Source of the DNA: Cyanidioschyzon merolae
Lineage: Eukaryota
Direction: 5' to 3' (one strand)
Assembly (NCBI GenBank): GCA_000091205.1
Contig: AP006495.2
Length of the DNA stretch: 64,000 nt
How positions within the stretch are numbered: the stretch's first letter is position 1; each line of letters opens with the position of its first letter. The notes below the pieces were generated by a model. That model was not told the origin of the DNA, ran no database searches, and saw nothing but the letters and a program-made list of their open reading frames with translations. Made by a program: the position numbers and the translations under genes. Shown here one piece after another: positions 1 to 64,000 of the stretch.

Positions 1-360
1 AGGTGCACGGTGCAACAGCGTGACTGTACAGACGGTAGCGAATTCGTCCCGATTGAACGCAGTCGCTGTATGCCGGCTCCGGTCAGTGGGGCTTTGGTGT
101 ACCGCGGAACCGACTCGAAACCGGAGTCAACTGGTAGCCTGGAGAGGCGTCACGACACGTACGCGTAGAGGTGCGGTTGTGCGAATCTCGTGGGGCTCGC
201 TTCCGACGATCCCCAGCCGACGTCGCTACGCTCCGATAAGCTCGTCTCGTTTACAAAAAAAACCGTGCAGAGCGTTTGGGTTCCCGTGCTTGCCCTTCAC
301 CATTCTAGCTCATCAGGAATCCGGTACACCGACCAGATGGCCGCCCGTCTATATACACCG

Positions 361-1872
361 TCACGAAGACTTTGTTGACATCTCGGTCGTGCTCTCGTCG
401 CACTCAGGCTCGTAGATCTCTTTCAACTGCGCAACGCGTAAATGTGCGAGCAGATTGCGCGCAGCCTTGGTGTGGTTGTAAACGTCCCCGTTGAACGCTT
501 GCGTTGCGTCCCGGACGTTCCAAAACTCAAGAATGCGCTGCCCGCCAGGGTGCTGGACTTTGAACCGCGTACAGTCGTGTACGATACCCTCGATCACGAC
601 GAGGAGACGGTTCTCCTCCTTCGCTAGGCGTTGCACATCCTTCCAAGTCCACACCGGCAGACTTTCAATGGGCTTGCCCCAATCGACCCGCTTTTTGGCC
701 TCGTCCAGTATTTCCTGACGCACCTGTAGGCGCGCCTTCACGAGTTCATTACGCGGGAACCGAACCAAATGCCACGCGAGTCCAGCCCATGATAGGAGCC
801 GGATTACCCACTTGGTAGGGTCCCAGTGATACCACACCACGCCATTGCGATAGTCATGCGGGAATTCATGGTGGAAATTGTGGTAGCCCTCGCCTAGTGT
901 GACCAGTGCGGTGATAACCGAGTCGTAGCTGGTATGCCGGCGTGAGAAGGTTTGCTCACCCCACCAGTGCGCGAGGGAATTGACGCAGAATGTTGATTGC
1001 TGGACAAACAGCATCCGCCCGAGACAAGCGTACACAAGGCCACCCCAGAAGTCTCCCCATCCTAGCGTAGATATCGTCAACGGGATCACAAACGAGAAGA
1101 GAATCGCAATCTGCAGGTAGTAGCGATGCTGGAACCGCAGGATCGGGTTGGCGTTCAAATCGGTAATGTCGACACGGCCCTGGCGCTGCCGTGGTAGCTT
1201 GAAGACCATCCACCACAAGTGCGCGTACCAGAATCCCTTCTCAACCGCGTACGGGTCGCGGTCCGAGTCAACATAGCGGTGGTGCGCGCGGTGTAGACGG
1301 CACCAGTAGCGGGCACTACCCTCAAACGCCGCCGCTCCGAAACACGCCAGAATGACTTGTACGAGCCAGTGCGCCTCGTAGGAGCGGTGGCTCCACAAGC
1401 GATGATACCCGCCGGTAATGCCAAGTCCGCAACAGAAATAGGTCACTATCGCGAGTACGAGCGTTTTCCGCTGAAGAGGCACGAACCAGATCCCAATCAG
1501 CGTTCCAATGAGCGGCGTGAAGATGATGCTCGTCGAGAGCCAGTTGATGCGCTGTAGAAGCGGCAGTTCGTTCAGTTCCTTCTCGCTCATCCACTTCGAA
1601 CTCCGCGTCTTCTCGAATACAAGGCCACGTTGTGGGTCAAACTCAACACCCTCTCGCTCCAGCGGCTCCACAGCCGGTTTCGGACGCGGTTTCAGCGTTG
1701 GGATAACCGCACCGCTGTCGTCCGCGGCGGCTGTGGACGGATTGCTGCCCTTTTCCTCTTCACGAACTTTTGATTCAACCTTGGCTGTCATAGTGCGGTT
1801 CTCAAAAGTGTGCAGAGGCTGTCCACAACACAGATGTTTCACGTAGAGGTCGTCCTGCGCAAAGTGCGTCAC
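361..1872 (-). CDS. Delta-9 acyl-CoA (stearoyl-CoA) desaturase with C-terminal cytochrome b5 domain
   Basis: All three desaturase histidine boxes are present in the translation (HRLWSHRSY, HRAHHRY, HNFHHEFPHDYRN). Multiple hydrophobic segments. C-terminal cytochrome b5 heme-binding HPGG motif (VQHPGGQRILEF). The true start may be an internal Met (MTAKVESK...). Confidence 0.9.
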   Translation of the reverse strand: MTHFAQDDLYVKHLCCGQPLHTFENRTMTAKVESKVREEEKGSNPSTAAADDSGAVIPTLKPRPKPAVEPLEREGVEFDPQRGLVFEKTRSSKWMSEKELNELPLLQRINWLSTSIIFTPLIGTLIGIWFVPLQRKTLVLAIVTYFCCGLGITGGYHRLWSHRSYEAHWLVQVILACFGAAAFEGSARYWCRLHRAHHRYVDSDRDPYAVEKGFWYAHLWWMVFKLPRQRQGRVDITDLNANPILRFQHRYYLQIAILFSFVIPLTISTLGWGDFWGGLVYACLGRMLFVQQSTFCVNSLAHWWGEQTFSRRHTSYDSVITALVTLGEGYHNFHHEFPHDYRNGVVWYHWDPTKWVIRLLSWAGLAWHLVRFPRNELVKARLQVRQEILDEAKKRVDWGKPIESLPVWTWKDVQRLAKEENRLLVVIEGIVHDCTRFKVQHPGGQRILEFWNVRDATQAFNGDVYNHTKAARNLLAHLRVAQLKEIYEPECDESTTEMSTKSS

Positions 1873-2109
1873 GTCACCCCAGCGTACACCTGGATGGAGA
1901 CTGGAACGAGGTCACGCGCACCTGTGCCCCGTCGAGCGCAGCGTCGCAGCAGCATCGGCGCCATTGGCGGCGCTGCTGCGGCGAATGTGTGGTGATTCTG
2001 CGGCAGCGGCGACGGCGACGGCGAATTCTTTGCTAGATTGACAAGGACATTTCCATGGACCTGCGTTCTCCGGCAGTGCGCTTTATATTCGCGCGCAGTG
2101 AAGCATCCG

Positions 2110-2650
2110 TTGCTCCGCGCCCTACTTCCAAATTCCATTATCCATACTTCTACTCGGATCCAGTGGTCATTGCCTATGTTCTATCGTGCGCCGCATGCCG
2201 GTTGTTTCGTATCCCCCTGTGGCGCTGGAACAGATGTGTCATAGAGCCGGACCTGCATTGCCATACCACTGAGGGCGTCGGATCATGGCGGGGTGCACTC
2301 GACACGGATTCGGGACTGATCAGCATGCTGGGAACCAGCAAGTTGTGCTAATAGACGAACTGCCTGCGGCAGCGCGAAGCGATCCACTAGGAGTCCATTG
2401 CGACCTGAGAAACGTGCAGACGCTGCCTATCTGCACCTAGTTTCAGAATAATATGCGTGGCGGGCGAGCTGCTCAGGTTTCGCGGCTGCAGCAGCCACTG
2501 CAGAGTCGCACGAAGCGCAAACTCGGCAGACTCGTACAGTTCCAGGGACGTTCCGCCTCGAAGGTGAACTTTCAAAGTTACGGGAACGTTTCCCCCTTTC
2601 CAAGTTCATCGTACAGGGCGGCAAGGAATATATTCATATATTGGCTGGTG
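2110..2650 (+). repeat. Dispersed repeat R2, copy 1 (about 550 bp), 5' part of the composite R2+X element
   Basis: Shares conserved blocks with 18300-18840 (reverse complement) and 58660-59200. Examples are ttcgtatgttctatcgtgcgccg, ataccactga(g/a)g, aatgagggcgtcgg, ttcgacacggaatcgg, agagtccactgc and ggt(g/a)aactttc(g/a)aag. The phantom peptide HYPYF(I/Y)SD is shared between copies. Confidence 0.6.
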
Positions 2651-2779
2651 AATCGAGAGTCTCTGTGCTTTATTCGAAATAGCGCGCTCGATGCGCGCAC
2701 CTGAGAGATCAGGCAGTCACGAGAATGACGCGAATTTCAATGTTGGAGGGAAACGCGAGCATGACAGTACGTTTTCTTG

Positions 2780-3930
2780 TTGGTCTACCCTTAATGTTGT
2801 ACGTGCGTTGTATTCGTGGCAAAGTATAATTTTCAGTTTAACTGTGTTTCAGTCCTCAAGCAATTATATTCAACTGATTTTTCGCGATTTATAACAGAAG
2901 CGTTCGAAGTGCGCTCTTTTTCAAAAAGATAAAAACGGAAAGTGATGGTAAAGCACGTAGGTGATCCTGGAGGCCCAATGTCGCTGGCTGCCAGAAAAAA
3001 AAACAAAAAATGGAAGAGCAAAGAGGAACAGGAGAAGACGAAGAAGCAAAAGAGGGAGCCCCTACGTCAAAGGCTGCAAGAAAGACGACTGTACGGCGAG
3101 ATGGCGGTGAAATCCTGTCTTCTTAAACATATGAAGGATCCGTACATGGAAAAGCTGCGAGAGGCTATCAGAAACCGTATTGAGTCGCACACCTTGAGTA
3201 TTGTAAAGGCTTCTTCAGGACTAATGCATTTGGCGAAGAAGATATATCATGACGTGACGAACATCAAAACAGTCGAGTTTCCGGAAGAATTTTTCTCAAC
3301 AAAACCTTTTTCGTCACCTGATGCTTGGCACCGGGGAAGCGTCGAGGGCAGATGAGCGAGTGCATGCCCTCCCCGAGAATTACGCCGAGCACTGCCTCAG
3401 CGGTATTCGATACATGGGTGACGCAGATATTTACGAATACGGGGCGATCAAGGACCTCACGAACCTGAAGAACCATCCGACTATGAACCTCGAACGTTTC
3501 ATGATAGGCGCCGTGTTTGCGCTGTACCCGGGCCTCACTCGCCAGGGGATATGGGCTATCATCAATGGCATCACGAACGATTTCCAGTTCATACTGGAGA
3601 TCGAATTCGTCGGCAAGAAGGCACCATGCAGGAGAAAGAATGAAGCCTCTGTCATCCGTGTGGCTGTTCAAGAGCACCGTGCGGTCTTGGGGCTTGTCAA
3701 ATCCTGCAGAAACGATATCAGAGTTGAAAAAAGATGGTATCCCCTCATCCTGCGGTATTTCCTGTTCCTGAAGCGAGAACTCGAACGCAAGGCCGAGATG
3801 GAGCTGATTTGGTGAAAAATGAAGACTCGGAGAGACCGACGGCTGCACTTCTGGATAAGCGCTTCAACGTCGTTCCGATATGCGAGATCGAGTCGCATTT
3901 TGTGACAATCGATTCCAGCGTCCACTAAGG
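2780..3930 (+). pseudogene. Eroded ORF X, copy A, of the composite repeated element (unknown product), split over three frames
   Basis: Translation segments 2942-3355, 3321-3815 and 3734-3928 are colinear with segments of the inverted copy at 16877-17910. Shared strings include [32 protein letters not shown] and NEDSERxxAxLLxKRFNVV. The frameshifts fall at different places in the two copies, which favours decay over conserved introns. Confidence 0.45.
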
Positions 3931-5140
3931 CACCATGAGGGAGCTCAGTCTGGAGTTCGATGTAGGCAGCAAGGAATTTACGGGTGAAAACCGGGAGAAG
4001 TACAGGAAGAATATCTTCGAATTTAAACGTCTCAATACGAGCAAGCAAAAGGTATTCACTGGGATCATCGAAACCGATGGCGTATCCATGTGAGTGTCCA
4101 CTACCGGCGGTTGAATGCGGACCGTCCACTTCCGTCCTCGACATTGCCCGTGACGAAGCATGAAGATGGGAAGGGGGAGGATCCAGCGACACAGAAAGTG
4201 CATGAGAACGACATTGTCGTTGGCGCGGGCCCCGGAAACACGAATATCGTAACCATTGCACTCCCATATGCAGGAAAGATGGTATCGACGGCAGCTTATG
4301 CCAGAACAACATGCATCTTTTAAATTTATCGATAGCAACATATTACCGAGAATCGGGAAGAATGAATGCAAGATTGAATAGTGAAACGTGGAATGCAGGA
4401 GTAAAGGAGCACATGGAGATGCCATCAGGTGCGAATGCCGCACCCGGAATCGTACATATCCCCAAGTACACGTCAGTTGCTGAGACAACGTCCATACAGG
4501 ACGAATCCGTTTCTACCATACAGCATCGAGGGATGTAACATGTATTCCTATGGCTACTGAATGCAAGCGCACGAAAGACATGAGATGGATCCGCTTTTCC
4601 GACGGGTATTGGACCAGTATTGGCAATGTTACACTGCTCACAGGCATGCAATTTGACGCACGCGGATAAGGTGGGTCACTGCGGCTACTGATGACCAGTT
4701 CCGCTCATTGGGCGTACTTCTCATGGCATTGGATCAACGAAGCGGAGCCGATTCCGCTGCCTTGCGAGCGCCATCAGGTCTCAGGCAGGAGAATTTGCCT
4801 CCTCCATAGACGCTACCACTTTTCACTGAGACCACACGAGAATTATCCCACGGAACAGAGGCATTGTGCAGCAACTTTGCGATTGACATACCAACTTTGA
4901 ACCTCGTTCTTTGCGACACGCCAGCCTGGCTTGGAATTCGCAGGCGTCGGCTCTGGGGAGAAATTCAAAGGCTACTCGCCGCTTTGCCGCACGGCATCAT
5001 CGCTTTCCCGTTTCGTCGTTGTGGCCCGCAAGAAACCTAGCATCGAACTGTAGGGGGCTCTTCGGAAGCAAGGTGTACTATTTCCCACAGCTTGACGTAA
5101 ACGACTGTTCAAGCTGAGCGCTGCGTACGCATTCTCGAAG

Positions 5141-7360
5141 TTGCTACCACACTGCACGATTTTCGTGGAAGCATTCACGCATATGACGCATGTACCAAGC
5201 GAAGACTCCCACAAGATCCAAGTGTCGACAGCGAAATCGCCACCGCCTAATTCGAAGCGAACTATCGCTCACGAGCTGGAGTCGATGGAAACCTCTGCTA
5301 GGCCGAGTCGCTGCCGCGAGACAAACGGCGGGCCCGCAGGCCCCTGCAATCCCTGGACAGGTAAACCGTTTTCGAGCCTCTATTACCAGCTCGAGGAGAA
5401 GCGACGGGCGCTTCCGGTGTTCCAGGAGCGTGAAAGAATCGTCGAAATCGTTAAGCGAAACCGCGTCGTTGTCCTACAGGGAGAGACCGGCTCAGGGAAG
5501 ACAACCCAGGTACCGAGGCTCCTCCTCGAGGCGGGGTTTCAGCGTATTGCTTGTACCCAGCCACGACGCATAGCTGCAGTAAGCGTTGCGACTCGGGTGG
5601 CGCATGAGATGGATGTGCGGCTTGGCGAGCTGGTCGGCTACACCATTCGCTTTGAAGACGTTTCGCATCCGAAACTGACGCGACTCAAGTATGTGACGGA
5701 CGGCATGCTGCTGCGCGAGGCGTTCCAAGATGATAGGCTCTCGCGCTACGACTGTATCATTTTAGACGAGGCCCATGAACGTACACTGAGCACGGATGTG
5801 CTCATGGGTCTTCTCAAGGGTATTCTGAAGCAGCGCCCCGAACTGCATATGGTCGTGATGAGCGCAACCCTGGAACGTGATCATTTTTGCACCTACTTTG
5901 ACCATGCTCCGTTGCTGAATGTAAGCGGTAGAATGCATCCCGTGGATATTCGCTTTGCAGAGCGTCCTGTCTTCGACTATCTGTTCGCAGTGGAGCAGCA
6001 GGTACGCCAAATTCATGAAAACGAACCGGCTGGGGATGTGCTGATCTTCCTCACCGGTGAAGAAGAGATAGAGGATATGTGTAGCCGCCTGCGTCACTAC
6101 TCACGAGCGACGGCGCGAAAACACGGAGCGCCGTTGCAAGTGCTGCCGCTGTATTCGGCGTTGCCCATGTCCGTACAGGAGCGGGTCTTCGAGCCGCCAC
6201 GCCCACCGGAGGCCCGCAAAGTCATCGTCGCAACAAACGTAGCGGAGACCTCGATCACTATCGACGGGATTACCTATGTGATTGATCCAGGCTTTGCCAA
6301 GGTCAAAATTTACAACCCGAGCACTCGCGTGGAATCGCTTTTGGTTTCGCCAATCAGCCAAGACAGTGCAAGACAGAGGGCAGGTCGCGCAGGCCGAACC
6401 CGTCCCGGTATTTGTTATCGTCTGTATACAGAGGAGGCTTTCCGAACAGAGCTGCCGGCGCGCTCACATCCCGAAATCCTTCGTTCCAATCTCTGCAACG
6501 TCGTACTCACTTTGAAGAAACTCGGTATTCATGATCTTATTCACTTTGATTTCATGGACCCGCCGGCGCCAGACACCATGATCCGGGCTTTGGAGATGCT
6601 CTTCTATCTGGGCGCCGTCGACGAAGAAGTCGAACTGACACAACTGGGACGCCAGATGGCAGAATTTCCACTCGATATACAGATCGCTCGAATGCTGCTT
6701 GAGTCGCCACGTCACGGATCGAGTAACGAAGCAATCACACTGGCCGCCATGCTCTCCGTCCCAAACGTTTTCTTGCGTCCACGTCAGCAAGCAGACGAGG
6801 CCGACGCTCGAAAGCAGCGTTTCGTTGTATCCGACAGCGATCACGCCACTTTGGTGCGCGTCTTTGAGGCCTTCATGGACCACGGCTGCGATCGCCAATG
6901 GTGTGCGGAGAACTATTTGAATGATCGAGCGCTCATGCACGCGGTGAACATCCGCCGACAGCTGGAGCTCATGATGCAACGAATGGGTCTACGTATCTGC
7001 TCGCCGGGTAGGCGCGCTCCGGACCGTTGGATACGACTGCGTCGCTGTGTGTTGGAAGGGTTCTTCTCGCAAACTGCATTCTGGATGCGACGACGGGATT
7101 ACTTGACGATTCGGGATGAACAGCTCGTTGGCCTTCATCCCAGCAGCGTCATTCGCCATCGACCTTCGTGGGTAGTATTCCACGAGTTTGTACTTACAAC
7201 CGGGAGCTATATTAGAACAGTGAGCCAGATTGAACCGAAGTGGCTCTTCGAGCTGCCTACAAAATACTACGATCTACTGGAATACAAGGAAGGAGCATCG
7301 CGCAGGGCGCTCGAACTCGCCGCCCGTCTAACAGGACAGCGGCGCTCCGCGGCACCGTGA
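5141..7360 (+). CDS. PRP43: DEAH-box ATP-dependent RNA helicase, Prp43/DHX15-like
   Basis: Motif I GETGSGKTTQ, motif II DEAH (ILDEAHERT), SAT, TNVAETSITIDG and QRAGRAGR are all present. The N-terminal block CNPWTGKPFSSLYYQLEEKRRALPV matches the Prp43/DHX15 NPFTG...LPV signature. A C-terminal HA2/OB region follows. The length of 739 aa fits Prp43. Confidence 0.88.
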   Translation: MLPHCTIFVEAFTHMTHVPSEDSHKIQVSTAKSPPPNSKRTIAHELESMETSARPSRCRETNGGPAGPCNPWTGKPFSSLYYQLEEKRRALPVFQERERIVEIVKRNRVVVLQGETGSGKTTQVPRLLLEAGFQRIACTQPRRIAAVSVATRVAHEMDVRLGELVGYTIRFEDVSHPKLTRLKYVTDGMLLREAFQDDRLSRYDCIILDEAHERTLSTDVLMGLLKGILKQRPELHMVVMSATLERDHFCTYFDHAPLLNVSGRMHPVDIRFAERPVFDYLFAVEQQVRQIHENEPAGDVLIFLTGEEEIEDMCSRLRHYSRATARKHGAPLQVLPLYSALPMSVQERVFEPPRPPEARKVIVATNVAETSITIDGITYVIDPGFAKVKIYNPSTRVESLLVSPISQDSARQRAGRAGRTRPGICYRLYTEEAFRTELPARSHPEILRSNLCNVVLTLKKLGIHDLIHFDFMDPPAPDTMIRALEMLFYLGAVDEEVELTQLGRQMAEFPLDIQIARMLLESPRHGSSNEAITLAAMLSVPNVFLRPRQQADEADARKQRFVVSDSDHATLVRVFEAFMDHGCDRQWCAENYLNDRALMHAVNIRRQLELMMQRMGLRICSPGRRAPDRWIRLRRCVLEGFFSQTAFWMRRRDYLTIRDEQLVGLHPSSVIRHRPSWVVFHEFVLTTGSYIRTVSQIEPKWLFELPTKYYDLLEYKEGASRRALELAARLTGQRRSAAP

Positions 7361-8489
7361 CTTGCATCCAGAATAAGGTTTGACGTATTTCCCAAGTTTG
7401 CGGCGTCTCGCCGGTGAGCACTGCAGCGCCAACCTCGGGTGTATGCGAACGTGCTTGCCCTTGCGATACGGAACAACTCGCATCCATGGGTGAGTGGTGA
7501 ACACTCAATCGCACAGAGCAAGTTTCGCCAGCCTCGAATACACGAGAGAGTGCGCACCGGTCATCGGTAACCAGAGAGGAGGCCCTCGTATCTATCGAGA
7601 CGCTTCCATGCTCAGTCAGCGCTAGGCCAGTCTTCTCGTCGGGAACGGGGCTGGCATCCATCTATCCATCTATCCATCCATCGCACGAGCGAGCGGCTTA
7701 CGGGTGTGCGGTCTCGTGCATGTGCTCACTGCAACGCTAGATATGCCGCTACGGTCTCTGCACCGAGACAGAACGACCTTGGCGTAATCGTCAGGGCATT
7801 CACTTGAAAGCCACTTTTCATTTGGGATTGCCACGTCGCTCTGCTGGCACCAGTGATGGAGTACTGCGGATGAACGCGAGGGTATCGGAACGCGTCTGCG
7901 ATAGCTCGCTAAACGCGTGCCTCTAGGCGTACGTTGCATACGGCGACTTACACAGCGTGCCTCCGCCGTTCCCAAACGCATACCAGACTCGCAACGCCTT
8001 CACACGACATGATACCTCGAGCTTCATTCAGTTCCCGCGAAGACGGCGTATGGTGTTGGCAAATGCGCCGAGTGCCAAGCATCGCCGAACGTGGGCAAAG
8101 GACTTTGTCACCGGCGTCGGTTGAGGCGGAAACTCACAGCGAGGCGCGCACGAGACGCCTCGCCTGTGTACGAGTCTGCGTTCTCAACGACGCGGTGCAG
8201 ACGCTTGCTTCGTGCTCTATAAGCGCTAGCCACTGGGACATTACGGCTGCGTATTTTCTCTCCAGTGATAGAGAATCGCACCACAGGCGGGAGTGCAGCC
8301 GCCTCACAGCTTATCGATTCGAATGGAGCATTGCTTGAGGCAGCGTATCCCTTGCCTCGGTAATGAGGCGCGGACTGGTGCAAACCCCAGAAACGTGCAG
8401 AGCGCCAGCTCCACGTGTTTTGTGGTTGCATGCAGCGGCGATGACGCTGGCAGAAGCGCGCACCTCCATCGAAAGGACCCATCAAATCC

Positions 8490-8525
8490 GAGGCAGCAGC
8501 AGCAGCAGCAGTAGCAGTAGCAGAA
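8490..8525. repeat. (CAG)n microsatellite
   Basis: gcagcagcagcagcagcagtagcagtagcag, seen directly in the sequence. Confidence 0.85.
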
Positions 8526-8614
8526 TCCAGCACGACATCGCTCCGGGCGTGCCCTGTGAACGACTGCAGACCTTGGCGGCGGTTTCATTCGTACACTTCT
8601 GGAGGTCATGCTCC

Positions 8615-10129
8615 CTATGACTCAGTGCAGGCCTGATCACGCAGGGTCGCCAGCGCTACTTGGAGCGCACGACGCAGCGGACGCAGCGGTACCTGAACTG
8701 CCTGATCCCGGAGATACACACGACTGCTGGTCTGGGAATCGGGATAGTGCGCAGTCGCCGTCGCTGCCGCAAAATCCAGGTCCGCAGCATCCATGTCATC
8801 GGTTTCGCGCTCCCAGAAAGGTAATGGTGACGACGGTATCGGAGGCGAATCACCCTCTACGGAGAAGTAATGGACCGGAGCTCCGCCAGCATGAGCGTAC
8901 ATGTCGTGCTGGAATCCGTAGGGAAAGAGCTCGATCAGCGCTGATCGCCACGGTGGTAGTAAACTAGCGTAGACGAGCTGGGCACCATGAACGGATATCA
9001 GTACATGCGTTCGCTGAATCATCTCTACCAGCCGTTGAACACTGCTGCGCGTGGTATCGTTCGCGCTCGCCTCTACAATGGTAAAGTCGTAGGCGTAGGC
9101 CTCGCGATAGCGGCGGAGTAATGCAACCACAGCATCCTCGTTCGCAAGGCATCGACGACGACATGCGGCTTGCGAGCGCTTCTCCGCACCTCTGCGAAGG
9201 TACGTCACCTGCAGCCGTGGCGACGGTCGGTGCCACAGCGGCATTATCGAAGGGACCGCCCTGCACTGGTCACGACCGCTGGTATCCGCTGGGAGCATAG
9301 TCCGCTGGGCTGGTGCGCTCTTCATACCCAGATGATCGAGTACAGCTGCGCGCCATGCCATTGCATCAGCTGGTGAACGAAAGAAACGACTTTTCAAGAG
9401 TCCAGGCAGGAGCAGCCGAGAGCCGCACAGCACCGTGTTGCGCCGGAACGGAAGCTCCCGGCCTTGTTGCCTCGAATACGCAGTCACCATTGCATGCAGA
9501 TATACACAGAATATGCTTTGGTTATCGCGTTCAGTGCCGCAGGCGTATAACGGACTGGTTGCGTGCTGGGCGTGCGCTGGCCACCAGAGCACCACCGGAG
9601 CGTGGCGCTTTCCCTCCGAGGCGCCAAACTGCCGGGGAAGGCCCCAGTTCGCGAGCCATTCTCCGGCGAAATGTGCCGGGTTAAAGTAGGCAGCCCTGGA
9701 GAACCAGTTGAGGACAAGCGTCTCATTTGTCAGGTTGGGAATCGCGCGTCGTACGGGTTCCAGCGACGTGACCCGCTCGACTCGAACGCGCTTTTGCTGG
9801 AGGAAGCTCTGCACACGGTGCGTTGCGTCGGGGTCCACGGACCTCTGGGAACCACTCGCTTCGATAAAGAGCACTGCGTTGGTCGAGTTAAAGCAGAACG
9901 GTGAGCGCACTTCTAAGACGTGTTCCGTGTACTGCTTGGAGACGACGCCCGCCGTTCGGTGCCGCCAAACGTGCAAACGGAAACGGGCGGAACGCGCTCC
10001 ACGTTGTAACAAACTTGTTGGCAGCGAGTGCGCATCGAGCTCCGATCTGGGTTGGTGGAAGGCGAACCAGAGCGCCAGATTTCGTACTAGTTCGAAGATC
10101 AGTCCACAGAGCAGCACCTGTCGCCACAT
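8615..10129 (-). CDS. GT61 (DUF563) / EOGT-like glycosyltransferase, type II membrane topology
   Basis: N-terminal signal-anchor (LLCGLIFELVRNLALWFAF). The C-terminal block RRCLANEDAVVALLRRY...VLISVHGAQLVYASLLPPWRSALIELFPYGF resembles the EOGT/GT61 block R.I.NEDEV..LL...MHGAGLT...FLP....V.EL. Confidence 0.7.
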   Translation of the reverse strand: MWRQVLLCGLIFELVRNLALWFAFHQPRSELDAHSLPTSLLQRGARSARFRLHVWRHRTAGVVSKQYTEHVLEVRSPFCFNSTNAVLFIEASGSQRSVDPDATHRVQSFLQQKRVRVERVTSLEPVRRAIPNLTNETLVLNWFSRAAYFNPAHFAGEWLANWGLPRQFGASEGKRHAPVVLWWPAHAQHATSPLYACGTERDNQSIFCVYLHAMVTAYSRQQGRELPFRRNTVLCGSRLLLPGLLKSRFFRSPADAMAWRAAVLDHLGMKSAPAQRTMLPADTSGRDQCRAVPSIMPLWHRPSPRLQVTYLRRGAEKRSQAACRRRCLANEDAVVALLRRYREAYAYDFTIVEASANDTTRSSVQRLVEMIQRTHVLISVHGAQLVYASLLPPWRSALIELFPYGFQHDMYAHAGGAPVHYFSVEGDSPPIPSSPLPFWERETDDMDAADLDFAAATATAHYPDSQTSSRVYLRDQAVQVPLRPLRRALQVALATLRDQACTES

Positions 10130-10449
10130 ACAAACGCAGGACTAGGGTTTTAGTGCGGATGCTGCAGCGGCGCTACAGCCCTGAGCGCAGACACGTCGGA
10201 TGGCGTCCTTGAGGGCAGCGTTAACCTGTTGCTCGCGAAAGAGTTCAGGTGTATGAGCTGGTTCGTAGCAGCATTCGCGTACACAAGGCAGCATGATCAG
10301 GTTTATCGATCCCAGCTCCTTCAGACATGCTATGACTGTGTCAGTAACTGAAATCAGACACGGAAATGCTTGCTCTGTTCCTGCATTCCGATGTTTCCGA
10401 CCATGTTTCGAACGCACTGCATCGGAATTCGAGATACAGCAATGACGGC

Positions 10450-11400
10450 TTACGGATGCATACGTAGTTTTATGATTATCGGTCGTTTTTCGGAGTCGCT
10501 CCTTTGACTCGTTGCCATCTGGATTTCGCTTTGTTATCGTACTGAAGATGATTCGCGACGCGCTCCAGCAAGAGTTCTCAAAATAACAGGTACCGTTATG
10601 CCGTGCATCAGTGCATGCCTCTAAGCTTCTTCTTTTCTTTACGTGGAGCATGCTCAAGTCACGCATTCTTCAAGTTTTCGATGTTCCTGTTTCAAGGCCG
10701 CTCGGGGCACAGCAATGCGCGCCGCTGATTCCAGGGCGAGAGAAACTTCACGTCGTCCGACTACGACTTGCTCACCAGCTCATGCGGAACCTTCACGGAA
10801 ATGTTGACTGTAGGGAATCCTTCCCGTTCGGAGGGAAAATCCTGCTTTATTTGTGGCCATCAGCGAGAGGCCGTTCGATACACATATGATGCTGCTCACA
10901 TCATTTGTATCCAGAGGCTCCCGTCTCGTCCGTTTGCATGCGAAAAGGTTTCGAGCTAGAACTGGAGCCATCGCAGCGACCGTATACTGTGAAGCGTGCG
11001 TCAGTGCGTGGCAAGAAGGGAGCGTAAACGGGTCAGGACCTGTCGACTTGTTCTCTAGTCTGGACATTCCTTCCGGTTCTTGGTTCATCATGGGCAACAT
11101 GGTGTTCCATGAACCCCCAGTCGAATGGAACAGCGTACGATTGCGCATCCAGACAGAACAGAGACCTTGCTGAACAGTTCGCGTACAGAAAATGCCTGCG
11201 ATCGTAGTTTTTACCCAGTTGGGCGCGGAAACGGACGAGCACATCCCTGGGGGGAGCCTCTGCTTCCAGTCAAGAGCAAGTACCAAGGGAAGAAGCCAGC
11301 GTGCATGCGCTACAAGGCAACCCTGGGAGCAGGAGAAAAAGGTTCAATAGACATCTTGAAACACCTGATCACAGTCAAAATGTGAACGCCGCGACAAGCG
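10450..11400 (+). repeat. Dispersed repeat family R1, copy a
   Basis: Conserved blocks are shared in the same order with 26480-27790, 38040-39340 and 52740-53970. They include ga(t/c)gattcgcgacgc, aagcttc...tttacg...atgctcaa(g/a)tcacgcat(t/a)cttcaag, cgccgctgg, tcgacttgttc, and catcatgg...ttccatgaa...gaatggaacagcgt.cg...tgcgcat. The 3' end of this copy is less clear. Confidence 0.6.
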
Positions 11401-11908
11401 TAACGATGTTGTATTCAAAGCAGGTGAGCATGAGAAGCGATTCGTAGATCGCATTCCCCACCTTTGCTCCAAATGCGTCGCTGACACCGGGAAGCCGAGT
11501 CATCGGGACTTGAACGCTGCCATCAACCTCCGTCGACTGCGGAAAACGGTACTCGAGGGAGATGCGTGACCAAAGTCTTTCAATCTGGAGATACGAGAAA
11601 AGAAAAGCAGGCAATCACACGGAAGGCCAGCAAACGCCACCGCTGATAAACCTGGGAGAAGACCAATATACTAGTATCCATGCCCGACATGGAATTCTCT
11701 ATTCGTTTTCCCCTACTATGGGTGTATGGCATTTCAAACACCCAAGCAAAGTGCATCCAGTGTACACAATCATCCGCCGCCGCCGCCACCGCCGCCGCTG
11801 CACCGCCGGCGCGATGGACAACCGCTGCCTTCATCGCGTGAATACTCCAACTGCTGAGATCTGTTCCTGAAGTTCCTTCTCAGCACTGCTTGTGAGCTAG
11901 CCAAGCTG

Positions 11909-12946
11909 ATGTTCGTTCTCGGTTTGCTGCACGCTGCGCGGCCTAGTCTTTCTTGGCAGAAACTTGAGCGTCGGCGACGTCTGCACTTGGGGCAGCGGAG
12001 ACCGCGCTCCAGTGGACGTGGTTGCGTGGTGGCGTTGCGGCCGCCACCGGGTGACCCCATCGCCAAGAAGTACGCCGAGCTGGACAGCGACCCCTACGGA
12101 CCCGCGCGTATTCGAAACGAGCCCCAGATGGAAAAGAATCAGTTTGGGATAGAGCAACCGGTGCTAAAACCGTTGGAGCAGTTTCAGGTCTCGATTTTTG
12201 GAGAGCTCCGTGAACCTGTCGAGGAGCAGGACTTTACATATCGCTGGGAGCGGGACAGCGACGAGGACTGGCCCGTCTGTCCGCGCGGACTTTACCCAGA
12301 AAACTACCCGCTTTCGGATGTGCTGAAGGCGGAGTTGGACATGCCAACTGTCGAGGAGTATGACTATGATGAGCGCGTGTACCATATCGTGGAGCTCGAG
12401 CCATCCATCCTCGATATGCTCCAGGAAGACGGCCTGTTGAGAGTTCGAGACAAGCGAGCGCCCAGCGACGCAACGGGTACGAAATCCAAGCGAGGTCAGC
12501 GCGGCATCAGAGCGCCGGTGGAGGGCACCGAACCCGCTCGGGCCTCGAAAGCTGGTCGACGTCGCCGGGAACGTGACGACAGCGAGGCGCTCTTTGACGA
12601 TGTAGAGGATGTCGCATTTGGAGACGATGTTTCGATCCATGAGCTACCGGACGTCGATCCCGACGAACCCACCTTGCTTGAAGACGAGTCTCTTGTGGAT
12701 GGTGATCTCGAAATCGATGACATGATCGACGAAGGCGATCTGGACGTGGATTCCGAGTATGATGACACTGCATTCGAGGACGATACAACGGACTACGACG
12801 CAGACGAGGTACTGGATGATGACAGCGATGACTATCGGTTGGATAGTTTGGACGAAGATGTTGATGTGGATTTTGACTATGACGGCGGGTTCGGTAGCCG
12901 TGCCACCGGACCAATCGGTCTCAGTGATGACTTTGACTATGATTAG
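11909..12946 (+). CDS. Hypothetical highly acidic protein with a D/E-rich low-complexity C-terminal half
   Basis: 345-codon ORF. The C-terminus is dominated by Asp/Glu runs (DDMIDEGDLDVDSEYDD...DEDVDVDFDYD). No recognisable catalytic motif. The start codon is uncertain. Confidence 0.4.
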   Translation: MFVLGLLHAARPSLSWQKLERRRRLHLGQRRPRSSGRGCVVALRPPPGDPIAKKYAELDSDPYGPARIRNEPQMEKNQFGIEQPVLKPLEQFQVSIFGELREPVEEQDFTYRWERDSDEDWPVCPRGLYPENYPLSDVLKAELDMPTVEEYDYDERVYHIVELEPSILDMLQEDGLLRVRDKRAPSDATGTKSKRGQRGIRAPVEGTEPARASKAGRRRRERDDSEALFDDVEDVAFGDDVSIHELPDVDPDEPTLLEDESLVDGDLEIDDMIDEGDLDVDSEYDDTAFEDDTTDYDADEVLDDDSDDYRLDSLDEDVDVDFDYDGGFGSRATGPIGLSDDFDYD

Positions 12947-14824
12947 CGGGGTAGGGCGATTTCGATGGGTACATAGACCTGTTCTTTTTTTTGTTTGCAT
13001 GCGAGCAGCCTGACGGATCAAGTGGAAACCGGTTGATGACGCGGCGATCATCATGCGCATCGGTGAGCATCTCCTTGGAACGAATAACGCGCGAGTACGC
13101 ATCAACGATTGTGCAGCGATGACACGCCCAGTCGATGAGTGCCTGGTACGGTCGTGCGCCTGTCGGAGTATGCGAATGTGTGCTCATGTTCGCAAAGCGG
13201 AGCATTGGAGTTATTCGGATTGGGGCAAATATCATAGACGTTGACGGGATCTTGACGAGTTTTGAAACGCGAAGCTCAGTGGGTCGCTTCTGAGCGACCT
13301 GTCATGATTCGAAACGCTGTTCATAAACTTGAGAATATGGATATATGTTTTCGTAGACGATCTGCACGGTACACGTCCGCCACGTCCGTCGGATTGTCAC
13401 CGAGCTCGCTGGCCTGAAATGCGGCCGAGAAGCGCCAGCCGGGGCTCCTGAGCACAACGTGCTGGGCTCGCAAGAGACCGCCATCGATAAGTCTTGCAAG
13501 GGTTCCCTTTCCAGAGCGAGTAGCCGGTTGCTGGTACTCCCAGCGAGGTTTTCGGCGTTCGATATTCGAGAGTCCTGTCGTGGTTTCCGAACACTGGACA
13601 AAAAGCATACTTGTCTCTGTCATGGTTATCCTGGATCGCAGAGCGCCTGCGCCCAGTTGCGACTGGAAGCCGTGCGCCAGGGATGCTGCTTCGCCACCGT
13701 GATTCCGTCTACGCCCGAGCATTCAGCGCACGATCGGATTGTGTACTTGCCGCTGCTGGAAGCGTACGAGTTTCATGTCGATGCATGATGCGTCCTCAAG
13801 TCGCCTGTCATGGAAATCAATGGAGTATGGACGTCCGTCACGCTTCCGAGGAATCTCATCCAATGAGCGGTGCCTGTTCGACGAGAGATGCATCGGTCTT
13901 GGTTCGCATTCGCCACAATCCCATGCGAACCAGAAATCCACCACTGTGCATCGCACGGACATCGAGCGCGAGGGATGAGTCGGAGGTGGTCACGAAGGAG
14001 GAAATGGTGCGCCCAGCGCTTGCTAGAAGCGTGTCGGGAACACAACCACTGCATGCTGCCACTGCCATTGAAACCGATGATGACTCGGTACTCGTGATTG
14101 TTTCAGCGGGCGAAACACTCACTGGCAGAGATCATGTGAATCCTGAGTGAGCGCGTGGCACCGTGACCCGATGCTCGGGGTAGCGAACGGATGTCGCACA
14201 GCTACCCGAACGTGACGCCGAGTGGAAGCCAGGCGGAACAGCTGCAGCGCCTCTGTATGACGCGCGTTCCGAGAGGTCTGCGGAGAGAGATGCCCACCAC
14301 TGACACTGAAGCCCGTCGCATAGATCGTACGTTTCGCCCCGGAACCCGATCTAGCTACCGGGAGACCATGTGGATGCGTCATGTATGGACGGTGGAGTTT
14401 ACCACGCGCTCGTTCGGAATCGTATACACAGGCGATGCACGTTCGCTGCATCGATCGGACGCACAGGAAGACGCAGACACCGTCATGTTTGCACGGGACG
14501 ATTCTGGACAATTACGAACAAGAATGCTTTCCGCGTGGCGTGCGCTTGTTGGGCGCATGGGACTTTTCTGAACAAATAGGTTCAAAGATTGCATTCCAGT
14601 TGGAACGCCCCTGAAGAGGCGATCGGTGCGGGGCGCGCATGCTACACGCCCGGTTGTGTTCCGATACGAGCGGCATTATCGCAGGCTGCGCAGTCGTACG
14701 CTTATACGTAACGACACGGTACCAGGAGCGTACTGGTCGCACTGAAAACAGCGACCATACAAACGTGCAAGACGCGCCGAACTCTAGCTCCTATCGGGCA
14801 GAGGTCGCTAACGGCTATCGCATA

Positions 14825-15736
14825 ATGTCCGTGTTTCGGCGGTTTCTTTATCACCTCGGGTACCTGGCACGGGAGACGGGACAGGCACTCGATCGAGCGG
14901 GCTGCTTTTTGCAAGGCAACTTTGCTTATCGAGAAGCGCTTTACTTGTCCCGACACCGCCAAATCATGAACCTGGTTGATCGAAAACCCATAATTTCTCC
15001 GCAGGTCCAGTTTATAGCTCCGAATGCTGCTATAATCGGTGACGTCGCTATCGGTGCTGCGAGCTCTGTCTGGTATGGCGCCGTCATTCGAGGCGACGTC
15101 AACAAGGTGGTCATCGGTGAGCGAACCAACGTACAGGATCGTGCCGTGATTCACGTCGCCTCTGGAGGCGGTAAGCTCGAGAGAGCGTTACCCACTTTCA
15201 TTGGCAACGAGGTAACGATTGGGCACGGAGCTATTCTTCATGCGTGTGCTGTTGAGGACCAGGCGGTTGTTGGTATGGGCGCCATTGTTCTAGACGGGAG
15301 CAGAGTCGAAAGCGGTGCAGTGATCGGAGCGGGGAGTGTTCTGCCGCCGGGCACTGTTGTCGGTGCCGGCCAGTTGTGGTTGGGTACGCCTGCGCGCTTC
15401 GTGCGCCTTGTTTCTGCCGAAGAGAAGCAGCAGTTCGCTGTCCAATGTAGTCAGTACGTCGAGCTTGCCAAAATGCATGCCACAGAATGCGGTAAGACGC
15501 CAGACCAATTGGATGCGGAGCAAATGGCGGCTCTGCTCTGGGAGGAACGCAGCGAAGACTATTTGAGCAGTCTCGGTCTTCTTGGAAAAGAAGAGGACGT
15601 TATGGCCGCGCAGAAGGCCTATTTGGCCCACGAACGACAATTGGCCGCGTCTGGTGCACCAAAAGGCAGCGGGAAACCGGAAACAAAGATTTCCTCGTCG
15701 ACTGATGCACGGCAGCAGGTGTCGGCTGGGCACTAG
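14825..15736 (+). CDS. Gamma-type carbonic anhydrase / complex I gamma-CA subunit (left-handed beta-helix hexapeptide-repeat protein)
   Basis: MSVFRRFLYHLGYLARETGQALDRAGCFLQG closely matches the plant gamma-CA N-terminus (FYSVGFWIRETGQALDRLGCRLQG). It is followed by hexapeptide repeats (IGDVAIGAASSVWYGAVIRGDVN...GNEVTIGHGAILHAC). The supplied ORF begins at 14639, but the homologous start is Met at 14825. Confidence 0.85.
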   Translation: MSVFRRFLYHLGYLARETGQALDRAGCFLQGNFAYREALYLSRHRQIMNLVDRKPIISPQVQFIAPNAAIIGDVAIGAASSVWYGAVIRGDVNKVVIGERTNVQDRAVIHVASGGGKLERALPTFIGNEVTIGHGAILHACAVEDQAVVGMGAIVLDGSRVESGAVIGAGSVLPPGTVVGAGQLWLGTPARFVRLVSAEEKQQFAVQCSQYVELAKMHATECGKTPDQLDAEQMAALLWEERSEDYLSSLGLLGKEEDVMAAQKAYLAHERQLAASGAPKGSGKPETKISSSTDARQQVSAGH

Positions 15737-16876
15737 GAGGCGGCCGCGCAACCTCACGCACCAGGCAACTGTGCTGTGCACCGCCACATGCTCTGGCATG
15801 CTTTTTAATGTGCGTGCTCGTAGATAAAAGGCAACCATGGCAATAGTTAGGAGGAATCATTGAATCGGTCGTTGAACGAGCGATTTTGGTGAAATTTCGG
15901 TTCGTTTCGAGCGAAACTATGATCGATGGCCATCATGTGATCGCAGCAGGCGATCCAGGCGTTCCTTGGAGCACATCGACTGAAGTCGTGCCCGCTCACA
16001 TGCGCCTAGCGATGAAGCATCGAATGACGAAGCTGGACGTACGTGCGTTGAAGAGGCCAGTCTCGGGAACAGCAGACCATGCTCTGGTGACAGCGTCAAA
16101 AGGCACGACGAGATACACCTTGAAAAGGCCGCTTGTGAGCATTCCGTATCCATGCTCTCGCACCAGCGTAAACAATCACTACGAAATGGATGGAGAAACG
16201 CCGTGCTCCGCGCTTGCTTCAGATACTCACCTGAAGAGCGATTGCCCATGCACGAGGTATTCATCGCGTTTGAGTGCATGACCATGATCGGGTGTATGTT
16301 CATACACCGACGTGCAGACGCTTCCCAGTGGTTCTCGAACGGCGACCTACTACTCGTTTCAACTTCTACTTGTGCAGTTCGAGCCTACGAGGTCGGTCCA
16401 CAAAGTTGGTTCATGACAGGCTTGGAGGTCTCCTCTGCGGTATCGCACATTTCCTGATATTGACTGCGGCGTTGACGTCCCCGTTCACGAACTCCGTACG
16501 TTTCCTGCCGCTGGATGAACGCGCCAGTGCAAGGAGTTCTCGAACTCGAGCACTCTTTGCCGTTTGATGCGCTTCAGCTCTTCGTACTTTTCTATCCCCT
16601 GAGCGATAGACTGGCCCGTTTCCATCCCGACTTTCTGAAGTGTACATCGCAGCTCATGGTGCACGTATGTCTTTCGGAACGCATCTATGGGGACCGTGTC
16701 AAAACGCTGTGCGCACTGCTCGTGCGCTAGTGTCGACGGAGCCGGTGTGCTCCCTTTCTGAGGCACCCAGCGCCATGCTCCGTATGCTATTAGGAGCATT
16801 TGACTCTTGTCTTCCTTAAAGACGCTCAACTGATTGAAGAAGTTCACGAATGCATGCTTCTTCCTGCAGCACAGCC

Positions 16877-17910
16877 TCATTCGCTGACGAGCCCGCCGGG
16901 CTTTGTGTACAGTTTCCACAGCTCCTCGAAATGAGCAGCTTGAGTTGCCAGGAACTCTAGAAAGGCTCGAAAGCTCGCGCATCGGCTCGTCACATTGCTG
17001 AACTCCTTCTTATGGACGTCGAGCTCAAGGCTGATCTCCTCTATGTTGCCGTGAACGGCGCTGGAATCGATTGGCTCAAAGTAGGACGTGATGTTGCACA
17101 GCAGCACGACGTTGAAGCGCTTCCCCAGTAGGAAAGCCTTCTGTCTCTCCGAATCTTCATTTTCTTCCGCATCCAGCTGAATCTCCGCCATGCGTTCGAG
17201 TTATCGGTCCGAAAACACGAAATACCGCAAGATGAGGGAATAACATCTTTTTTCATCTCTGATATCTTTTCTGCTGGATTCGCCAGCCCCAAGACCGCAC
17301 GATGCTCTTGAATAGCCGCACGGATGACGGAAGCCTCATTCATGCTCCTGCGTGATGTCTTCTCGTCGACAGATTCGATCTCCTGTTCATGCAGGCGATC
17401 GTTCATGATGCCATTGATAATCGCTTATTTTCCTCTGCGAGAGATGCCTGGGTAGAGCGCAAATATGGAGCGTTTCATGAAACGCTCCAGGTTCATGGTC
17501 ATATGGTTCTTCAGATTCGTGAGGTACTTGATTGCATCGTAAGTGTGCATATCCGAGTCATTCCTGTGTCGAGCACCGTGAAGCGGTATTCGGCGTGATT
17601 TTCCTGTAGGGTATGTACTCGATCGTTTACGCTCGACGTTTGCCCGGTGCCAAGCATCAAGTGCCGGATAATGGCCTTGTTGAAAAATTCTTCCAGAGCC
17701 TCTAATGTTTTGTTGTCCGCTACGTCGTGGCACGTCTCCTTCACCAAATGCATTATTCCTGAAGAAGCGTTACGAACACTGCTGGAGTACGACGCGACAA
17801 GGTGTCTGGTGGCCTCTCGCAACTTTTGCTTGAAGGGATCCTTGATACCGCGTCGAAGAAAAGCTGTCAGTACAATCTCGTCGTACTGTCGTCTTTCTTG
17901 CAGCATTTGA
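16877..17910 (-). pseudogene. Eroded ORF X, copy B (inverted paralog of 2780-3930), split over four frames
   Basis: ORFs 17511-17906, 17425-17733, 17041-17406 and 16877-17191 are colinear with copy A. Examples are LQERRQYDE...[46 protein letters not shown] and NEDSERQKAFLLGKRFNVV. Confidence 0.45.
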
Positions 17911-18299
17911 CGTCGGGCCTCCGCCCTTTGCTTCTTCGTCTTCTCCTTTTACTCTGAACTCGGCACTGTTTTTCGTTTTTCTCCGGCAACCGGAGATACT
18001 GGTCCTCCAGAATCCTCCGCCTCTATACCCATACGTTTATTTTTTATGTTTCAAAAAGAATTCAATTTGAAAGCATCTGCCATGAACCAAGAAACCTCAC
18101 TGGAATACAGTAATGTGAAGGTTGAAACTCAACTGAGGTCAAACACCGTATTTGGCTATGACTGTAACATCGTTACAGCACGTACGTTAGAGCGGCACGC
18201 TAATCATCAGGATCACGTTTCTCTTGAACGGCGAGAGGCGCGTCGTGTCTCCTGCCTTCCTGATCCCGAGATGCGCATATCGACCGCGCTATAGAAAAA

Positions 18300-18840
18300 G
18301 GAAAGCAACGAACCGCAAACTAGCAATGAGATAGCATTGTTGTCATCGTCTATGGTGCAAATTCAAAGGGAGAAAAGCTTTCCTCATTGCCGAGAGTTTA
18401 CCTTTTAGGTGGAAGGTCCTGCGAGCCAGACGAGTGTGCCCGGTTTGCGCTCCGTGCGACTCTGCAGTGGCGGGTGCTGTGGTGACATCTGAGCGGCTCG
18501 CCCGCAACGCTGTTTATTCTGGGATAAGCGGCTGTTAGGCTGCGTCCGCGGGCGTCACCCTGGCCGTGGTAGACTCTCAGAATATCGCTTCGCGCTGGCG
18601 CAGGCAGTTCGTCTATCAACACAACTTTCTGGTTCCCAGAATGACAATATGTCCCGACCCAGTATCAGGTGTAGCATTCCCGGAGCCGACGTCCTTAGTG
18701 GTGTGGAAAAGCCGTTCATTCTCTATGATGCATCCGCACCAGCGGTACAGGTGCTATGACGGGTGCTCAAATCAGACACTCAGTGCACAATAGAACATAA
18801 GAAACGACCCGCACATCCGAAATGAAGTATGGATAATGGA
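18300..18840 (-). repeat. Dispersed repeat R2, copy 2 (inverted relative to copy 1)
   Basis: The reverse complement aligns block-by-block with 2110-2650 and 58660-59200. Examples are cagaataa.cagcgttgcgggcgagc.gctcag, ccactgcagagtcgcacg(g/a)agcgcaaac and cctaaaaggtaaactctcg. Confidence 0.6.
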
Positions 18841-19135
18841 ACCTGATGGTAGGGTGCATCATGATGGCTGCTGCCCAGAAAGCCAATACCCATTTCGCAA
18901 TCTGGGATCGCTGACCAGTGTAAACTTTTTTCATCAAAAATAAAATTCGAAATCGCCGCTTGCCGCTCGCGCCACTGAGGTAGGTGACCTCGCGCGTGCG
19001 ACGTTCCGTAGAGCGCCAGGGAGCCGTACACGCCGCAACTTGCCGGCGAGTGTGCGCTTGAAACGCTGACTCAAGATCTCTAGACACGAACTCAATAGTT
19101 CCACGACTTGCAGCTTGCCGTGACTGTGGTGCGGC

Positions 19136-20362
19136 GTGGTAGTCGGGGAGCTCCGTCTAGGCAAGCGGCGGCACGCGTTGTGCATAGCGGGACTGGTGCC
19201 TGGCGTCGAGATAGCAACACTGAGACCTGCAGCGCTGTCGAGACCTGCGAATATGAACGCTGCGGTTCTTCGTGCCCCGACAGACGTGGTTCTCGTCGAC
19301 ACTGGAACAGCAGACGACACGTTCCGGGTCGACGATAACGTGGACGCTGAGAAAGTCTCGCCCAGAGTTCAGCGTTTGTCAGACCTAGACGACGCGGAAC
19401 AACCCCGGAAACAAGACGTTCATCGTGAATTGGATCCAGTGCCCACAGGTCCGCCAGTTCCTTTAGGCGAAATACCGAATATCAACTACATGATCACGAA
19501 CAAGTTCTCGGGGAAAGATGCCACTCTGAAAACAATCCACTCTTTGCTTTTTTGGAGACCCGGTACGCATCTCAAAGTAAAGCAGAGCCTCCGGCAATGG
19601 GCTGGAGTCCCCGCTGACGAGCCACCGTCGGTGGCGGATGCACGCAGACAACGAATGCGTCAGCGACTCATGCGCCTGCGGATGGACGAATTGAAACCAA
19701 TATGCAACGTGCTCGACCTGCCTCTAACGGGGGCAAAAGAAGATCTAACGCAGCGTATCATGCGCTTCCTAGAGCATCCGTTTATCTGGCCTGGACGGCG
19801 CGATCTCGCTGCAGCAGCGCAGCGTAGACGCAAACGCCGTGCGACTCCATCGAAAGGATCCACCGCGTCGAAACGACGACAGCGCCCGCATCCGTGCCCG
19901 AGACAGTCCAAGGACTCCCATTCCATGCATGCAGCTGCGAATACGCTCTCTGACGAATCGTCGGCAGCTTCCGAGGCTTCGCTGGATGACTCCGACTCCG
20001 TACCGTCGGATGCGTCATCCGATGCGGACTTTGTCTCTCATGCGCCTCGAGTGAAGCGGACACCATCGGCTTCCTCAACGGTCCGCGCAGTGGCAGCACC
20101 GAAAGCAGCTCGTTCGCCTAGTGGCGAGCGAGCGCAAGAGAAATCATCAACTCGGACGCTGCGGGCTCAGGTGACGGAAGCACTGGAGACGATCCTGCAA
20201 GACGCCAAAGACCGACTTCATTCCTTGACCATGAACCAGCTGCGGGCACAAGTTTCGCAACGAATTGGGACACCGGTCACCGACGATGAAATGGTTGCTT
20301 TTCGGCAGTTTGTTCGCTCGAAGCTCGTTTCACAAATGCAAGCTGCGAACGCCTCAAAGTAG
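19136..20362 (+). CDS. DEK-like chromatin protein (SAP domain plus C-terminal DEK_C-like domain)
   Basis: SAP-like motif MDELKPICNVLDLPLTGAKEDLTQRIMRFL. Basic and Ser-rich linker. C-terminal LRAQVSQRIGTPVTDDEMVAFRQFVRSKL resembles DEK_C. The true start is possibly the internal Met near 19250. Confidence 0.55.
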   Translation: MVVGELRLGKRRHALCIAGLVPGVEIATLRPAALSRPANMNAAVLRAPTDVVLVDTGTADDTFRVDDNVDAEKVSPRVQRLSDLDDAEQPRKQDVHRELDPVPTGPPVPLGEIPNINYMITNKFSGKDATLKTIHSLLFWRPGTHLKVKQSLRQWAGVPADEPPSVADARRQRMRQRLMRLRMDELKPICNVLDLPLTGAKEDLTQRIMRFLEHPFIWPGRRDLAAAAQRRRKRRATPSKGSTASKRRQRPHPCPRQSKDSHSMHAAANTLSDESSAASEASLDDSDSVPSDASSDADFVSHAPRVKRTPSASSTVRAVAAPKAARSPSGERAQEKSSTRTLRAQVTEALETILQDAKDRLHSLTMNQLRAQVSQRIGTPVTDDEMVAFRQFVRSKLVSQMQAANASK

Positions 20363-22513
20363 CATAGATCGTCATCGAAGACATGATGCACTGCGTTGGA
20401 CGAGAGAACATGGCATGGCGCACAACACGATGCGCAGCATCTTGTGCACAATATTGACTAGTGCACCAGACGCCCAACGAGGTCAGCTATGCTGCAGAAA
20501 GATGCCACATATTCGGAGCGCGCGCACGACACGGCCAGCGATTCTGATGTACGCGCTGTGAACAAGCTTGCTGCGCGGCGACGCAGGTGCATCGCAGTCA
20601 AGCTCATATCGAAGCGGTTCATCTTACACATGCCAGCTGCATTCACTGGACAGCTCGGCATACTTGGCGGCGAGGAATCCTATCAATGCAAGCGAAACGT
20701 TCAGTTCGCGTGATAGCAAGAGGTGCACGATCCAAGGGGGGCTCTCCTGCGAGTGCCATCACCGTCATCGCTGAAACCGCCGGAGGAATCATTACGTGCA
20801 TGCTCATGATTTTCAGTTTACGAGAGCGAGCACAAGAGCTGATTGCTTTTTTTCCAGCGCGCTGCTGGCGGTGAAGTGATCTTGTATTTGGATGAGCGCG
20901 AGTGCGAGATACCGGAATCTATGCCCGTACAAGAGCAGTCCTGGGTGCCACCGACCCATCCTGAACCAGGCCACGAGATGCGGATTTGCCCGCTTGTTTA
21001 ATATGCCTCATGACGGCGAAAACTGGGTGCAGCCCCGCATGCATCCCGTAGCCTGGAAGAATCCGAAAGGCGCTCGCTTCTGCTTCACCAAGCACTTGCA
21101 CCGTGATGCAAACCGAGGCTGTTTTTGATGTGGCTTGCCCCGGCCCCGTTGCATCGAGTAGGCGTCACGACTCGTTGGAAAACATATTATTCCGCAGCGA
21201 TGTTCGACGACCAAGCGCAGCGTTACCTGAGCGACTGTGGTCTCCAAGAAAGAAAGTCCCGCAAGGCCTTTGCGCCAGCGCATCTCGTCTCTTGGACGCG
21301 GAAGAGGGGCATGAGCGACCAGCTTGTTCGCGTTTATCCGCAACGATTCAGTAGAGCTCATTTTGAACGCAAACAAGCTATTTTTTGTTCCGAGCAGGGC
21401 ATCACCGAAGTACGTCGGTCCGATCCGGAGCAGTGGTAAACGCGACCTGCAGACGTGCGCCTTGGACTATGGGATACTCACGAGCGCGCGACGGAAAAGT
21501 GGAAACACGACTGCAGAGGTGCTGGGGACAAACGAAAGTTAGCATTGGAGAAATGTGCTATAAGCGGCACATCAGCGAACTTGAATACTCGTGCTCGGCA
21601 CTCGTGAATGACACGCAGCTGTCCACCGTTGCCGGCATGCAGACGATGCATTGATGACGAGGCTGCTGGTACAGCGAGCCATTGCTGTGCGGACTGGATG
21701 CAATTCGCATTGCTGTCACAACGGTGGCGCATGCGTGACGCCTACGTGTCCATAGCAATGCGTGCTGGTGCATGGACCCGTGCCACGCACGCACTCGATC
21801 TGTGCGTGCACATGCGACGTACTGCAGCGCAAGACTTGCTGAGCGATCATTCGCGCTGCCCGATGCACTGCACTGCACTGCACTGCATGATGCATTCGCG
21901 TTTGGCGCGGGACCAGCATCGAATGGTGCTTCACATGACGCACGTGTCCATTCAACAGCGTAGACGCGTTGCTGCTGTTACGACTGCTTGTGCAGAGCCG
22001 TCGGGGTTATGGATCGCTCGCTGGCGGCGTCGCCGAAAGCAGCGCGCTGCGATCGCCGGGCGATACACGGCGCCAGCCGCGTGCACGTTGATAATCAGCC
22101 TATTGCTGTCGCTATGCGATGGAAAAGGGTGTGGTGCTGTACCCAGCGAACCCACATGAAACGCATGTAAAGAGAGCGTGCTGCATCCAGAAGCACACTG
22201 CCGCTGCTCCATCCAAGACGCAAGCACCGAACATGTACAGGATACAGGCATCTGTTTCTTTCATCATAGTTTACATCAGTCTGTACAGAATTCTGAATGG
22301 ATTCGCGATCGACGCTTGCATACCGTGGCCTGCGCAAATGCAGACGTTCGTCAGTAGCGCAGATTCTGCAGAGGTAAACGTTTCAGCAAATCGCCGCGGG
22401 TGTTGGCAGCTGCGGCTTCTTGAATGCCGCTGTCGGCACAGGCGCGCCACCAGCCGCGATGACGCGCCTCGCTTTCGATACATAGACAATGGTGTGTCCA
22501 CGGTGGCGGCCGG

Positions 22514-23641
22514 CTATTCGCTTTGCTGCAGCGAGGTTGGCTCGGTCTGGCCCTCCGTTGATGGCGTTGTTGCGGCCTGCGTGCCGGACGACACGACCCT
22601 GCACGACGGCAACGCAGGCTGTTGACCACGAGTCGCTTGGTGCTGTCGTCTCGCTGCCCATCCAAGGCGCACTGCATGACCCAGTAGGAGTAGGCACACT
22701 GTGCCGCTCAGCGCCGTGTATGCAGATACACCATGCGCACTCGAGACCGCCATGCTCGCCTCTAGACCCGCGAGTGCGCTGAGCCAGCCATAGAAAAATA
22801 CCCAGTAGGGAGAGAGGGCTTGCTCCTCCTCGAGACGCCATGCACTGCCCTGCTGCAATGCCTGCCGACTCGGAAGCGCTGCGCCAGCGCTCTCATCAAA
22901 CCGTACAAGTGACGTGCGTTCGGCGTGTTTGGGAGCCGCACCTGACCGGGGCACTGGTGTATGCGGTGATCCGCGCAGCAAAGACTCGATCTCGTCCTGT
23001 GTCTGACGGAGGACGCGAGCGCGCTCTTGCGCGGCTTCCAGGCGCTCCTCGACCTGTGCCCACGAGGGTGCTAGCTCGTTAGCGCGCCGATCCATCTCTT
23101 CCGTCCGCAAGGTCAGCCGCTCTCGATAGCTGTCGAAAAGCAGCTGCAGCTTCTCGCGGAGTTTCACGAGCTCGACAGCCACCAGTAAGTCGATCCGATC
23201 GATCGCCCGTTGCCGAGCAAGCTCCACCCTCAGCTGACCCTCGAGCGACTCCTGCAGTCTTCGGTGTATCTCTGAGAGCAGACGCTCCGCTAAGGCTTCG
23301 GTCGACGCAGACACCTGCACGTCCACGTCGTCGTCGCTGCGAGGTACCCGTTCTGCGTCCTCGGAGCCAGGACTGGGTTCTGAAACCGCCTGAACCACTG
23401 CTGGTGCGACGGACGCACTACGGGAGGTGTACGGACGCCATCGCCGCCACCGCTTCCGCGGCAGCAGCGCAGCAGACTCGCACCCAGACTTTTGGACAGC
23501 GCAACGACGTCCGCTGCGTCCGTACGCGGGGCTGGGACGCACCACGCGCGTCACGAAACTGGGCACTGTTCGGGTCGGGCCACCAACGTGGTTGTTTCCA
23601 TTCAGTACTGCCCAACATAGTGAGTTCGGTTCCGGGTCCAT
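22514..23641 (-). CDS. Hypothetical coiled-coil protein with two C-terminal hydrophobic segments
   Basis: 375-codon ORF with a long heptad-like, Arg/Glu/Leu-rich stretch (LRVELARQRAIDRIDLLVAVELVKLREKLQLL...). The C-terminus has WVFFYGWLSALAGLEASMAVS and GTVCLLLLGHAV. No family recognised. Confidence 0.35.
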   Translation of the reverse strand: MDPEPNSLCWAVLNGNNHVGGPTRTVPSFVTRVVRPSPAYGRSGRRCAVQKSGCESAALLPRKRWRRWRPYTSRSASVAPAVVQAVSEPSPGSEDAERVPRSDDDVDVQVSASTEALAERLLSEIHRRLQESLEGQLRVELARQRAIDRIDLLVAVELVKLREKLQLLFDSYRERLTLRTEEMDRRANELAPSWAQVEERLEAAQERARVLRQTQDEIESLLRGSPHTPVPRSGAAPKHAERTSLVRFDESAGAALPSRQALQQGSAWRLEEEQALSPYWVFFYGWLSALAGLEASMAVSSAHGVSAYTALSGTVCLLLLGHAVRLGWAARRQHQATRGQQPALPSCRVVSSGTQAATTPSTEGQTEPTSLQQSE

Positions 23642-24406
23642 AAAGTCGTATCAGCGTTCGCCGGATAACGCACGAACGCGTTCAAAGCACCGCTTTCGAA
23701 GCGGAATGCAGTCAGGCGCGTTTAAAGAGCCGCAGCACGCAGCGAGATTGCCGCGTTGTCCAACGTGTGTCGCTGCGACAGCGCGCCAGAAATTCCTGTA
23801 CAATTGCGACGCACGTGCTGCTGCTGCTGCTGGAGGGCAGCGCTTGACGCTCCAGCAGGCTGGCGATATGCAGCACGCTCGGACGACGTCGTGGTGAATA
23901 CTATCCCGAAGGTATCCGTGGTGCAGGCTGCAACATGCGGTTTGTGGTGTTGCATGGCAGTGGGTTGCCGACCTTGCTCCCGTCGGGGTATCGGTGCATA
24001 CTCCGGTGTCCATCGCGCGATGCCGACAGCACGTGATGCATCACGCCAGAGCCGGGAAACGGAAACCTGTGTTTCCGCGCTTGTGCGACTCGGGTATTGC
24101 TGGGCATAACATCTGCCGGGATGCCTGCTGAGCACCGATGCGGCCTGTTCGCCCTAGCGTCGCAAAGCCTAGTACCCGCAACAAATGGCAGCGTCTCTTG
24201 CCAAGTAGACCTGTTCGGGGAAACAGAAAAGGCGTCAGACGTATTCACTGTGGATGCGTGTGGGCTTGCGTACCCGTTTAGGGAACGCAACACCTCACAG
24301 GAGAATGTTATGAGCAAGTTTTCACGGATTTGAAAGCGATCGCTTGCAGTCAACATCTTCGATCAGCGGGCATCGGTGGAAGCCACACTGGAGGCATCAT
24401 TCTATG

Positions 24407-24690
24407 AGCGAAAAGCATCACAGGCGCTTCCAGCAACCGCAGGCTATCCATAGGCTAGATCAGCGTCCATGCGAGCATGCCGTGTCACGAAATACCGTCA
24501 CGAGTAATCAGCTGCACAAGGTATCGATGCTTCATCCGTAGACAATACAGAATGCGAAAAGCATCACAGGCGCTTCCAGCAACCACAGGCTATCCATAGG
24601 CTAGATCAGCGTCCATGCGAGCATGCCGTGTCACGAAATACCGTCATGAGTAATCAGCTGCACAAGGTATCGATGCTTCATCCGTAGACG
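24407..24690. repeat. Tandem duplication, 2 x about 147 bp
   Basis: gcgaaaagcatcacaggcgcttccagcaacc(g/a)caggctatccataggctagatcagcgtccatgcgagcatgccgtgtcacgaaataccgtca(c/t)gagtaatcagctgcacaaggtatcgatgcttcatccgtagac occurs twice in a row. Confidence 0.85.
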
Positions 24691-24969
24691 ATAAAAAATG
24701 TATCACCAATGGCGGCCGATGCACTTTGCAGCAGAGGCCGCTGGACGGGGATGGCGACGCGCCCGGCCCCGCGAATCGTCGTAATTCGAGCACGTGTTAG
24801 AGGCCTGGCAGCACCGATGCAACGCAACGCACTATGAGCTTTGCATGAACCGCAACTGGAACGTTGGGTGAGCTAGGTGCCCGCGACTCGACGCGACGCT
24901 GCCAGACGGTAGCTGGGTCGCACCGGCTGATGCAGGAGGCAGCGCAGCGTTGTACCTTCAAGCACCGCT

Positions 24970-26247
24970 ATGGGCAGTGGTGAAGGCACTACAGGGCGGG
25001 CGAATGTTATCTACAACTTTGCGATAGGCTCCAATGTGAACACGGAACGCCTTCGTACGCGAGCGCGCTGGCTTGGTGATCAAGCCGAAATCAAGTTCCT
25101 CAGTGCTGAGCCGGCGGTACTTCGCGGCTACCGCATCGTGTTCAACACGCCGGGGTTTCCCCCCGCAGAAGCAGCGTTCTGCTCCGTGCGAGCTTGTGAG
25201 TGTGGCGGCGGTAGGCGCTGCCCGAGCGAGGTGCACGGCGTGCTCTATGCATTCGACCGTGCTTCGTACGAGTTGCTTTGGGTGACTGAAGGAGGCCTTG
25301 GCGGGCGCGAGTACGGCTCCAGTTACGTGGAGCGGCGCGTGCACGTGGAGACCTACAGGCGTCCGGGGGTGCTCCACGAGGCGATTATCTTCGAGACACG
25401 GCCCAGTCGAACAGTGGAGACCTGGTATCGACGCTGGCTACGACGTGACGTTTATCGACGACGCTGGCTCGCGAGCGAGTTCCGCTGCATTGCGACGAGT
25501 GCTATGGGTGCACTCGAACAAGAACTCGCTGCGCAACGCGTGGCGAATGCCGCGGATCAAGTTGCGTCCACTTCATGGTTGCCGAAAAACGGCAGTGCTG
25601 CACTCCCGCTGTGGTATACGCAGCATGCGCATGTGCTGGAGGTGACCCAGGCGTTGCCACAGGATCATTCCGATCGAATAGCACTGGAGCTGGAACGGGT
25701 GCTCATTCGACCGTCCATGCGATATCTGGGTCTTATTCGGGACGGCGCTTTGCAGTCCGGACTCGATGCAGACTACAGGCGGTTACTTGAAACCTATATG
25801 GTGCACTGGCGGGTCTCGTGTCCATGTGCAGCGCGACCGCAGCCACTCCAGGGGTGGCTTACGGTGTCTGTGAACATGTCGACGCCGGGGTTCTTCCGGT
25901 GGCTGTGGTGGGCGCACCTCACCGGTCGCAAGCGTGTTCTACGCTTTCTGTACCAGCTCTGGAATCGCTGGTTTCTACGGGTTCTCAGTTTCTTTGCGAT
26001 GGAGCGCGAGTTACATGCGATGCGGCTGGCGCAGCGAACGCACGCCTGTATAGGGAAACCGCAAGTGCTTCTCCACTGGGTAGCGGTGTACTTTTGCAGT
26101 GTGATAATTTTGATATGGACGCTGCCGATTGCGCTCGCTGGCCTGCTTTATGGAAGGGGCAACTTCTTTCATGTGCGAGCATCGACGCCGGCGCTTGTTC
26201 CAGGGAATGCTGCACCCGCAGCGCGGTCTGCGAATGTACACGCATAG
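24970..26247 (+). CDS. Gamma-glutamylcyclotransferase (AIG2/GGCT)-like N-terminal domain fused to a C-terminal membrane domain
   Basis: N-terminal VIYNFAIGSNVNTERL resembles the YFAYGSNM motif. GYRIVFN, HGVLYAF and the candidate catalytic Glu in LWVTEGG are present. The C-terminus carries hydrophobic segments (VAVYFCSVIILIWTLPIALAGLLYG). Confidence 0.5.
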   Translation: MGSGEGTTGRANVIYNFAIGSNVNTERLRTRARWLGDQAEIKFLSAEPAVLRGYRIVFNTPGFPPAEAAFCSVRACECGGGRRCPSEVHGVLYAFDRASYELLWVTEGGLGGREYGSSYVERRVHVETYRRPGVLHEAIIFETRPSRTVETWYRRWLRRDVYRRRWLASEFRCIATSAMGALEQELAAQRVANAADQVASTSWLPKNGSAALPLWYTQHAHVLEVTQALPQDHSDRIALELERVLIRPSMRYLGLIRDGALQSGLDADYRRLLETYMVHWRVSCPCAARPQPLQGWLTVSVNMSTPGFFRWLWWAHLTGRKRVLRFLYQLWNRWFLRVLSFFAMERELHAMRLAQRTHACIGKPQVLLHWVAVYFCSVIILIWTLPIALAGLLYGRGNFFHVRASTPALVPGNAAPAARSANVHA

Positions 26248-26479
26248 GCCCGTGACTGGTAAGCGATGCTCGTTATTCCTTGCGGGGGCTTGTTTGCGTT
26301 TGCGCTCCAGGCCTGAGTTGCTGCTGCTGGTGCTGGTGCTGAATGCTTGATGGAGACCGCACCAGGCCAGCGGTTGCCGCGACTCAAGCGAATCGCACAG
26401 GATGCCGGTAGAGGCAACAACAGACGAGCGACTCGGGCATTCGACATGCACTGATCTCTACCCATGTAAAAAATGAAAT

Positions 26480-27790
26480 GGATTACTGAACTGCTATATT
26501 GATTCCTGCCTTTCGATGGATTTCCGAACGTTTTCTCGATGTACAGACTCTGTATTCGAAGTCCAGCTGCTAGGGTTTATGGATTCATACGCAGTTTTTC
26601 GATTTTCGATCGTTGTTTCGCCGCGGATGCATCGACACATTGCTGCTGGAATTCGTTATCCTACCGGAATGATGATGATTCATGATGCTTTCAAACTACG
26701 GCACGTAAAATTACGAACTCTTATATCCTAATCAAATGTACACGTCTCCGCGCTCTTCATTTCCTAACGTTTGGCATGCATGAATCACGCATTCTGGCAG
26801 TTTTCAACGTTTCTGTTACAATGCAGCTCGTGGGCGCCTCAGTTCTCGCCGCTGGAGTGATGACGAATAAAAAACTTGACGTCGTCCGTTGACGACTTGT
26901 TCCGGAGCCCTTGCCGAAAATCCATCGAACTTTTCACGTCTAGTAATCGATTCCTTCTCAAGGACAAATCAGCCTTGCTTTGCGGATTTCAATGAAAAAA
27001 TACTCTCCATCAGCATCATAACTCTCAGAGGATAAGCTCATAGAGGAACGCGTTTGATTTATTTGCACGGAAAGGGGTCTTAGAGTCGGACTTGGGCCAT
27101 CGCACCGATCGCTTCCCCCGGTATGTGCGTCGCCGCCTCGCACGCAGGAGACCTATATCAATCGAAACTGCTCGACTTGTTCACCAGTGTGTGTTTTCAG
27201 TCCAGGACTTGCCTCATCATCCACGATATCGCATTCCATAAATCCCCTTGGGAATGGAACAGCGTTCGTCTGTGCATGCAGCAGACATTGGGCTCGTTGA
27301 GGCCATTGCCCAGAAGAAGCCCGTGATCCTGAGTTCCGGTACCGGGCATTGAATCGGAAGATGATCTCGAGGGGTGACATGTGTACCCGCCAACGACAGA
27401 TGCCGAGCGATGATGCGAGCCTTCGCGCGCTACCGTTCAGTCTGCTGAGAATGAGGAAGTGTGATGGATATATGCGAACACCTGACCGCTATCAAGTATC
27501 GCCGCTGTACATGGCGCACCGAGACTGAATACGAAGAAGATAAAGTTGAGAAGCGGTGCATAGATCGCAACCATCGTCTTTACATGAAATGCATCGACAA
27601 CCGTCAAAAGCAGCGACATCGGGACCTAAACGTTGCTATCAACATCCTTCGACTGCTGGCTACGAAGCCCGCGGGAGAGATGAGGCAGGCATATTTGGAG
27701 CCACAGATGAGAGACAGAAAACCCAAGTGACCGGAGGAAGCGCTCGCAAAAGCTGGTGTTGATGATGCCACAAAAAGACCCCAACCTCCT
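26480..27790 (+). repeat. Dispersed repeat family R1, copy b
   Basis: Carries all R1 blocks, including the distal ones: atcaacatccttcgactgctgg, gagagacagaaaa and ctggtgttgatgatgcc. Confidence 0.6.
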
Positions 27791-29812
27791 ATGCATACCC
27801 AAGAGTCGACTTTGTGGAAACGTTCCACTTTATGGTGAAATCGGTGTATGCATGCGCGGATTCTGTTCTCGGTGCCATGTTGTTTTATTCTTTTCTGCTT
27901 TGTCGTACTGCTCAGGGCACAGACTCGAGACGCAGTTCATTGGACACGGAGCCGGGACTTGTATTTATTCTTAGAGTCGTCAAGCTGCGCAAACAAGCCC
28001 ACTGCCGGCGACGGCGCGAAGCAATGTGCCACGAGACCACCACGACCAGCAAGACACCTAGACGCAGATGAATCGCTCCCAGGCCTCGGGTAAACTGCGT
28101 ACCGGTAGAGCTGCTCAAGTCGCGCCTCTGCTGAGGTGCGCGGAGCTCTCGCCCGACGGACTCATCCGGCGTCGGTGATCTCACGCTTTGGAGGTAATCT
28201 TTCGAATATACCGAAACCTTTTCCTACTTTCAACGCTATCCATAGAATGGGAAACAACTTTTATCGAGTTGCCAGATAGAAATACATTTTCGATTCGACT
28301 CTTCTGTATGATGCTGGCGAGGGATGGGATCGACATCTCAGGGCGCTGCGCGTGCGCGATCTCTGCAGGTCTACATTCTCTACTGTCAAGACATGTTCAT
28401 GCGTATCCATCTAGCAGATGAATATATCGTTTCTCAAGTTGGAATCTTTTGATGGTGTCGCGTATCGACGGAGTGCCGTTGAACGCATTTGAACGTGGCG
28501 AGTGCCTTGTGCATGTGCCTTGATTCGCGCTCGCATATGAGGGAGGCGTACAAGCCGCATTTACAGACCCACCGCCCGGGGTGCTGCTGGGCACTGTGGG
28601 AGTCAGAGCGCAGCTGAGAAACCTTCGCGTCCGAAAGCGTTCATGGCATGTACCTAGGCATATGCAGTGCACCGACGCGTGTCGCTTTGGCACAGAGCAT
28701 CCCTGCGTTGACATATGTATCGTCGAGATGAGGTTTCGGAGCTGCAATCTGCTCAATCTCCTGCTCTACCTGAGCATAAAAACGCTAATCCCGACGAAAG
28801 AACGCCAAGAAGACTTGCGTGTTCCGTTGTTCTTTCCAGAGAGGCGGGCAGGTGTGTCGCGCTGTACGGCTGCACTCGCTCACAGCGTACCCAATAGATA
28901 ACAAGTACCGATAACCTGCTGGACACGTTTGTTCAAACCTGACGGTCTCTTGCGCCGACGATATCTGAGCTGCGATGCCATGGACGCGGATTCAGCAGTG
29001 TCGCACTGAAAATTCTTGACCATAGTCGGTTGCTGTCGAGGCCTCGGTGTCGCTCACCGTCAGAGAGGCGACACTGCAAAAACGCCACGGGAGACGGCGC
29101 AGGCGTTGTGCCAGAGCTGCAGAAAGCGCCTGGGTCGATGGCTTGCCATGTCGTCGCAAAGTCGGTATGGCGCTAGGCACGCACAGCATAGGAATCGCTC
29201 ATGTCTAGTTCAGAACAATGCGCGGGATTCGCCTCCAAGCATGGCTCGTCATTGTTCCCGTGTCTGCTCAGGCCCGCGATATCCCGCTCAAGCTGGGTGG
29301 ATTCTGCGACGCAACCCGAGAATTCATCAGGATGATTGCTCCAATGCTATGGATCGTCAGACGACCCAGCGTGCGCCCTTGGTAGCGAACCGATACGCTG
29401 GGGTTGGCGGTCCTCGAGGACAGGGCAGCTGCTCATTACCGTCGAGTTTATCACTGCACCGAACGGGAATCGACCAGGGCGTAGTGTATTCCCCGAGAAG
29501 AGCAGCGCTTGCCTACCTGTTTAAGCGAGTTTGTGAATGTATCTGTCTAGCTGTCTGCCTGTTATTGTCGCCCCGCTGTAGCAAGTACATACTGGTCACT
29601 AATCCGTCTGCTAGGATGGGACACATCGCTGGTGATAGTCAGGGAGCAGGCATACCTAGTTCAGCTTGCATGGCCTGATCACTGTGACATTCACACAGCG
29701 CATTCCGGGTTCGTGCACTATGTCTGGACTGGCATCAGCATCGCTGTGAAATGCAGCGGACAGAAGCGGTACCGCAGAACGCTAAGCATCGTCATTTCTT
29801 TAAAATCATTTC

Positions 29813-32170
29813 CTAGAGCGTTTTGGTATGTCGATCGGCAACCGGGCCGCGAGGCACCACGTCATTCCCGTCCTCTGCAATCTCCTGGCTTGCAAACACG
29901 CACGGAAAATACCACATACACATTACGGCCATCCAGAGCGCAACAAGCGAGACACCAGTCGAGAAGTAGAGCTGCTCTCTCGAGATAGATTCGATGGGTC
30001 GATCATCAAGAACGACATCTTTGATGAAGTACAGACGCCATCCTTGGTTCTCGTAGCCGAGCCATACATCGCTCTCCTCAAAAGCGCCCTCAAATTCTGG
30101 ATCCGAAATCTCCGGTTCCAGCAAAATATGACTCACTCTGAGGTATCGAAGCTGGTTCAAGAGCTCCGTTCCATTCCTACCCTCACCTCGAAGCAATTCG
30201 TCCTGAAACTGTTCTCGCTCGTAACAATCCCGAAGACCGTGGGACCACACCCAGCCTAAGTGTCCGGAATACAACGTTCTTCCGGCGAGGGCACAAGCAG
30301 GAGAACTGTGCCCCTCATTTGTAAGAAACACCGAGCGCAAGTGTGTGTTCGCCTTGATCCATTCACCCACCTCTTGGTGAGCCGGTGTGAACAGCTCAGC
30401 CGTAACGCCACCCCATTCTCGACGAATCCCCAACAAGCCACTGAAAATCATGAAAAACAGGATCAGCGGGGTCAGGAGCTTGCCCAGAGGCCCACCGCGC
30501 CGCCATAAACGCACCAGCAGATACCCAACGACACCTGCAGCCTGAAAGAGCCAAATATACACGAGCTTGACGTTATCCTTGACCCATGGCGGAATAAGGA
30601 AAAGATTACAGAAAACGAAAACTGCAGCGAATGCGGGGAAGAACTTCAAACGCCAGTAATGTGAAGGCCCGCTAAAAGCCGGAGCAAGGCCCCACAGCAA
30701 GTGCACAACGCGGTTTTGGATGCGTTCCACGATCGGAAAGTATCCGCGTACTCCGAAAAGTCTCTCCAGATCTGCAAGCGCCTGTGCCAACAGCACCACG
30801 GACACAATGCCAAAAACAAGTGTATAGACTGGAACGTGTAGAGTCAGGGCGCGGAACCAGGTTCTCCAAAACCCACTGTTGAAGGATGACATTGCCGTCC
30901 AAGAGAAGCGAAGAAAGCCTCTTTGCTCCCTCGACGATGCCACCCTCCCGATGTATACCGGAAGCTGGGGCGCCGACAACGCCAAACCGATGAAAGCGGC
31001 TGTGAGCCACCCTCGCCAGAGAAGATCCATATGTGTGTACCATCGGTCGAAATCCATAATGAAGAGCACAGAGCAGAGAATCACCGCACCAACAAATGCG
31101 TGCGCCTGGAATAAGGGCAAGATACCGGCGACAAAGGCCGCCAGCCTCAACACAATAGCGCTCTGTTGAAGCGGAACACCTTCGGTCATGGCAAGAACAA
31201 GCAGCAGGATAACAATGAGGATCAGGGGAATTGCATACGTGGCCGGTCGCTGTGGCAAGAACACATGCCCAAAGTAGGCAAACCACAGGATCTCTTGTCT
31301 GCCGCCCTCACGGTCAGCTTGGACCGGATCCACATCCCAGGCTACGCACGTCGCGTGACTCCAGCCTCGCTCGATCCAGTGCTCAAAGGACCCGGTACCA
31401 CCTGCACACATGACGAGGAGAACGGAGAGCACGGCAGCGGCGCGACTGCCGGTTAAACGCCAGTTCACCGCATACAGCAGCGCCGATGCTGATACAGCCA
31501 GAAACAGTGCCGGTAGCAGAAAACTCATGCGCCAGCTCATGCCCGATACCAGCAGACACGCTGCATGAAAGTCTGGAAGTAGTGGATAAACAAGGCGCGA
31601 ACCCGCATAAAATGCTGCCTCTGTGCGACGATAGTCGAATTCCCGGTTCGTTCCATAGAGGAACGATGCCGCAATATTCATGTGGAACGGCAAATCGGCC
31701 CAGGTTGCGCCACCTGAGCTCACGCTACCATCTGGTTCGTTCCGCAGGAAACGACTCGAGACCATGGGCCAGACAATCAAAGCCGTCAATGCTGTGAAGC
31801 CCATCCCAGGCCCGTGCGGTGCTACCTTCGCGCTGCGGGCCGGCGAGTCCCTCATGGTGCCAGCTGGCTCATGACCCGCCTTTCTCCGTCGCTGCACCAG
31901 CCACACATGAAACAAGCCGATTGCAGCTTGCACTAGCCAAGCAGCTCGAACGGATCGTACGTCAAGCGTTTGGTAGCGCAGCGACGCAAACAAATACGCG
32001 AGCCACGAGGACACCGCCCAGCCCAAAGGCACTGCCACGGCAACGCGTTCGAAAACACTGGTGAGGTGACCAAGGTGCGCGTCGACAACGGCATACGTGG
32101 AAAGGAGCGCTGTGGCTATCCACCAAAAGCCCGGCGTGAGGAGCACTGGACGCCTGCTATCACCGAGCAT
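29813..32170 (-). CDS. Large polytopic membrane protein (at least 10 predicted TM helices), family not identified; possibly a GT-C-like glycosyltransferase
   Basis: 785-codon uninterrupted ORF with many hydrophobic helices separated by short loops and a soluble C-terminal domain. The GT-C suggestion is inference only. Confidence 0.55.
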   Translation of the reverse strand: MLGDSRRPVLLTPGFWWIATALLSTYAVVDAHLGHLTSVFERVAVAVPLGWAVSSWLAYLFASLRYQTLDVRSVRAAWLVQAAIGLFHVWLVQRRRKAGHEPAGTMRDSPARSAKVAPHGPGMGFTALTALIVWPMVSSRFLRNEPDGSVSSGGATWADLPFHMNIAASFLYGTNREFDYRRTEAAFYAGSRLVYPLLPDFHAACLLVSGMSWRMSFLLPALFLAVSASALLYAVNWRLTGSRAAAVLSVLLVMCAGGTGSFEHWIERGWSHATCVAWDVDPVQADREGGRQEILWFAYFGHVFLPQRPATYAIPLILIVILLLVLAMTEGVPLQQSAIVLRLAAFVAGILPLFQAHAFVGAVILCSVLFIMDFDRWYTHMDLLWRGWLTAAFIGLALSAPQLPVYIGRVASSREQRGFLRFSWTAMSSFNSGFWRTWFRALTLHVPVYTLVFGIVSVVLLAQALADLERLFGVRGYFPIVERIQNRVVHLLWGLAPAFSGPSHYWRLKFFPAFAAVFVFCNLFLIPPWVKDNVKLVYIWLFQAAGVVGYLLVRLWRRGGPLGKLLTPLILFFMIFSGLLGIRREWGGVTAELFTPAHQEVGEWIKANTHLRSVFLTNEGHSSPACALAGRTLYSGHLGWVWSHGLRDCYEREQFQDELLRGEGRNGTELLNQLRYLRVSHILLEPEISDPEFEGAFEESDVWLGYENQGWRLYFIKDVVLDDRPIESISREQLYFSTGVSLVALWMAVMCMWYFPCVFASQEIAEDGNDVVPRGPVADRHTKTL

Positions 32171-33217
32171 AACTATGAGCGCTGGCTCTTTTCACCGAAA
32201 TCCAAACTCCTCTGCTGAAAGCTCCGGCGATCCGGGACGGGTGCTGAGCGATAGCTCTCGAACGGAGGTTGTGCCTTGGTATGCCTTGCAAGGGCGTGTC
32301 GTAAGCTCCACGTCGGAAAAAAACCAGCCGGTACCCAGTACCCTCGGCTATCGGGCGCTCCAGTGGCCGGGGCAGGGAGCATTCGCATGCGCTCTGCCTC
32401 GCGAACGCTATTGAACTATGATTGGTAGCGTTTCGGTTTACACAGTGTTGAGGTTCTGACGTTTAGAGTACGGCTTCGAAATAAGTGGCGAAGATGGTGT
32501 TTATGAAGAAGGGATACTATGCGTGGAGAAACAGCCCTCTTTTGCAGCCACGGTACAACTACTTGGGGGCGTTTCCGGGTATTGGCGCGGCTTCTGTGAT
32601 CTTCCTCGGTTACCTTGGCTTTGAAAAGCTTTGGGGGAGCGTGGACAGCACGTTTCTGCGGTATAAAGAGCGGGCTGCAGCCGCGTACCGGGAGGGTTAT
32701 GCCCAAGGGATCCGAGAGACCGTCAAGACGCAGCTGGGGAACGATTCCTAATCGAGGCGGTCACGCTAGCGCAAGTCGTGTGCATTTTCAGCGAACGCGT
32801 AGGTGCCCGTCGGAACCCGACTTGCTTTGTTCCGGGCTGGCTGAGGCACTGTTTACCATGTTCGGTGGTTGGACGTTTGGAAGCAGTCGCGCGCCGCGAA
32901 CGCGTTATTCAACGAACGCACCTGTGGACACCTGGACGGCATCCAGCGCTGCGCTACTTATGTGTCACGAGGCCGGCCACCGAGGATCACCCACCGTTTA
33001 ACCGAGTCTAGCGTGTTTATGCGGCAATGTACGTATATGTGCCTCGTATGTCTCAGAGGGATTCTCTTGGCAGCGCCCGGAAGCGACTTCCAGGCGCCTA
33101 GGTGATCTCTTTCATTCGTGCGTGTTACTTCGAGAACAGCGGGACTGCCGGGTGTCTCACCAGGAGAGCCACATTCTAGGTGGCGTTGTCAAGCATGGGG
33201 CCATGAATGACCATCCG

Positions 33218-34246
33218 CTAGCTTGTTTCGACGTAAACATGGCTTAGGCTGTGGAAACGCGCCAGTTCCTTGGGATCTATAATGTACTGTTCTAACGAAA
33301 TCCACGAGGCCCGCTCCGAGACGTTCATCATTTGGTACCAGGTGTCGCCTCGCCACGAGACGATCATATTTTCCTCCAGTGAAAGCTGAACGGGTTCCAG
33401 CGACGTGTTCGGGGGCGATGCCGGCGATCCCCCGTCAGACCGCAACCCTCTCAAAAGCAAAAGGCATCCGCGACTCGATTCATTCACTGACGGAGGAGTC
33501 GCGTTAGCGTGCTTCACTGGCAGGTTGAGCAAAAGCAGACTCGTCTCATGACTCACGTAAACCAACTGATCGCTCGCAGCTCTGCTGTTATGCGATCCAA
33601 CACTCGCTTCATCGATAGCGTTTAGCACGAATGATCCCGCTCGAGTCGCACTGTCGTTCACCGCGTGGAGATGACGCACCCGAAACATATTCGCGGCAGC
33701 AAGGCGCATGCTCGCACGCGTATCGAGCAAGTTGAACGCGTCAAGAGCACAACGAACACACCGAGCAACGCGCTTCGAGGCGTCTGGATCGACTCGCGAG
33801 GGAACTCCTGGCAATAATAGAGCTGCAGCAAAGTCCAGGACATCCTCATCGGACTTGGTCGAGTCATGCGCAATGCGCGTTAAGTGATCCCGCCTCAGTA
33901 TGGCGCTGAAAGAGCCCTCCTCGTTCAGGCACTCCCGAACCGCAGCGAAACGATCTTCAGAGAGCGCGTGCTTCCGAACCCTGTAGAGCTCCTGATCCGA
34001 TGTACAAGTCACTCGAACATTGTTGCTCGAAAAGGGCGTAACGGTGATTCTATAGGCGACGTAAAATAAAGCGCAAACAATTGCAAAGCGGAAAACCAGC
34101 AAGCTGGGCGACACTCGCGGTCCTCTTCGGACTTCGCCGGGCGCCAAGCCGGCCCCTGTCGACACTGAGGCGACGTCAGAGGTGACACCTTCCGCAGCGT
34201 TCGCCGCGGAACGCCGCGGCCGCAGGATCCCGGTTGTTTCAGCCAT
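33218..34246 (-). CDS. Hypothetical type II membrane (signal-anchor) protein with a luminal domain
   Basis: 342-codon ORF. Single N-proximal hydrophobic segment (LLVFRFAIVCALFYVAYRI). No recognisable motif. Confidence 0.4.
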   Translation of the reverse strand: MAETTGILRPRRSAANAAEGVTSDVASVSTGAGLAPGEVRRGPRVSPSLLVFRFAIVCALFYVAYRITVTPFSSNNVRVTCTSDQELYRVRKHALSEDRFAAVRECLNEEGSFSAILRRDHLTRIAHDSTKSDEDVLDFAAALLLPGVPSRVDPDASKRVARCVRCALDAFNLLDTRASMRLAAANMFRVRHLHAVNDSATRAGSFVLNAIDEASVGSHNSRAASDQLVYVSHETSLLLLNLPVKHANATPPSVNESSRGCLLLLRGLRSDGGSPASPPNTSLEPVQLSLEENMIVSWRGDTWYQMMNVSERASWISLEQYIIDPKELARFHSLSHVYVETS

Positions 34247-34663
34247 GAGGCACCAAGCAGTTCAAAACACACTGAGACTTGATCAAGTCTTCAGCACATG
34301 AAAGAGGCACTGACTCCTAGAAGGAAACAGGCATGCAAAAAGGTTCTGCAATGCGGAGGGTGCAGCGGCGCGCACCCGTTGCGCTATGCCGCATGACGCG
34401 CCCGCTGGTAATCATCATCGTGACGATAATGATGATGCACAGCGCCGCCAGGGCCTCACGTGCAGCGATCGCAGGCAGATATAGGTAGCTTTGTACTACG
34501 TGAACATCTGTGCACAAACGCCCGCCGTTCGCGCTGGACGCGCTCTGCTGTTTTGGCGAGCGCGTGCTCGTTGAGGCAACGCAGGTGCGCTGTTCCCGTT
34601 GACGCATTCCGGACGCTGGTGTGCGGCCGCATCCCAATTTTCGTTGAACTGCTTCCATGACCC

Positions 34664-35710
34664 GTGCAAGGGGTAACTAGACACAGTGTTCTCGGAGTGC
34701 AAGCGCGGAATCGTGCTGGAATGGCGAACATAAACGGGAACGCAGGGCTTGCTTGGCGTGGCACGGACAAGGGACCTGCTGAGAGGTCTGCGCTGAACGT
34801 CGGCGCAAGCACTGGTCTACCTGCGTGGTTGCTGCTCCCGGAACACGTTTGGTTCCGGATTTTCTGGTGGGCATCCGCAGAAGGCAATGACTTAGCGTGG
34901 CTGAGCCAGACTGCCGCCTTGGTTTGCACTCAATGGAACTATCTCGTGCGAAAAGTTGTATATCCCCGGCTGGTACGCCTGAACCTGACGAGCATCGAAC
35001 ACCAATGGAAACGCTGCCGATTGCGTTTGCGAGCGTCAGAAGAAAATGCTGAGGTTATTCAGGAAACGGATAAGCACATAGCCGGTTTCCTTGAGCGCCT
35101 CTTCAGAGACTGTAGTTGTGCCCGCTGTCTCGTTGCGACGGACTGCTACCGGCTCGTGCGCGACAGCGTGGTGCAGCATATTCACGTGTATCCACCACGT
35201 TTAGTGGAGCTGCATTTCTCCAATTGTGCGCTACTCTCGGACGTAGGCGTTGGTTTCATGCTGCAACGCATAGCGGCGCACCAGGCTGGGGAACAAACCT
35301 GGATTCACACGCTGACGTTCTTCGCCGAGAAGCTCACGAGCCGCGCGGCAGCCGAGATTGCACGTCGTTGCCCTTTTCTGCAGCATCTGGAGTTGCAGTA
35401 TGCTCGTCTGGACGACGAAAGTCTGCGCGAACTCGGAAAGCTCAGATTTCTGCGACAGCTCAAGGTGCGCGGCTCCGAGGCAGTCACTGACGCGGGGATC
35501 ACGTACTTGGCGCATCTGGAGTTCCTTGACATTGCGCTCTGTCCACAGATAACCGACCGAGCACTCTTCACTCTCGCTCATAGTGTACATTTGCGCAGAC
35601 TCTTACTCGCGCATCAGCGGTACAACGTATGGTGTACTGGAAAGTGGACGGAAAGTGGGCTCAGTGCGCTCCGCGAGGCCGGCGTTGATCTTCACTTTAT
35701 CGATGTATAA
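34664..35710 (+). CDS. F-box / leucine-rich-repeat (RNI-like) protein
   Basis: F-box-like LPEHVWFRIFWW...VCTQWNYLV, followed by LRR units (LQHLELQYARLDDESLRELGKLRFLRQLKVRGSEAVTDAGITYLAHLEFLDIALCPQITDRAL). Confidence 0.6.
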   Translation: MQGVTRHSVLGVQARNRAGMANINGNAGLAWRGTDKGPAERSALNVGASTGLPAWLLLPEHVWFRIFWWASAEGNDLAWLSQTAALVCTQWNYLVRKVVYPRLVRLNLTSIEHQWKRCRLRLRASEENAEVIQETDKHIAGFLERLFRDCSCARCLVATDCYRLVRDSVVQHIHVYPPRLVELHFSNCALLSDVGVGFMLQRIAAHQAGEQTWIHTLTFFAEKLTSRAAAEIARRCPFLQHLELQYARLDDESLRELGKLRFLRQLKVRGSEAVTDAGITYLAHLEFLDIALCPQITDRALFTLAHSVHLRRLLLAHQRYNVWCTGKWTESGLSALREAGVDLHFIDV

Positions 35711-36082
35711 TGAGGCCTCCAGTCCGCAGTGATGCACGTGCGTGATACGACGTCGTTATGGTAAGCGATAGAATGACTGGGTCTAAACATCATGGAAGCA
35801 TATTTTTCGACCCGATGCGACGCTTGGGCAGCTGCATGCAACGTTCGCACAAGCGTCATCCGCAAGGACCCCATCCGGGACGCAATGTACGATTCCCAGA
35901 CGCTCGCCCAGGATCGTAGGGTACTGCGCAGATAACAACGATCACGCGCTGGTACGTAAGTGTTGCGTCGTGCACGACCGACGGGCTGCTTTGTGAATGG
36001 TACGCATCGCAGTGTGAGCGTCTATTCGCGGAAAGGCGTTTCAGCGCAGCATCGAGCTGCAGCCGCTTCTCTGAGCAAGCAA

Positions 36083-36440
36083 GCATGCGACATCCATGAC
36101 GATGCAGGCTATGGCATGTGTCCCATGTATGGTGGGTCTTATAGTCGGCGTCCACAAAAAGATAGCCGATTCCCTGCCGATGATACATCCGCTGTGTAGG
36201 AGGGTGTCTCCATGACGATGCAGGCTATGGCATGTGTCCCATGTATGGTGGGTCTTGTAGTCGGCGTCCACAAAAAGATAGCCGATTCCCTGCCGATGAT
36301 ACATCCGCTGTGTAGGAGGGTGTCTCCATGACGATGCAGGCTATGGCATGTGTCCCATGTATGGTGGGTCTTGTAGTCGGCGTCCACAAAAAGATAGCCG
36401 ATTCCCTGCCGATGATACATCCGCTGTGTAGGAGGGTGTC
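36083..36440. repeat. Tandem repeat, about 3 x 113-129 bp, in a convergent 3' intergenic region
   Basis: The unit gacgatgcaggctatggcatgtgtcccatgtatggtgggtctt(a/g)tagtcggcgtccacaaaaagatagccgattccctgccgatgatacatccgctgtgtaggagggtgtctccat is repeated. It produces three near-identical phantom minus-strand ORFs (MYHRQGIGYLFVDADYKTHHTWDTCHSLHRHG...). Confidence 0.85.
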
Positions 36441-36501
36441 GGTGTTCCGTGCGCATTGCGAGCGCGACGCTGTCACGACATATCTTCCGGGAGGCGTCTC
36501 T

Positions 36502-37683
36502 TCAGGAAGCGGTCTCGCTCATGCTTCCCTGGAGTGCGCCTTCTACGAGGTATTCCGCAATGGCCATCGACGATGTCGCTGCTGGCGATGGGGCGTTTCG
36601 CACGTGCACAACATTCCGATGGCGCTCGAAATGAAAATCATTTAGAAGCGTGCCATCACGGGTTAGCGCTTGTGCTCGAACACCGTAGAATGAGCGTTCA
36701 AGGTCGTGTGGACCAAGGTCTGGCACCATGCCACGCAGCGCTCGCCAGAGCGCGAGCGGCGCGTTTTCTTGCCACCATTGGCTCAGGCCGAATCGCCAGT
36801 GCTGCTGTACGAGCCGCCAAAAGCCCGGGTACTGAATTGGTGGCCATCCAGCCAGGGTTGCTGTTGGCCCAACCCATACGCGACGCCCATCAACGGAAGG
36901 CGTGAAGTGAACGCCCGCAAACGGGTAACGCTTGTCTGGGACCGGGTAGATGTTGCATCGGCTGAGCCCCAAGCGCTGGATTGCGTCGGGACGAAGCTCG
37001 AAATACTGGCCCTTTACCGGAAGAATGCGCAGCTGCGTCGTCGGCAGCGTGCTCCCGCCAACACATACAAAAACCCAGTCCCAATGCTGATACCAGGCTC
37101 GCGCGTCTACCGCCCATCGCGGGTGTGTCTCTGCGTCTGGTTCGAGTGCTCTCAGTGGAACCTCAGTGCCCAAGCGTAGGGTAAAGCGGTCACCTAGGCG
37201 TTCAGCGGCATCTGCGACAAGCGCTCGGGCGAGAGCCGGATAGTCAATCACTCCAGTATTCGGCGAATAGAGGCTTCGCACAGCACGAACACTTGGCAAG
37301 GGGACGCCATCGAGGAGCTCCAGCCCCTGAACGCCGTTCGCCACTGCGTTTGTAAAGATTTCGGCCAGTCGTCCAGCCTCAGCTTCGTTCCGCGCGACAA
37401 TGTACTTGCCCGCTCGTCGTACAGGAACTCGTTGCCCTGCGGGCGACTCGCAGAACTCGTAGATGTGACGTGCACCCAGGACGCAGAGACGACCTTTGAA
37501 CGAGCCGGGCGCGTAGCCGATTCCGGCGTGTATAACACCGGAGTTGTGACCGGACTGTTCTCCTGCTATGTGTTGCGACTTTTCAAAAACTTCCAATCGG
37601 GTGACCAAACCAGTGTACCGGGTAGCGAAGTAGTGTGCCGTTGCGACGCCGACGAGTCCGGCGCCTACAACGGCGACTCGCAT
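36502..37683 (-). CDS. L2HGDH: L-2-hydroxyglutarate dehydrogenase (FAD-dependent, mitochondrial type)
   Basis: N-terminal Rossmann MRVAVVGAGLVGVATA. EQSGHNSGVIHAGIGYAPGSFKGRLCV matches L2HGDH HQTGHNSGVIHSGIYYKP.SLKAKLCV. The C-terminal VVHVRNAPSPAATSSMAIA matches the L2HGDH signature HVRNAPSPAATSS. Confidence 0.85.
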   Translation of the reverse strand: MRVAVVGAGLVGVATAHYFATRYTGLVTRLEVFEKSQHIAGEQSGHNSGVIHAGIGYAPGSFKGRLCVLGARHIYEFCESPAGQRVPVRRAGKYIVARNEAEAGRLAEIFTNAVANGVQGLELLDGVPLPSVRAVRSLYSPNTGVIDYPALARALVADAAERLGDRFTLRLGTEVPLRALEPDAETHPRWAVDARAWYQHWDWVFVCVGGSTLPTTQLRILPVKGQYFELRPDAIQRLGLSRCNIYPVPDKRYPFAGVHFTPSVDGRRVWVGPTATLAGWPPIQYPGFWRLVQQHWRFGLSQWWQENAPLALWRALRGMVPDLGPHDLERSFYGVRAQALTRDGTLLNDFHFERHRNVVHVRNAPSPAATSSMAIAEYLVEGALQGSMSETAS

Positions 37684-37782
37684 CCACCGCGTCTAATGTT
37701 CTTCTCGAGGAAGCTTCGCGGAGGCCAACACGAAGCTTCAAATCGGGTGTCCGTCCACGCAGTCCAAAACAAAAGCGAGGTG

Positions 37783-37870
37783 TGGACGTGAGGGGAATCG
37801 AACCCCTGGCCTTGACAATGCTAATGTCACGTCGGGTACTGCAGCAGTCATACCACTTGACGACACGCCC
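37783..37870 (-). tRNA. tRNA-Ala (anticodon AGC) carrying a roughly 16-nt intervening sequence at a non-canonical position (D-arm/anticodon-stem junction)
   Basis: Reverse complement: GGGCGTG TC GTCA AGTGGTA TGAC [TGCTGCAGTACCCGAC] G TGACA TTAGCAT TGTCA AGGCC AGGGG TTCGATT CCCCT CACGTCC A. The acceptor stem has the alanine identity pair G3.U70. The D- and T-arms are canonical, and the anticodon loop TTAGCAT is as in eukaryotic tRNA-Ala(AGC). No cloverleaf is possible without removing the 16 nt. No encoded CCA. Confidence 0.6.
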
Positions 37871-38039
37871 GGCAGAGACACCCGCCTGCATTAGACTAGA
37901 TCGCAAAATTAGTATATAAATGGATCTTCATCGAAATGATCCTGGGTGCGAACGCCGTCCGGGGCTGCGTCTCAACCAGAGACGTGCTGGCGTCCTCGTT
38001 CCATGGAGCGCGAACTAGACCCGAGTCAGATTGAAATGG

Positions 38040-39340
38040 GGTACTGAACAGGAAGTTCTTTTCCCCGCTTCACCAAATTTTTCGAATTTTACAGATGCTA
38101 AGCTTCGACATTCGACGTCCAGCGATATGGGATTTCAGATTCATGCGTAAGTTTCGGACTCGTGGGCGCGTTTTCGGGGTGCCTTCTTCGACGATTTGAC
38201 GCTGGAATTCTTTATGTCACCGGAATCAGGACGATTCGCGACGCCCTCGAGGAAGCGTTCGTAAAATGAACTATACGACTGCTCAATTCGTGCCTAAAGC
38301 CTCCAAGCTTCCCATTTCTTTACGACTAGCATGCTCCAATTAAGCATTCTTCAGGTTTTCGATCTTTCTGTTCCGAGGCAACTCGTGTGGGCAGGCATTT
38401 CGCGCCGCTGGAGTCATGGCGTGGAAGCGTAGTCGATGTCGACCCTTGACGAGTTGTTCACATGCTTATGCCGAAAGTTTGTCGAAATCTTCACGTCAAA
38501 TAATAGGTTTTGACTGAATGACAAAATCCTCCTCGAATCGTGGCCATGGACGACTCGCGATTCGGCAGCAACCTGATGCATCTCAGGCGTATATGCACGA
38601 TGAGGCTCTAGTCTCGCACGTTTGCGTGCAAAAGGGTCTTGGACCTGGATATGATCCATTGCGGCGATCGATGTTGGTGGGATGCGCGTCACCGCTTCCC
38701 ACGAGGGAATCGTAAACGGATCGAAAATTCTCGACTTGTTCTCCAACCTGGTTTTTCCCGCACACGTTTCATCATGGATAAAATCGCGCTCCACAAATCC
38801 GATACTGAATGGAGCAGCGTGCGCTTGCGCGTGCTGCCTTCAGTGTACTCGCAGAGGCAATCGTCCAGACGATGCCCGTAATCATAGTGGACGGCACCTG
38901 GCGTGGAAGCGGAGAGAGCAATCACAGGGAGCGCTCAGTGTCCGTCAAGGACATGTATCGGGCGATGAAGCATGCGATGACGCACAAGAAGGCGACACCA
39001 GGACGAGATGATGCGTTGAATGTACATGGACATCTAACGTTAGAGAAGGGTCACCGCTGCAGAGGGCGTCCCGAGACTGCAAAAAAAGAATGAGAAAATG
39101 GCAAGCGAAGCGTTGATCGCGACTTTCGCCTGTGCATGAACTGCATGAACGGCAGCGGGAAGCAGCAACAATGAGGCTTGAGCGCTGTCATTAGCATCCT
39201 TCGACTGCTGACAGCAGCGCTGGAGAGACAGGCGGAACCGGCGTATTGCAAACCGGAGATAAGAGATAGAAAAGTTAGCTATTGCTGACAAAGCCCGTAA
39301 ACGCTGTCTTTGATGACCATGGAAAGAGACCCGATCTTGA
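38040..39340 (+). repeat. Dispersed repeat family R1, copy c
   Basis: Carries the R1 blocks: gacgattcgcgacgccctc, atgctccaattaagcattcttcaggttttcgat, cgccgctggag, tcgacttgttc, catcatggataaaatcgcgctccacaaatccgatactgaatggagcagcgtgcg, cattagcatccttcgactgctg and ttgatgaccatgg. Confidence 0.6.
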
Positions 39341-39798
39341 GCGTGCCTCCACGAGTTCGGCGAGTCATCCCGCACCACTCTATCCTGGCACGGATATCGT
39401 CTGGATCCGAAGCTCGACAGGGTCGAGGCTTCCGCTTGGTCATATATTTAGAGGCAGTTGCTGAAGTCGCAAAATATATCCGTGCGCGTACTCCCGGCGA
39501 GGCTCGAACGCGCAGCGTGTTCACCACGCACTCGCGACATCGAGCTTACTGAGCACCAAGTCTGCTTATAAGACTCGCGCTCTAACCAGCTGGGGTAGTC
39601 GACGGCGGCGTTGCCAGCCGATAGCTACAGGAGTGCGTCGCAAACGGACAAGCGTCGCAGAACAGCAGCCGACGCCAGTACGGAAAAAAGTCCCATAAAT
39701 TGATATATAAAGAGAAGAGTGCGTCATACGGCAGGCTGCCATGACGGTGCGCGTATCGGGCGTGGTGCCCGCAGTGCCTGCGGTTCGCAGCAGCAACC

Positions 39799-40311
39799 AT
39801 GAGCGGGTATCGACCCGCTGCGTTCGATCTCCCTCGAGCGCTCCTACGCGAAGCAAAGAACCAAATTGTATCGGTAGAGACCAAAAATGGAATGGAGTAC
39901 CGGGGGCGCCTGGACAACGTGAGCTCGCGGATGAACCTGGTGCTCAGCGCGGTGACGGTATTGAACGCGACTGGCGAGCGCACCCAAAAAAATCGTGTTC
40001 TCGTCCGTGGTGACAGTATCGTGCTTGTAGTGCTCCCGGAAGCACTAGAAGACGCACCACAGCTGGATGTCCTATTACAGGTAAAGCAGGCCCGGAAGGC
40101 GGCGATGCACGTGAACAACACTGACCGCAAGTCACGTGGAGCGCGTCGTTCCGAGGCAGACGTACACGAGCGTTCAGGTGCCAGCACGCTGCCACTACCC
40201 CAGAGCGAGTCGCAGCCGCAACTCAAGCGAACTCGAGTTTTCTTGAGTGGTAATGCGGAGACCGTTCAGCGAACCAAAGAAGGAGGCGACTCGAACCGGC
40301 GGAACGTGTGA
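39799..40311 (+). CDS. SMD3: Sm core protein, SmD3-like
   Basis: The Sm fold segment IVSVETKNGMEYRGRLDNVSSRMNLVLSAVTV...RVLVRGDSIVLVVLPE parallels SmD3 ([30 protein letters not shown]...IRGSKIRFLILPD). A basic, RG-poor tail follows. Confidence 0.7.
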   Translation: MSGYRPAAFDLPRALLREAKNQIVSVETKNGMEYRGRLDNVSSRMNLVLSAVTVLNATGERTQKNRVLVRGDSIVLVVLPEALEDAPQLDVLLQVKQARKAAMHVNNTDRKSRGARRSEADVHERSGASTLPLPQSESQPQLKRTRVFLSGNAETVQRTKEGGDSNRRNV

Positions 40312-41393
40312 CGCGTACCCGTGGCACCCGATTCACCTGCGGTATGCTGAACCACACCGCTTATCGGCATATGAAACCTGAGAAATACGGTGAACCTGGA
40401 GACCAGCATACTGTACGAGAGAGTCTGGTCTGTCATGCAGGCTGCGCTCGCGTACAGAAATGCACACCGCGGTATGCTCGACAACTCTTGCGAAATGAAC
40501 GACACCACTCAAGGCGCGACTCACTGAACTGCATCAGACGCTGGAATGGCGCTCTGTCGATATACGAGCGGGGCGCCGATGAGCCTGGCAATGGAGGAGG
40601 CCCCAGCGACTAGAGACAGGATCCTGAATCCAGACAGGTCGCCGTATAACTCAGATTCATCACCAGAAACAGACCTTGATGTCTGTGTGCAGAGGGAACA
40701 CGCTACGAGCAATGCGCTCGAGCAGACGCGACGTGAATGGAATCCAGGGGTGCTCGGGGCGTCACTGCTGCATCGCGCCGGTCGTTGCAGGAGCGCGGCA
40801 TATGCGTTCAGTCCGCGCAGCTCAAGGAGCGCTCTGAGCGCTGTTGTTGCTTCATGCAGACCATTGCAATCGGGTTTCTGTTCGCCACTTGTGATTGCTG
40901 GCCGTAGCACTTGGCTACTCGGAGTCGGAGATGGCATCGCTGTACATTTTGTAAGGCACTGCATTGCATCGTCTCGTTGTACGCCTTCCTGTTTATTGCG
41001 ACAATACGTTTATGATTTAGGAACAGCAATCGCTGCTGCTGCTCCAGTTCGCCCGTATTCCCCACATTCGCGAAAGCGCAGCGAACACCATCCAGGGTGC
41101 TCCTTATTCGACATTTGAGCAGCCATATGGTTTGCGTTGCAAACCGCACGATCGTCACTCGGAGCGCTCCACACAAAGCGAGTACCCGGCATGAGCTGCG
41201 TTGCACTCGAGACCAATCACTTGTCACGACGCTTCGCGTGTGCTTCCTCGACATACAGGCATGCTTTCCGCGAGCGACAGATCGCGTCTCAACGGTGACC
41301 TGGGACGTAAAATCACGGCGTCATCATCGACGGACCATCAACCACATGGATGCATGCATGAACATGGGCAGCGACTAGGTTCACCATTCCTAT

Positions 41394-43142
41394 TTAGTCC
41401 GGGGGATACTTTTGAAGAAACTCCTCGTGATGAGCCCGAAGCAGCGCGATGACGGGTTCGAGCTTTTCCTCCGGAGGCAAAATAGTCGTCCGCAGGTAAA
41501 ACCGACACGAACCGTTCGGGACACTGGATGTTGGTTCATTGGAATGCATGCCGAACCCTGCGCCCGGCACCACACAGATACCAGTTCGTTCCAAAAGGCT
41601 GACACAGTAAAACGTATCCAGCGGCATATTGGACTTTTGCGCTGCCTGGAGTGCTTTCGTGCCCACAGTGATGCTCGGAAAGGCGTACATGGCGCCCTCA
41701 CTAGGGTTGCATTGCACACCGCGCATACTCTTAAATGCCTCTACAACGCGATGCGCACGTCGCCGCAAACTTTCATAACGCTCAAGTTTCTCTTTCTGGT
41801 AGAGCTCATATGATGGTTGGCCCGGCTCCGGCGGGCGCACCACACAGTCGATCATGACCTGTCCGCCGAGGTTTGGGCAGAGCATGATACTAGCGAGTTT
41901 CAGGAGTTGTTCACGTGCCTCGTTTGTAACGCCCGGTGATAACAGCATGTAGCCGCCGCGGCGACCACACTCTCCGACAAGCCCTTTGCTGGCGGAGTAG
42001 AGCGACACGAGTTCCAGCGACTCCTGGACCTCCTCCGGCATACTCGAATGCAGCACTCTTCGAAACGACTCGAATTTCCGACCATCCAAGTACACGTTGT
42101 CTGCATAGACCTCATCAGCCAGGAGTAGGAGTCCCTCTCGATACGCAAAATCCATCAGTTCTCGCATGTTCGCCGGATGAAGCAATTGTCCGGTAGGATT
42201 CCCCGGTGAGATGACGACCAGGGCGCGCGCTTCGATGCCACGGGAGCGTGCCTGTCGAACCTGTTCCGTTAGCTCCGTGACTTGAATAGACCAATTCTGC
42301 TCCTGAACGAGATGGTAGTGTAGCGCTTCGATCCCTAGGACTGTGCAAAGCGCCGAGTAAATCGGATACTGTGGCACTGGAATCAGCACACCCGGTCGCA
42401 TGGAACGTGTTTCGCGTCCATGCGATACGCCGTTGGTACCGTCCGCGCTGAGCGCTGCGTCGGAACCGCTCAACAGCGCCATGAGCATGAGGATCGCGCT
42501 CGATGAACCATTTGTCAAAAACACATCCTTCACTCGAGCTGCAAATTCGGAGTCCTCGTGAATGCCGTCCCGCTTGTTCATGAACTCTGCCACATCTTGT
42601 CGAATGATCGGCACTCCCTGGGAGTCCGAGTACGCTCCCGTACCGCCGAGTCCAGCGGAGCGTAGGATTCGTTCCGTCGCTTCGCGCACGTCGGCGGGGA
42701 ACAGTTTTTCACGCTCCTTCTCCGGGAGTGCCGCTGCCAAGTCCGGACAGTCGCACAGTGCCATGACCCGCCGGTGGTAAGTGAATGGCGGGTTCCCAAG
42801 TGCCTGTGGATTTCCGATGTTGCAGTAAATTATTTCCTTAAACGGCAGTGCGGCAGCTTCTGGTCCTCCTTTTTCTAGAGTCTGTTGCAGTCGCGCAGCG
42901 CGAGTGGGCAATTCACCACGCACAGCGTACTGCGCCGCTACCACGCGCTGGTTTATGGTTCGCAAGTCGAGCGCTTTTCGCCGGCGCGTCCCGTCGGCTT
43001 CGTGCGGCATCCCTGCGCTTACACCGTGGCTCCTATTCCTTCGCCCTATACGGAGATAACTGAAATTGAGCAGCCCAAACGTTCTACGCCCTACCCGACC
43101 CGCCAACACGTGTTGCATCCACGGTGAATGTGCCACCAGCAC
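41394..43142 (-). CDS. Alanine aminotransferase (PLP-dependent, class I/II), with a roughly 40-aa N-terminal extension
   Basis: Colinear with animal and plant ALT along its whole length. Examples are YAVRGE, IIYCNIGNPQALG, PVPQYPIYSA, ISPGNPTGQ, LLADEVYADNVY, the PLP-lysine context SASKGLVGECGRRGGYM, and NPSEGAMYAFP. The N-terminal extension may be a targeting peptide. Confidence 0.9.
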   Translation of the reverse strand: MLVAHSPWMQHVLAGRVGRRTFGLLNFSYLRIGRRNRSHGVSAGMPHEADGTRRRKALDLRTINQRVVAAQYAVRGELPTRAARLQQTLEKGGPEAAALPFKEIIYCNIGNPQALGNPPFTYHRRVMALCDCPDLAAALPEKEREKLFPADVREATERILRSAGLGGTGAYSDSQGVPIIRQDVAEFMNKRDGIHEDSEFAARVKDVFLTNGSSSAILMLMALLSGSDAALSADGTNGVSHGRETRSMRPGVLIPVPQYPIYSALCTVLGIEALHYHLVQEQNWSIQVTELTEQVRQARSRGIEARALVVISPGNPTGQLLHPANMRELMDFAYREGLLLLADEVYADNVYLDGRKFESFRRVLHSSMPEEVQESLELVSLYSASKGLVGECGRRGGYMLLSPGVTNEAREQLLKLASIMLCPNLGGQVMIDCVVRPPEPGQPSYELYQKEKLERYESLRRRAHRVVEAFKSMRGVQCNPSEGAMYAFPSITVGTKALQAAQKSNMPLDTFYCVSLLERTGICVVPGAGFGMHSNEPTSSVPNGSCRFYLRTTILPPEEKLEPVIALLRAHHEEFLQKYPPD

Positions 43143-43789
43143 AGAGAGACACGTTCGCCTCTGCGTCTTTTCGAGGCGACCACTCTACCGTATCACCACT
43201 GTAACAAGCTGCTGCGCCCCGGGTGCTTGGTCCGTGCGTCCCCAGACGAAACCGTATTCGCTTCGAGCAAATCACGGGCGTTTCGCGTCGTCGATCAAAA
43301 ACACCACCAGTCATCACGTAAGTGTCGCTGATGCGACGACGCTCGAGCGCTGCGGAGATTGCGCCGGCGCCGGCGCCTCGCCCGCTTTTAGGGATAGCAT
43401 CAACATGCTCGAGCCGGCGTCCTCTGGCGAAGCGGCAACGCCGCTTTCTTTCCGAGTTGCGACTTCAGCGGCGCTAGAGGCGCTACTGCAGCGGACGTTC
43501 ACGACGTGCACTCGGCGCACAGTCGAACGAGAAACATAAACGGTACCCCCGAGGGAAACTATCGGTCGTGGAACTCTGAGGAAGAGCGTACAAGGATGGA
43601 AACTTCACTGCGCGCTGAGAACAAGCGTGCAATCGGGGATCGTTGGTCTGTGTAACTGCTATGTCAAGCAGAAGAAATCGTCGACACGGAGCAGCGTTCA
43701 GCAGCACACGCGAGCGGATGCATGAAGCGTGGCTCTTTGCCATGCTGGCGATGATGGCAGATGTATCAGCAAATCGCAGTGCACGCACA

Positions 43790-44215
43790 TCCGAATACAA
43801 TCATGCATAAACGTGTGAATTCTAGTATACATTCTCGTAAGAATACAATCATGCATAAACATGTGAATTCTAGGATACATTCTCGTACGAATACGATCAT
43901 GCATAAACGTGTGAATTCTAGTATACATTCTCGTAAGAATACGATCATCCATAAACGTGTGAATTCTAGTATACATTCTCGTACGAATACAATCATGCAT
44001 AAACGTGTGAATTCTAGTATACATTCTTGTACGAATACAATCATGCATAAACGTGTGAATTCTAGTATACATTCTCGTACGAATACGATCATGCATAAAC
44101 ATGTGAATTCGAGCATACATTCTCGTAAGAATATAATCATCCATAAACGTGTGAATTCGAGCATACATTCTCGTAAGAATATAATCATCCATAAACGTGT
44201 GAATTCGAGCATTCG
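43790..44215. repeat. 48-bp minisatellite, about 9 units, in a divergent promoter region
   Basis: The unit atgcataaacgtgtgaattctagtatacattctcgtaagaatacaatc is repeated. The period of 48 (16 codons) keeps every frame open, which explains the stacked ORFs 43698-44330(-), 43761-44363(+) and 43766-44242(-). Confidence 0.9.
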
Positions 44216-44295
44216 TGCACGCAGGCTCCATCCGATGCGCACACAGAATGGTATCCGTAGATGTTTCTACGACGTGCCTGTAGCTGGACGTAAGT

Positions 44296-46143
44296 GTGCG
44301 CTGTTTTACGCTCCGTGGCCATCGTTGCACTATGACATTGGGAACGGGCTTTGTGTGTCCTAGTGTCCACGGTGCGGAGCGGGTGTCGGTCCAGTATGGA
44401 CGGGGTTTGCTGGTCGGGACAACTTGCCGGCTGTGGCAAGGGCACTGGCGTGGGATCGGTCAAAGAGCTCGTTTCAATTCAAACAAACTTTCGGACTTAA
44501 GGGACTTGGGACGTTTTCGGAGACGTTTTTTCGATGAATTTGGGACACCGCAACGAAGAACACTCGTAGCGAGCGCGACAGACAAGTCACCAGTGGTGCG
44601 TGTCGGTTGGGTGTACTCTCGCGGTGGGCAGACTCCACGTGCCTGGCTTGGTGTTCTTGCACTTTTTCTTGGAGATCGTGGCTTTCGCTGGTTATTCAGC
44701 GTACTGAGGATTCGCTTCCCAAGTTCTTTAGCGGGAATGTTGTTTCTGTTTCTGCTGTTACTTTTGACGGAGAACAGAGCGTGGCCAACTGGTTTGCCGC
44801 CATCGCCGAACCAAGTCGCAGCAGCGTCTGTCGAACCCGAACGCCTCTCCATTGCAGACAACATCGTCCTCCTAGTCTCGCCTGGGCTCGGACTGGTCAC
44901 CCGATGGTTGGCGATCTTCTTCGTGCCTAACTTGATCATGCTGCCTCATGCTGATGCGCCACATGGGTCCGCGCTACTTCGGCTTGTGCTCGCACTATGC
45001 GTCGGTCTTATCTTTAGTCTGGTAAGCTCCCTCATCTTTGTATCGATACTTGCGTGGGTGTCAGATCAGAGGCGCGGAGCCACGAAGAATCGACGACCCA
45101 CACACGACCAGCCCTTGGTAGAGAAAGTGCAGGACGGGAACACGAGACCGGAACGATCCTCCAAACTTTCTCGTCCAGAATCTCCTGGTCTGCGTACGGG
45201 GAATCCTGCCTCAAGCGGACCACGCTTTGCTTTAATCGGCTTGTGGGGTCTCGTCTGGATCGTCTCAGCTGTATGCTGGATTACGGGAGCGGGTGCGAGC
45301 GCCGACTTTCGAGCGCTTGCGCTTTGGTTGCATCAGCTTTCTTCGACGGTTGTCGGGTTCAGCTTGGGTCAACGCTTGCCGTCAAGATTTCAAAAAGTTC
45401 TACACCCGCTGGTGAGCTGCGTCGTTTTTACATACTTTTCGCTGTGGATGCTTGCGTGCGGTACCGGAAGCGCATGGAGCGAGCTCTTGCTTCTGTACAT
45501 GCGTCGACCCGGGAAGAAATGGCCACCGGCGGTGACCGGCAATCTCAGCGCGATTGCACGAAGCACTGTTTTTGCGCTAGGTGGCCCAGGGAATCTGCTC
45601 TTGAGCTTCCTGGGGCCTGCCGTGCTCTCATTCGCCTTCCAAATGTACCAGAGGCGGACGATCATTCGAGCGAACGGAATCCAAGTGATAGGCGGCTGCC
45701 TGATGGCGGCCTTTTTCGGGATGCTGGGCTCTGCAGCGCTTGCTCGTCTATTCTGTTTGCCGGCATCGTTGCGCTTGGTCTTTGCCCCGCGTTCGATTAC
45801 AGCACCGTTAGCGATAGGCATCGCAGACATTCTGGAGACAGATGCCACATTGACGGCCACCGTTGTAGTCATTACAGGCCTTCTTGGCGCTAATTTTGGG
45901 AGGCTCTGTCTCGATATTTTACGTCCCGTGTTACCGAGTGCTTCATCACCAGTCGCTCGTGGGCTTGCAATGGGCGCGTCTGCCCATGGCCTCGGAACGG
46001 CTGCCATTAGCGAGGAGCCGGATGCTTTTCCGTTTTCGGCCATTGCAATGGCCTTGGTCGGTACGCTTAGCGCGTTGATGGTGACGCTACCACCTTTTAG
46101 AGCGCTTCTGAGCATGGTTGCGGGCACGACTCTAGGCCGCTAG
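44296..46143 (+). CDS. LrgA/LrgB-family membrane transporter (fused LrgA-like plus LrgB-like halves, as in plastidial PLGG1)
   Basis: Polytopic protein. The C-terminal half shows the LrgB signature (RSITAPLAIGIADILETDATLTATVVVITGLLGANFG...ARGLAMGASAHGLGTAAISEEPDAFPFSAIAMALVGTL). The N-terminus overlaps the minisatellite; the true start is probably downstream. Confidence 0.75.
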   Translation: MRCFTLRGHRCTMTLGTGFVCPSVHGAERVSVQYGRGLLVGTTCRLWQGHWRGIGQRARFNSNKLSDLRDLGRFRRRFFDEFGTPQRRTLVASATDKSPVVRVGWVYSRGGQTPRAWLGVLALFLGDRGFRWLFSVLRIRFPSSLAGMLFLFLLLLLTENRAWPTGLPPSPNQVAAASVEPERLSIADNIVLLVSPGLGLVTRWLAIFFVPNLIMLPHADAPHGSALLRLVLALCVGLIFSLVSSLIFVSILAWVSDQRRGATKNRRPTHDQPLVEKVQDGNTRPERSSKLSRPESPGLRTGNPASSGPRFALIGLWGLVWIVSAVCWITGAGASADFRALALWLHQLSSTVVGFSLGQRLPSRFQKVLHPLVSCVVFTYFSLWMLACGTGSAWSELLLLYMRRPGKKWPPAVTGNLSAIARSTVFALGGPGNLLLSFLGPAVLSFAFQMYQRRTIIRANGIQVIGGCLMAAFFGMLGSAALARLFCLPASLRLVFAPRSITAPLAIGIADILETDATLTATVVVITGLLGANFGRLCLDILRPVLPSASSPVARGLAMGASAHGLGTAAISEEPDAFPFSAIAMALVGTLSALMVTLPPFRALLSMVAGTTLGR

Positions 46144-48651
46144 GTAAATCGGAGCGCATGTCTCCTTTTTTCTCCCGTGGATGCGATTTGGGTGCAGGGT
46201 AAGTTACATCTATACGCGTGATAGTTGCGAAGAGGTAATCTTCATGTGGCAGGCAGCTCCTCATAGACAACCACCTTTGGCGAGCGGCAAACCAAGCTAG
46301 AATTGCACATGATGCATTCAGTCAAGCTGCCTGGAGCAGAGCACCTCGTGGTGTCAGCCAAACGCACAGGACGGTTGGTGATTGTCCCATCGGCAATCAC
46401 AGCGGTGCATGCTTGACTTGTGCGTTGCTCGTGTGCGCTTGGTCGCTCGCCGACATGCTGCATCCTGCACTCCTCAATGTAATCCGAAAGCGAAAAAGTA
46501 AGGCCTGTGAAAGTCATGTGTTTTTCCACAAAACGTTCCATGAACTGCTCTAGCAGCTGTTCGAACGCGGAAGGTTCAAAAGTCTCGGGTCCGTTGGAGG
46601 CGAGACGAACGCACGCCCTTGTTTCCAACTCCGCAACTGGTCGCCTTCTCATTGCCCCTTTTTCATGCACGGCAAACGCACCAGACGCGGTTTTGGCTCT
46701 GGTGCGGTTCTCAGGGAATCTCCGCAAGTAATAAACCGCAATACCACGGTGCGCGATGGTTGTGGAAACACCTGCACGGCCCGGAGTCCCCAATTCCAGG
46801 AGCCCAGCTTCGCACACACTGCTGACGGATGGGAGCACGTCACCGCGGTCGGTGTTGAGGTTGCACCGCTGTCTCGCTCTGGCGATTTACAGCGGAAAGA
46901 AGCGACCTTGCCACGGATACACTGGGCCGGGCCGCTGCGAGCCGGGCATCTGTCTCTAGCGTAACTACGGGCATTGTCGCCTAGGCGCTACAGGTGAGCA
47001 ATGACCGGCGAAAACAACGATACGACATGCCTGTGTAGTTTTCGCAACCCGAATAACATCATTCGCGAAATGCTCGGGGGAATGTACCTGTTCAAAGAGA
47101 CGAGCGCAACCGTTTCACCTCAATGTGCATGCTCCCTCCGAATCGTTTCGCTGTGCAGGCACCCCATCCTCGCACAGGGACCTGACGCTATCGCATGCAT
47201 AGCCAGAGCATCGCAAGAGCGAACTTGTATGTATGCGGGAAAATCTGGCTTGTGGCCGATGTCCTCTGAACTGATGGTGCGGCATGATGAACCCTTGCCC
47301 GGATGCCGATAACAATTGCGCAATCAGGAATCCATCTGTTCGAGTCATGGATGCTACACCCTCACGCAAGGATTGCACGGATGGCGATACCGCGTGGCAA
47401 TACCGCATGGATAGTGGAATTAGAAGGTGCGTACGTGGCACGATCGCTGCTTTTCCAACCTGTGCAATTCGAAAGGAGCAATCCGTGATCATCGTCACCA
47501 AACAGCATGCAAGAAGAAGTATGGGTTACGGAACTTGGAAATAGAACCTGGGGCATGCTGCATGCTTCGCTGCGCGCCGAAATCAAGCGCCCAGTCAGGT
47601 ACACTGGCCTTTGGGTCAACGTTTCACCAAATAGGAAAAAGTGCAACAAAGCACCCGTGCGTTCCTGCAAGGGATCGCGCAGCACCCGCACTGCAGCGCA
47701 GCGATCCCCCCCGCCGGCGTCATCACCGTCGCTGCGGCATGCGCGCCGCCTCGACGCGGACGCGACGGTGATGCACATGACACATCGAGAGTGGAGCGCT
47801 GCGAAAGTTGCAACACATATCACAACCTCGGGAGCGCTCTTGAACACTGTTACCGCTGCCTTTGAAGTATGTTTGTCACGTCTTTCTTCGGATGCACTAG
47901 CAGTTTACTGGTCGACGGCGGGAAAAGTGCTTGTGCCCAATGCCCGTCGAGCCTGCAAACGCTTCGAATGTCGAAGCACCCGATCCCGAAGGCAACGAAA
48001 AAGCACGTGAAACGGCGGCCGCGAAAGTCCAGCCCAAGTGACAGAAACCGGACGCCTCCAAAGTACGCACTATATGACGTAGTGCCGCCTGAAGAGTATA
48101 CGATAGTTGCGGGTGGAGGGAGCATCCCACCAGAGTTCTTAGCGAAAATCGGTTCACGCAGCAAACGGCGACAAGAGTCTCGAAGCGAGAGGGACAGAAG
48201 CGCTGACGACGCTGATGACGAGACAATGGCGACCGCAACTGAACTGCTTCGTGCGGATGTTGACTAGTTGAAACGCCACGACGTCGAGTGTAGTCGGACG
48301 GTTTCTGCGTATCGAAAGACTTGTCGAGGTCGTAACCAGCTCGGTGTTACACGAAACAAGGCGGTATACATGCAGACTGACCTGTTTACAAGGAAAGCGA
48401 CACTGCAATGGTGAACGTGATGATTCCCTACAAGATGTTGCGTTCAGTCATGGTGCCTTACGGTGTGCGCTGTTCCCGCGCCTGTAGTGCCATGGGGGTA
48501 AACATAGCTTTTGCGCAGAAAGATTCGCGTCATTATGCCAGGAACACCAGCAGTGCTTTCGTTTTGCGAGTAAAACCACGCCGATGAGCCCGTGTCTATG
48601 TAAAACTAGGATACGCACGGTCTACAACGTGTATCACGACGCATAGCGCCG

Positions 48652-50655
48652 GTGCGGATGCCGCTCACGAAACGCTCTGCCAGGAAGTGGAATTACGGGC
48701 ACGTATCTGTAGCGAAAGAGCAGTCTCTGACATTAAACAAGCCAGGTTCTATTCGACATCGTACGTTTGATAAGCTAAGCGAGTTTCATCTGGGATGGTT
48801 ATCGAGGAGCTCACGGCAAACAAAGCAGAATGCCGCCCGACACCAGCCCGACGCCGCTGCGAAGCGAGATCGCGCCTGCGCAGCGGCGGACGTGGTCGCG
48901 TCGCCAAAACACATTGCGCGCCTCTGGCTGGTGGCTTGCAGAGCGCTCGTACCAGGGGAGGCGGGCAGTCACCCAATGGAGGAGTATCGGTTGCCAGACG
49001 TCAGTTTAGTTGTAGAGAGCATTCATTCTAATGAGAAAAAAACGCACGAAGTGGAACTCTATGCAAACTGGAAAGCTAGCACGGAGCCACCGAACGTGGG
49101 GCGCGTGCTGGTCGTGCCGTCAGCACGCTGCCCGTACCGCCTCTTCGATCCGAACATGTACCACACGGCGGTTTGTGCTACTCGTATCACGTTCGCCGAC
49201 GGGGTCAACGGAAAACTGTACTATCGTGGCTACGATGTCGAAGATCTGGTACGCCGAACAGCTGATCCACGCAAGCCTACCGCCACGTTCGAAGAAGTGG
49301 CTTTCCTGCTTATCAACGGCGAACTTCCGGACAGAGACGCGCTCTCGACATGGAAAGAGCTGCTTCTGTCTCACACGTTCCTTCACGAGGATATCCTAGC
49401 ACAGCTTCGAACGTTACGACACGATGCACCGCCCATGGGATGCCTCATCGCAGCGGTGAGCGCCCTGAGCACCTTCCACCCGGAAGCGAATCCCGCCCTC
49501 CGTGGTAGCCAGCTCTATCGCAACGATGAGAAAGCACGGAACAAACAAGTCTACCGCCTTCTGGGGAAAGTAGCAACGATCGCTGCGTGCGTCTGGCGTG
49601 TGCGAATCGGGCGCCAATTCATCCCGCCGCTTTCTGGCGAGCAGGTACGCCCCCGGGAGCGCACGGCCGCTCGAGCTCCAACGGATCGGCAACAAGAGCA
49701 GGAGCCCGGCGATGCCCCCATTGGCTACGTCTCTAACTTTTTAACCATGCTCGACGGATGCCAGCCGAATCCGGTCCTCGTAAATATCGTCGAACGAGCC
49801 TGGATCGTGCTCGCCGACGACGGCCTGAACTGTGCCGCTGGGGTGCTTCGCCACGTGGCGAGCTCTGGCGCGGATCCATACGTATGTGTAGCAACTGCCA
49901 TGGCAGCGATCTACGGACAGCGCATCAGCGGTGTCGGAATGGCGGTGATGCGGATGCTTACGGACATGCACGCGTACCTCAGGAGCACGGGTATGTTGGA
50001 TGAGACCCACGAGAAGCAGCTGTCCTGTCTGAATTCGTATTTGCAGGAGCGTTACATTCTCACAAAGCGACGGCTTCAGGGATTTGGGCACGTGAATTAT
50101 AAGAAATACGATCCTCGAGCGCGGGTATTACGCGAGCTGTGTCTCGAGGCAGAGGCTGCTGTCCAGGAGCCGGAGCCTTTGCTGCAAACAGCGCTTCTTC
50201 TAGAAGAGGTGGTCACGAATAACATCTGGTTCACTTCGCGAGGCGTTTGGCCGAACGTCGATCTATATTTGCCATTGCTTCTTCGTATTCTTGGTCTCCC
50301 GCTTGAATTCTACGCGGTTTTCGTAGCAGTACCACGGACGGCTGGCTGGATCGCTCACTGGCTTGAGCAACTTGACGATGCCGACGTACGCATCTATCGA
50401 CCGCGGCAGCTTTACTCGGGCCCGCCGCTGCGCCCCTACGTACCGATGGAGGATCGAGTCGAGGATGTGCTTTCGTCTTTCGCAGAGGACGGGCAGGATG
50501 CAGGCTCCGACCAAGATGATACCGCGCATGTGCTCCGGGATGGAAACGCACGACGGTATGGAGCAAACCGTCAATGCATGCTCAGAGGCCAGAATGTGCT
50601 CAATCGTATGGTTCGTTCTGTTTCCATCTACCGCAGAAGAAGCTATATTGAATGA
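48652..50655 (+). CDS. Citrate-synthase-family protein with long N- and C-terminal extensions, probably lacking two catalytic histidines
   Basis: Colinear with bacterial GltA-type citrate synthase (KLYYRGYDVEDL, GFGHVNYKKYDPRARVLRE, WPNVDLYLPLLLRILGLPLEFYAVFVAVPRTAGWIAHW). Where GltA has HADHEQNAS this protein has ADDGLNCAA. Where GltA has GPAHGGANE this protein has GQRISGVGM. So the equivalents of pig His238 and His274 are absent, while the His320, DPR and Asp375 equivalents are kept. Confidence 0.8.
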   Translation: MRMPLTKRSARKWNYGHVSVAKEQSLTLNKPGSIRHRTFDKLSEFHLGWLSRSSRQTKQNAARHQPDAAAKRDRACAAADVVASPKHIARLWLVACRALVPGEAGSHPMEEYRLPDVSLVVESIHSNEKKTHEVELYANWKASTEPPNVGRVLVVPSARCPYRLFDPNMYHTAVCATRITFADGVNGKLYYRGYDVEDLVRRTADPRKPTATFEEVAFLLINGELPDRDALSTWKELLLSHTFLHEDILAQLRTLRHDAPPMGCLIAAVSALSTFHPEANPALRGSQLYRNDEKARNKQVYRLLGKVATIAACVWRVRIGRQFIPPLSGEQVRPRERTAARAPTDRQQEQEPGDAPIGYVSNFLTMLDGCQPNPVLVNIVERAWIVLADDGLNCAAGVLRHVASSGADPYVCVATAMAAIYGQRISGVGMAVMRMLTDMHAYLRSTGMLDETHEKQLSCLNSYLQERYILTKRRLQGFGHVNYKKYDPRARVLRELCLEAEAAVQEPEPLLQTALLLEEVVTNNIWFTSRGVWPNVDLYLPLLLRILGLPLEFYAVFVAVPRTAGWIAHWLEQLDDADVRIYRPRQLYSGPPLRPYVPMEDRVEDVLSSFAEDGQDAGSDQDDTAHVLRDGNARRYGANRQCMLRGQNVLNRMVRSVSIYRRRSYIE

Positions 50656-51448
50656 ACAATTAGCTAGGCGCACGCACGGATGGTTCACAGCGAGCATGCA
50701 ACCCTGTATGGTTGTGGGCCTGATCGCAGCTCGACTGCCGTAGACGTGGAAATCGGTGCTCGGGGGAACGCCTCGGATTGAGTCCCGGCGAACTTGGCTG
50801 CTCCTGGGCAGCGTCAAGGCCTCGAGTTCCGACACCTGTTGCGTATCGATGTGCAGAGCTGCGCGTACGGAGCGCGAGACTCTTCATAAAAGCGCTCGAC
50901 GCATGCGAGTAGGGGCATGTGCGATCGTGCTTGCAGGCGTTGGAAGTATGCATGAAAGCTCCCTGGGAAGCGGATTAGTGAGACTGTCCACCGCATCGGG
51001 GAATGCAGATCTTCGAACCGAATCCAGATTTGCGTCTTCTGTGCTATGATGAAAGCTGGAGGTAGTGTTTCAGAGGCATTGCGTTTTGCCGAGGTACACG
51101 CGGGCTTCCATCTGCACCCTGCTGCCGTGCTGGTGGGAACTGAGGTACCGCACTCGGAAGTCGATGCAGCATCGTCTGGGGCTGGTGTGAATATGCGGCC
51201 TGGGTGCCAGTGCATCAACCTTCTGATGCATAACATGGTTGGCAGCGGAGGTTGCACCGGATTCATTGCTGGACACTGGCGTTTGACATACGCATGTTCG
51301 GGAATTTGGCGCAGGCGCGCATCGATGCAGGTATCAGTCCAATGTACTTGATATACGCATGTTCGGGTATTTGGCACGAGCGTGCACCGATCCGGGTACC
51401 GTTCCGATACGCGTTAACCGAATGCGGCGTTGGGGCGAGCCAAGCGCC

Positions 51449-51773
51449 TGCACTGGAGATGCCTATCAGTTGGCGATGCGGTCGCAAAAGAGCGACGCAG
51501 CTTAAACAATGTGCACTGGAGATGCCTATCAGTAGGCGATGCGGTCGCAAAAGAGCGACGCAGCTTAAACAATGTGCACTGGAGATGCCTATCAGTTGGC
51601 GATGCGGTCGCAAAAGAGCGACGCAGCTTAAACAATGTGCACTGGAGATGCCTATCAGTTGGCGATGCGGTCGCAAAAGAGCGACGCAGCTTAAACAATG
51701 TGCACTGGAGATGCCTATCAGTAGGCGATGCGGTCGCAAAAGAGTGACGCAGCTTAAACAATGTGCATTGGGG
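51449..51773. repeat. 63-bp minisatellite, about 5 units
   Basis: The unit tgcactggagatgcctatcagt(t/a)ggcgatgcggtcgcaaaagagcgacgcagcttaaacaatg is repeated. The period of 63 (21 codons) produces the phantom ORFs 51430-51747(+), 51414-51761(-) and 51263-51823(-). Confidence 0.9.
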
Positions 51774-52739
51774 ACAGCTGCTGATGCGAATTCGTTCTGG
51801 AGCTCGCGATGCCGAGTGCTCATGGGTACAGAATCTCGGGTCTTGTCCTATGACTGCTCATCGCCGTACAAATGCTTCTGATCCCGGATCATTTACCATG
51901 CGCATGACGATCGTCAAGGCCGGTAGTTTGAGTGCTCCAAAGCTCCGCGGAGCACATGGACATCTTCCCCAGAGCGCTAACGCATGTGGCACGCGGCCTG
52001 AGTCTGTTCGTGTTGTTGACATCGATCACAGCTGTTTTGCTCGGAGCATGCTCGTTCACGCTAGGTTTGCGAATGCATCGAGTCGGGAAAGGCGACGACT
52101 GGTGCAAATTGCTTGGCGTGCTCCCTGCTTGCCGGATTCTAGCCTACGTCAACGGATGAGCGCGCACGACCCTGAGCCGCTCAGTGAGTATGAAAAGCGA
52201 ATGGCATCCTTTCTAGGTCATTTTCTCGTTCCAAAGGTATATATGGATGCATGCAGAACTTGGGCCAGTTCGTCTCGTGAAATGTACCATCGACTTGGCG
52301 CTCCTGTTCTGAGCCGGTCGCCCGATGCGATCACGAAAGCATTTGCGTTTTGGCCCTGCAAATGATGGTGCACTCGTTCGATAGGCAGCGGTCTGAAGCA
52401 AGTGCCTGTCCGTGCGCACAGGCTGACACAGACCCGGTTCATATACGTAAGCCGTCCCGAGCGCCCAACCCGGTCTCACAACGGCGGAGGCGTGTAGCGT
52501 CGAGCAGTCACTGCGGTTTAAAAGCTGTGCGTTCAAGTCAGAGGCGTCTTCGAGCACCAGGGCAGAGGGCGCGCTGGAGAGGCACTTAGCAGTTGTGATC
52601 GATGTATCGTGAGCGTATGACAAGGAAGCCAAAGCCTTCCTGCGGAAAACCCAAGAAGGATATTTTCCTATGATCACCAGCACTCATACAGTGGAGACAA
52701 CTCGCTCCAAAATACTTTTCAGAGGTGTTACACCAGTGA

Positions 52740-53970
52740 CAGACTAGAGCTGAACATTGGACTGCTCGATCTGTTCCTGTCTTTGTATGTTTCCGAATTT
52801 TCTATTGACCTACGGCCATGAGATTCGAGGCGCAGCAATAAGAGCTCACGGATCCGTAGGATGATTTTGGATTTTGGGACGTGCTTTCGGAGCGGCTCCG
52901 ATGACTCTGCTGCTGGAATTAGAAGCTTCAACGGAATCAAAATGATTCGCCACGCCCTCAAAGAAGAGTTCTAAAAATACTCGATACCATCATTCTTTTC
53001 AAATGTAAAAGCTTCCAAGCTTCTCCTTTCCTTACGTGTGGTATGCTCAAATCACGCATACTTCAAGCTGGCGATCTTTCTGTTTCATGCAAACACGTTG
53101 GCGCAGCAGTTGCGCAAATGTATCGACGATAAATGAATCGATACATCATCCCTTGACGAATTCTCCACGAGGTCACGCCAAAAATCCTCCGAACTTGCCA
53201 CGCCATATCTATCAGAAGATATACTTCCGCAGGCCTCCGTCTCATCTGTTTGCATGGAAAAGGGCACTGAACACAGACTTCAGTCATCGCGGCGATCGGT
53301 TTCAGCGGGGACTGCGTCACCGCTTCGTACGAAGGTCGCGGGGTCGGATCGCAAACTCTCGACAGCTTCTCCAGCCTTGATCTAGCCTCTGGTATTTCTC
53401 TCAATATGAAGAACACCACGTTCCAGGAAGCCTCTATTCGACAGAGCAACTTGCTGTTCCATATGCAGCAGACAGGTTACTCGCCGAGCGGGATTCCCCA
53501 CATGAGGTACTTGATCGCAGGGTACGGCACCGGGAACGGAAACGGAGGATGGCATCGAGTTGCACCATCTGTACCCATAAAGTGCCTGTACCGCGCGATG
53601 GAGCGAGCCTTTGCGTGCCGAAGAGCGGCGCTCGGAGGAAGTGTTTTGGCAGACGTAGAGGAACCCCTGACCACATTCATGAATCACCGATGAGAACGTC
53701 GCACTCAATGGTGTGTACAGTCAAGATGAACATGGCAAGCGAAGTGTAGATCACAACCGACCTCTTTGAAAAAAAATCCGTTGACAACGGGATGAAGCCG
53801 CGAAATCGACTCTGTAACGATGATATCAACATCTCTCAGCTGCTGTTATAGGAGCTGTATGTCAAGTAGAAACAGGTGTATTGAGGGCCGGAGATCAGAG
53901 AGAGGCAGAGAAAGCAGTCGCAGAAAAATCCGCCAAAGTCTGGTGTTGATATCAGTGCAAAAAACCCGTT
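52740..53970 (+). repeat. Dispersed repeat family R1, copy d
   Basis: Carries the R1 blocks: aatgattcgccacgccctc, atgctcaaatcacgcatacttcaag, gatatcaacatctctcagctgctg, gagagaggcagagaaagcag and tctggtgttgatatcagtgc. Confidence 0.6.
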
Positions 53971-54143
53971 CTTGAGTTTATACGCACGAGCTAAGCACGA
54001 GGACCAGTTTCCCTGTATGCGGACATGGATCTGTAAAAGCGCGCGCCTATACGCACACCTGTTCGAAAACATAGGATTTGTAAACGACTAGCAGTCGATG
54101 ACACAAGCAAGCCTTGAAGCTTCTGCTACAGTCGCAATAAACC

Positions 54144-56396
54144 ATGATGATGATTGCGAAGAGATATACGGCGAGCGTTTCGCCCCGCAGAAACATCCGT
54201 CCGACGCGTACAGCGCATTCAGCACACCGCACCGCGAAATTCGCCGCGCCAAGCCAAACCTTTGGCACGCGCGCGGAGCCACGCACGGCAGGAGATCTTG
54301 CAACGTCGAAACCGGTAGGACACGTGTCCAGCACCGTGGCGCCTGCGATGCGATCAGCCCATGCATGCCTCGTCTGGCAGGTGCCGCCGCGCTGCACCCC
54401 CAACGGATCACATGACGCGCGAGCACGTGCATCCATGCTGCACGAACGACGCAATGCATGCGTGCGCGCATGCATGCATTTCCACACACTCGAGATCAGC
54501 GCAATGCGATACGTCGATTGCTCTTCGACAGCGGCATCCGACTGTAGTTCTGGCTTCCGTACGTTCCTTCTGAGCGTCTTGCCTGACTACCTGTCCCACA
54601 GGGCGATGACCTCCTGGCTTTCTCTAGGGCGCTGGCGAGCGTCGACGGTGTCCTTCGTGAGCTCGGAGAGTCCGCCAAAGAGCCTGTCGTCGCACTGTCA
54701 AGATGTGACGAGGTATGCGGACGCTGAGCTCGTAGTGCATCAGCGTGTCGCGGATTCACCTGCCGTCGTGTGCGCACCGGACGGCAAGACTGACGGTGCA
54801 GACAGGGACTTGCTGACGTCCACAAAGACGCAGCGAGCGTTGTCTAGAACTAAGCTCAAGAGGGGCTGGGGAAAGCTGGCATCAGAGCAGGGTGACGCGC
54901 GTTCTCCGGACTCGTGTTTCCGGGATGTTGCGCGTACGCCGGACCTGCGCTGCACGGACGAGTCGATAACGTCGTTGCTGACACCGAGCCTGTGTACCTC
55001 AGAAGCTGACACGAGCGTTGCTGGTGGGCACGACTCCAGCCCCACTGACCGGACGGAGCAGACAGAGGATATCCGTGGCCTTCTGGAACGCTACTTGCAA
55101 GCCGAAGAACGCTACGGTTACACGTGGACGTTGCCGACGAACGAATGCTTCCGTTGGTGGTCTGCCGCCAGATGCAACGGGCGCCTTGCCAACGCCGAGG
55201 TTGACTCTGGAGAGAGACGTGCCGCCTTCACTCGGATTGCATGGCAGTTGCGGCTGCGACAAGTCGAAGCCATCTACCGGCTTGCACCATGTATGGATAC
55301 AGCGCTGGCGGCAGTTATGTTTTTCGATAGAGGAATGGTGCGGTTTGTTCAAATCTACACAGATGCGGAGCTGTATGGCGATAACGACGCACCAGGTATG
55401 CGTCTTTTGCGTGTGGGGATGCCCTTGGTAGCGCTGACGTCGCTCTGGATTGCGACCAAAATTCATGAACGCGAAGCAGGAAATGTTCAAGCATGGCTTC
55501 GCGAGTGGCCGGTTGACGAACATATGGGATCACCAGGGGTTCTGGGCGCAGATGCCGAGGCATCGATCTCAATGCCATTGATCAAAGCGGTCGAGTTGGT
55601 GCTTCTGGAAGCGCTTGGCTGGGACTTGGTACCCGTCAGCCCGCTGCACTTTGCGATGACTTTCGCGGTGCTCGGCTCGCAGCGGTGCACCGGCGTGTGG
55701 GCGCTAACGAGCAAGCTCTGTTCTCTGAGCATGCTTGAACAATCTATCGCTGGCCGTTATCCGCCTAGCGCGATTGGGCTCAGCTGCTTGCTTTCGGCGC
55801 TGCGGCTTCGAAGGCATCCAATGGCGGTGCAGCGAAACGATGCACGCTACCCGAGCGGGAATCTGGTAGCGGAATGGGCGCGGGGCGTTCTGGAATTCAC
55901 AACGCCGAACGTTGACTTGTTTTCCTCGATGGTTCAGGAGCTGGAAGCTATGCTGCACGAAGTCGTGTATCCAATACCCTCAGCAGGGTTCTCCCGCTCG
56001 CTATCACCATGTTCACTGGAGAACGGTAAGAGGGATTTACGGAGACGCAAAAGGCGCGCTGGTCAGGATCTGGAGCGCAAGTGTCGGAGACTCGCCAAGG
56101 ACCAGTCTAGCCCCTTGACGTCCTTTCATGCCCAAGATACGTGCCTATTCCAGCCACATGGTGCCGAGCAAGAATCTCCAGAGCTGTACAGCAGCTCCAT
56201 GGAGACAGTTTCGGAGGCCGCGTCGCCTCGGAATGTCACGAGGATGTCTCCCGATGCGGGGCGTCCTTGTGCACCCCGCGGGCACGCCAGTGCCTACCAG
56301 GTAGCCATGCAACGCGCGATCTTGGCGGAATCTGGGTGCTGCCTCGAGACATGTACACAGCAGGCGCCGTCTTCACGCCGGCTGCGCTTGCACTAG
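54144..56396 (+). CDS. Cyclin-like protein (cyclin-box fold) with long flanking low-complexity regions
   Basis: The central block MRLLRVGMPLVALTSLWIATKIHEREAGNVQAWLREWPV...LIKAVELVLLEALGWDLVPVSPLHFAMTF fits the cyclin N-domain pattern (L.IA.K.EE...ME..IL..L.W.L..TP..F). The true start is probably downstream of 54144. Confidence 0.55.
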   Translation: MMMIAKRYTASVSPRRNIRPTRTAHSAHRTAKFAAPSQTFGTRAEPRTAGDLATSKPVGHVSSTVAPAMRSAHACLVWQVPPRCTPNGSHDARARASMLHERRNACVRACMHFHTLEISAMRYVDCSSTAASDCSSGFRTFLLSVLPDYLSHRAMTSWLSLGRWRASTVSFVSSESPPKSLSSHCQDVTRYADAELVVHQRVADSPAVVCAPDGKTDGADRDLLTSTKTQRALSRTKLKRGWGKLASEQGDARSPDSCFRDVARTPDLRCTDESITSLLTPSLCTSEADTSVAGGHDSSPTDRTEQTEDIRGLLERYLQAEERYGYTWTLPTNECFRWWSAARCNGRLANAEVDSGERRAAFTRIAWQLRLRQVEAIYRLAPCMDTALAAVMFFDRGMVRFVQIYTDAELYGDNDAPGMRLLRVGMPLVALTSLWIATKIHEREAGNVQAWLREWPVDEHMGSPGVLGADAEASISMPLIKAVELVLLEALGWDLVPVSPLHFAMTFAVLGSQRCTGVWALTSKLCSLSMLEQSIAGRYPPSAIGLSCLLSALRLRRHPMAVQRNDARYPSGNLVAEWARGVLEFTTPNVDLFSSMVQELEAMLHEVVYPIPSAGFSRSLSPCSLENGKRDLRRRKRRAGQDLERKCRRLAKDQSSPLTSFHAQDTCLFQPHGAEQESPELYSSSMETVSEAASPRNVTRMSPDAGRPCAPRGHASAYQVAMQRAILAESGCCLETCTQQAPSSRRLRLH

Positions 56397-56754
56397 CTTT
56401 GGCTTGTCACACAAAGGTGGCCACTAAACCTCGCCAAGCCTGAAAGACTTGTGAATTCTGGAATGCACAAAAACCGTGACGCTTTCTGATTCGCGTTTTA
56501 CGCCGGGGTGCGCTTCGCTACAGCTACGCAGGAACTCGTTTTCATTTTTCAGAACCGCAGCACATTCACAGCAACGTCACCAAATCAAGTTTCGTGCTTC
56601 GGTTGGAAAGGAAACCTACAACGGGCTGCCGCTTTGTGGTTTCCTTGTGTAGATTCTATTGTTCTGTTCGATTGCAGCGAATCGGGGTAATCAGGCCGGG
56701 CAACGCGTACGGCTGCTGCTCCCGTTGAGCCGGTCGAGCGCGGTTTGTATTCCC

Positions 56755-57466
56755 TTAGCCCCATTGCATTCGATAGCTCCGATATGCCTGCTCGAAGACC
56801 ATCGAATCGTTTGCAAGGGTTTGTAGCACCGCCAGAACAAACTCCCGGTGTGCACCTGGTCGACCGCCAGCGGCAGCAAAGATGGTATTCACGTATGTTT
56901 GGTGGTTCTCGGACTGCGCATCTGCGACAAGGGGAACGGGCGCTCCTGCACTTGAGGGCATGCATCCATGACCTGGGCTAAAAACTCCTGCATTTGTACG
57001 CTTCCCACCTGATGTGACTGGCTGTTGTGATGCGCCCAGCGTCGGTGCGACAGGGAACGCTCCAGGGTTCCAGTGTTCCGGCCAACGATGCTGTGCTTCT
57101 GAAACACCGCCCTTGGAGAGCTCGTAGGCAGCATGCAGAGCCTGGCTGGGTTCTGTCCCATCGTTGCGAGATGGGGCGCCCAACTCGCTCCTTAGATCGC
57201 CCGTCGAAACAGCGTGCCCAGCTTGAGGCGCACCGCTCAGTCTCGCTTCGCTCGGTGACCACGCTGTAATCGGGCTCGTCCAGCCAGAATTCCACCCGAT
57301 TTCTGGATTCCGTGCTGTCGTCATGGCGGAGCTGGGCACCGGAGGCAGTGGTGCCGCTGCGTTGAGCGCAGACGGGAACGCGCTCATACCGAGCTGTGGA
57401 TGCGGTAGAGGCCCGAATCCCGGCTGCGCTGGAGTGGAGCCCTGTCTTCCAGCGCTGATCATCGCG

Positions 57467-57502
<36 letters not shown>

Positions 57503-58110
57503 ATCCATACAATATCCTGCAGCAAGTTGGCGCATGCTTGAACTTCCGCTACACCGCCGTGGAACCAGAGTGCCCGTGCGAATGCATCGGACGCAGCTGC
57601 ACTACCGTCTGTCGTGCGATACATCAGGAACTCATCCTGAACCTCGATATCCATTCCTGCGACCACGGGTTCAACGAGATCCTCAGGGTTTTTTCGATTA
57701 TGAATAACCAAGGCATAACGCGGCTCCCGGTATCGCACCAAAAAGAGCGCACCTTCTCGATTCACACGTTGCCACCTCGAAAGCTGTACATCCAGGTCGA
57801 ACTCTACCACGTGACGTGCCGAGAACAGGATGCTTTCAATATTCGGATCCACAGATTGTCTAAGCGCCACGAGGCTCGCCTCCGTCGTTATGGCTTGTTC
57901 AGCAACACTCGTTAAGGAAGGAAGCGTCGACGGCGAGGGCAGCGGTGGCCGCGGTGGCGCTGTCACCGCTGCCCCCGTCACTCCAGCAAGTCCGTGCGCG
58001 CCGCTCCGCTCCCTGGCCGACGGCTTCTTTCGGTGCTTTACCATGACACCTGTCGCGTTTTCGGTGAACGAGAGCCCCCTCACAACCTTGAATCCTTCCT
58101 GCGCTTTCAA
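56755..58110 (-). CDS. DCP1: mRNA-decapping complex subunit DCP1-like (EVH1-type Dcp1 domain) with an internal polyQ tract
   Basis: LVALRQSVDPNIESILFSARHVVEFDL...EGALFLVRYREPRYALVIHNRKNPEDLVEPVVAGMDIEVQDEFLMYRT...ARALWFHGGVAEVQACANLL parallels DCP1 (EGTLFVYRRSASPYHGFTIVNRLNMHNLVEPVNKDLEFQLHEPFLLYRN...YSIWFYDKNDCHRIAKLM). A Q11 run is encoded by (GCT)n at 57470-57499. Confidence 0.65.
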
Positions 58111-58659
58111 GCTATCCCCCAGAGACGCTCGGGATCAAAAGCCTCGCCACCAGTGCACGCACTCAGCGTAACGTACTCGCTGCCACCATGGATCGCACAG
58201 GTAACCCTAGGCTAGCAAGCGCTCACTGGCACATCTGCGACGATCGATGGACGCGCGCTCGGCAGCCTCGCTGCGCGCAATCGCCAGAGCGGCGATCGAT
58301 GGGGCACGCATTTCGCGTCGCAGCACGATGTCTGTGTGCGCGTTTTCCGAGGCGCGTCTGGCGGGTGCAATGGCGCACGCTCGCCGCCGCCCTGCCTGGC
58401 ACTCGATCTGGTGATCGCGCTCGATACGCCGCACTGACTAGGGGACGGCGTGCATGCACGCATGCCGAGACAGTCAGGCGCATCCGCGGCATGCATCCGC
58501 GCGGATCCAGGAGCGAGCGCGTGCCGCTGGCGATCGCGGTGCGTGTGGTCGGTTGACTGCGGAATGGACCCGCCAGCGTCGCGGCATCCTACTCTTTTCG
58601 ATGACAGAACGTTCAGATAGACCATGGATCCCAGAATTCGGAATGAGTGTTAAGATTCA

Positions 58660-59200
58660 TGTAATTGTCCGCCATGATGCACCGTACTTCCAAGTTTCAT
58701 TACACATACTTTCTCTCGGATATGCTGGTCGCTTCGTATGTTCTATCGTGCGCCGAGTGCGTGCCGTCAGCGCCCGCCGTGGCACTTATACCACTGAAGC
58801 AGGTGCTGCACGGGGCCAGAGCGGCTCTGGCATACCAATGAGGGCGTCGGCTCGAGGCGTGGTTCATTCGACACGGAATCGGAGTACATAATCATTCTGG
58901 AAGCCTGCGACAGCGCGAACCGATCTACTAAGAGTCCACTGCAACCGGAGCGACGCCCAGACGCAGTAAAGCTGCGTCTAGTCCCAGAATGAACTGCGTT
59001 GCGGACGAGCTGCGCGGGTCTCGCCACAGTACCTGCCGCTGGAGGAAGCATGAAGCACGAGTCTTTCAGACTCGTCCGGCTCGCGGGACCTTCCGCCTAA
59101 AAGGTAAACTTTCGAAGATATGGAAACTTTTTCCCTTATTTTAACATTCATCGTACGTTATGTAGGGAACATCGATACGCACTCACAGAAGACTAGCCCG
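58660..59200 (+). repeat. Dispersed repeat R2, copy 3 (R2 part only)
   Basis: Aligns with 2110-2650. Examples are ttcgtatgttctatcgtgcgccg, ataccactgaagcagg, aatgagggcgtcggctcgagg, ttcgacacggaatcggag, agagtccactgcaaccgg and ggtaaactttcgaagatatggaaactttttccc. Confidence 0.55.
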
Positions 59201-59504
59201 CAGCATCCCAGGCTCAGGAAGGTCCGGCGGCTTGCACGAAGCGCTGGTTGGTGCGTGGCGACCTTGGCGATCCGCGTTGGGCGACAACGCAGCGCGCATG
59301 TGTTGTAAACGAGGCGAGCGGGACGTCCTTGGATGCGTTACGGGAACGTCGTCATCAGCCTGATCTGTTACGCAATGTGGTAGCGTGGCATATTGTTTTC
59401 GAACGAAGCCAGAGTGACCGCATCGTTCACATTCGACGCATGCATTCGCAGATAGCTGGGGCCCTGGTGTGTCAACCGCCTCACTACGGCATTTGCAGCA
59501 GCTT

Positions 59505-59518
59505 GCAGGCAGGCAGGT

Positions 59519-59552
<34 letters not shown>
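59505..59552. repeat. (CAGG)n microsatellite
   Basis: gcaggcaggcaggtaggcaggcaggcaggcaggcaggcaggcaggcagg. Confidence 0.9.
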
Positions 59553-59553
<1 letters not shown>

Positions 59554-62324
59554 TGAGCGTTGGATCGCTGCACGTGGCGCAGCAACACGTTCAGGCATTC
59601 TCGGAAGCGAGGTTTCAAAATTCTTTTCCTTCCAGCAGGCCGTGTTACATACACTGCGTCGAGCTTCAGTTTTGTTATCGCACGAATCTTTTATCGAAAG
59701 AGTCCGGAAGAATATGGACGGATGTGAGCCCCGTATCCGGAACACCCGTGAACTGTAGATTGACGTGCAGCTTCAAGTATCGGACAGCTAGAAGGGCGTT
59801 CGGCGAGCGAGAAGCCTTGCGAGCGCGCATGGCGCCGTTCATCTCATTTTTTGGAAGAGTCTGCAGGTTGATGTGTGTCACAAGGGAGGCCCTTACCATG
59901 GTATCAGCCTGATCTTTCCCCTCCGGCAGCTTTTCTTTCCCTGTAACCCATCGTCCTCTATTCAGGAGCATCTTTCTCTTCTTTGCAAGGTGCGCTCTTT
60001 CCTTCCTCATTTACTTGGCGCTGTGGCTTGGATACGTTTTCCAGACTCCATATCTGTTTTCTTCCGGGGAATTCAGACGCACAGGATGGAGAATACGACT
60101 GAAATTCGCCGATTCTGTTTATGCGTCAAAGATTTGTCAAATACATGTTCATCACCGTGTCCGTGGTGAGCGCACCAAGTAACTGGAGCGCACCTGTCTG
60201 CAACCGCCCGCGCACGAGCAAAGAAGCAAGAAACCTGTTCGGCACTGGAGAAGTGAAAGAAAGATGTGGCGAAAAACGATGCCACGGATGCAAACGACTC
60301 GTCCATTGATCGTTGAGCGTCGAACTAGGGTTTTACAACAGATAAGAGGCATTGGACTGGATTGAACCAGGTAGAACAGGCTGGCTCGAATAGCAGCTGA
60401 GCGCCAATCGCAGCTGGTTACTCGTTGCCCGCTTTTGACTGATGGAAACCCACGTCATCTAAGAGCGGAATAGCAGAGTGTGGAAAGCACGTACCACGAA
60501 GCATGCGTCGACGACGGATGAGGTATTCAAAGATGCCTCACAGTTGGCGATTTGGAAGCGGTCACATGATTGAATCCCCGTTGGCGTTCATGTTGTCATG
60601 ATGCTCGCTTTTCTCTCGTTTACGAACAGCGGTTTGCCGCTCTTTGAGCATTCACATGCAGTTCTACCATTTCTTCCGATTAGAGTCTGATCGTGTTAGA
60701 GGAACACCCGCCCATAGTTTAAAACGCTCTCGTGCTCATGGGAAATCGGTCTCATGTTGTTCAACGAGCGACGGTCTCCCACAGAGCCGAGGTTTTTTTC
60801 TACGTCTATTTCGAGTCTGCATGTAAGCGTTCATGTGAAAGGTACAGAAACTTTGTGTTTAATCGCTTTTTGGTGACATTTTTAGGGAATGTAAGAAGCG
60901 GAATGGACCGAGGAACAAACAGTGGCATAGATCGAGTTTGATTGCTTCAGTTTCCCGTGTACGACGTAAAGTGCAACGACTGTGGCATAGGCGGTTCATC
61001 CATCCGCCGACCATAGAATAACTGACTTTGACGAAAGAGACAGTATTTTCACAAGTTAGCCGCGACAGGGTAGAGTACATCAAATACCCACCTGGAGTCT
61101 ACAGGATATATCCATGTATTGAACAAGTGCGAGAAAAACGAACAAGACAAAAACGGCTTGCAGGTAGAGATGTTCTCAAATTCACTGTTTTAAATAGAAG
61201 AACTTGCGCTCCACCATATCAGAATAAAATGAAGCGGGTCTTCTGATACGGACGTATAGACTAGAGATTGGGTCGTTGCCCGATTTCATCGAAACCAGTC
61301 TTTGTGGACTTGTTTCGCAACTGTCTCATATTGCTCTCTTATTCCAAGCTTTGAATAGGGCTGGCTCCTTTGTTCCTCCAGCTCGATTCGTACTTAGAAT
61401 CAGGAGCTTCTTCTCGACCATCTTCTCAGCGAGTACGCTGTCAGCTGCATGCGCGAGCGCACATTGTACCATTTGATAGCGGACTTGTGCATCATGATGT
61501 TTTCCGTGATGAAACAAGTACGAGAATGAGTTTCCAGGTTGGATATTAATTGAAGATATTTCGATCCATTTACACTTGCTTCGGGCAAATCGTTGGTACA
61601 CGTTCCGCTGCAAGCGATTGCTGCGGTAACTCTAGACCGAGTGCAAGACCCTCGTCAATGCAAACAGGAGAGTCGGGAGCCTCTCCGAGCGGTATCCCGA
61701 AATGAGGTATCATGCTGGTACAAAATACCATTTCGTCAATGGTCAAATAGATATGAATCTTTGTCTTTCGAACGAAATCGGTGGTTTGCAGAGAGTCCTA
61801 CAGAGCACTTCCGGCATGATCTTGTGAGCAACTCGTCAAAGATTGACGTCGAGCGTTTACCTCTTCAGTCCTATGGCGCGAATCGCTGCGACTACGAGTT
61901 GTCTTGGAAATGGTGGACAGAAAATTTGGCGCATGCGCGATATGAGCATACAACAGGTATAAAACGGAGAAGAATCGCGGCTTTTTCATAAGAGTAAGAT
62001 ACCAATATCGATTGGGTTACGAACTTTTGCATACGTACGTCGCGAATCATCCTGACCCCAGTGACGGAACGAATGCCACGTGCAGTGTCGATAGAGCAGC
62101 CCCCCCCCCCAAAACGACAGGGAAACATCCGAAAACGACATATGAATCCGTACGCCCTCCTAGCCGAAAATGGGTTATCGAGGCTGTACATCCGAAAAAA
62201 AATGTCCGGAAAAAAAAAAAAAAACCTGGAACGGAGCGATCAGCCCAAAAATCCATAGGAATCTGAAACGACTGGACAATAGTTTCGCCAACTGCCTCGC
62301 CCCGAGTCCGCGACATACGCAGAA

Positions 62325-62325
62325 G

Positions 62326-62356
<31 letters not shown>

Positions 62357-62360
62357 ACAC
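62325..62360. repeat. (AC)n microsatellite with adjacent poly-C (62095-62104) and poly-A (62201-62224) runs
   Basis: cacacacacacacacacacacacagacacacac, seen directly in the sequence. Confidence 0.9.
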
Positions 62361-62406
62361 TCTTGGGGGTTTTGGGAGCGTTGAGGCCCCCAACGTGCCC
62401 TCTTGG

Positions 62407-64000
62407 ATGACGACTATGGAAAATGGCACCGCGAGTGCCACGGACCTGCGCAGTGTCGTCGAACAAGCCGCACGCGAAGATGCCCCAGTCACTACAGTCG
62501 TTGTTGCACTGGAAACTTTAGCGTACTGGTGCCATGGCCGAGGAAAACCGCTGCAATCACGTGTCGTTGATGCAGCGGATCGGGAGCTTTTTCTCACCTC
62601 CGGTGCGCTCACAGAGCTCCTGGAACTGGTTCTCTCGCGTTGCCCTCTGGCTGCCTTCGGAACGCGTGAGCGAGCGGCACTCAGTGTTGCATCCATGTTC
62701 CGCTTTGGGCCCGCTGGACAGGTAGTGCTCGCTGTGGACAGAGCGTTGCGACGGGTGCAGCGACTTGCGAGCGACCCTGTGGTGCGCGAACAGCGAGCAA
62801 AGTGGATTGCTTTCGAGTTATTCGAAAAGCATTTCGTGCGTGTTCCAGGGTGTCTCCTTGGGGCACTAGCTGGCGTGCGCTATCGTGCCACGGAACCACG
62901 TTGCCTTACCGTGGACCGTGAGGCAGACCCCGATACCGTTCTTCGGTCTCTGCTAGCCATGCCGGACATCGTCACGAACGTCCTTCAATGCGCACTCCCT
63001 GAGACGTGTACGCTACATCCACAGCGCTATCCGCACTGTCTCGCTTGGACGGTTACCGAATGGTTATTGACACTTTGTTCATCGCAGTACGCTTCGATGG
63101 GAGTAGAGAAGCAGCAGCTAATTTGGTTGACAAATGAAGCACTGGCTTCAAATGTTGTCGCAGAGGTTAGCGGCTCGCTCTCAGCGCTGGACCTGCACGA
63201 AGACGACACGACGTATGGAAGCGCAGTGATGCTGTCGATGCCGTCGCCACAAGACGCCTACGCTTTCGGTTCCAGTGCATTGGAGACGCTTATGGACATG
63301 GCGGGAAGACTCGGGAGGCATCTCTGTCGTCGAAGATGCATCACAGCCTGGTGTCAGGTTGCGATCCGAGCGTTGATCGCACTAGAGCGCCAGCTCAGTG
63401 CCTCACAGGCCGACTACTGGAAACGTTGTTGCATGGAGAGCTTCACTGCGTTGCCAGATCGCTATATTGCACCACTCATGGAGCAATTTGCCATTCTGGG
63501 ATGCAAGGGTCCAGATCAACATCAAGTGGCGGCGATTGCATATCTGGAGTATTTGTGTAGAACTCGAGATACTGCGGTGGCCTTTGTATCGAAAACACTT
63601 CCGTCATCGATGCCCAAGGCTACATCCATGCTATCACCTCTGGCGGCGCCCGGGGACCAGAGAATTCTCCTTTTCCTGTTACGCAGTTGCAGAGATGTGG
63701 TCGAGACGTCACACTGGAGAACAGCATTGACGCTCGCGCTCAAGCGTTGGATGCAAACCGCGCGGACGGCCGCGTTGTGGGCGGAGGATCTCCATATAAC
63801 TCGAATGCTTCTGTTCCTGGCGCAAGCGAGTTGTTCTGGTGACCCGGAGCATTCATGCTCCCGAACTGAATCGTGCGAATCATATGGAGTGGATTGGTTT
63901 GTGCTCTTGGGCGAAGGAGTCAAAGAACATCTCGCGGGAGCGCTGCCAGAGACGCATTTCCATGGAATGATCGTTGGCGAGACAGTATCGAGAATATGGG
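62407..64000 (+). CDS. Hypothetical protein, 3'-truncated by the window edge (at least 531 codons); absent from the supplied ORF track
   Basis: Manual frame-1 translation from ATG 62407 (MTTMENGTASATDLRSVVEQAAREDAPVTTVVVALETLAYWCHGRGKP...) runs to position 64000 without a stop. The same frame is open back to the stop at 62161. Leu/Ala/Cys-rich, possibly helical-repeat. No family recognised. Confidence 0.5.
   Translation, partial: MTTMENGTASATDLRSVVEQAAREDAPVTTVVVALETLAYWCHGRGKPLQSRVVDAADRELFLTSGALTELLELVLSRCPLAAFGTRERAALSVASMFRFGPAGQVVLAVDRALRRVQRLASDPVVREQRAKWIAFELFEKHFVRVPGCLLGALAGVRYRATEPRCLTVDREADPDTVLRSLLAMPDIVTNVLQCALPETCTLHPQRYPHCLAWTVTEWLLTLCSSQYASMGVEKQQLIWLTNEALASNVVAEVSGSLSALDLHEDDTTYGSAVMLSMPSPQDAYAFGSSALETLMDMAGRLGRHLCRRRCITAWCQVAIRALIALERQLSASQADYWKRCCMESFTALPDRYIAPLMEQFAILGCKGPDQHQVAAIAYLEYLCRTRDTAVAFVSKTLPSSMPKATSMLSPLAAPGDQRILLFLLRSCRDVVETSHWRTALTLALKRWMQTARTAALWAEDLHITRMLLFLAQASCSGDPEHSCSRTESCESYGVDWFVLLGEGVKEHLAGALPETHFHGMIVGETVSRIW

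Follow-up and report, generated by a model that had tools for sequence, protein, structure and literature searches.

The window, a 64,000-nucleotide stretch of Cyanidioschyzon merolae DNA, contains two copies (A and B) of a repeated element in opposite orientation on either side of a 13-kb block of four genes, as well as three further copies (C, D and E) of the 5' module of the element, R2 (Table 1). The initial annotation described A and B as a colinear inverted repeat of 2 kb, each copy consisting of R2 and a broken reading frame, "ORF X". The repeat is real, as revealed by a repeat search, which yielded eight colinear inverted pairs (2216-3978 versus 17001-18751, 71-82% identity), and by blastn, which returned a single alignment (2117-3963/18857-17016, 71.2% identity over 1864 columns, E = 0). 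In the window, the homology extends colinearly from 2117 to 3978 (+) and from 18857 to 17001 (-), with an identity of 71%; the longest run of identity that A and B still share measures 21 nt. The identities assigned earlier to the four enclosed genes were confirmed, the GT61 match being weak.

Table 1. Features of the window, in order of position
Feature	Position	Strand	Basis or remark
Copy A, R2 module	2027..2682	+	TE-N2_CMe-like, non-coding 5' module; R2 DNA profile 13-618 at 2039-2638, E = 1.8e-155
Copy A, non-coding leader of Fanzor core	2683..3022	+	palindrome CGCGCTCGATGCGCGC at its start; core profile from 2682
Copy A, Fanzor1 pseudogene	3023..4427	+	residues 5-550 of P0001 (752 aa); 3'-truncated
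DEAH/HA2/OB helicase	5285-7360	+	enclosed gene
GT61-like	8615-10129	-	PF04577 match weak, E = 6e-5, under Pfam cut-off
Acidic protein	11909-12946	+	enclosed gene
Hexapeptide-repeat gamma-CA	14639-15736	+	enclosed gene
Copy B, Fanzor1 pseudogene, C-terminal part	16305..17014	-	residues 545-751 + ~90 nt conserved 3' tail
Copy B, Fanzor1 pseudogene, N-terminal part	16994..17966	-	residues 1-328 of P0001
Copy B, non-coding leader of Fanzor core	17967..18288	-	core profile from 18289; first Fanzor residue match 17966
Copy B, R2 module	18289..18945	-	R2 profile 3-609 at 18943-18336, E = 2e-174
Copy D, 5'-truncated R2 fragment	27895..28264	+	profile 233-613, nhmmer E = 3.5e-53
Copy E, 3'-truncated R2 fragment	43408..43675	-	profile 4-267, nhmmer E = 2.3e-24
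Copy C, solo R2 (TE-N2_CMe-like)	58590..59215	+	R2 profile 4-607 at 58593-59169, E = 1.1e-173; 3' limit approximate

The location of the pair stood, but not the lengths first given to its members. Alignment of independent copies placed the 5' terminus of the family ~85 nt beyond the reported edges, at ~2027 in A and ~18945 in B, and the coding remnant outlasts the DNA homology between A and B, reaching 4427 in A and 16305 in B. Both elements are longer than described: 2027-4427 and 18945-16305, respectively. Alignment and tblastn bore out that the frame of X is broken in both copies by 1-nt indels and stops at differing sites. Copy B is indeed uninterrupted through ...EEFFNKAIIRHLMLGTGQ... (ORF 17511-17906), and copy A changes frame near 3296-3321.

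A search of X for transposase, integrase or reverse transcriptase domains had been suggested. Instead, X makes up the N-terminal half of a Fanzor1 (TnpB-like) gene, which by homology belongs to an RNA-guided nuclease family. A hybrid conceptual protein matched an intact relative, P0001 (752 aa), with E = 8.6e-190 and 100% coverage; this query and tblastn tie the window copies to the family. When a profile of 71 diverse relatives was compared with PDB, three matches were obtained, all of them Fanzor1 (9cf0, E = 5.1e-25; 8gkh, 2.2e-18; 9cer, 1.5e-15), in alignments that span the TDGVS, DPG, DEFRTS and NRD..NAA motifs. The similarity to Fanzor1 is distant, and neither a single sequence nor a shallow profile found a match in PDB. 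The RuvC D-E-D triad (D379, E545, D591) is invariant in the 71-member alignment. PF07282, the Cas12f1-like TNB domain between RuvC-II and RuvC-III, was detected in 20 of the 71 members (best E = 9.8e-9), and only weakly in the closest relatives (E = 0.09-0.2). The sole structure model is poor (pLDDT 53).

Where Fanzor1 systems have been characterised, the 3' end of each element is transcribed into an omega-RNA, to which the Fanzor1 protein of that element binds; the protein cuts guide-paired DNA beside a short transposon-adjacent motif. By analogy, intact members of the family would be expected to perform omega-RNA-guided DNA cleavage. Sharp conservation of the 3' end reaches as far as ...GCCACTACTGTAC, and this end is overlapped by the modal ORF. 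RNAalifold predicted a weak consensus fold for the last 290 nt (-13.9 kcal/mol); pairing did not exceed that of shuffled controls, and Rfam gave no match.

The coding remnants of A and B carry different lesions. In copy A, the tblastn segments follow frames 2, 3, 2, 1, 1 and 3, which amounts to five frame changes, and a stop lies at 3926. Its RuvC-I motif reads VGAGPG versus VGADPG in relatives, a D-to-G replacement of the catalytic residue, and its core profile match ends at 4417, corresponding to position 1969 of 2788, such that the C-terminal third with RuvC-II and RuvC-III is missing. In copy B, the N-terminal part occupies frames -3, -2 and -1, contains an in-frame TAA in place of a GAA codon in the A/B alignment, and matches core profile positions 2-1308, ending at 16999. 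The C-terminal part matches positions 1977-2676 (16999-16305) and holds RuvC-II, the zinc-finger/TNB region and RuvC-III (tblastn 17014-16399). The two parts are separated by an internal deletion of ~670 nt that removed RuvC-I and whose junction shows the microhomology TTCAGC. Copy B also reads IDAFRKT, an E-to-A replacement of the RuvC-II glutamate, and FVNGDVNAAVNI, and it stops ~60-110 nt short of the family 3' end. Because A has lost the RuvC-I aspartate together with RuvC-II/III, and B has lost RuvC-I and the RuvC-II glutamate, both are pseudogene members, dead Fanzor1 copies that are unable to work as RNA-guided nucleases. Mismatches between A and B are spread evenly over the codon positions (34/25/31, 22/20/24 and 17/22/15), and both copies have drifted neutrally. 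The differing breaks, the absence of codon periodicity and the loss of catalytic residues and large segments uphold the earlier view of A and B as decaying relics of one coding element borne by a transposable element, rather than a conserved exon structure.

A complete element measures ~3.3-3.4 kb and comprises four parts: the ~656-bp non-coding 5' module R2, which is also found by itself as a short repeat; a leader of ~340 nt with a GC-rich palindrome at its start; a single intron-less ORF of ~700-790 codons for a Fanzor1 with a split RuvC domain; and a short conserved 3' end. The Fanzor core alone is ~2.7 kb. R2 meets the core at 2682/2683 in A and at 18288/18289 in B, and the boundary at the start of the leader is kept throughout the family, even where R2 is absent. 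The 5' end (a T-run, then GATGACAAAACGTTTAC) is by inspection not complementary to the 3' end (...GCCACTACTGTAC); hence there are no terminal inverted repeats (TIRs). Short palindromes are found near both ends. No TnpA (Y1/HUH) gene was present; R2, leader, Fanzor1 ORF and tail fill the element, and no further conserved ORF was observed in the loci.

The physical association of R2 and X predicted by the initial annotation recurs elsewhere: in 17 fetched loci R2 directly abuts the Fanzor leader, and in many independent loci its place ahead of the ORF is constant. In ~29 other fetched loci the core lacks R2 and has other 5' modules in its place, which indicates that R2 is not obligate in every family member. 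At least three alternative modules (R2, R3 and R4) are joined to the core at one fixed junction. The R2-only third copy announced near 58.6-59.2 kb, copy C, exists according to both blastn (58673-59156, 67%) and the profile. Its closest relatives are solo R2 copies in two fetched loci (L036/L037, 82%), and neither tblastn nor the core profile detected a Fanzor core or remnant downstream of it. Solo R2 is represented by C, D and E in the window and also by locus L014. Small R2 fragments lie near 47.3-47.6 kb.

Rather than transposon debris, R2 could be a module that the host retains for a regulatory role or as a functional non-coding RNA. Its five or more occurrences in 64 kb and the better conservation of some of its blocks relative to their surroundings, such as 2330-2383 in A versus B, agree with such a role, but the best-conserved block is partly deleted in copy C, D and E are truncated, the copies differ by ~30% with no signal of constraint, Rfam contains no match to R2, and the placement of the copies relative to genes follows no visible pattern. 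A host function of R2 is very unlikely.

Whether the inverted pair has rearranged the enclosed block can be judged from its gene order. The housekeeping proteins of the window cluster with BAM80936, BAM80937 and BAM80940 of C. merolae 10D at 90% identity or more, and a contig whose desaturase is identical to that of 10D (L092) is 98.3% identical to window positions 245-2727, R2 of copy A included; both results identify the host as C. merolae or a very close strain. Order and orientation of the block are the same in six strain-level contigs and, by accession order, in strain 10D. A diverged outgroup, with genes 64-78% identical, has desaturase(-), helicase(+), GT61(-) and acidic protein(+) and no element, site A being empty. 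Since this outgroup shares the order and orientation without any element, the present orientation is ancestral. The past inversion of the block envisaged earlier thus left no sign in the strain contigs, in 10D or in the outgroup, and a simple single inversion of the block is refuted by the outgroup gene order.

One set of observations nevertheless fits an inversion with breakpoints within the elements, after which the segment 16305-16999 of B would be the missing 3' third of A. Copy A ends at core position 1969 and the second segment of B begins at 1977 (11640 and 11644 in the coordinates of locus L001), and joining the two restores the ORF seamlessly and in frame. Beyond A, from 4418 to 5300, there is no Fanzor similarity above that of shuffled controls, and no other family member is broken at ~1308 or ~1970. 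Arguing against an inversion are the ancestral gene order described above, the TTCAGC microhomology, a usual mark of simple deletions, and the non-homologous positions of the breakpoints, which were therefore not formed by recombination between the repeats. This origin of the B segment is very unlikely. The exact in-frame fit between the truncation of A and the far end of the deletion in B, which under independent decay arises only by chance, at about 1%, stands as an unexplained oddity.

A and B very probably inserted independently and have long been dead, both belonging to an old, dispersed transposable element family of C. merolae and its relatives. The family is high-copy, with 220 confirmed copies on metagenome contigs and 3,325 cluster representatives (50% identity, E <= 1e-3), and pairwise identities between copies are 66-77%. 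When the A core served as the query, B ranked only 55th by score among the family members; with the B core as the query, A ranked 7th, and all pairs had 72-77% identity. Because both A and B have closer relatives elsewhere in the family, they represent independent insertions and not a local duplication. The interpretation of the inverted pair as a structural duplication bracketing the block must be abandoned, as copies at unrelated loci are at least as close to A and B as these are to one another, in a family of hundreds. A local inverted segmental duplication, in which a 2-kb segment was copied in inverted form 13 kb away and diverged in place, would account for two colinear inverted copies at so short a distance and for the similar A-B identity of coding and non-coding parts (71-75%). 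It is highly improbable given the ranks of A and B, the hundreds of copies elsewhere, the empty site A in the outgroup and the start of the homology exactly at the family 5' terminus, where solo copies and copies at unrelated loci also begin. With independent insertion, the opposite orientation of A and B around four housekeeping genes would be an accident, and the R2 copies C, D and E would be further solo or fragmentary members of the family. Scarcely credible is the view that X represents a pair of paralogous host genes, both intact and expressed, whose frame breaks are introns or sequencing errors: purifying selection does act on some intact members elsewhere, but the ORF is continuous and intron-less in these relatives, the 1-nt indels and stops are placed differently in A and B, catalytic residues and hundreds of codons are gone, substitutions are neutral, and the lesions recur identically in independent assemblies (99.3-99.5% identical) and are therefore not sequencing errors.

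A few family copies retain a full-length ORF, among them P0001 and a 745-aa ORF in locus L019; intact copies show a third-position excess and a dN/dS of 0.29-0.47, indicative of purifying selection. These full-length ORFs, the fixed junction with three 5' modules and the terminal palindromes without inverted repeats or a transposase allow for ongoing activity. According to a joint and rather doubtful reading, the red-algal Fanzor1 family might still be active in Cyanidiales, spread in a hairpin-dependent, trans-mobilised or homing-type manner by a heat- and acid-tolerant Fanzor1, and, separately, the fit between the truncation of A and the deletion in B might reflect a real exchange of DNA between the two copies.

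The endonuclease Fanzor1 is guided by an omega-RNA and recognises a TAM (PMC11423790). The family profile aligns with SpuFz1 (8gkh), PpFz1 (9cf0) and GtFz1 (9cer) over REC/WED, RuvC-I, RuvC-II, TNB and RuvC-III. Those three proteins have been characterised by structures and biochemistry (PMC11423790), whereas the red-algal family is known here from sequence and its window copies are pseudogenes. The family resembles the IS200/IS605 elements (tnpA, tnpB, omega-RNA) in its TnpB-type RuvC nuclease, the lack of TIRs and of obvious target-site duplications, and the short palindromes near both ends; it differs in being nuclear and eukaryotic, in its long non-coding 5' module and in the absence of TnpA (Y1/HUH) or any second ORF. 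The closest counterpart comes from the same host: by its published description, the family matches the already known CMe-1A and TE-N2_CMe of Cyanidioschyzon merolae (Bao and Jurka 2013, Mobile DNA 4:12; PMC3627910). CMe-1A is present in ~150 copies that each share ~80% identity with a ~3-kb consensus, and its 5' 635 bp constitute TE-N2_CMe, with ~70 copies; it has no TIRs and no assigned TSDs, and some intact copies survive (PMC3627910). Like CMe-1A, the window family is ~3 kb long, has a single Fanzor1 ORF and a 5' portion of ~635-656 bp that also occurs as a separate short repeat, lacks TIRs, and consists of old copies (~70-80% identity), most of them decayed and a few intact. The likeness lies in host, size, copy number and shared 5' module, compared by description and not by consensus sequence, and nothing essential sets the two apart. 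The fetched relatives include subfamilies in which other 5' modules are attached at the same junction, an arrangement given in that publication for MCi-2 of Mucor and not for C. merolae (PMC3627910).

Coding sequence of the two decayed elements, copies A (plus strand) and B (minus strand), was also found outside ORF X, the ~1-kb multi-frame reading frame that the initial annotation had described in both. Positions 16411-16982 of the minus strand encode the peptides LLIAYGAW..KGSTPAPS..VPIDAFRKTY and FVNGDVNAAVNIRKCA, and copy A encodes YYRESG and a 16-residue peptide. Comparison of A with B revealed that the ancestral reading frame was continuous and intron-less. A 688-aa hybrid query, composed of A for the N-terminal and middle parts and of B for the C-terminal part, matched 36 proteins, the best being P0001, an intact relative of 752 aa (E = 8.6e-190, 45% identity, 100% query coverage). 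The only Pfam label on the 36 proteins was DUF8286. Intact relatives contain the motifs GxDPG, VDEFRT(S/T) and FVNRDxNAAINI. At E <= 1e-3, an exhaustive profile search found 3,325 representatives of clusters formed at 50% identity, and the three catalytic positions of RuvC were invariant when 71 diverse members were aligned. The profile of these 71 members had three matches only in the PDB, all of them Fanzor1: PpFz1 (9cf0, E = 5e-25), SpuFz1 (8gkh, E = 2e-18) and GtFz1 (9cer, E = 1.5e-15). PF07282 was found in 20 of the 71. The PDB matches, the invariant RuvC positions and PF07282 together identify ORF X, by homology, as the N-terminal half of a Fanzor1 gene and not as a transposase, integrase or reverse transcriptase, the domains for which the initial annotation had proposed a search.

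The 71-member profile was the first to reach Fanzor1; neither P0001 alone nor a profile of 14 sequences had any match in the PDB. Pfam searches with single ORF fragments and with the hybrid also gave no match, the family being too distant from PF07282 and PF01385 for single decayed sequences. An AlphaFold model of the protein P0034, built on an alignment of 36 rows, was of poor quality (pLDDT 53.4, pTM 0.40) and was left out of fold searching. Directly upstream of RuvC-I, the P0001 gene (contig L001, 11226-11374 onward) has a 75-nt unit, encoding ...VQDNDLIVDAAKHEENK..., that is repeated in tandem about three times. Copy A carries a single unit, and the repeat region is the sole recurrent alignment break in the Fanzor family.

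Of 220 copies confirmed in metagenomes, 80 loci were fetched, and from these the anatomy of the element was derived. R2, the ~656-bp non-coding 5' module, was located with a DNA profile of 620 positions and is present in at least five copies in the 64-kb window, including the R2-only third copy reported initially at ~58.6-59.2 kb; the partial copies and small fragments tabulated below were all absent from the initial annotation. The 5' terminus of the element lies ~85 nt beyond the start first assigned; there the unrelated flanks end and are followed by a T-run and then GATGACAAAACGTTTAC. The core (leader, Fanzor1 ORF and tail) has a sharp 5' boundary, at 2683 in A and 18288 in B, and opens with a GC-rich palindrome. 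The 3' end is conserved to ...GCCACTACTGTAC, often with a short palindrome after it, and is overlapped by the modal ORF C-terminus, ...RRLHVSWRRFV*. R2 and the reading frame are associated at other loci too, as proposed, without R2 being obligatory for every family member: R2 adjoins the core in 17 fetched loci and does not in 29. Non-R2 loci have other 5' modules at the same junction, R3 (~555 nt) in many and R4 in few, neither of which occurs in the window. Alternative modules were noted upstream of the core in L011, L025, L027, L040, L041, L043, L045, L047, L061, L071 and L080, and further loci noted for them are L017, L035, L009 and L073.

Upstream of the R2/core junction of R2-bearing copies (window 2660-2683 and 18310-18288) lies a pyrimidine tract and then AG (agtctctgttctttgttcgatatAG). 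The arrangement resembles a 3' splice site, but the likeness is probably coincidental, the alga being poor in introns. Three sites of the element (including window 2027-2050 and 2683-2700) carry short palindromes: GTTTT..AAAAC around GATGAC at the 5' end of R2, GCGCTCA-N-TGAGCGC or GCGCG..CGCGC at the 5' end of the core, and CGTCGTTCGA-CTT-TCGAACGGCG or AACGTTTTTC-TTTT-GAAAGGCGTT after the 3' end.

Element-derived and other repeats in the window
Feature	Window position	Strand	Basis or extent	Remarks
R2 of copy A	2039-2638	+	R2 DNA profile	
R2 of copy B	18943-18336	-	R2 DNA profile	
R2 copy C	58593-59169	+	R2 DNA profile	
Partial R2, TE-N2-like	27895-28264	+	R2 DNA profile	absent from initial annotation
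Partial R2, TE-N2-like	43675-43408	-	R2 DNA profile	absent from initial annotation
Small R2 fragment	47602-47506	-	R2 DNA profile	
Small R2 fragment	47335-47275	-	R2 DNA profile	
A	3023-4427; core 2682-4417	+	P0001 residues 5-550; core 2-1969	frames 2, 3, 2, 1, 1, 3; in-frame stop; RuvC-I Asp to Gly; C-terminal third absent
B, first part	17966-16994; core 18289-16999	-	P0001 residues 1-328; core 2-1308	frame changes; in-frame stop
B, second part	17014-16399; core 16999-16305	-	P0001 residues 545-751; core 1977-2676	RuvC-II Glu to Ala; last ~60-110 nt of element absent
Dispersed repeats	10414-10695, 38187-38478, 52937-53108, 38678-38827; also 10969-11157, 27228-27497			L001 counterparts 16544-17273, 1343-1738

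The inverted homology of A and B is genuine. Repeat searching returned eight colinear inverted pairs (2216-3978 versus 17001-18751, 71-82% identity), which blastn merges into one alignment (2117-3963 versus 18857-17016, 71.2% over 1864 columns). In a global alignment onset and offset are both clean. The longest stretch identical in A and B is 21 nt. The frame difference cited initially is correct, as B is uninterrupted through EEFFNKAIIRHLMLGTGQ where A shifts frame. B has a deletion of ~670 nt between its two parts, with TTCAGC microhomology at the junction. Differences between A and B are even across codon positions, in contrast to the third-position excess and a dN/dS of 0.29-0.47 among long-ORF family copies; an ORF of at least 600 aa is kept in 3 of 49 non-identical near-full-length relatives. 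A and B are inactive relics and, as originally claimed, decayed transposon copies. The missing 3' part of A was sought in 4418-5300, where the Fanzor signal was no better than in shuffles; faint family-like peptides noticed by eye in 4590-4900 at best equaled shuffled controls. Contigs of independent metagenome assemblies stop within copy B (L002 at ~17547, L003 and L004 near 17450), consistent with a repeat family that fragments short-read assemblies, and the A/B repeats would explain the assembly breaks at this locus.

The enclosed genes are those initially named: a DEAH/HA2/OB helicase, a GT61 glycosyltransferase (weak match), an acidic protein and a hexapeptide-repeat gamma-CA. The gamma-CA, the PRP43 helicase and the flanking desaturase cluster at 90% identity or more with the C. 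merolae 10D proteins BAM80940, BAM80937 and BAM80936, respectively, and a contig with a desaturase identical to that of 10D is 98.3% identical to window 245-2727, the R2 of A included. Judged from their sequences, A and B are independent insertions and not a bracket around housekeeping genes: for the core of A, B ranks 55th among the family members, for the core of B, A ranks 7th, and all pairwise core identities are 72-77%.

The initial annotation had also raised the possibility of an inversion of the 13-kb block. Homology of A ends at core 1969 (window 4417) and the second segment of B begins at core 1977 (window 16999); when the two are joined, the Fanzor ORF is restored in frame with no base gained or lost, a fit that would arise by chance with a probability of roughly 1%. 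Together with the lack of Fanzor signal in 4418-5300, it pointed to an inversion whose breakpoints would lie within the elements. However, six contigs that share 99.3-99.5% identity with the window run collinear to it and carry both relics, and the gene order of strain 10D, judged by accession order, is the same. In a diverged lineage (genes 64-78% identical) desaturase(-), helicase(+), GT61(-) and acidic(+) are arranged as in the window, and its desaturase-to-acidic locus contains no R2 or core sequence, site A being empty. Since this lineage shares order and orientation without the elements, the orientation in the window is ancestral and a simple whole-block inversion is rejected. The idea that position ~1970 is fragile throughout the family was likewise rejected, since breaks at these positions are absent from all other copies. 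A and B matter neither structurally nor functionally to the genes between them.

Non-coding repeats common to the window and the unrelated contig L001 (66-70% identity) suggest further intergenic repeat families in the C. merolae genome, which is known for very few transposable elements. The window also contains a poly-glutamine (CAG/CAA) run (57380-57470, within ORF 56755-58110) and a (TG)n/(CA)n microsatellite (62250-62330), which appears as CVCVCV when translated.

By homology with characterized Fanzor1 (PMC11423790), intact family members would act as omega-RNA-guided, TAM-dependent RuvC nucleases, with the omega-RNA derived from the 3' end of the element; a candidate omega-RNA would end just past ...CCACTACTGTAC. 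For the last 290 nt at the 3' end, RNAalifold and counts of base pairs revealed covariation no greater than in shuffles, and in Rfam searches of the window and the complete element L019 a tRNA was the sole match. An intron-containing tRNA-Tyr (GTA) gene at 37782-37870 (-) is the sole Rfam/ARAGORN match of the window. Copies that are intact and under selection in thermo-acidophilic red algae could be of interest to those who seek robust compact RNA-guided nucleases, which is beyond the present finding. For the window itself A and B mean little, as repeat debris of an annotated type. They serve as a worked example on two counts: what looks like an inverted repeat of two copies flanking housekeeping genes can consist of no more than two insertions by chance from an old family, and a seemingly uncharacterized ORF, labeled only DUF8286 in Pfam, turns out to be Fanzor1.

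The A/B feature is already described in the literature; nothing newer on the element than Bao and Jurka (2013) was found. In C. merolae the Fanzor1 element CMe-1A is present in ~150 copies, which are ~80% identical to its ~3-kb consensus and some of which are still intact (Bao and Jurka 2013, PMC3627910). CMe-1A is without TIRs, its TSDs could not be determined, and its 5' 635 bp are 95% identical to the entire TE-N2_CMe, of which there are ~70 copies (PMC3627910). With its three palindromes and no TIRs the family in the window recalls hairpin-ended elements. Judged against the published description, the elements in the window have the same anatomy as CMe-1A and TE-N2_CMe.

Follow-up and report, generated by a model that had tools for sequence, protein, structure and literature searches.

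R1, a probable family of dead, non-autonomous Tc1/mariner transposons with transposase and Fanzor1 remnants in Cyanidioschyzon merolae

PUl-1, PUl-4 and PGv-1 are Tc1/mariner elements that carry Fanzor1 (Bao and Jurka, 2013; PMC3627910). They are flanked by TA duplications, have terminal inverted repeats (TIRs) some 24-33 bp long, and encode a Mariner-like DDE transposase upstream of Fanzor1, both on one strand (PMC3627910). For the red alga, the sole Fanzor1 family listed is CMe-1, which has no TIRs (Bao and Jurka, 2013; PMC3627910). The closest intact two-gene element that we found is a metagenome element of about 4.0 kb (L038/L039; ENA ERZ27313174 and ERZ27229601; transposase P0144; TIR starts CACCGGTG/CAGGGATG). 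In L038 it is made up of TA, a 29-bp TIR, a 313-residue transposase with HTH and DDE_3 domains, an 898-residue Fanzor1, a second TIR, and TA. Here we describe R1, which is very probably a dead, non-autonomous Tc1/mariner family (IS630-Tc1-mariner superfamily) in Cyanidioschyzon merolae. The R1 family is without description in the literature searched; the element type itself, a Tc1/mariner transposon carrying Fanzor1, is already known.

The DNA analysed, hereafter the window, is a stretch of 64,000 nucleotides of C. merolae (contig AP006495.2). A preliminary description had reported four evenly spaced, co-oriented copies of a 1.3-kb intergenic repeat, R1, and had offered three explanations, among which an old non-autonomous transposon family proves to be the correct one. 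The repeat is real. A repeat search of the window gave four-copy families with spacings of 16126, 11555 and 14712, and MAFFT alignment and pairwise blastn (E = 1e-25 to 8e-32) located four plus-strand copies, c1 to c4, near the positions first reported. These align across about 1.38 kb with pairwise identities of 0.59-0.62. The true element is longer than its first limits and has sharp ends; c1, in particular, extends to 11724 instead of about 11400. Uniform orientation does not hold, as a fifth copy, c5, on the minus strand had been overlooked (nhmmer profile matches in the window, E 6.8e-110 and 5.3e-08). Because of c5, orientation in the window is 4:1, which is not significant. The copies do occupy long intergenic spacers, but these are long because an R1 element sits inside. 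Finally, the patchiness ascribed to R1 conservation is hardly above chance (z of about 1.7-2.2 relative to shuffled columns).

For a consensus, 11 distinct copies were aligned in 12 rows, five of the copies being from the window and six from hot-spring metagenomes. The copies are 70-77% identical to it. The features of the five window copies are listed below.

c1, whole element: 10333..11724, plus strand (nhmmer profile match, end mapping; 74.5% identical to the 11-copy consensus)
c1, TA flanks: 10331-10332 and 11725-11726, plus strand (end mapping)
c1, TIRs: 5' 10333-10359 and 3' 11700-11724, plus strand (end mapping)
c1, IS630/Tc1-mariner transposase remnant, HTH present, truncated past the second D: 10412..11128, plus strand (consensus translation against Pfam and NCBIfam)
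c1, first D of the transposase ('IDET'): 10853-10876, plus strand
c1, second D of the transposase ('MDN..H'): 11087-11128, plus strand
c1, remnant of the Fanzor1 C-terminal third, with frameshifts and stops: 11122..11671, plus strand (tblastn with the consensus pseudo-protein, Pfam Cas12f1-like_TNB, Fanzor1 core HMM)
c1, Fanzor1 RuvC-II E and first CxxC: 11350-11392, plus strand
c1, Fanzor1 second CxxC: 11459-11476, plus strand
c1, Fanzor1 'HRDLNAAINL': 11501-11542, plus strand
c2, whole element: 26461..27846, plus strand (nhmmer profile, end mapping)
c2, TA: 26459-26460 and 27847-27848, plus strand
c2, TIRs: 26461-26484 and 27822-27846, plus strand
c2, transposase remnant: 26539-27257, plus strand
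c2, Fanzor remnant, a single reading frame with 5 in-frame stops: 27251-27788, plus strand (tblastn)
c3, whole element: 38018..39394, plus strand (nhmmer profile, end mapping)
c3, TA: 38016-38017 and 39395-39396, plus strand
c3, TIRs: 38018-38042 and about 39372-39394, plus strand
c3, transposase remnant: 38095-38812, plus strand
c3, Fanzor remnant, a single frame with 3 stops: 38806-39338, plus strand (tblastn)
c4, whole element: 52731..54033, plus strand (alignment, nhmmer profile, end mapping)
c4, TA: 52729-52730 and 54034-54035, plus strand
c4, TIRs: 52731-52755 and about 54007-54033, plus strand
c4, transposase remnant, in which a deletion of about 80 nt takes out the first-D block: 52808-53444, plus strand
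c4, Fanzor remnant: 53438-53973, plus strand (tblastn)
c5, whole element, internally deleted: 61211..62281, minus strand (nhmmer, multi-copy alignment)
c5, TIRs: 5' about 62250-62273 and 3' 61211-61235, minus strand
c5, transposase remnant: 62191-61469, minus strand
c5, Fanzor core deleted: consensus positions about 1010-1400, minus strand

When the 3' ends of the five copies are reverse-complemented and aligned with the 5' ends, they give one TIR consensus of about 25 bp, TA followed by CACCCGTGTCAGAATAAAATGGAAC, and the 11-copy consensus has the CACCCGTGTCAGAATAAAATGGAAC motif at each end. In c1-c4, TA is found directly outside both TIRs at all eight ends, as a target-site duplication (TSD). 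In c5, TC is found at the 3' TIR, without a clean TA, and the 5' TIR is degenerate. R1 thus has the clear transposon termini that the preliminary description had named, along with random orientation and spacing, as marks of an ordinary MITE-like element, and orientation is indeed not uniform. The consensus runs from TA and TIR through a truncated transposase and the C-terminal third of a Fanzor1 to the second TIR and TA. It contains an open frame of about 310 codons, though every individual copy is interrupted by stops or frameshifts. Hence, the earlier statement that no intact ORF is shared is true of the copies, but the consensus brings the ORFs back; similarly, no single copy is an obvious protein gene, but R1 descends from the genes of a DDE transposase and a Fanzor1. 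The Pfam identifications (DDE_3, TNB) rest on the consensus sequences built in this analysis; individual copies gave no relevant Pfam match above the gathering score, and a weak TNB match was obtained with c1 only.

The first part of the consensus matches Pfam DDE_3 (36.9 bits for a gathering score of 28.6; E 4e-9; profile positions 3-100 of 146), Pfam HTH_Tnp_Tc3_2 (E 1e-4) and the NCBIfam IS630 transposase NF033545 (59.1 bits; E 4.8e-16; profile positions 20-238 of 299). The latter score is under the NCBIfam full-length cutoff (59 vs 100 bits) because the R1 sequence is truncated and reconstructed. The consensus is also collinear with residues 83-224 of 308 of the PUl-1 Mariner transposase of Bao and Jurka, at an identity of only 22%. 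As in IS630 and Tc1/mariner transposases, an N-terminal HTH is followed by the 'DE(T/S)' and 'DN..H' Asp blocks, in the right order and at the right spacing. Unlike these enzymes, R1 has no third catalytic residue; intact relatives retain it in 'PPYSPxxNPIEN', and the R1 match ends before it. With only two of its three catalytic blocks left, R1 belongs to the Tc1/mariner-IS630 (ITm) superfamily by descent but is not autonomous. The peptide EWNSVRL, previously regarded as a phantom, sits in the ancestral transposase frame, right after the second catalytic Asp block 'MDNIAFHESSVEW', and its minus-strand counterpart AVPF..GFME is an antisense reading of the same region. An exhaustive HMMER search returned 327 cluster representatives at E<=1e-3; the best 151 of these 327 include 109 short fragments that share at least 45% identity with the R1 transposase consensus. 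Judged from such sequence matches, the copy number of R1 is high. C. merolae-like sequence yielded no autonomous R1 element in which matching TIRs enclose an intact transposase, so that the source of the transposase can only be inferred.

The second part carries the Fanzor motifs VVxYGxG, E..TT..CxxC, CxxC and RDLNAAINI. The consensus reads 'WEHLTTVKCHRC...RLCMKC...NRDLNAAINI', in agreement with the Fanzor1 motif [TS][TS]-x-x-[C4 zinc finger]-x(5,50)-RD. It matches Pfam Cas12f1-like_TNB (36.1 bits, gathering score 26.3) and a Fanzor1 core HMM built from the Bao and Jurka proteins (45.9 bits, profile positions 128-261), and BLASTP with the Fanzor consensus finds CRe-4 (E 2e-8) and CMe-1 (E 4e-6). 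R1 does not contain a complete Fanzor1 nuclease: the RuvC-I aspartate and the N-terminal WED/REC region are absent, similarity begins at a point equivalent to residue 720 of 898 in the L038 Fanzor1, and what precedes it is transposase sequence, not Fanzor. Stretches first considered as a RuvC-I remnant proved to lie off-frame or to belong to the HTH. No copy has an intact Fanzor1 ORF.

R1 therefore resembles PUl-1, PUl-4 and PGv-1 in its TA, its TIRs, the transposase-Fanzor1 order and the Fanzor1 family motif. It differs from them as a 1.38-kb internal-deletion derivative in which the transposase end and about 80% of Fanzor1 are missing and all copies are decayed. The L038 element is 30% identical to R1 in its transposase (E 7e-32, residues 11-250 of 313) and 35% in its Fanzor1 (E 1e-21, residues 720-869 of 898), and its layout is that predicted for the R1 parent. 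Because this intact relative has exactly the same arrangement of TA, TIR, transposase, Fanzor1, TIR and TA, we consider R1 to be a non-autonomous internal-deletion derivative. L038 itself, from a different organism, with a GC content of 65% and intact ORFs, has diverged too far from R1 to be its parent.

The progenitor would have been a two-gene element of about 4 kb, in the order TA, TIR, DDE transposase, Fanzor1 (a TnpB-like nuclease), TIR, TA. A single internal deletion of about 2.6 kb would have taken away the final quarter of the transposase with its third catalytic residue, the intergene spacer, and the first 80% or so of Fanzor1 with its RuvC-I, while both TIRs were kept. The exact position of the junction is blurred: the transposase match runs a few nucleotides into the Fanzor match, which is in a different frame. 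The same junction is seen in all loci and ORF fragments that span it. As it recurs in every copy examined, the deletion probably preceded amplification. The 1.38-kb derivative was then probably mobilised in trans by a related transposase and inserted at intergenic TA dinucleotides in a single ancient burst; its copies have since decayed neutrally, to about 70-77% identity with their founder.

The copies form a star phylogeny, with pairwise identities of 0.53-0.61 across window and other copies. They show no codon periodicity, and the ratio of their between-strain SNP density to that of the flanks ranges from 0.7 to 2.3, R1 having the higher density in 15 of 16 comparisons. R1 copies therefore look like neutral relics, presumably without present function. 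A search for insertion polymorphism found no empty site: c1-c4 occupy identical positions in every strain-level metagenome contig covering them, and an ortholog of c3 at about 99% identity is carried by contigs L001, L002, L009-L011 and L017. The absence of empty sites for c1-c4 fits ancient, fixed, inactive copies.

It is very unlikely that R1 is instead complete and native, whether as a compact element or as a family of host genes containing introns or frameshifts, for which a transposase-Fanzor fusion would be normal. All copies do share the same architecture and no longer version of R1 was found, but the DDE_3 match ends at 100 of 146, the IS630 match extends to 238 of 299 and falls short of the third catalytic residue, and the Fanzor part starts without RuvC-I. 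Moreover, the two parts are in different frames, and stops and frameshifts are placed differently in each copy.

Adoption of the relics by the host, for example as H3K27me3-type silencing nucleation sites or boundary/spacer modules, is highly improbable; if true, it would explain the spacing of the five window copies, which lie 8-16 kb apart and are more regular than about 98% of random placements. A milder version is likelier, in which R1 by itself may account for some hundred or more copies in the genome, which has been advertised as nearly free of transposons. Much of the 'empty' intergenic DNA of C. merolae would then be unrecognised transposon debris.

In Fanzor/TnpB elements, a region close to the 3' end reportedly specifies a guide RNA, and the 3' 245 nt of the R1 consensus fold slightly better than shuffles (z -1.76). 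That R1 is a multi-copy structured ncRNA gene conserved as RNA, for instance a relic or active omega-RNA-like Fanzor guide, is nevertheless extremely unlikely. Indeed, 10 of 200 shuffles reach the same z value, so that 3' folding is ordinary. With Rfam 15 at gathering thresholds, the sole match in the window is a tRNA-Tyr (37783-37870), outside R1. The between-strain SNP density indicates no constraint, and the consensus of the mutually divergent copies restores protein ORFs, not helices. The structured ncRNA locus suggested earlier is thus unsupported.

The even spacing first reported is partly borne out, the gaps between the five start positions having a coefficient of variation (CV) of 0.23, but this is a post hoc statistic on five points. 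Beyond the window, R1 copy number, orientation and spacing were sampled via metagenome contigs, on one of which two copies are inverted and 2.6 kb apart. We tentatively attribute the evenness in the window to chance and to survival in intergenic DNA only. A host cis-element with functional spacing and orientation (replication origin, chromatin boundary or silencer nucleation site), in line with the origin- or boundary-like module once proposed, would suit this evenness and the four of five copies on the same strand, but is exceedingly improbable given the inverted c5 and the inverted pair elsewhere, the lack of between-strain constraint, the TIRs and TA duplications that account for each copy as an independent insertion, and a mean identity no greater among window copies (0.586) than between window and other copies (0.575).

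As a transposon derivative, R1 also has to be placed among non-autonomous elements. MITEs are usually under about 800 bp and have a TIR and a TSD but no coding remnants. R1 has the TIR and the TSD, but at 1.38 kb it is longer, and remnants of two genes make up nearly all of it; 'internal-deletion non-autonomous element' suits it better than 'MITE'. In P-MITE, no MITEs are reported in C. merolae (PMC3964958).

R1 shares its genome with CMe-1A (Bao and Jurka, 2013), a family of similar age (about 80% vs 70-77% identity to their own consensus) that also holds Fanzor1 remnants. The interspersed repeat of 3.2 kb and 253 copies described by Nozaki et al. (2007; PMC1955436) is most likely CMe-1A/TE-N2_CMe. 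Whereas R1 has TIRs, TA TSDs and a DDE_3 remnant, CMe-1A has no TIRs, recognised transposase or determinable TSD, and the Fanzor parts of the two are only 25% identical. At the nucleotide level, the 3169-bp CMe-1A consensus matches six other places in the window by blastn and none of the R1 copies, and the R1 nhmmer profile matches no CMe-1A copy in the window. CMe-1A is found there at 81% identity at 2121-4417 (plus strand) and 16306-18935 (minus strand), and blastn places a TE-N2-like piece at 58599-59155 (plus strand).

Five copies of the dispersed repeat family R1 are present in the window, with the following limits according to element end mapping:

10333-11724, + strand, R1 copy c1
26461-27846, + strand, R1 copy c2
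38018-39394, + strand, R1 copy c3
52731-54033, + strand, R1 copy c4
61211-62281, - strand, R1 copy c5, with an internal deletion

The four plus-strand copies of the preliminary description are real, since four-copy repeat families are recovered at spacings of 16126, 11555 and 14712. They can be aligned over ~1.4 kb (MAFFT, alignment A1) with pairwise blastn E-values of 1e-25 to 8e-32, and the six pairwise identities all lie within 0.59-0.62. This uniformity points to a star phylogeny rather than to serial duplication. The fifth copy was recovered on the minus strand, at ~61.2-62.3 kb, by a profile derived from c1-c4 (E 6.8e-110; A2). One sequence (A5), a terminal inverted repeat (TIR) of ~25 bp, CACCCGTGTCAGAATAAAATGGAAC, fits both the 5′ ends and, after reverse complementation, the 3′ ends, and a TA stands directly outside it at 8/8 ends of c1-c4. 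TIR and TA duplication are the signature of a Tc1/mariner insertion. Identity of the individual copies to the consensus is 70-77%. The patchy conservation reported initially is retained only in attenuated form, the conserved columns being only marginally more clustered than shuffled ones (z 1.7-2.2).

Domain matches come only from multi-copy consensus sequences and none from single copies, which is how R1 was overlooked. Indeed, neither single R1 copies nor metagenomic ORF fragments give a relevant Pfam match above the gathering score. The 3′ half of the four-copy consensus has a few stops and reads “...MPVIVVYGTGRGNGG..PSVPVKGMYRAMKRAF...EHLTTVKCHRC...RLCMKC...RHRDLNAAINILRLL”, by its motifs the hallmark C-terminus of a TnpB/Fanzor protein. 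It is matched by Pfam Cas12f1-like_TNB at 31.9 bits (gathering score 26.3) and, at 45.9 bits over profile positions 128-261, by a Fanzor1 HMM built from the CMe-1, CVu-1, CRe-1, CRe-4, CRe-5 and VCa-1 proteins of Bao and Jurka (2013). Searching metagenome contigs with a pseudo-protein alignment (A4) yielded 29 loci, corresponding to orthologues of c1-c4 and to six other distinct copies. A better consensus was then obtained from a 12-row alignment representing 11 distinct R1 copies. In this 11-copy consensus the stops vanish, and two coding parts in different frames are seen. One frame is open for ~310 codons and terminates in the Fanzor C-terminus (Cas12f1-like_TNB, 36.1 bits, E 7e-9). The other, upstream of the Fanzor part, carries “MYSLDIRSAAIRAYGFIRS..LGRVFGVAPSTLCRWN”, then “FDLSVSRQLVGAAIRAAELTTKKARRRP”, “LFVAIDETAFDSSMIPLTGYAPRGSRL” and “VIAAIASSGECV..EGSVNGSKFLDLFSSLDFPSGTCFIMDNIAFHESSVEW”, and reads unmistakably as an IS630/Tc1-mariner transposase. 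It is matched by Pfam DDE_3 (36.9 bits, gathering score 28.6, E 4e-9), HTH_Tnp_Tc3_2 (E 1e-4) and the NCBIfam IS630 transposase (59 bits, E 4.8e-16). The DDE_3 match covers profile positions 3-100 of 146 and the IS630 match 20-238 of 299; since both end early, R1 is without the third catalytic block.

The 11-copy consensus also disposes of several earlier readings. The whole 1.3 kb is not one decayed TnpB/Fanzor gene. The “ILQVFDLSV” or “GLDPG”-like strings considered as RuvC-I do not stand, and “FDLSVSRQLVGAAIR” is the helix-turn-helix of the transposase. Similarly, “EWNSVRL”, first taken for a phantom peptide and then considered as a Fanzor W-motif, sits in the ancestral transposase frame after the second catalytic Asp; the supposed minus-strand peptide “AVPF..GFME” is the antisense reading of the same region. 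When stop-free fragments of the window were aligned with MAFFT (A3), non-homologous halves were stacked, and that alignment was discarded. Nothing was retrieved in a homologous-protein search with the four-copy Fanzor consensus, nor anything useful in PDB sequence searches with either half of R1, and an HMM made from natural decayed transposase fragments alone did not reach the PUl-1 transposase.

A profile made from natural ORFs in the R1 transposase frame (A6) was run in an exhaustive HMMER search for relatives, and 327 cluster representatives were returned at E<=1e-3. Among the best 151 of these, 109 are short fragments sharing at least 45% identity with the R1 transposase consensus; these ORFs come from additional decayed R1 copies, and nine continue into the Fanzor part via the same junction. 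A few matches, 286-324 aa long, are intact transposases with full DDE_3 and the “PPYSPxxNPIEN” block absent from R1. Downstream of one of them (P0144, metagenome contigs L038 and L039), an 898-aa ORF begins after 160 nt. Its motifs “LAIDPG” (RuvC-I), “VWEHNTTAKCFGC” and “LNRDGNAAKNI” mark it as a typical Fanzor1. On L038, a contig of 65% GC, the two genes lie between 29-bp TIRs, at 378-406 and 4367-4395, with TA outside these, so that positions 378-4395 hold a complete 4.0-kb Tc1/mariner-Fanzor1 element, with a 313-aa transposase. As both ORFs are intact, this element may be active. Its transposase is 30% identical to the R1 consensus (E 7e-32, residues 11-250 of 313), and its Fanzor1 is 35% identical to the R1 Fanzor consensus (E 1e-21, residues 720-869 of 898). 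No neighbourhood could be read for three other intact relatives (P0121, P0049, P0055), whose contigs are only ~1 kb long. A further relative (P0066) lies within a helicase gene, and no Fanzor gene is called next to it on the 30-kb contig: at L037:8001-8930 the N-terminal half of a ResIII/DEAD helicase continues in frame into the intact transposase. The fusion looks like a mariner-type insertion in the helicase gene, the host being possibly a large DNA virus.

Internal deletions that retain both TIRs are the usual source of non-autonomous cut-and-paste elements, via abortive gap repair. The part of the L038 proteins covered by R1 indicates that R1 is what remains of a ~4-kb Tc1/mariner-Fanzor1 parent of similar layout after a single ~2.6-kb deletion, which begins just past the second catalytic Asp in the transposase and ends four-fifths into Fanzor1. 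Because the same junction is common to all R1 copies examined, the deletion would have preceded amplification, and the derivative would have been mobilized by a transposase supplied in trans. Mean identity is 0.586 among the window copies vs. 0.575 between these and copies elsewhere; being no closer to each other than to outside copies, the five are separate insertions that go back to a single ancient burst and did not arise by local duplication. Thus, the old non-autonomous transposon family proposed at the outset is supported by TIRs, TA duplications and a transposase remnant, and the R1 copies are very probably dead, internally deleted Tc1/mariner-Fanzor1 relics.

A recurrent cis-element was also among the candidates proposed at the outset, and uniform orientation and spacing were what had drawn attention to R1. 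With c5, orientation is 4:1, and a split so uneven has a two-sided probability of ~0.38. The gaps are 16.1, 11.6, 14.7 and 8.5 kb (CV 0.23), as even as ~2% of random five-point placements, in a test that is post hoc and ignores survival only in intergenic DNA; gene density in the genome is one per ~3.5 kb. On metagenome contigs L021-L023 (about 1-4780), two R1 copies lie inverted only 2.6 kb apart, which is direct evidence that R1 follows no rule of spacing or orientation. The spacers that hold R1 owe their length to the 1.4-kb insertion in each. Codon periodicity is absent from the differences between copies, hence no coding constraint is seen after their divergence. In strain-level metagenome contigs, R1 generally equals or exceeds its flanks in SNP density, with 18-20 SNPs/kb vs. 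8-14 for c2, ~8 vs. 4.6-7.4 for c3, 8-11 vs. 7-8 for c4 and 3.6-6.5 vs. 3.9-5.2 for c1. A stretch of 700 bp without SNPs in c3 (38100-38798) is not repeated in c1, c2 or c4 and was rejected as a sign of constraint. An origin- or boundary-like element is not supported, and nothing suggests a present function. The structured ncRNA reading is not supported either, with no Rfam match in R1 and an unremarkable fold at the 3′ end of the consensus (z -1.76).

The CMe-1A consensus of the other Fanzor1 family of C. merolae (Bao and Jurka, 2013, PMC3627910, supplementary file 2) matches the window at six places, with 66-81% identity:

2121-4417, + strand, CMe-1A, 81% identity
16306-18935, - strand, CMe-1A, 75-80% identity
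58599-59155, + strand, match to the 5′ 581 bp of CMe-1A, TE-N2_CMe-like
27897-28279, + strand, smaller CMe-1A fragment
43408-43666, - strand, smaller CMe-1A fragment
47276-47335, - strand, smaller CMe-1A fragment

Genomic CMe-1A copies are ~80% identical to their consensus (PMC3627910), and by this measure the window belongs to C. merolae or to a very close strain. Only 50 bp separate the end of c2 from a CMe-1A/TE-N2 fragment (27846-27897), two unrelated relics thus sharing one spacer; elsewhere in the genome, a CMe-1 Fanzor C-terminus runs directly into an R1 transposase remnant, as seen in the metagenomic ORF P0124. R1 and CMe-1A relics make up ~20% of the 64-kb window. The genome paper gave 0.7% transposons, with only eight class II elements weakly similar to bacterial transposases, and ~5% for a 253-copy 3.2-kb repeat whose truncated ORF is weakly related to WSV486 of WSSV (Nozaki et al., 2007, PMC1955436). 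Since Fanzor1 is listed in WSSV (PMC3627910), we infer that this repeat is most likely CMe-1A. For C. merolae, P-MITE records no MITE (PMC3964958). The share of the window held by R1 and CMe-1A adds to the evidence that “0.7% transposons, no MITEs” understates the transposon history of this genome.

No description of R1 was found in the searchable literature. R1 is best classed as a decayed Tc1/mariner-Fanzor1 element with an internal deletion, new or at any rate unpublished. The architecture itself, a mariner-like transposase with Fanzor1, TIRs and TA target site duplications, has been known since 2013 from oomycetes and algal viruses, and the only C. merolae family then listed was the TIR-less CMe-1 (Bao and Jurka, 2013, PMC3627910). 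R1, a fossil DNA transposon of little importance for general biology, adds a second, TIR-bearing Fanzor1 lineage to C. merolae beside CMe-1A and extends the mariner-Fanzor1 link to red algae. Its consensus and TIR can be used for masking and annotating the family. Fanzor is reportedly an RNA-guided nuclease (Saito et al., 2023; Jiang et al., 2023); this role is irrelevant to the R1 copies, as RuvC-I is absent from them.

The window is 55% GC and intron-poor, with single-exon genes on both strands, including a desaturase-cytochrome b5 fusion, a DEAH helicase, citrate synthase, an LrgB/PLGG1-like protein, Dcp1 and a DAO-type oxidoreductase. Hot-spring metagenome contigs are ~99% identical to it across tens of kb. 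A tRNA-Tyr(GTA) of 88-89 nt, presumably intron-bearing, lies at 37782-37870 (-), with 148 bp between it and the c3 5′ TIR. Three near-perfect intergenic tandem repeats (96-99% identity) are present:

24408-24700, two units of 146 bp
36093-36440, three units of 116 bp, in a register that differs among strain contigs
51449-51771, five units of 63 bp

A 48-bp tandem repeat of 8.6 units (43793-44206) either immediately precedes the LrgB-like gene or overlaps its start, and no other segment comes close to it in SNP density between strains (~38/kb vs. 2-9/kb elsewhere). Finally, an ORF at 39799-40311, for which an LSM-domain gene is called in contig L001, has 8 SNPs in 513 bp between strains (15.6/kb), several-fold above neighbouring genes.

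Follow-up and report, generated by a model that had tools for sequence, protein, structure and literature searches.

[quoted passage not shown] 2013, Sci Rep 3:2321; PMC3728597). According to the running text of that report, 27 of the 43 tRNA genes of C. merolae are intron-containing, and the 42 introns range from 11 to 69 bp in length, with five of them situated in the D-stem and 14 in the D-loop. All of them are stated there to be processed through BHB motifs, which include strict and relaxed forms and even motifs that are devoid of the central helix (H). Splicing has been verified by RT-PCR for three tRNAs other than the one considered here, and the RT-PCR and northern evidence referred to in the main text concerns tRNA-Asn, tRNA-Phe, tRNA-Ile and tRNA-Gly(CCC). 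The catalogue of tRNA genes is described as giving a sufficient anticodon repertoire, and the running text reports no sequence relationship of the C. merolae introns to archaeal introns (PMC3728597).

The BHB motif comprises a 4-bp helix flanked by two bulges of 3 nt each, and in the canonical pre-tRNA this helix includes the anticodon nucleotides 34 and 35, so that each cut lies two nucleotides 3' of the helix (PMC4090602). The part of the intron that forms the helix is held by the constraints of the motif and the remainder is free to vary (PMC4090602). Non-canonical introns, including introns of the D-arm, are also known from the red-algal-derived nucleomorph of Guillardia theta (Kawach et al. 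2005, as cited in PMC3978253 and PMC4090602).

In the current analysis we have considered a locus on the minus strand of a 64-kb stretch of DNA, referred to here as the window. With a probability of roughly 88%, the locus is a functional nuclear tRNA-Ala(AGC) gene of Cyanidioschyzon merolae 10D that has one ectopic intron of 16 nt, placed between tRNA positions 23 and 24 in the 3' strand of the D-stem (Table 1). This explanation is built on the sequence anatomy, the conservation among orthologues and the register of the splicing motif, from which we infer transcription, cleavage and ligation. The phenomenon is already known from C. merolae and the tRNA-Ala(AGC) gene itself is, in our assessment, almost certainly known too. 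The Ala/AGC gene is unmentioned in the running text of PMC3728597, PMC3978253, PMC9602550, PMC4033280 and PMC13578239; the catalogue of Soma et al. is given in figures. The additions made here are small. They consist of the resolution of the junction to 23/24, the conservation of the intron position and of a helix segment across lineages, and the demonstration of a misannotation by ARAGORN.

The gene shares with the ectopic-intron tRNA genes described in the main text of Soma et al. the same genome, a D-stem intron at a position other than 37/38, an intron length within 11-69 bp, a BHB-type motif at the junction, a TATA-like element ahead of the gene and a T-stretch behind it (PMC3728597). It agrees in this respect with the original prediction, which had classed the intron with the ectopic ones found in cyanidiophyte red algae. 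The non-canonical BHB introns of archaea, as summarised for the Crenarchaeota (Thermoproteales) and Nanoarchaeota, are similar in having a 4-bp helix with the cuts two nucleotides past it (PMC4090602). They resemble it further in their occurrence at any position of the cloverleaf and in a constrained helix-forming part next to a variable remainder (Marck and Grosjean 2003, as cited in PMC4090602). Unlike the archaeal genes, the tRNA-Ala gene is eukaryotic and nuclear, and the enzyme described for its host is of the Sen2/Sen34/Sen54 type without a recognisable Sen15 (PMC3728597). The nucleomorph introns of Guillardia theta provide a further likeness in their red-algal derivation and D-arm positions, but the tRNA-Ala intron differs when set beside them in its clear central helix and 5' bulge. 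With the canonical 37/38 introns it would have in common a protein-catalysed splicing by endonuclease and ligase with a relaxed BHB-like geometry, and it differs from them in lying at 23/24.

Table 1. Features of the tRNA-Ala(AGC) locus, in coordinates of the window
Feature	Position	Strand	Basis
Whole tRNA-Ala(AGC) gene	37783..37870	minus	Rfam RF00005; ARAGORN on spliced form
5' exon, tRNA positions 1-23, GGGCGTGTCGTCAAGTGGTATG	37849..37870	minus	Invariant in three lineages; end from BHB register and Cyanidiococcus orthologue
Ectopic intron, 16 nt, ACTGCTGCAGTACCCG, junction 23/24 in D-stem	37833..37848	minus	Sole BHB-compatible cut pair yielding mature tRNA
3' exon, tRNA positions 24-73, ACGTGACATTAGCATTGTCAAGGCCAGGGGTTCGATTCCCCTCACGTCCA	37783..37832	minus	Invariant in three lineages
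Anticodon AGC	37820..37822	minus	Sequence; ARAGORN cloverleaf of spliced form
Helix H 5' strand, D-loop G18 G19 U20 A21	37851..37854	minus	Pairs with intron UACC
Helix H 3' strand, UACC, intron -6 to -3	37835..37838	minus	Invariant within otherwise variable intron
Intron hairpin h', CUG-CUG-CAG, 3 bp and 3-nt loop	37839..37847	minus	Directly inside 5' bulge (U22 G23, cut, A)
TATA-like TTTATATA (-50 to -43) then AATTT; putative promoter	37906..37920	minus	Invariant upstream blocks
T-stretch TTTTGTTTT; putative Pol III terminator	37766..37774	minus	Starts 9 nt past discriminator

The gene, GGGCGTGTCGTCAAGTGGTATGACTGCTGCAGTACCCGACGTGACATTAGCATTGTCAAGGCCAGGGGTTCGATTCCCCTCACGTCCA, has a length of 88 nt unspliced and 72 nt spliced, and does not encode CCA. 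It is matched by the Rfam family RF00005 with 48.3 bits (gathering score 29; E-value 2.9e-7 for the whole window) over model positions 1-71 of 71, with 17 nt in the D-arm aligned as an insertion. This is the sole Rfam match in the 64-kb window. On deletion of the 16 nt, the resulting 72-nt sequence is called tRNA-Ala(agc) by ARAGORN with a flawless cloverleaf, and the cloverleaf is also the minimum free energy (MFE) structure of the spliced RNA in ViennaRNA. The proposal from the bare sequence, that the minus strand is a tRNA-Ala(AGC) once 16 nt are removed, is confirmed by the Rfam score and by the results of ARAGORN and ViennaRNA on the spliced form, and every structural element that had been listed with it (the G3:U70 pair, the D-stem and loop, the anticodon arm and the T-arm) is present.

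The acceptor stem GGGCGTG/CACGTCC contains G3:T70 and is followed by the discriminator A (A73), both of which are kept in all three lineages compared below. The pair G3:U70 and A73 together make up the alanine identity set. The D-stem is GTCA/TGAC with the loop AGTGGTA, the anticodon arm TGACA-TTAGCAT-TGTCA has a stem of 5 bp and a 7-nt loop with AGC, and the T-arm reads AGGGG-TTCGATT-CCCCT. The standard conserved positions of tRNAs, namely U8, A14, G18 G19, A21, U33 and the T-loop TTCGANT, are all found.

The open reading frame at 36502-37683, which lies 99 nt downstream of the tRNA on the same strand, encodes a 393-residue protein similar to L-2-hydroxyglutarate oxidase/dehydrogenase. Its product is identical to BAM80947.1/XP_005536983.1 of C. 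merolae 10D, encoded there on a contig of 866,983 bp, which confirms the source taxon for which the tRNA gene had been put forward as a marker. The next relatives of this protein are found in Cyanidiococcus yangmingshanensis (75%), in a third lineage (73%) and in Cyanidium caldarium (56%). Contigs with orthologues were obtained via this neighbouring gene, and their tRNA loci form three groups: the C. merolae-like metagenome contigs L001 and L002; L007 from Cyanidiococcus yangmingshanensis GCA_026122185.1; and L008 and L009, metagenome contigs of the third lineage. The identity of the neighbouring protein among the three lineages is 73-77%, and since the proteins of L007 and L008 share 77% with each other, the three lineages are roughly equidistant. 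Three independent lineages are therefore compared in what follows.

In all three, the tRNA is located 92-99 nt upstream of the neighbouring open reading frame and on the same strand (window 36502-37870; L007 3819-5182; L008 3821-5182), which puts a Pol III gene inside the region upstream of a Pol II gene. The exons are identical at 72 of 72 aligned positions. The intron interior, the leader and the trailer have diverged, the leader and trailer to the extent of being largely unalignable. The orthologous introns are TCGCTCCCTGCGTACCCG (18 nt) in Cyanidiococcus and ACGCAACGCGTACCTG (16 nt) in the third lineage, against ACTGCTGCAGTACCCG (16 nt) in the window. The invariance of the 72 exon positions amid a diverged intron interior and diverged flanks is indicative of purifying selection on the spliced tRNA and argues for a functional gene.

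At the syntenic locus of Cyanidium caldarium (L010) the neighbouring gene is present and the tRNA is absent by Rfam and ARAGORN, hence the arrangement is not traceable deeper. An exact-match scan of metagenomes with a 21-mer of the anticodon arm returned solely C. merolae-like contigs with the same intron, and no further lineage. One metagenome contig, L005, has GTGTTAT in place of GTGGTAT in the D-loop (at about 88-96), corresponding to a change of G19 to T. Such a change would destroy the universal G19 as well as helix H, and is likely to be a sequencing error or a rare allele.

When given the unspliced gene, ARAGORN returns a different identity. For the unspliced window (37782-37870) and for L001 and L002 it calls tRNA-Tyr(gta), that is a class II tRNA-Tyr(GUA) with a long variable arm. 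The true anticodon arm is taken in this call as the long variable arm and part of the insert is folded as an anticodon arm, whose stem has a C-A mismatch and two G-U pairs. The same program gives Gly(acc) for L008 (3821-3909) and nothing for L007 (3819-3908). As the supposed anticodon is not conserved among the orthologues and the AGC arm, there treated as a variable arm, is invariant, the tRNA-Tyr reading was rejected and its chance is close to nil. The gene also has G1:C72 in addition to G3:U70 and A73, which again stands against tyrosine. Eukaryotic cytosolic tRNA-Tyr is of class I with C1:G72. Annotation pipelines without models of ectopic introns will mislabel cyanidiophyte genes such as this tRNA-Ala(AGC).

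The upstream region of the gene contains only two blocks that are invariant in the three lineages within 80 nt, namely TTTATATA (37920-37913, positions -50 to -43) and AATTT (37910-37906). Downstream, TTTTGTTTT begins 9 nt past the discriminator and its TTTTG is invariant in the three lineages. [quoted passage not shown] The conserved upstream element and the T-stretch of the gene fit this picture, a fit that is no proof of function. A scan for promoters and terminators of bacterial type gave nothing, which is irrelevant to a Pol III gene.

The boundary of the intron has been described as ambiguous in the original prediction, and for the window sequence taken alone this is correct. Due to a GAC repeat, the junctions 22/23, 23/24, 24/25 and 25/26 are indistinguishable in their product. 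The repeat had been read as TGAC, and its actual extent is GAC (pre-tRNA positions 22-24 and 38-40), the second copy reading CGAC. In Cyanidiococcus the first copy of GAC reads GTC, and in consequence only 22/23 or 23/24 gives a mature tRNA common to all three lineages. The orthologues therefore reduce the four-fold ambiguity left by a single sequence, and the geometry of the BHB motif chooses between the two junctions that are left.

All cut pairs were scanned for the arrangement of 4 bp, then two nucleotides, then a cut, on both strands. Many spurious 4-bp matches were obtained, and exactly one pair of cuts, after G23 and before A24, leads to the mature tRNA in the window and in L008. The register of L007 is based on a direct test of 23/24, and this test, applied to all three orthologues, yields four pairs of helix H together with a 3-bp intron hairpin (h'), all of them Watson-Crick pairs. 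The BHB rule picks 23/24 as the predicted junction, with the intron at 37848-37833 of the minus strand within the 3' strand of the D-stem, in place of the 25/26 junction that had been proposed earlier. In the 23/24 register the excised intron RNA would be ACUGCUGCAGUACCCG, and in the 25/26 register UGCUGCAGUACCCGAC. The exon junction of the predicted spliced RNA is ...GGUAUG joined to ACGUGACA...

Helix H of this motif is made up of G18 G19 U20 A21 paired with UACC of the intron (-6 to -3). Its four pairs are all Watson-Crick and invariant, with pair probabilities of 0.82-1.0 in all three precursors in ViennaRNA; owing to this invariance, helix H offers no evidence from covariation. The 5' bulge consists of U22 G23 and, after the cut, one variable nucleotide (N), and is closed on its inner side by h', while the 3' bulge consists of N G followed, after the cut, by A24. 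The H-forming part of the intron, GUACC(C/U)G, is conserved and the rest of the intron varies. C. merolae has CUG:CAG in the hairpin h', against CGC:GCG in both L007 and L008; two pairs have thus changed on both sides, and the hairpin loops (CUG, UCCCU and AAC) differ in all three. As L007 and L008 have the same h' sequence, both compensatory changes may go back to a single evolutionary event. RNAalifold reported no covarying pairs on the MAFFT alignment of the three lineages.

The strength of the motif is uneven. Among shuffled introns, about 2-4% form helix H, and about 0.04-0.13% form H together with a 3-bp h' at the 23/24 register. The hairpin h' is thermodynamically weak, with a probability below 0.1 in ViennaRNA. 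The MFE structure extends H by U22:G, and in L007 and L008 by G23:C as well, into a continuous helix of 5-7 bp without a 5' bulge; in the window sequence this extended helix carries a G-A mismatch. RNAalifold agrees with the MFE in favouring the helix between D-loop and intron and in giving no support to h'. The BHB model has been kept over the extended helix since it is the sole model that places both cuts for a mature tRNA and is intact in three lineages.

The outer helix (h) has 0 bp next to H, and six unpaired nucleotides of the 5' strand lie between G10 and G18. The strict form of the motif, hBHBh', has h and h' of at least 2 bp and two 3-nt bulges. Here h' has 3 bp in three of the three lineages, with a probability below 0.1, and h has 0 bp. 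In view of the lack of an outer helix abutting the 3' bulge, the motif is assigned to the relaxed HBh' class and not to strict hBHBh'; the definition of the C. merolae ectopic-intron genes admits this relaxed class. It is in this regard unlike the D-stem intron 1 of tRNA-Phe(GAA) and the 12/13 intron of tRNA-Ile(UAU), which are given as strict hBHBh' in the main text of Soma et al., the tRNA-Ala motif being relaxed and HBh'-like (PMC3728597). The local motif energies computed with RNAeval for the three precursors are -0.1, -3.5 and -0.9 kcal/mol. The energies stated for the motifs of C. merolae in that text extend from -11.2 to +1.15 (PMC3728597), and the values obtained here are at the weak end of this range, with the caution that the two calculations are not strictly comparable.

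The weakness of h', which defines the 5' bulge, bears on whether the same gene and the same mature tRNA could be served by another cut register (25/26, 22/23 or 24/25), perhaps at an unstructured site or one lacking H. Such processing has a parallel in C. merolae, where the main text of Soma et al. includes motifs without a central helix among those processed, as for intron 2 of tRNA-Phe (PMC3728597), and the GAC repeat makes the four registers identical in product. The replacement of the first GAC by GTC in Cyanidiococcus, on the other hand, would leave a defective D-stem with 24/25 or 25/26, and the geometry of helix, two nucleotides and cut occurs in the scans of the window and of L008 only at 23/24, in agreement with the direct test in three of three orthologues. 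We consider another register unlikely for these reasons, and the predicted junction at 23/24 is retained.

Helix H bears in a similar manner on the possibility of a decaying or non-functional tRNA gene, or of a gene in which the 16 nt are kept as an oversized D-loop and never spliced. The Rfam alignment would suit the latter, as it models the gene as an ordinary tRNA whose D-loop holds 17 inserted nucleotides. In the unspliced fold, however, G18 G19 are sequestered in helix H. Such sequestration is incompatible with the elbow formed by the D-loop and the T-loop. The identity of all 72 exon positions in three lineages whose flanks and intron interiors have diverged speaks against decay, as do the conserved promoter-like element and the terminator. 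In an organism with 43 tRNA genes the decoder of GCU and GCC is, by inference, unlikely to be dispensable. Taken with these points, an unspliced or decayed gene is very improbable, and the functional, intron-containing tRNA-Ala(AGC) gene remains the preferred explanation.

A pathway for the expression of this gene can be proposed from the sequence features. Pol III would transcribe it from the conserved upstream TATA-like element and would stop at the T-stretch. In the precursor, G18 G19 U20 A21 of the D-loop would pair with UACC of the intron, and these four pairs would make up the central helix of a BHB-like structure. The 5' splice site would then lie in the 3-nt bulge of U22 G23 and the first intron nucleotide, A, with the 3-bp intron hairpin closing its inner side, and the 3' splice site would lie on the other strand two nucleotides past the helix (C G, cut, A24) in a looser internal loop. 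The tRNA-splicing endonuclease is predicted to cut after G23 and before A24, and a ligase to join the halves. The joining would restore the D-stem pairs C12:G23 and U11:A24 and would free G18 G19 for their elbow contact with the T-loop, and processing of the ends and addition of CCA would follow.

The enzyme for such a reaction has been discussed by Soma et al., whose running text lists homologues of Sen2, Sen34 and Sen54 in C. merolae and no recognisable Sen15 (PMC3728597). The yeast-type ruler measures from the mature domain, with Sen54 in contact with the D-arm, and is stated not to be expected to work on a D-arm intron (PMC3728597). Since Sen54 would clash with a disrupted D-arm, these authors speculate that the D-arm introns are handled by a Sen2-Sen34 form (PMC3728597).

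The comparison of the lineages shows the predicted ectopic intron of tRNA-Ala to be old within the Cyanidioschyzon/Cyanidiococcus clade. In the literature searched, no report of the conservation of a D-stem tRNA-Ala intron across genera was found. The gene illustrates the peculiarity of C. merolae, with archaeal-style intron positions and BHB splicing, and the age of its intron has a modest bearing on whether introns of this kind are relics that evolve neutrally or features that are maintained. The intron position, the segment GUACC(C/U)G and the hairpin, which are shared by Cyanidioschyzon, Cyanidiococcus and the third lineage, might be older than the divergence of the three and be kept by selection instead of being neutral, possibly for a role in the sequestration of G18 G19. 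We regard this suggestion as tentative and unlikely. If it were true, G18 G19 would be sequestered until splicing, and an order would be imposed on the folding, modification or quality control of tRNA-Ala.

The window as a whole has about 55% G+C and is dense in open reading frames, in keeping with its assignment to C. merolae. Dispersed copies of a repeat measuring about 0.5-1.1 kb, probably the R1 named earlier, are found at 38102-39273, 10419-11146, 26632-27721, 52928-53377 and, inverted, at 61406-61852, with nucleotide identities of 64-72%. Between the short minus-strand open reading frames in the copies of this repeat the amino-acid identity is 33-48%, and none of them matches a Pfam family. 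R1 may be a decayed gene family or the relic of a mobile element.

The nearest copy of R1 has its start near 38102, at a distance of some 230 bp from the tRNA, and such proximity could suggest that the tRNA is a tRNA-derived, SINE-like or dispersed-repeat fragment tied to R1, a scenario that had been named in the original prediction as a refutation of the gene. The repeat, however, begins at least 230 bp from the tRNA, which lies outside it, and the other copies of R1 are without a tRNA. In a sensitive BLAST search of the window the tRNA matches only itself, a single T-loop motif of the form GGTTCRANTCC occurs in the 64 kb, and the synteny of the tRNA with its neighbouring gene is kept in three lineages. 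The SINE-like or dispersed-repeat reading has accordingly been rejected on the single copy and the single T-loop motif in the window, and there is only the faintest chance of its being correct.

Other repeats of the window are tandem or inverted. At 36093-36440, directly adjoining the L-2-hydroxyglutarate oxidase-like gene on its 3' side, a 116-nt unit occurs three times in tandem with 99% identity. Long open reading frames contain tandem arrays with periods of 48 nt (about 12 units; 43696-44271) and 63 nt (about 7 units; 51386-51837), both multiples of three, and a 146-nt unit is present twice (24408-24699). The segments 2216-3978 and 17001-18751, each of about 1.8 kb, are inverted with respect to each other with 71-82% complementarity, and a partial third copy is found at 58679-59133. 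The two segments represent another diverged repeat or a pair of paralogous genes.

What the first reader, a model, noticed from the sequence alone, without database searches (positions are those of the whole stretch)
48652..50655. Citrate-synthase paralog that appears to have lost two catalytic histidines and gained long terminal extensions
The protein is colinear with GltA-type citrate synthase through the core. Where the oxaloacetate-binding HADHE and the catalytic GPAHGGANE segments should be, it has ADDGLNCAA and GQRISGVGM. The His320, DPR and Asp375 equivalents are retained. It also carries an N-terminal extension of about 180 aa and an acidic C-terminal tail (667 aa in total, against about 430-470 for canonical enzymes). 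This looks like a pseudo-enzyme or a neofunctionalised citrate-synthase-fold protein, not the housekeeping TCA or glyoxylate enzyme. That enzyme should be encoded elsewhere in the genome.
Basis: partly seen in the sequence, partly recalled or inferred. Interest (0 to 1): 0.55.

Follow-up and report, generated by a model that had tools for sequence, protein, structure and literature searches.

The report
Red-algal citrate-synthase paralog lacking catalytic histidines

Summary
The core observation holds. The ORF is a real citrate-synthase-fold protein (Pfam PF00285, E=3e-92). Profile alignments place Leu, Asp and Ile where pig-numbered His235, His238 and catalytic His274 should be. His320, Asp375 and Arg329/401/421 are kept.

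The window is Cyanidioschyzon merolae 10D and the gene is CMM068C. The substitutions are not private decay. About 20 red-algal sequences (Cyanidioschyzon, Cyanidiococcus, Cyanidium, Galdieria, Compsopogon, Porphyridium and unnamed assemblies) share new, nearly invariant motifs: LADDG for HA[DE]HE, and G-x-RISGVG for GP[LR]HGGAN. The clade is monophyletic (100% bootstrap) and under purifying selection (dN/dS about 0.07).

All 12 "conserved but different" positions lie in three active-site segments.

The claimed 180-aa N-terminal extension is mostly not real. Orthologs start at MExYRLP, which is window 48976 and gives 559 aa. The upstream 108 codons are unconserved. Part of the C-terminal tail is ancestral to eukaryotic non-mitochondrial citrate synthases.

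The literature reports four CS genes in C. merolae, one of them a confirmed mitochondrial enzyme.

My best reading is a selected, catalytically disabled or re-purposed CS paralog that still binds ligand and has no PTS1 or PTS2. I found no prior description. Its function is untested.

The parts
48976..50655 (+). Most probable true coding sequence of CMM068C (559 aa plus TGA), starting at MEEYRLP
   Evidence: Orthologs in Cyanidiococcus (L001), Cyanidium (L002) and a hot-spring metagenome (L003) start at the homologous Met. They have no upstream in-frame ATG and no upstream similarity. Coordinates.
48652..48975 (+). Upstream open frame (GTG at 48652; ATG at 48658, used by the 665-aa NCBI model). 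Probably 5' UTR rather than protein. A C. merolae-specific basic presequence is not excluded.
   Evidence: There is no homolog coverage of this part (83% query coverage in orthologs). It is not conserved in L001/L002. Two out-of-frame ATGs lie at 48795 and 48830. Composition is K+R 19 and D+E 7 of 106 aa. GC by codon position is inconclusive.
48976..49137 (+). N-terminal ~54 residues, equivalent to the small beta-sheet N-terminal domain of type II/non-mitochondrial citrate synthases. No PTS2 is present.
   Evidence: PDB alignments begin at chain residues 39-57. The AF2 model predicts strands at residues 6-18 and 21-31. Canonical eukaryotic relatives carry R[LI]x5[HQ][LI] N-terminal signals; the red clade does not.
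49162..50406 (+). Citrate synthase domain (PF00285)
   Evidence: E=3.2e-92, ORF residues 171-585. Foldseek top hits are all citrate synthases, with TM 0.80 to 9x0i.
49807..49839 (+). Motif VLADDGLNCAA replacing (I/F)LHA[DE]HExNCST: His235->Leu279, His238->Asp282, Glu239->Gly283, Ser244->Ala287. Asn242 is kept (Asn285).
49912..49944 (+). Motif YGQRISGVGMA replacing YGP[LR]HGGANEA: catalytic His274->Ile317, Gly275->Ser318, Ala277->Val320, Asn278->Gly321
   Evidence: The published qPCR forward primer for CMM068C lies here.
50080..50121 (+). GFGHVNYKKYDPRA: the His320 equivalent (His372), the Lys at the Arg324 CoA-phosphate position (Lys376) and the Arg329 equivalent (Arg381) are all retained
50236..50277 (+). 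SRGVWPNVDLYLPL: the Asp375 equivalent (Asp429) and the Arg at the Lys368 position (Arg422) are retained. Neighbours are changed and conserved (Leu->Val424, Phe->Leu430, Ser->Leu432).
50329..50415 (+). VPRTAGW ... YRPRQLY: the Arg401 and Arg421 equivalents (Arg454, Arg476) are retained
49630..49725 (+). About 30-aa insertion specific to Cyanidioschyzon and Cyanidiococcus (shorter in Cyanidium), predicted disordered
   Evidence: Alignment A1. pLDDT <50 for residues 225-247. It splits the HMMER match into two stretches.
50416..50652 (+). C-terminal tail: a variable acidic linker (50449-50529), the ancestral N-x-RR-x-L motif (GANRQCML, 50560-50583) and the Cyanidioschyzon/Cyanidiococcus/Cyanidium-specific basic motif NRMVRSVSIYRRR (50602-50640). 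It ends -YIE, which is not a PTS1.
   Evidence: Low pLDDT.

Best explanation
CMM068C is the C. merolae member of an ancient red-algal offshoot of the eukaryotic non-mitochondrial (peroxisomal/glyoxysomal-type, bacterial type II-like) citrate synthase family.

Shown:
- It has the CS fold.
- The half of the active site that activates acetyl-CoA and one oxaloacetate contact have been rebuilt. The changes are His274->Ile, Gly275->Ser, Ala277->Val, Asn278->Gly, His238->Asp, His235->Leu, Glu239->Gly and Ser244->Ala, plus three hydrophobic swaps around Asp375.
- The di/tricarboxylate-binding arginines (329/401/421), His320, Asp375 and the basic residues at the CoA-phosphate positions are retained.
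- The new residues are nearly invariant across red-algal classes, and the gene is under strong purifying selection.

Inferred:
- Without the histidine that polarises the thioester carbonyl, and with an acidic residue in the oxaloacetate site, it no longer makes citrate by the canonical Claisen mechanism at a useful rate.
- The pocket is still used to bind a carboxylate ligand and probably a CoA ester.
- My single best guess is a ligand-binding, catalytically disabled paralog (pseudoenzyme). It would act as a metabolite sensor or regulator, or as a partner subunit of the canonical CS paralogs. CS active sites are completed by Arg421 from the neighbouring subunit, and that residue is kept.
- It probably acts outside the peroxisome matrix, since it has neither PTS1 nor PTS2.
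- A changed catalytic activity in the same pocket is nearly as likely; see the rivals.
For: - Identity: P0001 is 100% identical, 'citrate synthase [C. merolae 10D]'. Published CMM068C qPCR primers match at 49923 and 49966.
- Fold.
- Residue states: phmmer/PDB alignment and hmmalign of 358 sequences. The red clade reads L-D-N-I-H-K-R-R-D-R-R where canonical reads H-H-N-H-H-K-R-R-D-R-R.
- Clade-wide conservation of the new motifs.
- Concentration of change: 66 of 94 canonical-conserved columns are kept, and all 12 conserved-but-different columns fall in three active-site segments.
- No new conserved His, Lys or Tyr appears among these. Only Ser318 and Asp282 are polar gains.
- Monophyly is 100% bootstrap, nested within eukaryotic non-mitochondrial CS (98%).
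- dN/dS is 0.07 between two Cyanidiococcus-like orthologs. dN is 0.17-0.30 with saturated dS in the other pairs.
- Synteny LrgB - DUF5323 - CS-like is conserved.
- The gene is below the NCBIfam equivalog cut-offs.
- No PTS. C. merolae lacks PEX7/PTS2 (PMC7710942).
- The role of His274, His320 and Asp375 as the catalytic triad, and of His238 and Arg329/401/421' in oxaloacetate binding, is established knowledge of pig and E. coli CS. I did not test it here.
Against: - No activity, binding or localisation data exist for this protein.
- Retention of the catalytic base Asp375 and of His320 in every clade member is more than a pure binder would need. This favours residual or altered catalysis.
- Ser318, next to the lost His, could in principle donate the missing hydrogen bond.
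- PMC4586181 calls CS-1 to CS-3 'peroxisomal', citing Moriyama 2014, which I could not read. A tested peroxisomal localisation would contradict my cytosolic inference.
- I could not retrieve the CMA040C or CMJ293C sequences. The heteromer idea is therefore untested, and their canonical status rests only on the primer-encoded peptides RALDI(L) and LNCSTA.
- The AF2 model is of moderate quality (pLDDT 69.5, 14-sequence alignment). Pocket geometry could not be inspected.
Confidence: 0.45

Rival explanations
1. It is a neofunctionalised enzyme. The rebuilt, more hydrophobic acyl side of the pocket and the His238->Asp change alter substrate choice or chemistry. Possibilities include a different 2-oxo acid or acyl-CoA, or a lyase, thioesterase or tautomerase-type partial reaction. 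Asp429 (Asp375) and His372 (His320) would still act as the catalytic pair.
For: - Asp375, His320, the Arg triad and the CoA-phosphate contacts are invariant in all clade members, including the most divergent one, Porphyridium.
- The replacement residues are themselves nearly invariant over very deep divergences. This is typical of a specific new requirement rather than relaxed constraint.
- The Gly275->Ser gain sits adjacent to the lost His.
Against: - To my knowledge, no active member of the CS superfamily lacking the His274 equivalent is known.
- The substitutions are mostly hydrophobic fillers (Ile, Val, Leu, Ala).
- No pathway context is available from a eukaryotic gene neighbourhood.
- No candidate substrate is identified.
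Confidence: 0.33
2. It is still a bona fide citrate synthase. It would use a non-canonical way of stabilising the acetyl-CoA enolate, such as Ser318, a backbone amide or water.
For: - Overall colinearity with CS, and 66 of 94 conserved columns retained.
- It is annotated and used as 'citrate synthase' in C. merolae studies.
- I could not confirm canonical peroxisomal-type CS in red algae other than C. merolae from the hit lists.
Against: - Three active-site histidines are lost, including the strictly conserved His274. All 279 canonical sequences aligned have His at that position.
- From established mutagenesis of pig CS, which I recall and did not test here, His274 replacement lowers kcat by about three orders of magnitude.
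- An Asp now sits in the oxaloacetate carboxylate site.
- C. merolae has other CS genes, including the mitochondrial CS-4.
Confidence: 0.15
3. It is a decaying pseudogene, or a misalignment or annotation artefact.
For: The 5' part of the public gene model does look like an artefact.
Against: - The reading frame is intact in four Cyanidiophyceae genomes or metagenomes, with conserved synteny.
- dN/dS is about 0.07.
- The motifs are conserved across red-algal classes.
- Independent alignment methods agree on the residue states.
- The transcript has been measured by qRT-PCR in PMC4586181.
Confidence: 0.02

Closest known systems
Eukaryotic non-mitochondrial (peroxisomal/glyoxysomal) citrate synthase, e.g. 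Arabidopsis CSY3 (PDB 9x0i) and pineapple CS (8qzp)
   Same: It is the best sequence and fold match: E=4.5e-85, 34-36% identity and TM 0.80. It has the same domain order, including the N-terminal beta domain and the C-terminal N-x-[KR]RR motif. The red clade nests inside this eukaryotic group (98% bootstrap).
   Different: - His235, His238 and His274 are replaced, and the whole GP[LR]HGGAN loop is rewritten to G-x-RISGVG.
- It has no PTS2 or PTS1.
- It has two lineage-specific insertions and an extra basic C-terminal motif.
Bacterial type II (hexameric, GltA-type) citrate synthase, e.g. Acetobacter aceti 2h12 and E. coli 1nxe
   Same: About 30% identity over the full length, the same fold and an N-terminal domain of the same length.
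   Different: It is below the NCBIfam equivalog cut-offs: NF004126 287 against 505 bits, and TIGR01798 260 against 485. The catalytic His is missing. NADH regulation was not examined.
Chytrid/Blastocladiomycota 'citrate synthase-like proteins' (e.g. Batrachochytrium BATDEDRAFT_35262, P0132)
   Same: This is a second clade of non-mitochondrial-type CS homologs that lost His235 (->Leu), Glu239 (->Gly) and His274, but kept His320, Asp375 and the Arg triad. In NJ trees it groups with the red clade at 78-90% bootstrap.
   Different: - His274->Lys with a 3-residue deletion, and His238 is often kept.
- The C-terminal tails are long and look like coiled coils (550-730 aa).
- Canonical paralogs exist in the same genomes.
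- The grouping is unstable when either clade is removed, so long-branch attraction is possible.
Citryl-CoA lyase / ATP-citrate lyase CS-homology module
   Same: They belong to the same superfamily. The query gives weak NCBIfam hits.
   Different: Scores are far below the cut-offs (72 against 245 bits). The query is full-length CS-like with both domains. It is not a member.

Membership tests
Citrate synthase superfamily (Pfam PF00285, CS fold) | Domain match above the gathering score, and the all-helical two-domain CS fold | tested here: met
   309.8 bits against a cut-off of 27. All Foldseek top hits are CS, with TM 0.80.
Catalytically competent citrate (Si)-synthase, EC 2.3.3.1/2.3.3.16 | Catalytic triad His274 / His320 / Asp375 (pig numbering) | tested here: not met
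   The residues are Ile317 / His372 / Asp429. His274 is present in all 279 canonical sequences aligned.
Catalytically competent citrate (Si)-synthase, EC 2.3.3.1/2.3.3.16 | Oxaloacetate site: His238 plus Arg329, Arg401 and Arg421' | tested here: not met
   The three Arg are retained, but His238->Asp282, with His235->Leu and Glu239->Gly.
Catalytically competent citrate (Si)-synthase, EC 2.3.3.1/2.3.3.16 | NCBIfam equivalog score cut-off | tested here: not met
   NF004126 287 against 505 bits, and TIGR01798 260 against 485. A canonical tomato glyoxysomal CS scores 500 and 462, just under these bacterial cut-offs.
Catalytically competent citrate (Si)-synthase, EC 2.3.3.1/2.3.3.16 | Measured condensation of acetyl-CoA and oxaloacetate | not testable with these tools
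   This needs recombinant protein.
Eukaryotic peroxisomal/glyoxysomal citrate synthase | Phylogenetic position within the eukaryotic non-mitochondrial CS group | tested here: met
   NJ tree: all eukaryotic sequences including the red clade group at 98% bootstrap. The method is simple (distance/NJ).
Eukaryotic peroxisomal/glyoxysomal citrate synthase | Peroxisomal targeting signal (N-terminal PTS2 R[LI]x5[HQ][LA], or C-terminal PTS1) | tested here: not met
   Canonical relatives show RLAVLSAHL-type signals. No red-clade member does. The C-termini are -YIE, -KFG, -NKV and so on. C. merolae lacks PEX7 (PMC7710942).
Pseudoenzyme (a conserved homolog lacking key catalytic residues) | Loss of residues essential for the family's reaction, together with evidence of purifying selection | tested here: met
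   Residue loss. dN/dS 0.07 and clade-wide conservation.
Pseudoenzyme (a conserved homolog lacking key catalytic residues) | Demonstrated absence of catalytic activity | not testable with these tools
   No biochemical data were found.
Citryl-CoA lyase | NCBIfam CCL model above its cut-off | tested here: not met
   The best score is 72 bits against 245.

The most novel reading that the evidence does not exclude
The red-algal His-less clade and the chytrid/Blastocladiomycota 'CS-like' clade descend from one ancient eukaryotic paralog. That paralog abandoned citrate synthesis early but kept Asp375, His320 and the Arg triad for a different, still unknown reaction or metabolite-sensing role. This would be a new functional family on the citrate synthase fold, currently hidden under the 'citrate synthase' annotation.
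Probability: 0.2. Interest if true: 0.75.

Novelty: new variant of a known kind. Interest (0 to 1): 0.5.

Why it matters
C. merolae is a model red alga. Its carbon-metabolism maps count CMM068C among three 'peroxisomal citrate synthases' (PMC4586181). If this protein cannot make citrate and is not peroxisomal, those maps and the flux or expression interpretations built on them need correcting, and the same applies to Galdieria and other red algae.

More generally, a CS-fold protein has kept the base Asp, His320 and the carboxylate-binding arginines for very long evolutionary times while consistently replacing the enolising histidine. That makes it a clean, testable case of either a metabolite-sensing pseudoenzyme or new chemistry on a textbook enzyme scaffold. 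A parallel case exists in zoosporic fungi.

The work also flags a probable 5' over-extension of the public gene model. This matters for any tagging or expression construct.

Tried and rejected
1. My first guess from sequence composition was a trypanosomatid genome. The 100% match to C. merolae ruled that out.
2. I looked for canonical C. merolae paralog sequences (CMA040C, CMJ293C) in all three homolog searches and in the exhaustive representative search. I did not find them. Only primer-encoded peptides were available as indirect evidence.
3. Profile searches did not list some sequences that were in the query alignment itself. Examples are P0011/P0012 and P0025. Absence of Florideophyceae or Bangiophyceae members from the lists therefore cannot be read as true absence.
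4. P0121 (963 aa) and P0008-10/P0359-364 (about 870 aa) scored high only because they are tandem double citrate synthases. They are not clade members.
5. GC content by codon position could not settle whether the 5' extension is coding.
6. dN/dS for C. merolae against its orthologs could not be computed because synonymous sites are saturated.
7. Literature searches for CMM068C, for pseudoenzyme citrate synthase, and for inactive citrate synthase-like proteins found nothing relevant. Moriyama et al. 2014 (Planta) is not held.
8. The RED+chytrid grouping is not robust to taxon removal, so I do not claim common origin.
9. The AF2 output gives no coordinates, so the pocket could not be inspected.
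Full report
**What is in the sequence**

The window has the ORF 48652..50655 on the + strand. Its product matches Pfam Citrate_synt (PF00285) with E=3.2e-92 over ORF residues 171-585. It is 100% identical to the NCBI protein 'citrate synthase [Cyanidioschyzon merolae strain 10D]' (665 aa, on an 866,983-bp contig). The window is therefore nuclear DNA of this nearly intron-less red alga, not a bacterium.

The qRT-PCR primers published for locus CMM068C (PMC4586181, Table S1) match once each, at 49923-49941 and 49966-49984. That identifies the gene. The forward primer encodes the unusual ISGVGM stretch.

**Check of the residue claim**

Two independent alignments agree. One is phmmer against all PDB chains, where the best hits are Arabidopsis glyoxysomal CSY3 (9x0i, E=4.5e-85), pineapple non-mitochondrial CS (8qzp), and then bacterial type II enzymes. 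The other is hmmalign of 358 family members to a family HMM.

In pig numbering the protein has:
- His235->Leu, His238->Asp, Glu239->Gly and His274->Ile.
- Asn242, His320, the basic residue at position 324, Arg329, the basic residue at 368, Asp375, Arg401 and Arg421 all retained.

The correspondence is LHAEHE to VLADDG, not HADHE to ADDGL. The conclusion survives and is in fact stronger, because three histidines are lost.

In the 559-aa protein these residues are Leu279, Asp282, Gly283, Ile317, His372, Arg381, Asp429, Arg454 and Arg476.

An AlphaFold2 model built from a 14-sequence alignment (mean pLDDT 69.5) has the CS fold. It superposes best on CSY3 with TM 0.80.

**Not a private accident**

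Aligning the 120 best database hits, and later hits, shows the same replacements in a set of about 20 sequences. These come from Cyanidioschyzon, Cyanidiococcus, Cyanidium, Galdieria (three species), Compsopogon, Porphyridium and several unnamed assemblies.

They share new motifs:
- L-[AIS]-D-D-G-[LM]-N-C-A in place of H-A-[DE]-H-E-x-N-C-S.
- Y-G-x-R-I-S-G-V-G in place of Y-G-P-[LR]-H-G-G-A-N.
- GFGH[VLI]NYK in place of GFGHR[VI]YK.
- PNVDLYL in place of PNVDFYSG.

Porphyridium is the most degenerate member. All other protist, plant, fungal and bacterial hits keep the canonical residues.

In a neighbour-joining tree on 406 well-aligned columns:
- The clade is monophyletic in 100 of 100 bootstraps.
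- It sits on a long stem.
- It lies inside the eukaryotic non-mitochondrial CS group (98%).

Orthology within Cyanidiophyceae is backed by conserved gene order, LrgB-family transporter - DUF5323 - CS-like.

Selection is purifying. dN/dS is 0.07 between Cyanidiococcus yangmingshanensis and a hot-spring metagenome relative. In the other pairs dN is 0.17-0.30 while synonymous sites are saturated.

**Where the change is**

Of 94 columns that are at least 90% conserved in 279 canonical sequences, the red clade keeps 66.

The 12 columns that are conserved in both groups but with different residues all lie in three active-site segments:
- His235Leu, His238Asp, Glu239Gly and Ser244Ala.
- His274Ile, Gly275Ser, Ala277Val and Asn278Gly.
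- Four hydrophobic exchanges around Asp375: Ala->Val413, Leu->Val424, Phe->Leu430 and Ser->Leu432.

No new His, Lys or Tyr appears. The only polar gains are Ser318 and Asp282.

From established CS enzymology, which I did not test here:
- His274 hydrogen-bonds the thioester carbonyl and stabilises the acetyl-CoA enol(ate).
- Asp375 is the base and His320 protonates the oxaloacetate carbonyl.
- His238 and Arg329/401/421' bind the substrate carboxylates.

So the acetyl-CoA-activating side and one oxaloacetate contact are rebuilt, and the rest of the pocket is preserved.

**Length and termini**

The ORF list uses bacterial start rules. The leading GTG is irrelevant in a eukaryote, and the public model starts at the ATG at 48658.

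Evidence on the true start:
- All four fetched orthologs start at MExYRLP, which is homologous to window 48976.
- In Cyanidiococcus and Cyanidium there is no in-frame ATG upstream.
- The upstream translations are unrelated between species.

The most likely protein is therefore 559 aa. The '180-aa extension' falls into two parts. About 108 codons are probable 5' UTR. About 55 residues correspond to the ordinary N-terminal beta domain of type II CS. PDB alignments start at chain residue 39-57, and the model predicts a beta hairpin.

I cannot exclude that C. merolae alone uses the upstream ATG. The 106 residues are basic (K+R 19, D+E 7) and could mimic a presequence. Only transcript 5'-end data can decide this.

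The C-terminal tail is 79 residues after RPRQLY and has three parts:
- An acidic, poorly conserved linker.
- An N-x-RR-x-L motif that canonical eukaryotic non-mitochondrial CSs also have (plants SNATKRRLAG, protists S-x-S-KRR).
- A basic NRMVRSVSIYRRR motif found only in Cyanidioschyzon, Cyanidiococcus and Cyanidium.

Two internal insertions account for the remaining extra length. One, at residues 219-250, has low pLDDT. The other lies in the 332-363 segment.

Canonical eukaryotic relatives carry N-terminal PTS2-like signals (RLAVLSAHL and similar). No red-clade member has a PTS2, and none ends in a PTS1. C. merolae is reported to lack PEX7 and PTS2 cargo altogether (PMC7710942).

**Other CS genes**

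The literature states that C. merolae has four CS genes:
- CS-4 is mitochondrial, with confirmed localisation, and is the regulated TCA enzyme (PMC6606799).
- CS-1 to CS-3 are called 'peroxisomal' and 'believed' to handle beta-oxidation acetyl-CoA (PMC4586181).

CMA040C and CMJ293C are the other loci annotated as citrate synthase in an expression table. I could not retrieve their sequences. The CMJ293C primers encode RALDI(L) and LNCSTA, which are the flanks of a canonical HA[DE]HE motif.

**Interpretation**

The data exclude a decaying pseudogene and a misalignment. They make canonical citrate synthesis unlikely. They show a pocket that is still under strong constraint.

My estimates for what the pocket now does:
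- About 45%: a catalytically disabled, ligand-binding paralog. It would act as a sensor or regulator, or as a partner subunit for the canonical paralogs, and probably not in the peroxisome matrix.
- About 33%: an enzyme with altered substrates or chemistry that still uses Asp429 and His372.
- About 15%: a citrate synthase with an unorthodox enolate-stabilising group.

Invariant retention of Asp375 and His320 is the main argument for residual or new catalysis. The arguments for a non-catalytic role are that I know of no active CS-superfamily member without the His274 equivalent, and that the replacements are hydrophobic.

**Comparison and novelty**

By family membership it belongs to the CS superfamily, specifically the eukaryotic non-mitochondrial branch. 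It fails the defining catalytic-residue tests for a working citrate synthase. It also falls below the NCBIfam equivalog cut-offs (287 against 505 bits).

A second His274-less clade exists in chytrid and blastocladiomycete fungi. It shows His235Leu, Glu239Gly and His274Lys with a 3-residue deletion, and has long C-terminal tails. It occurs alongside canonical paralogs in the same genomes. It groups with the red clade in NJ trees at 78-90%, but each clade's placement is unstable when the other is removed. Common origin is therefore possible but unproven.

I found no paper that mentions CMM068C in its text or describes a histidine-less citrate synthase clade. I rate it a new variant of a known kind, of moderate interest. 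It has a clear and cheap experimental path to a decisive answer.

Noticed in passing
Database proteins P0058, P0073, P0081, P0082, P0089, P0107, P0131-P0135, P0140, P0155, P0158 (not in the window): Chytrid and Blastocladiomycota 'citrate synthase-like proteins' (550-730 aa) form a second clade. It lacks His235 (Leu), Glu239 (Gly) and His274 (Lys, with a 3-residue deletion), but keeps His320, Asp375 and the Arg triad. They carry long C-terminal tails that look like coiled coils. The same genomes also encode canonical copies, e.g. B. dendrobatidis P0370 against P0132 and Powellomyces P0373 against P0107.
   Followed up: partly
window 48652-48975: The public gene model for CMM068C (665 aa, ATG at 48658) is probably 106 codons too long at its 5' end. 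Orthologs start at the Met homologous to 48976 and have no upstream in-frame ATG.
   Followed up: yes
Database proteins P0008-P0010, P0359-P0364 (bacterial, one named Caldilineales MAG) and P0121 (eukaryotic transcriptome, 963 aa): These are tandem fusions of two complete citrate synthase units in one polypeptide. In the bacterial ones examined (P0008-P0010) the second unit has altered motifs (HADHGQS, GPKHGGATS), which suggests a degenerate or regulatory second half.
   Followed up: no
Database proteins P0223, P0253, P0228, P0266 (from the exhaustive representative search): These are further isolated CS homologs with degenerate active sites. P0223, for example, has Leu/Gln/Gly/Ser/Tyr at the His235/His238/His274/His320/Asp375 positions. 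Loss of CS catalytic residues seems to have happened repeatedly in the non-mitochondrial branch.
   Followed up: no
window 43793-44206 and 51449-51771: There are two intergenic minisatellites: a 48-bp unit x 8.6 copies (93% matches) just upstream of the LrgB-family ORF, and a 63-bp unit x 5.1 copies (98% matches) downstream of the CS-like gene. They create long spurious ORFs in several frames.
   Followed up: partly
window 44296-46143, 47869-48267, 54144-56396; loci L001, L002, L003: The gene order LrgB-family membrane protein - DUF5323 small protein - CS-like gene is conserved in Cyanidioschyzon, Cyanidiococcus and Cyanidium. A weak cyclin-N-domain protein lies downstream in the window. In Cyanidium a protein with only a faint Cyclin_N hit lies elsewhere in the locus.
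   Followed up: partly
(tool behaviour): Profile searches with the search for homologous proteins did not return some sequences that were rows of the query alignment: P0011, P0012 and P0021, and P0025. Hit lists are therefore incomplete, and taxonomic absence cannot be inferred from them.
   Followed up: no
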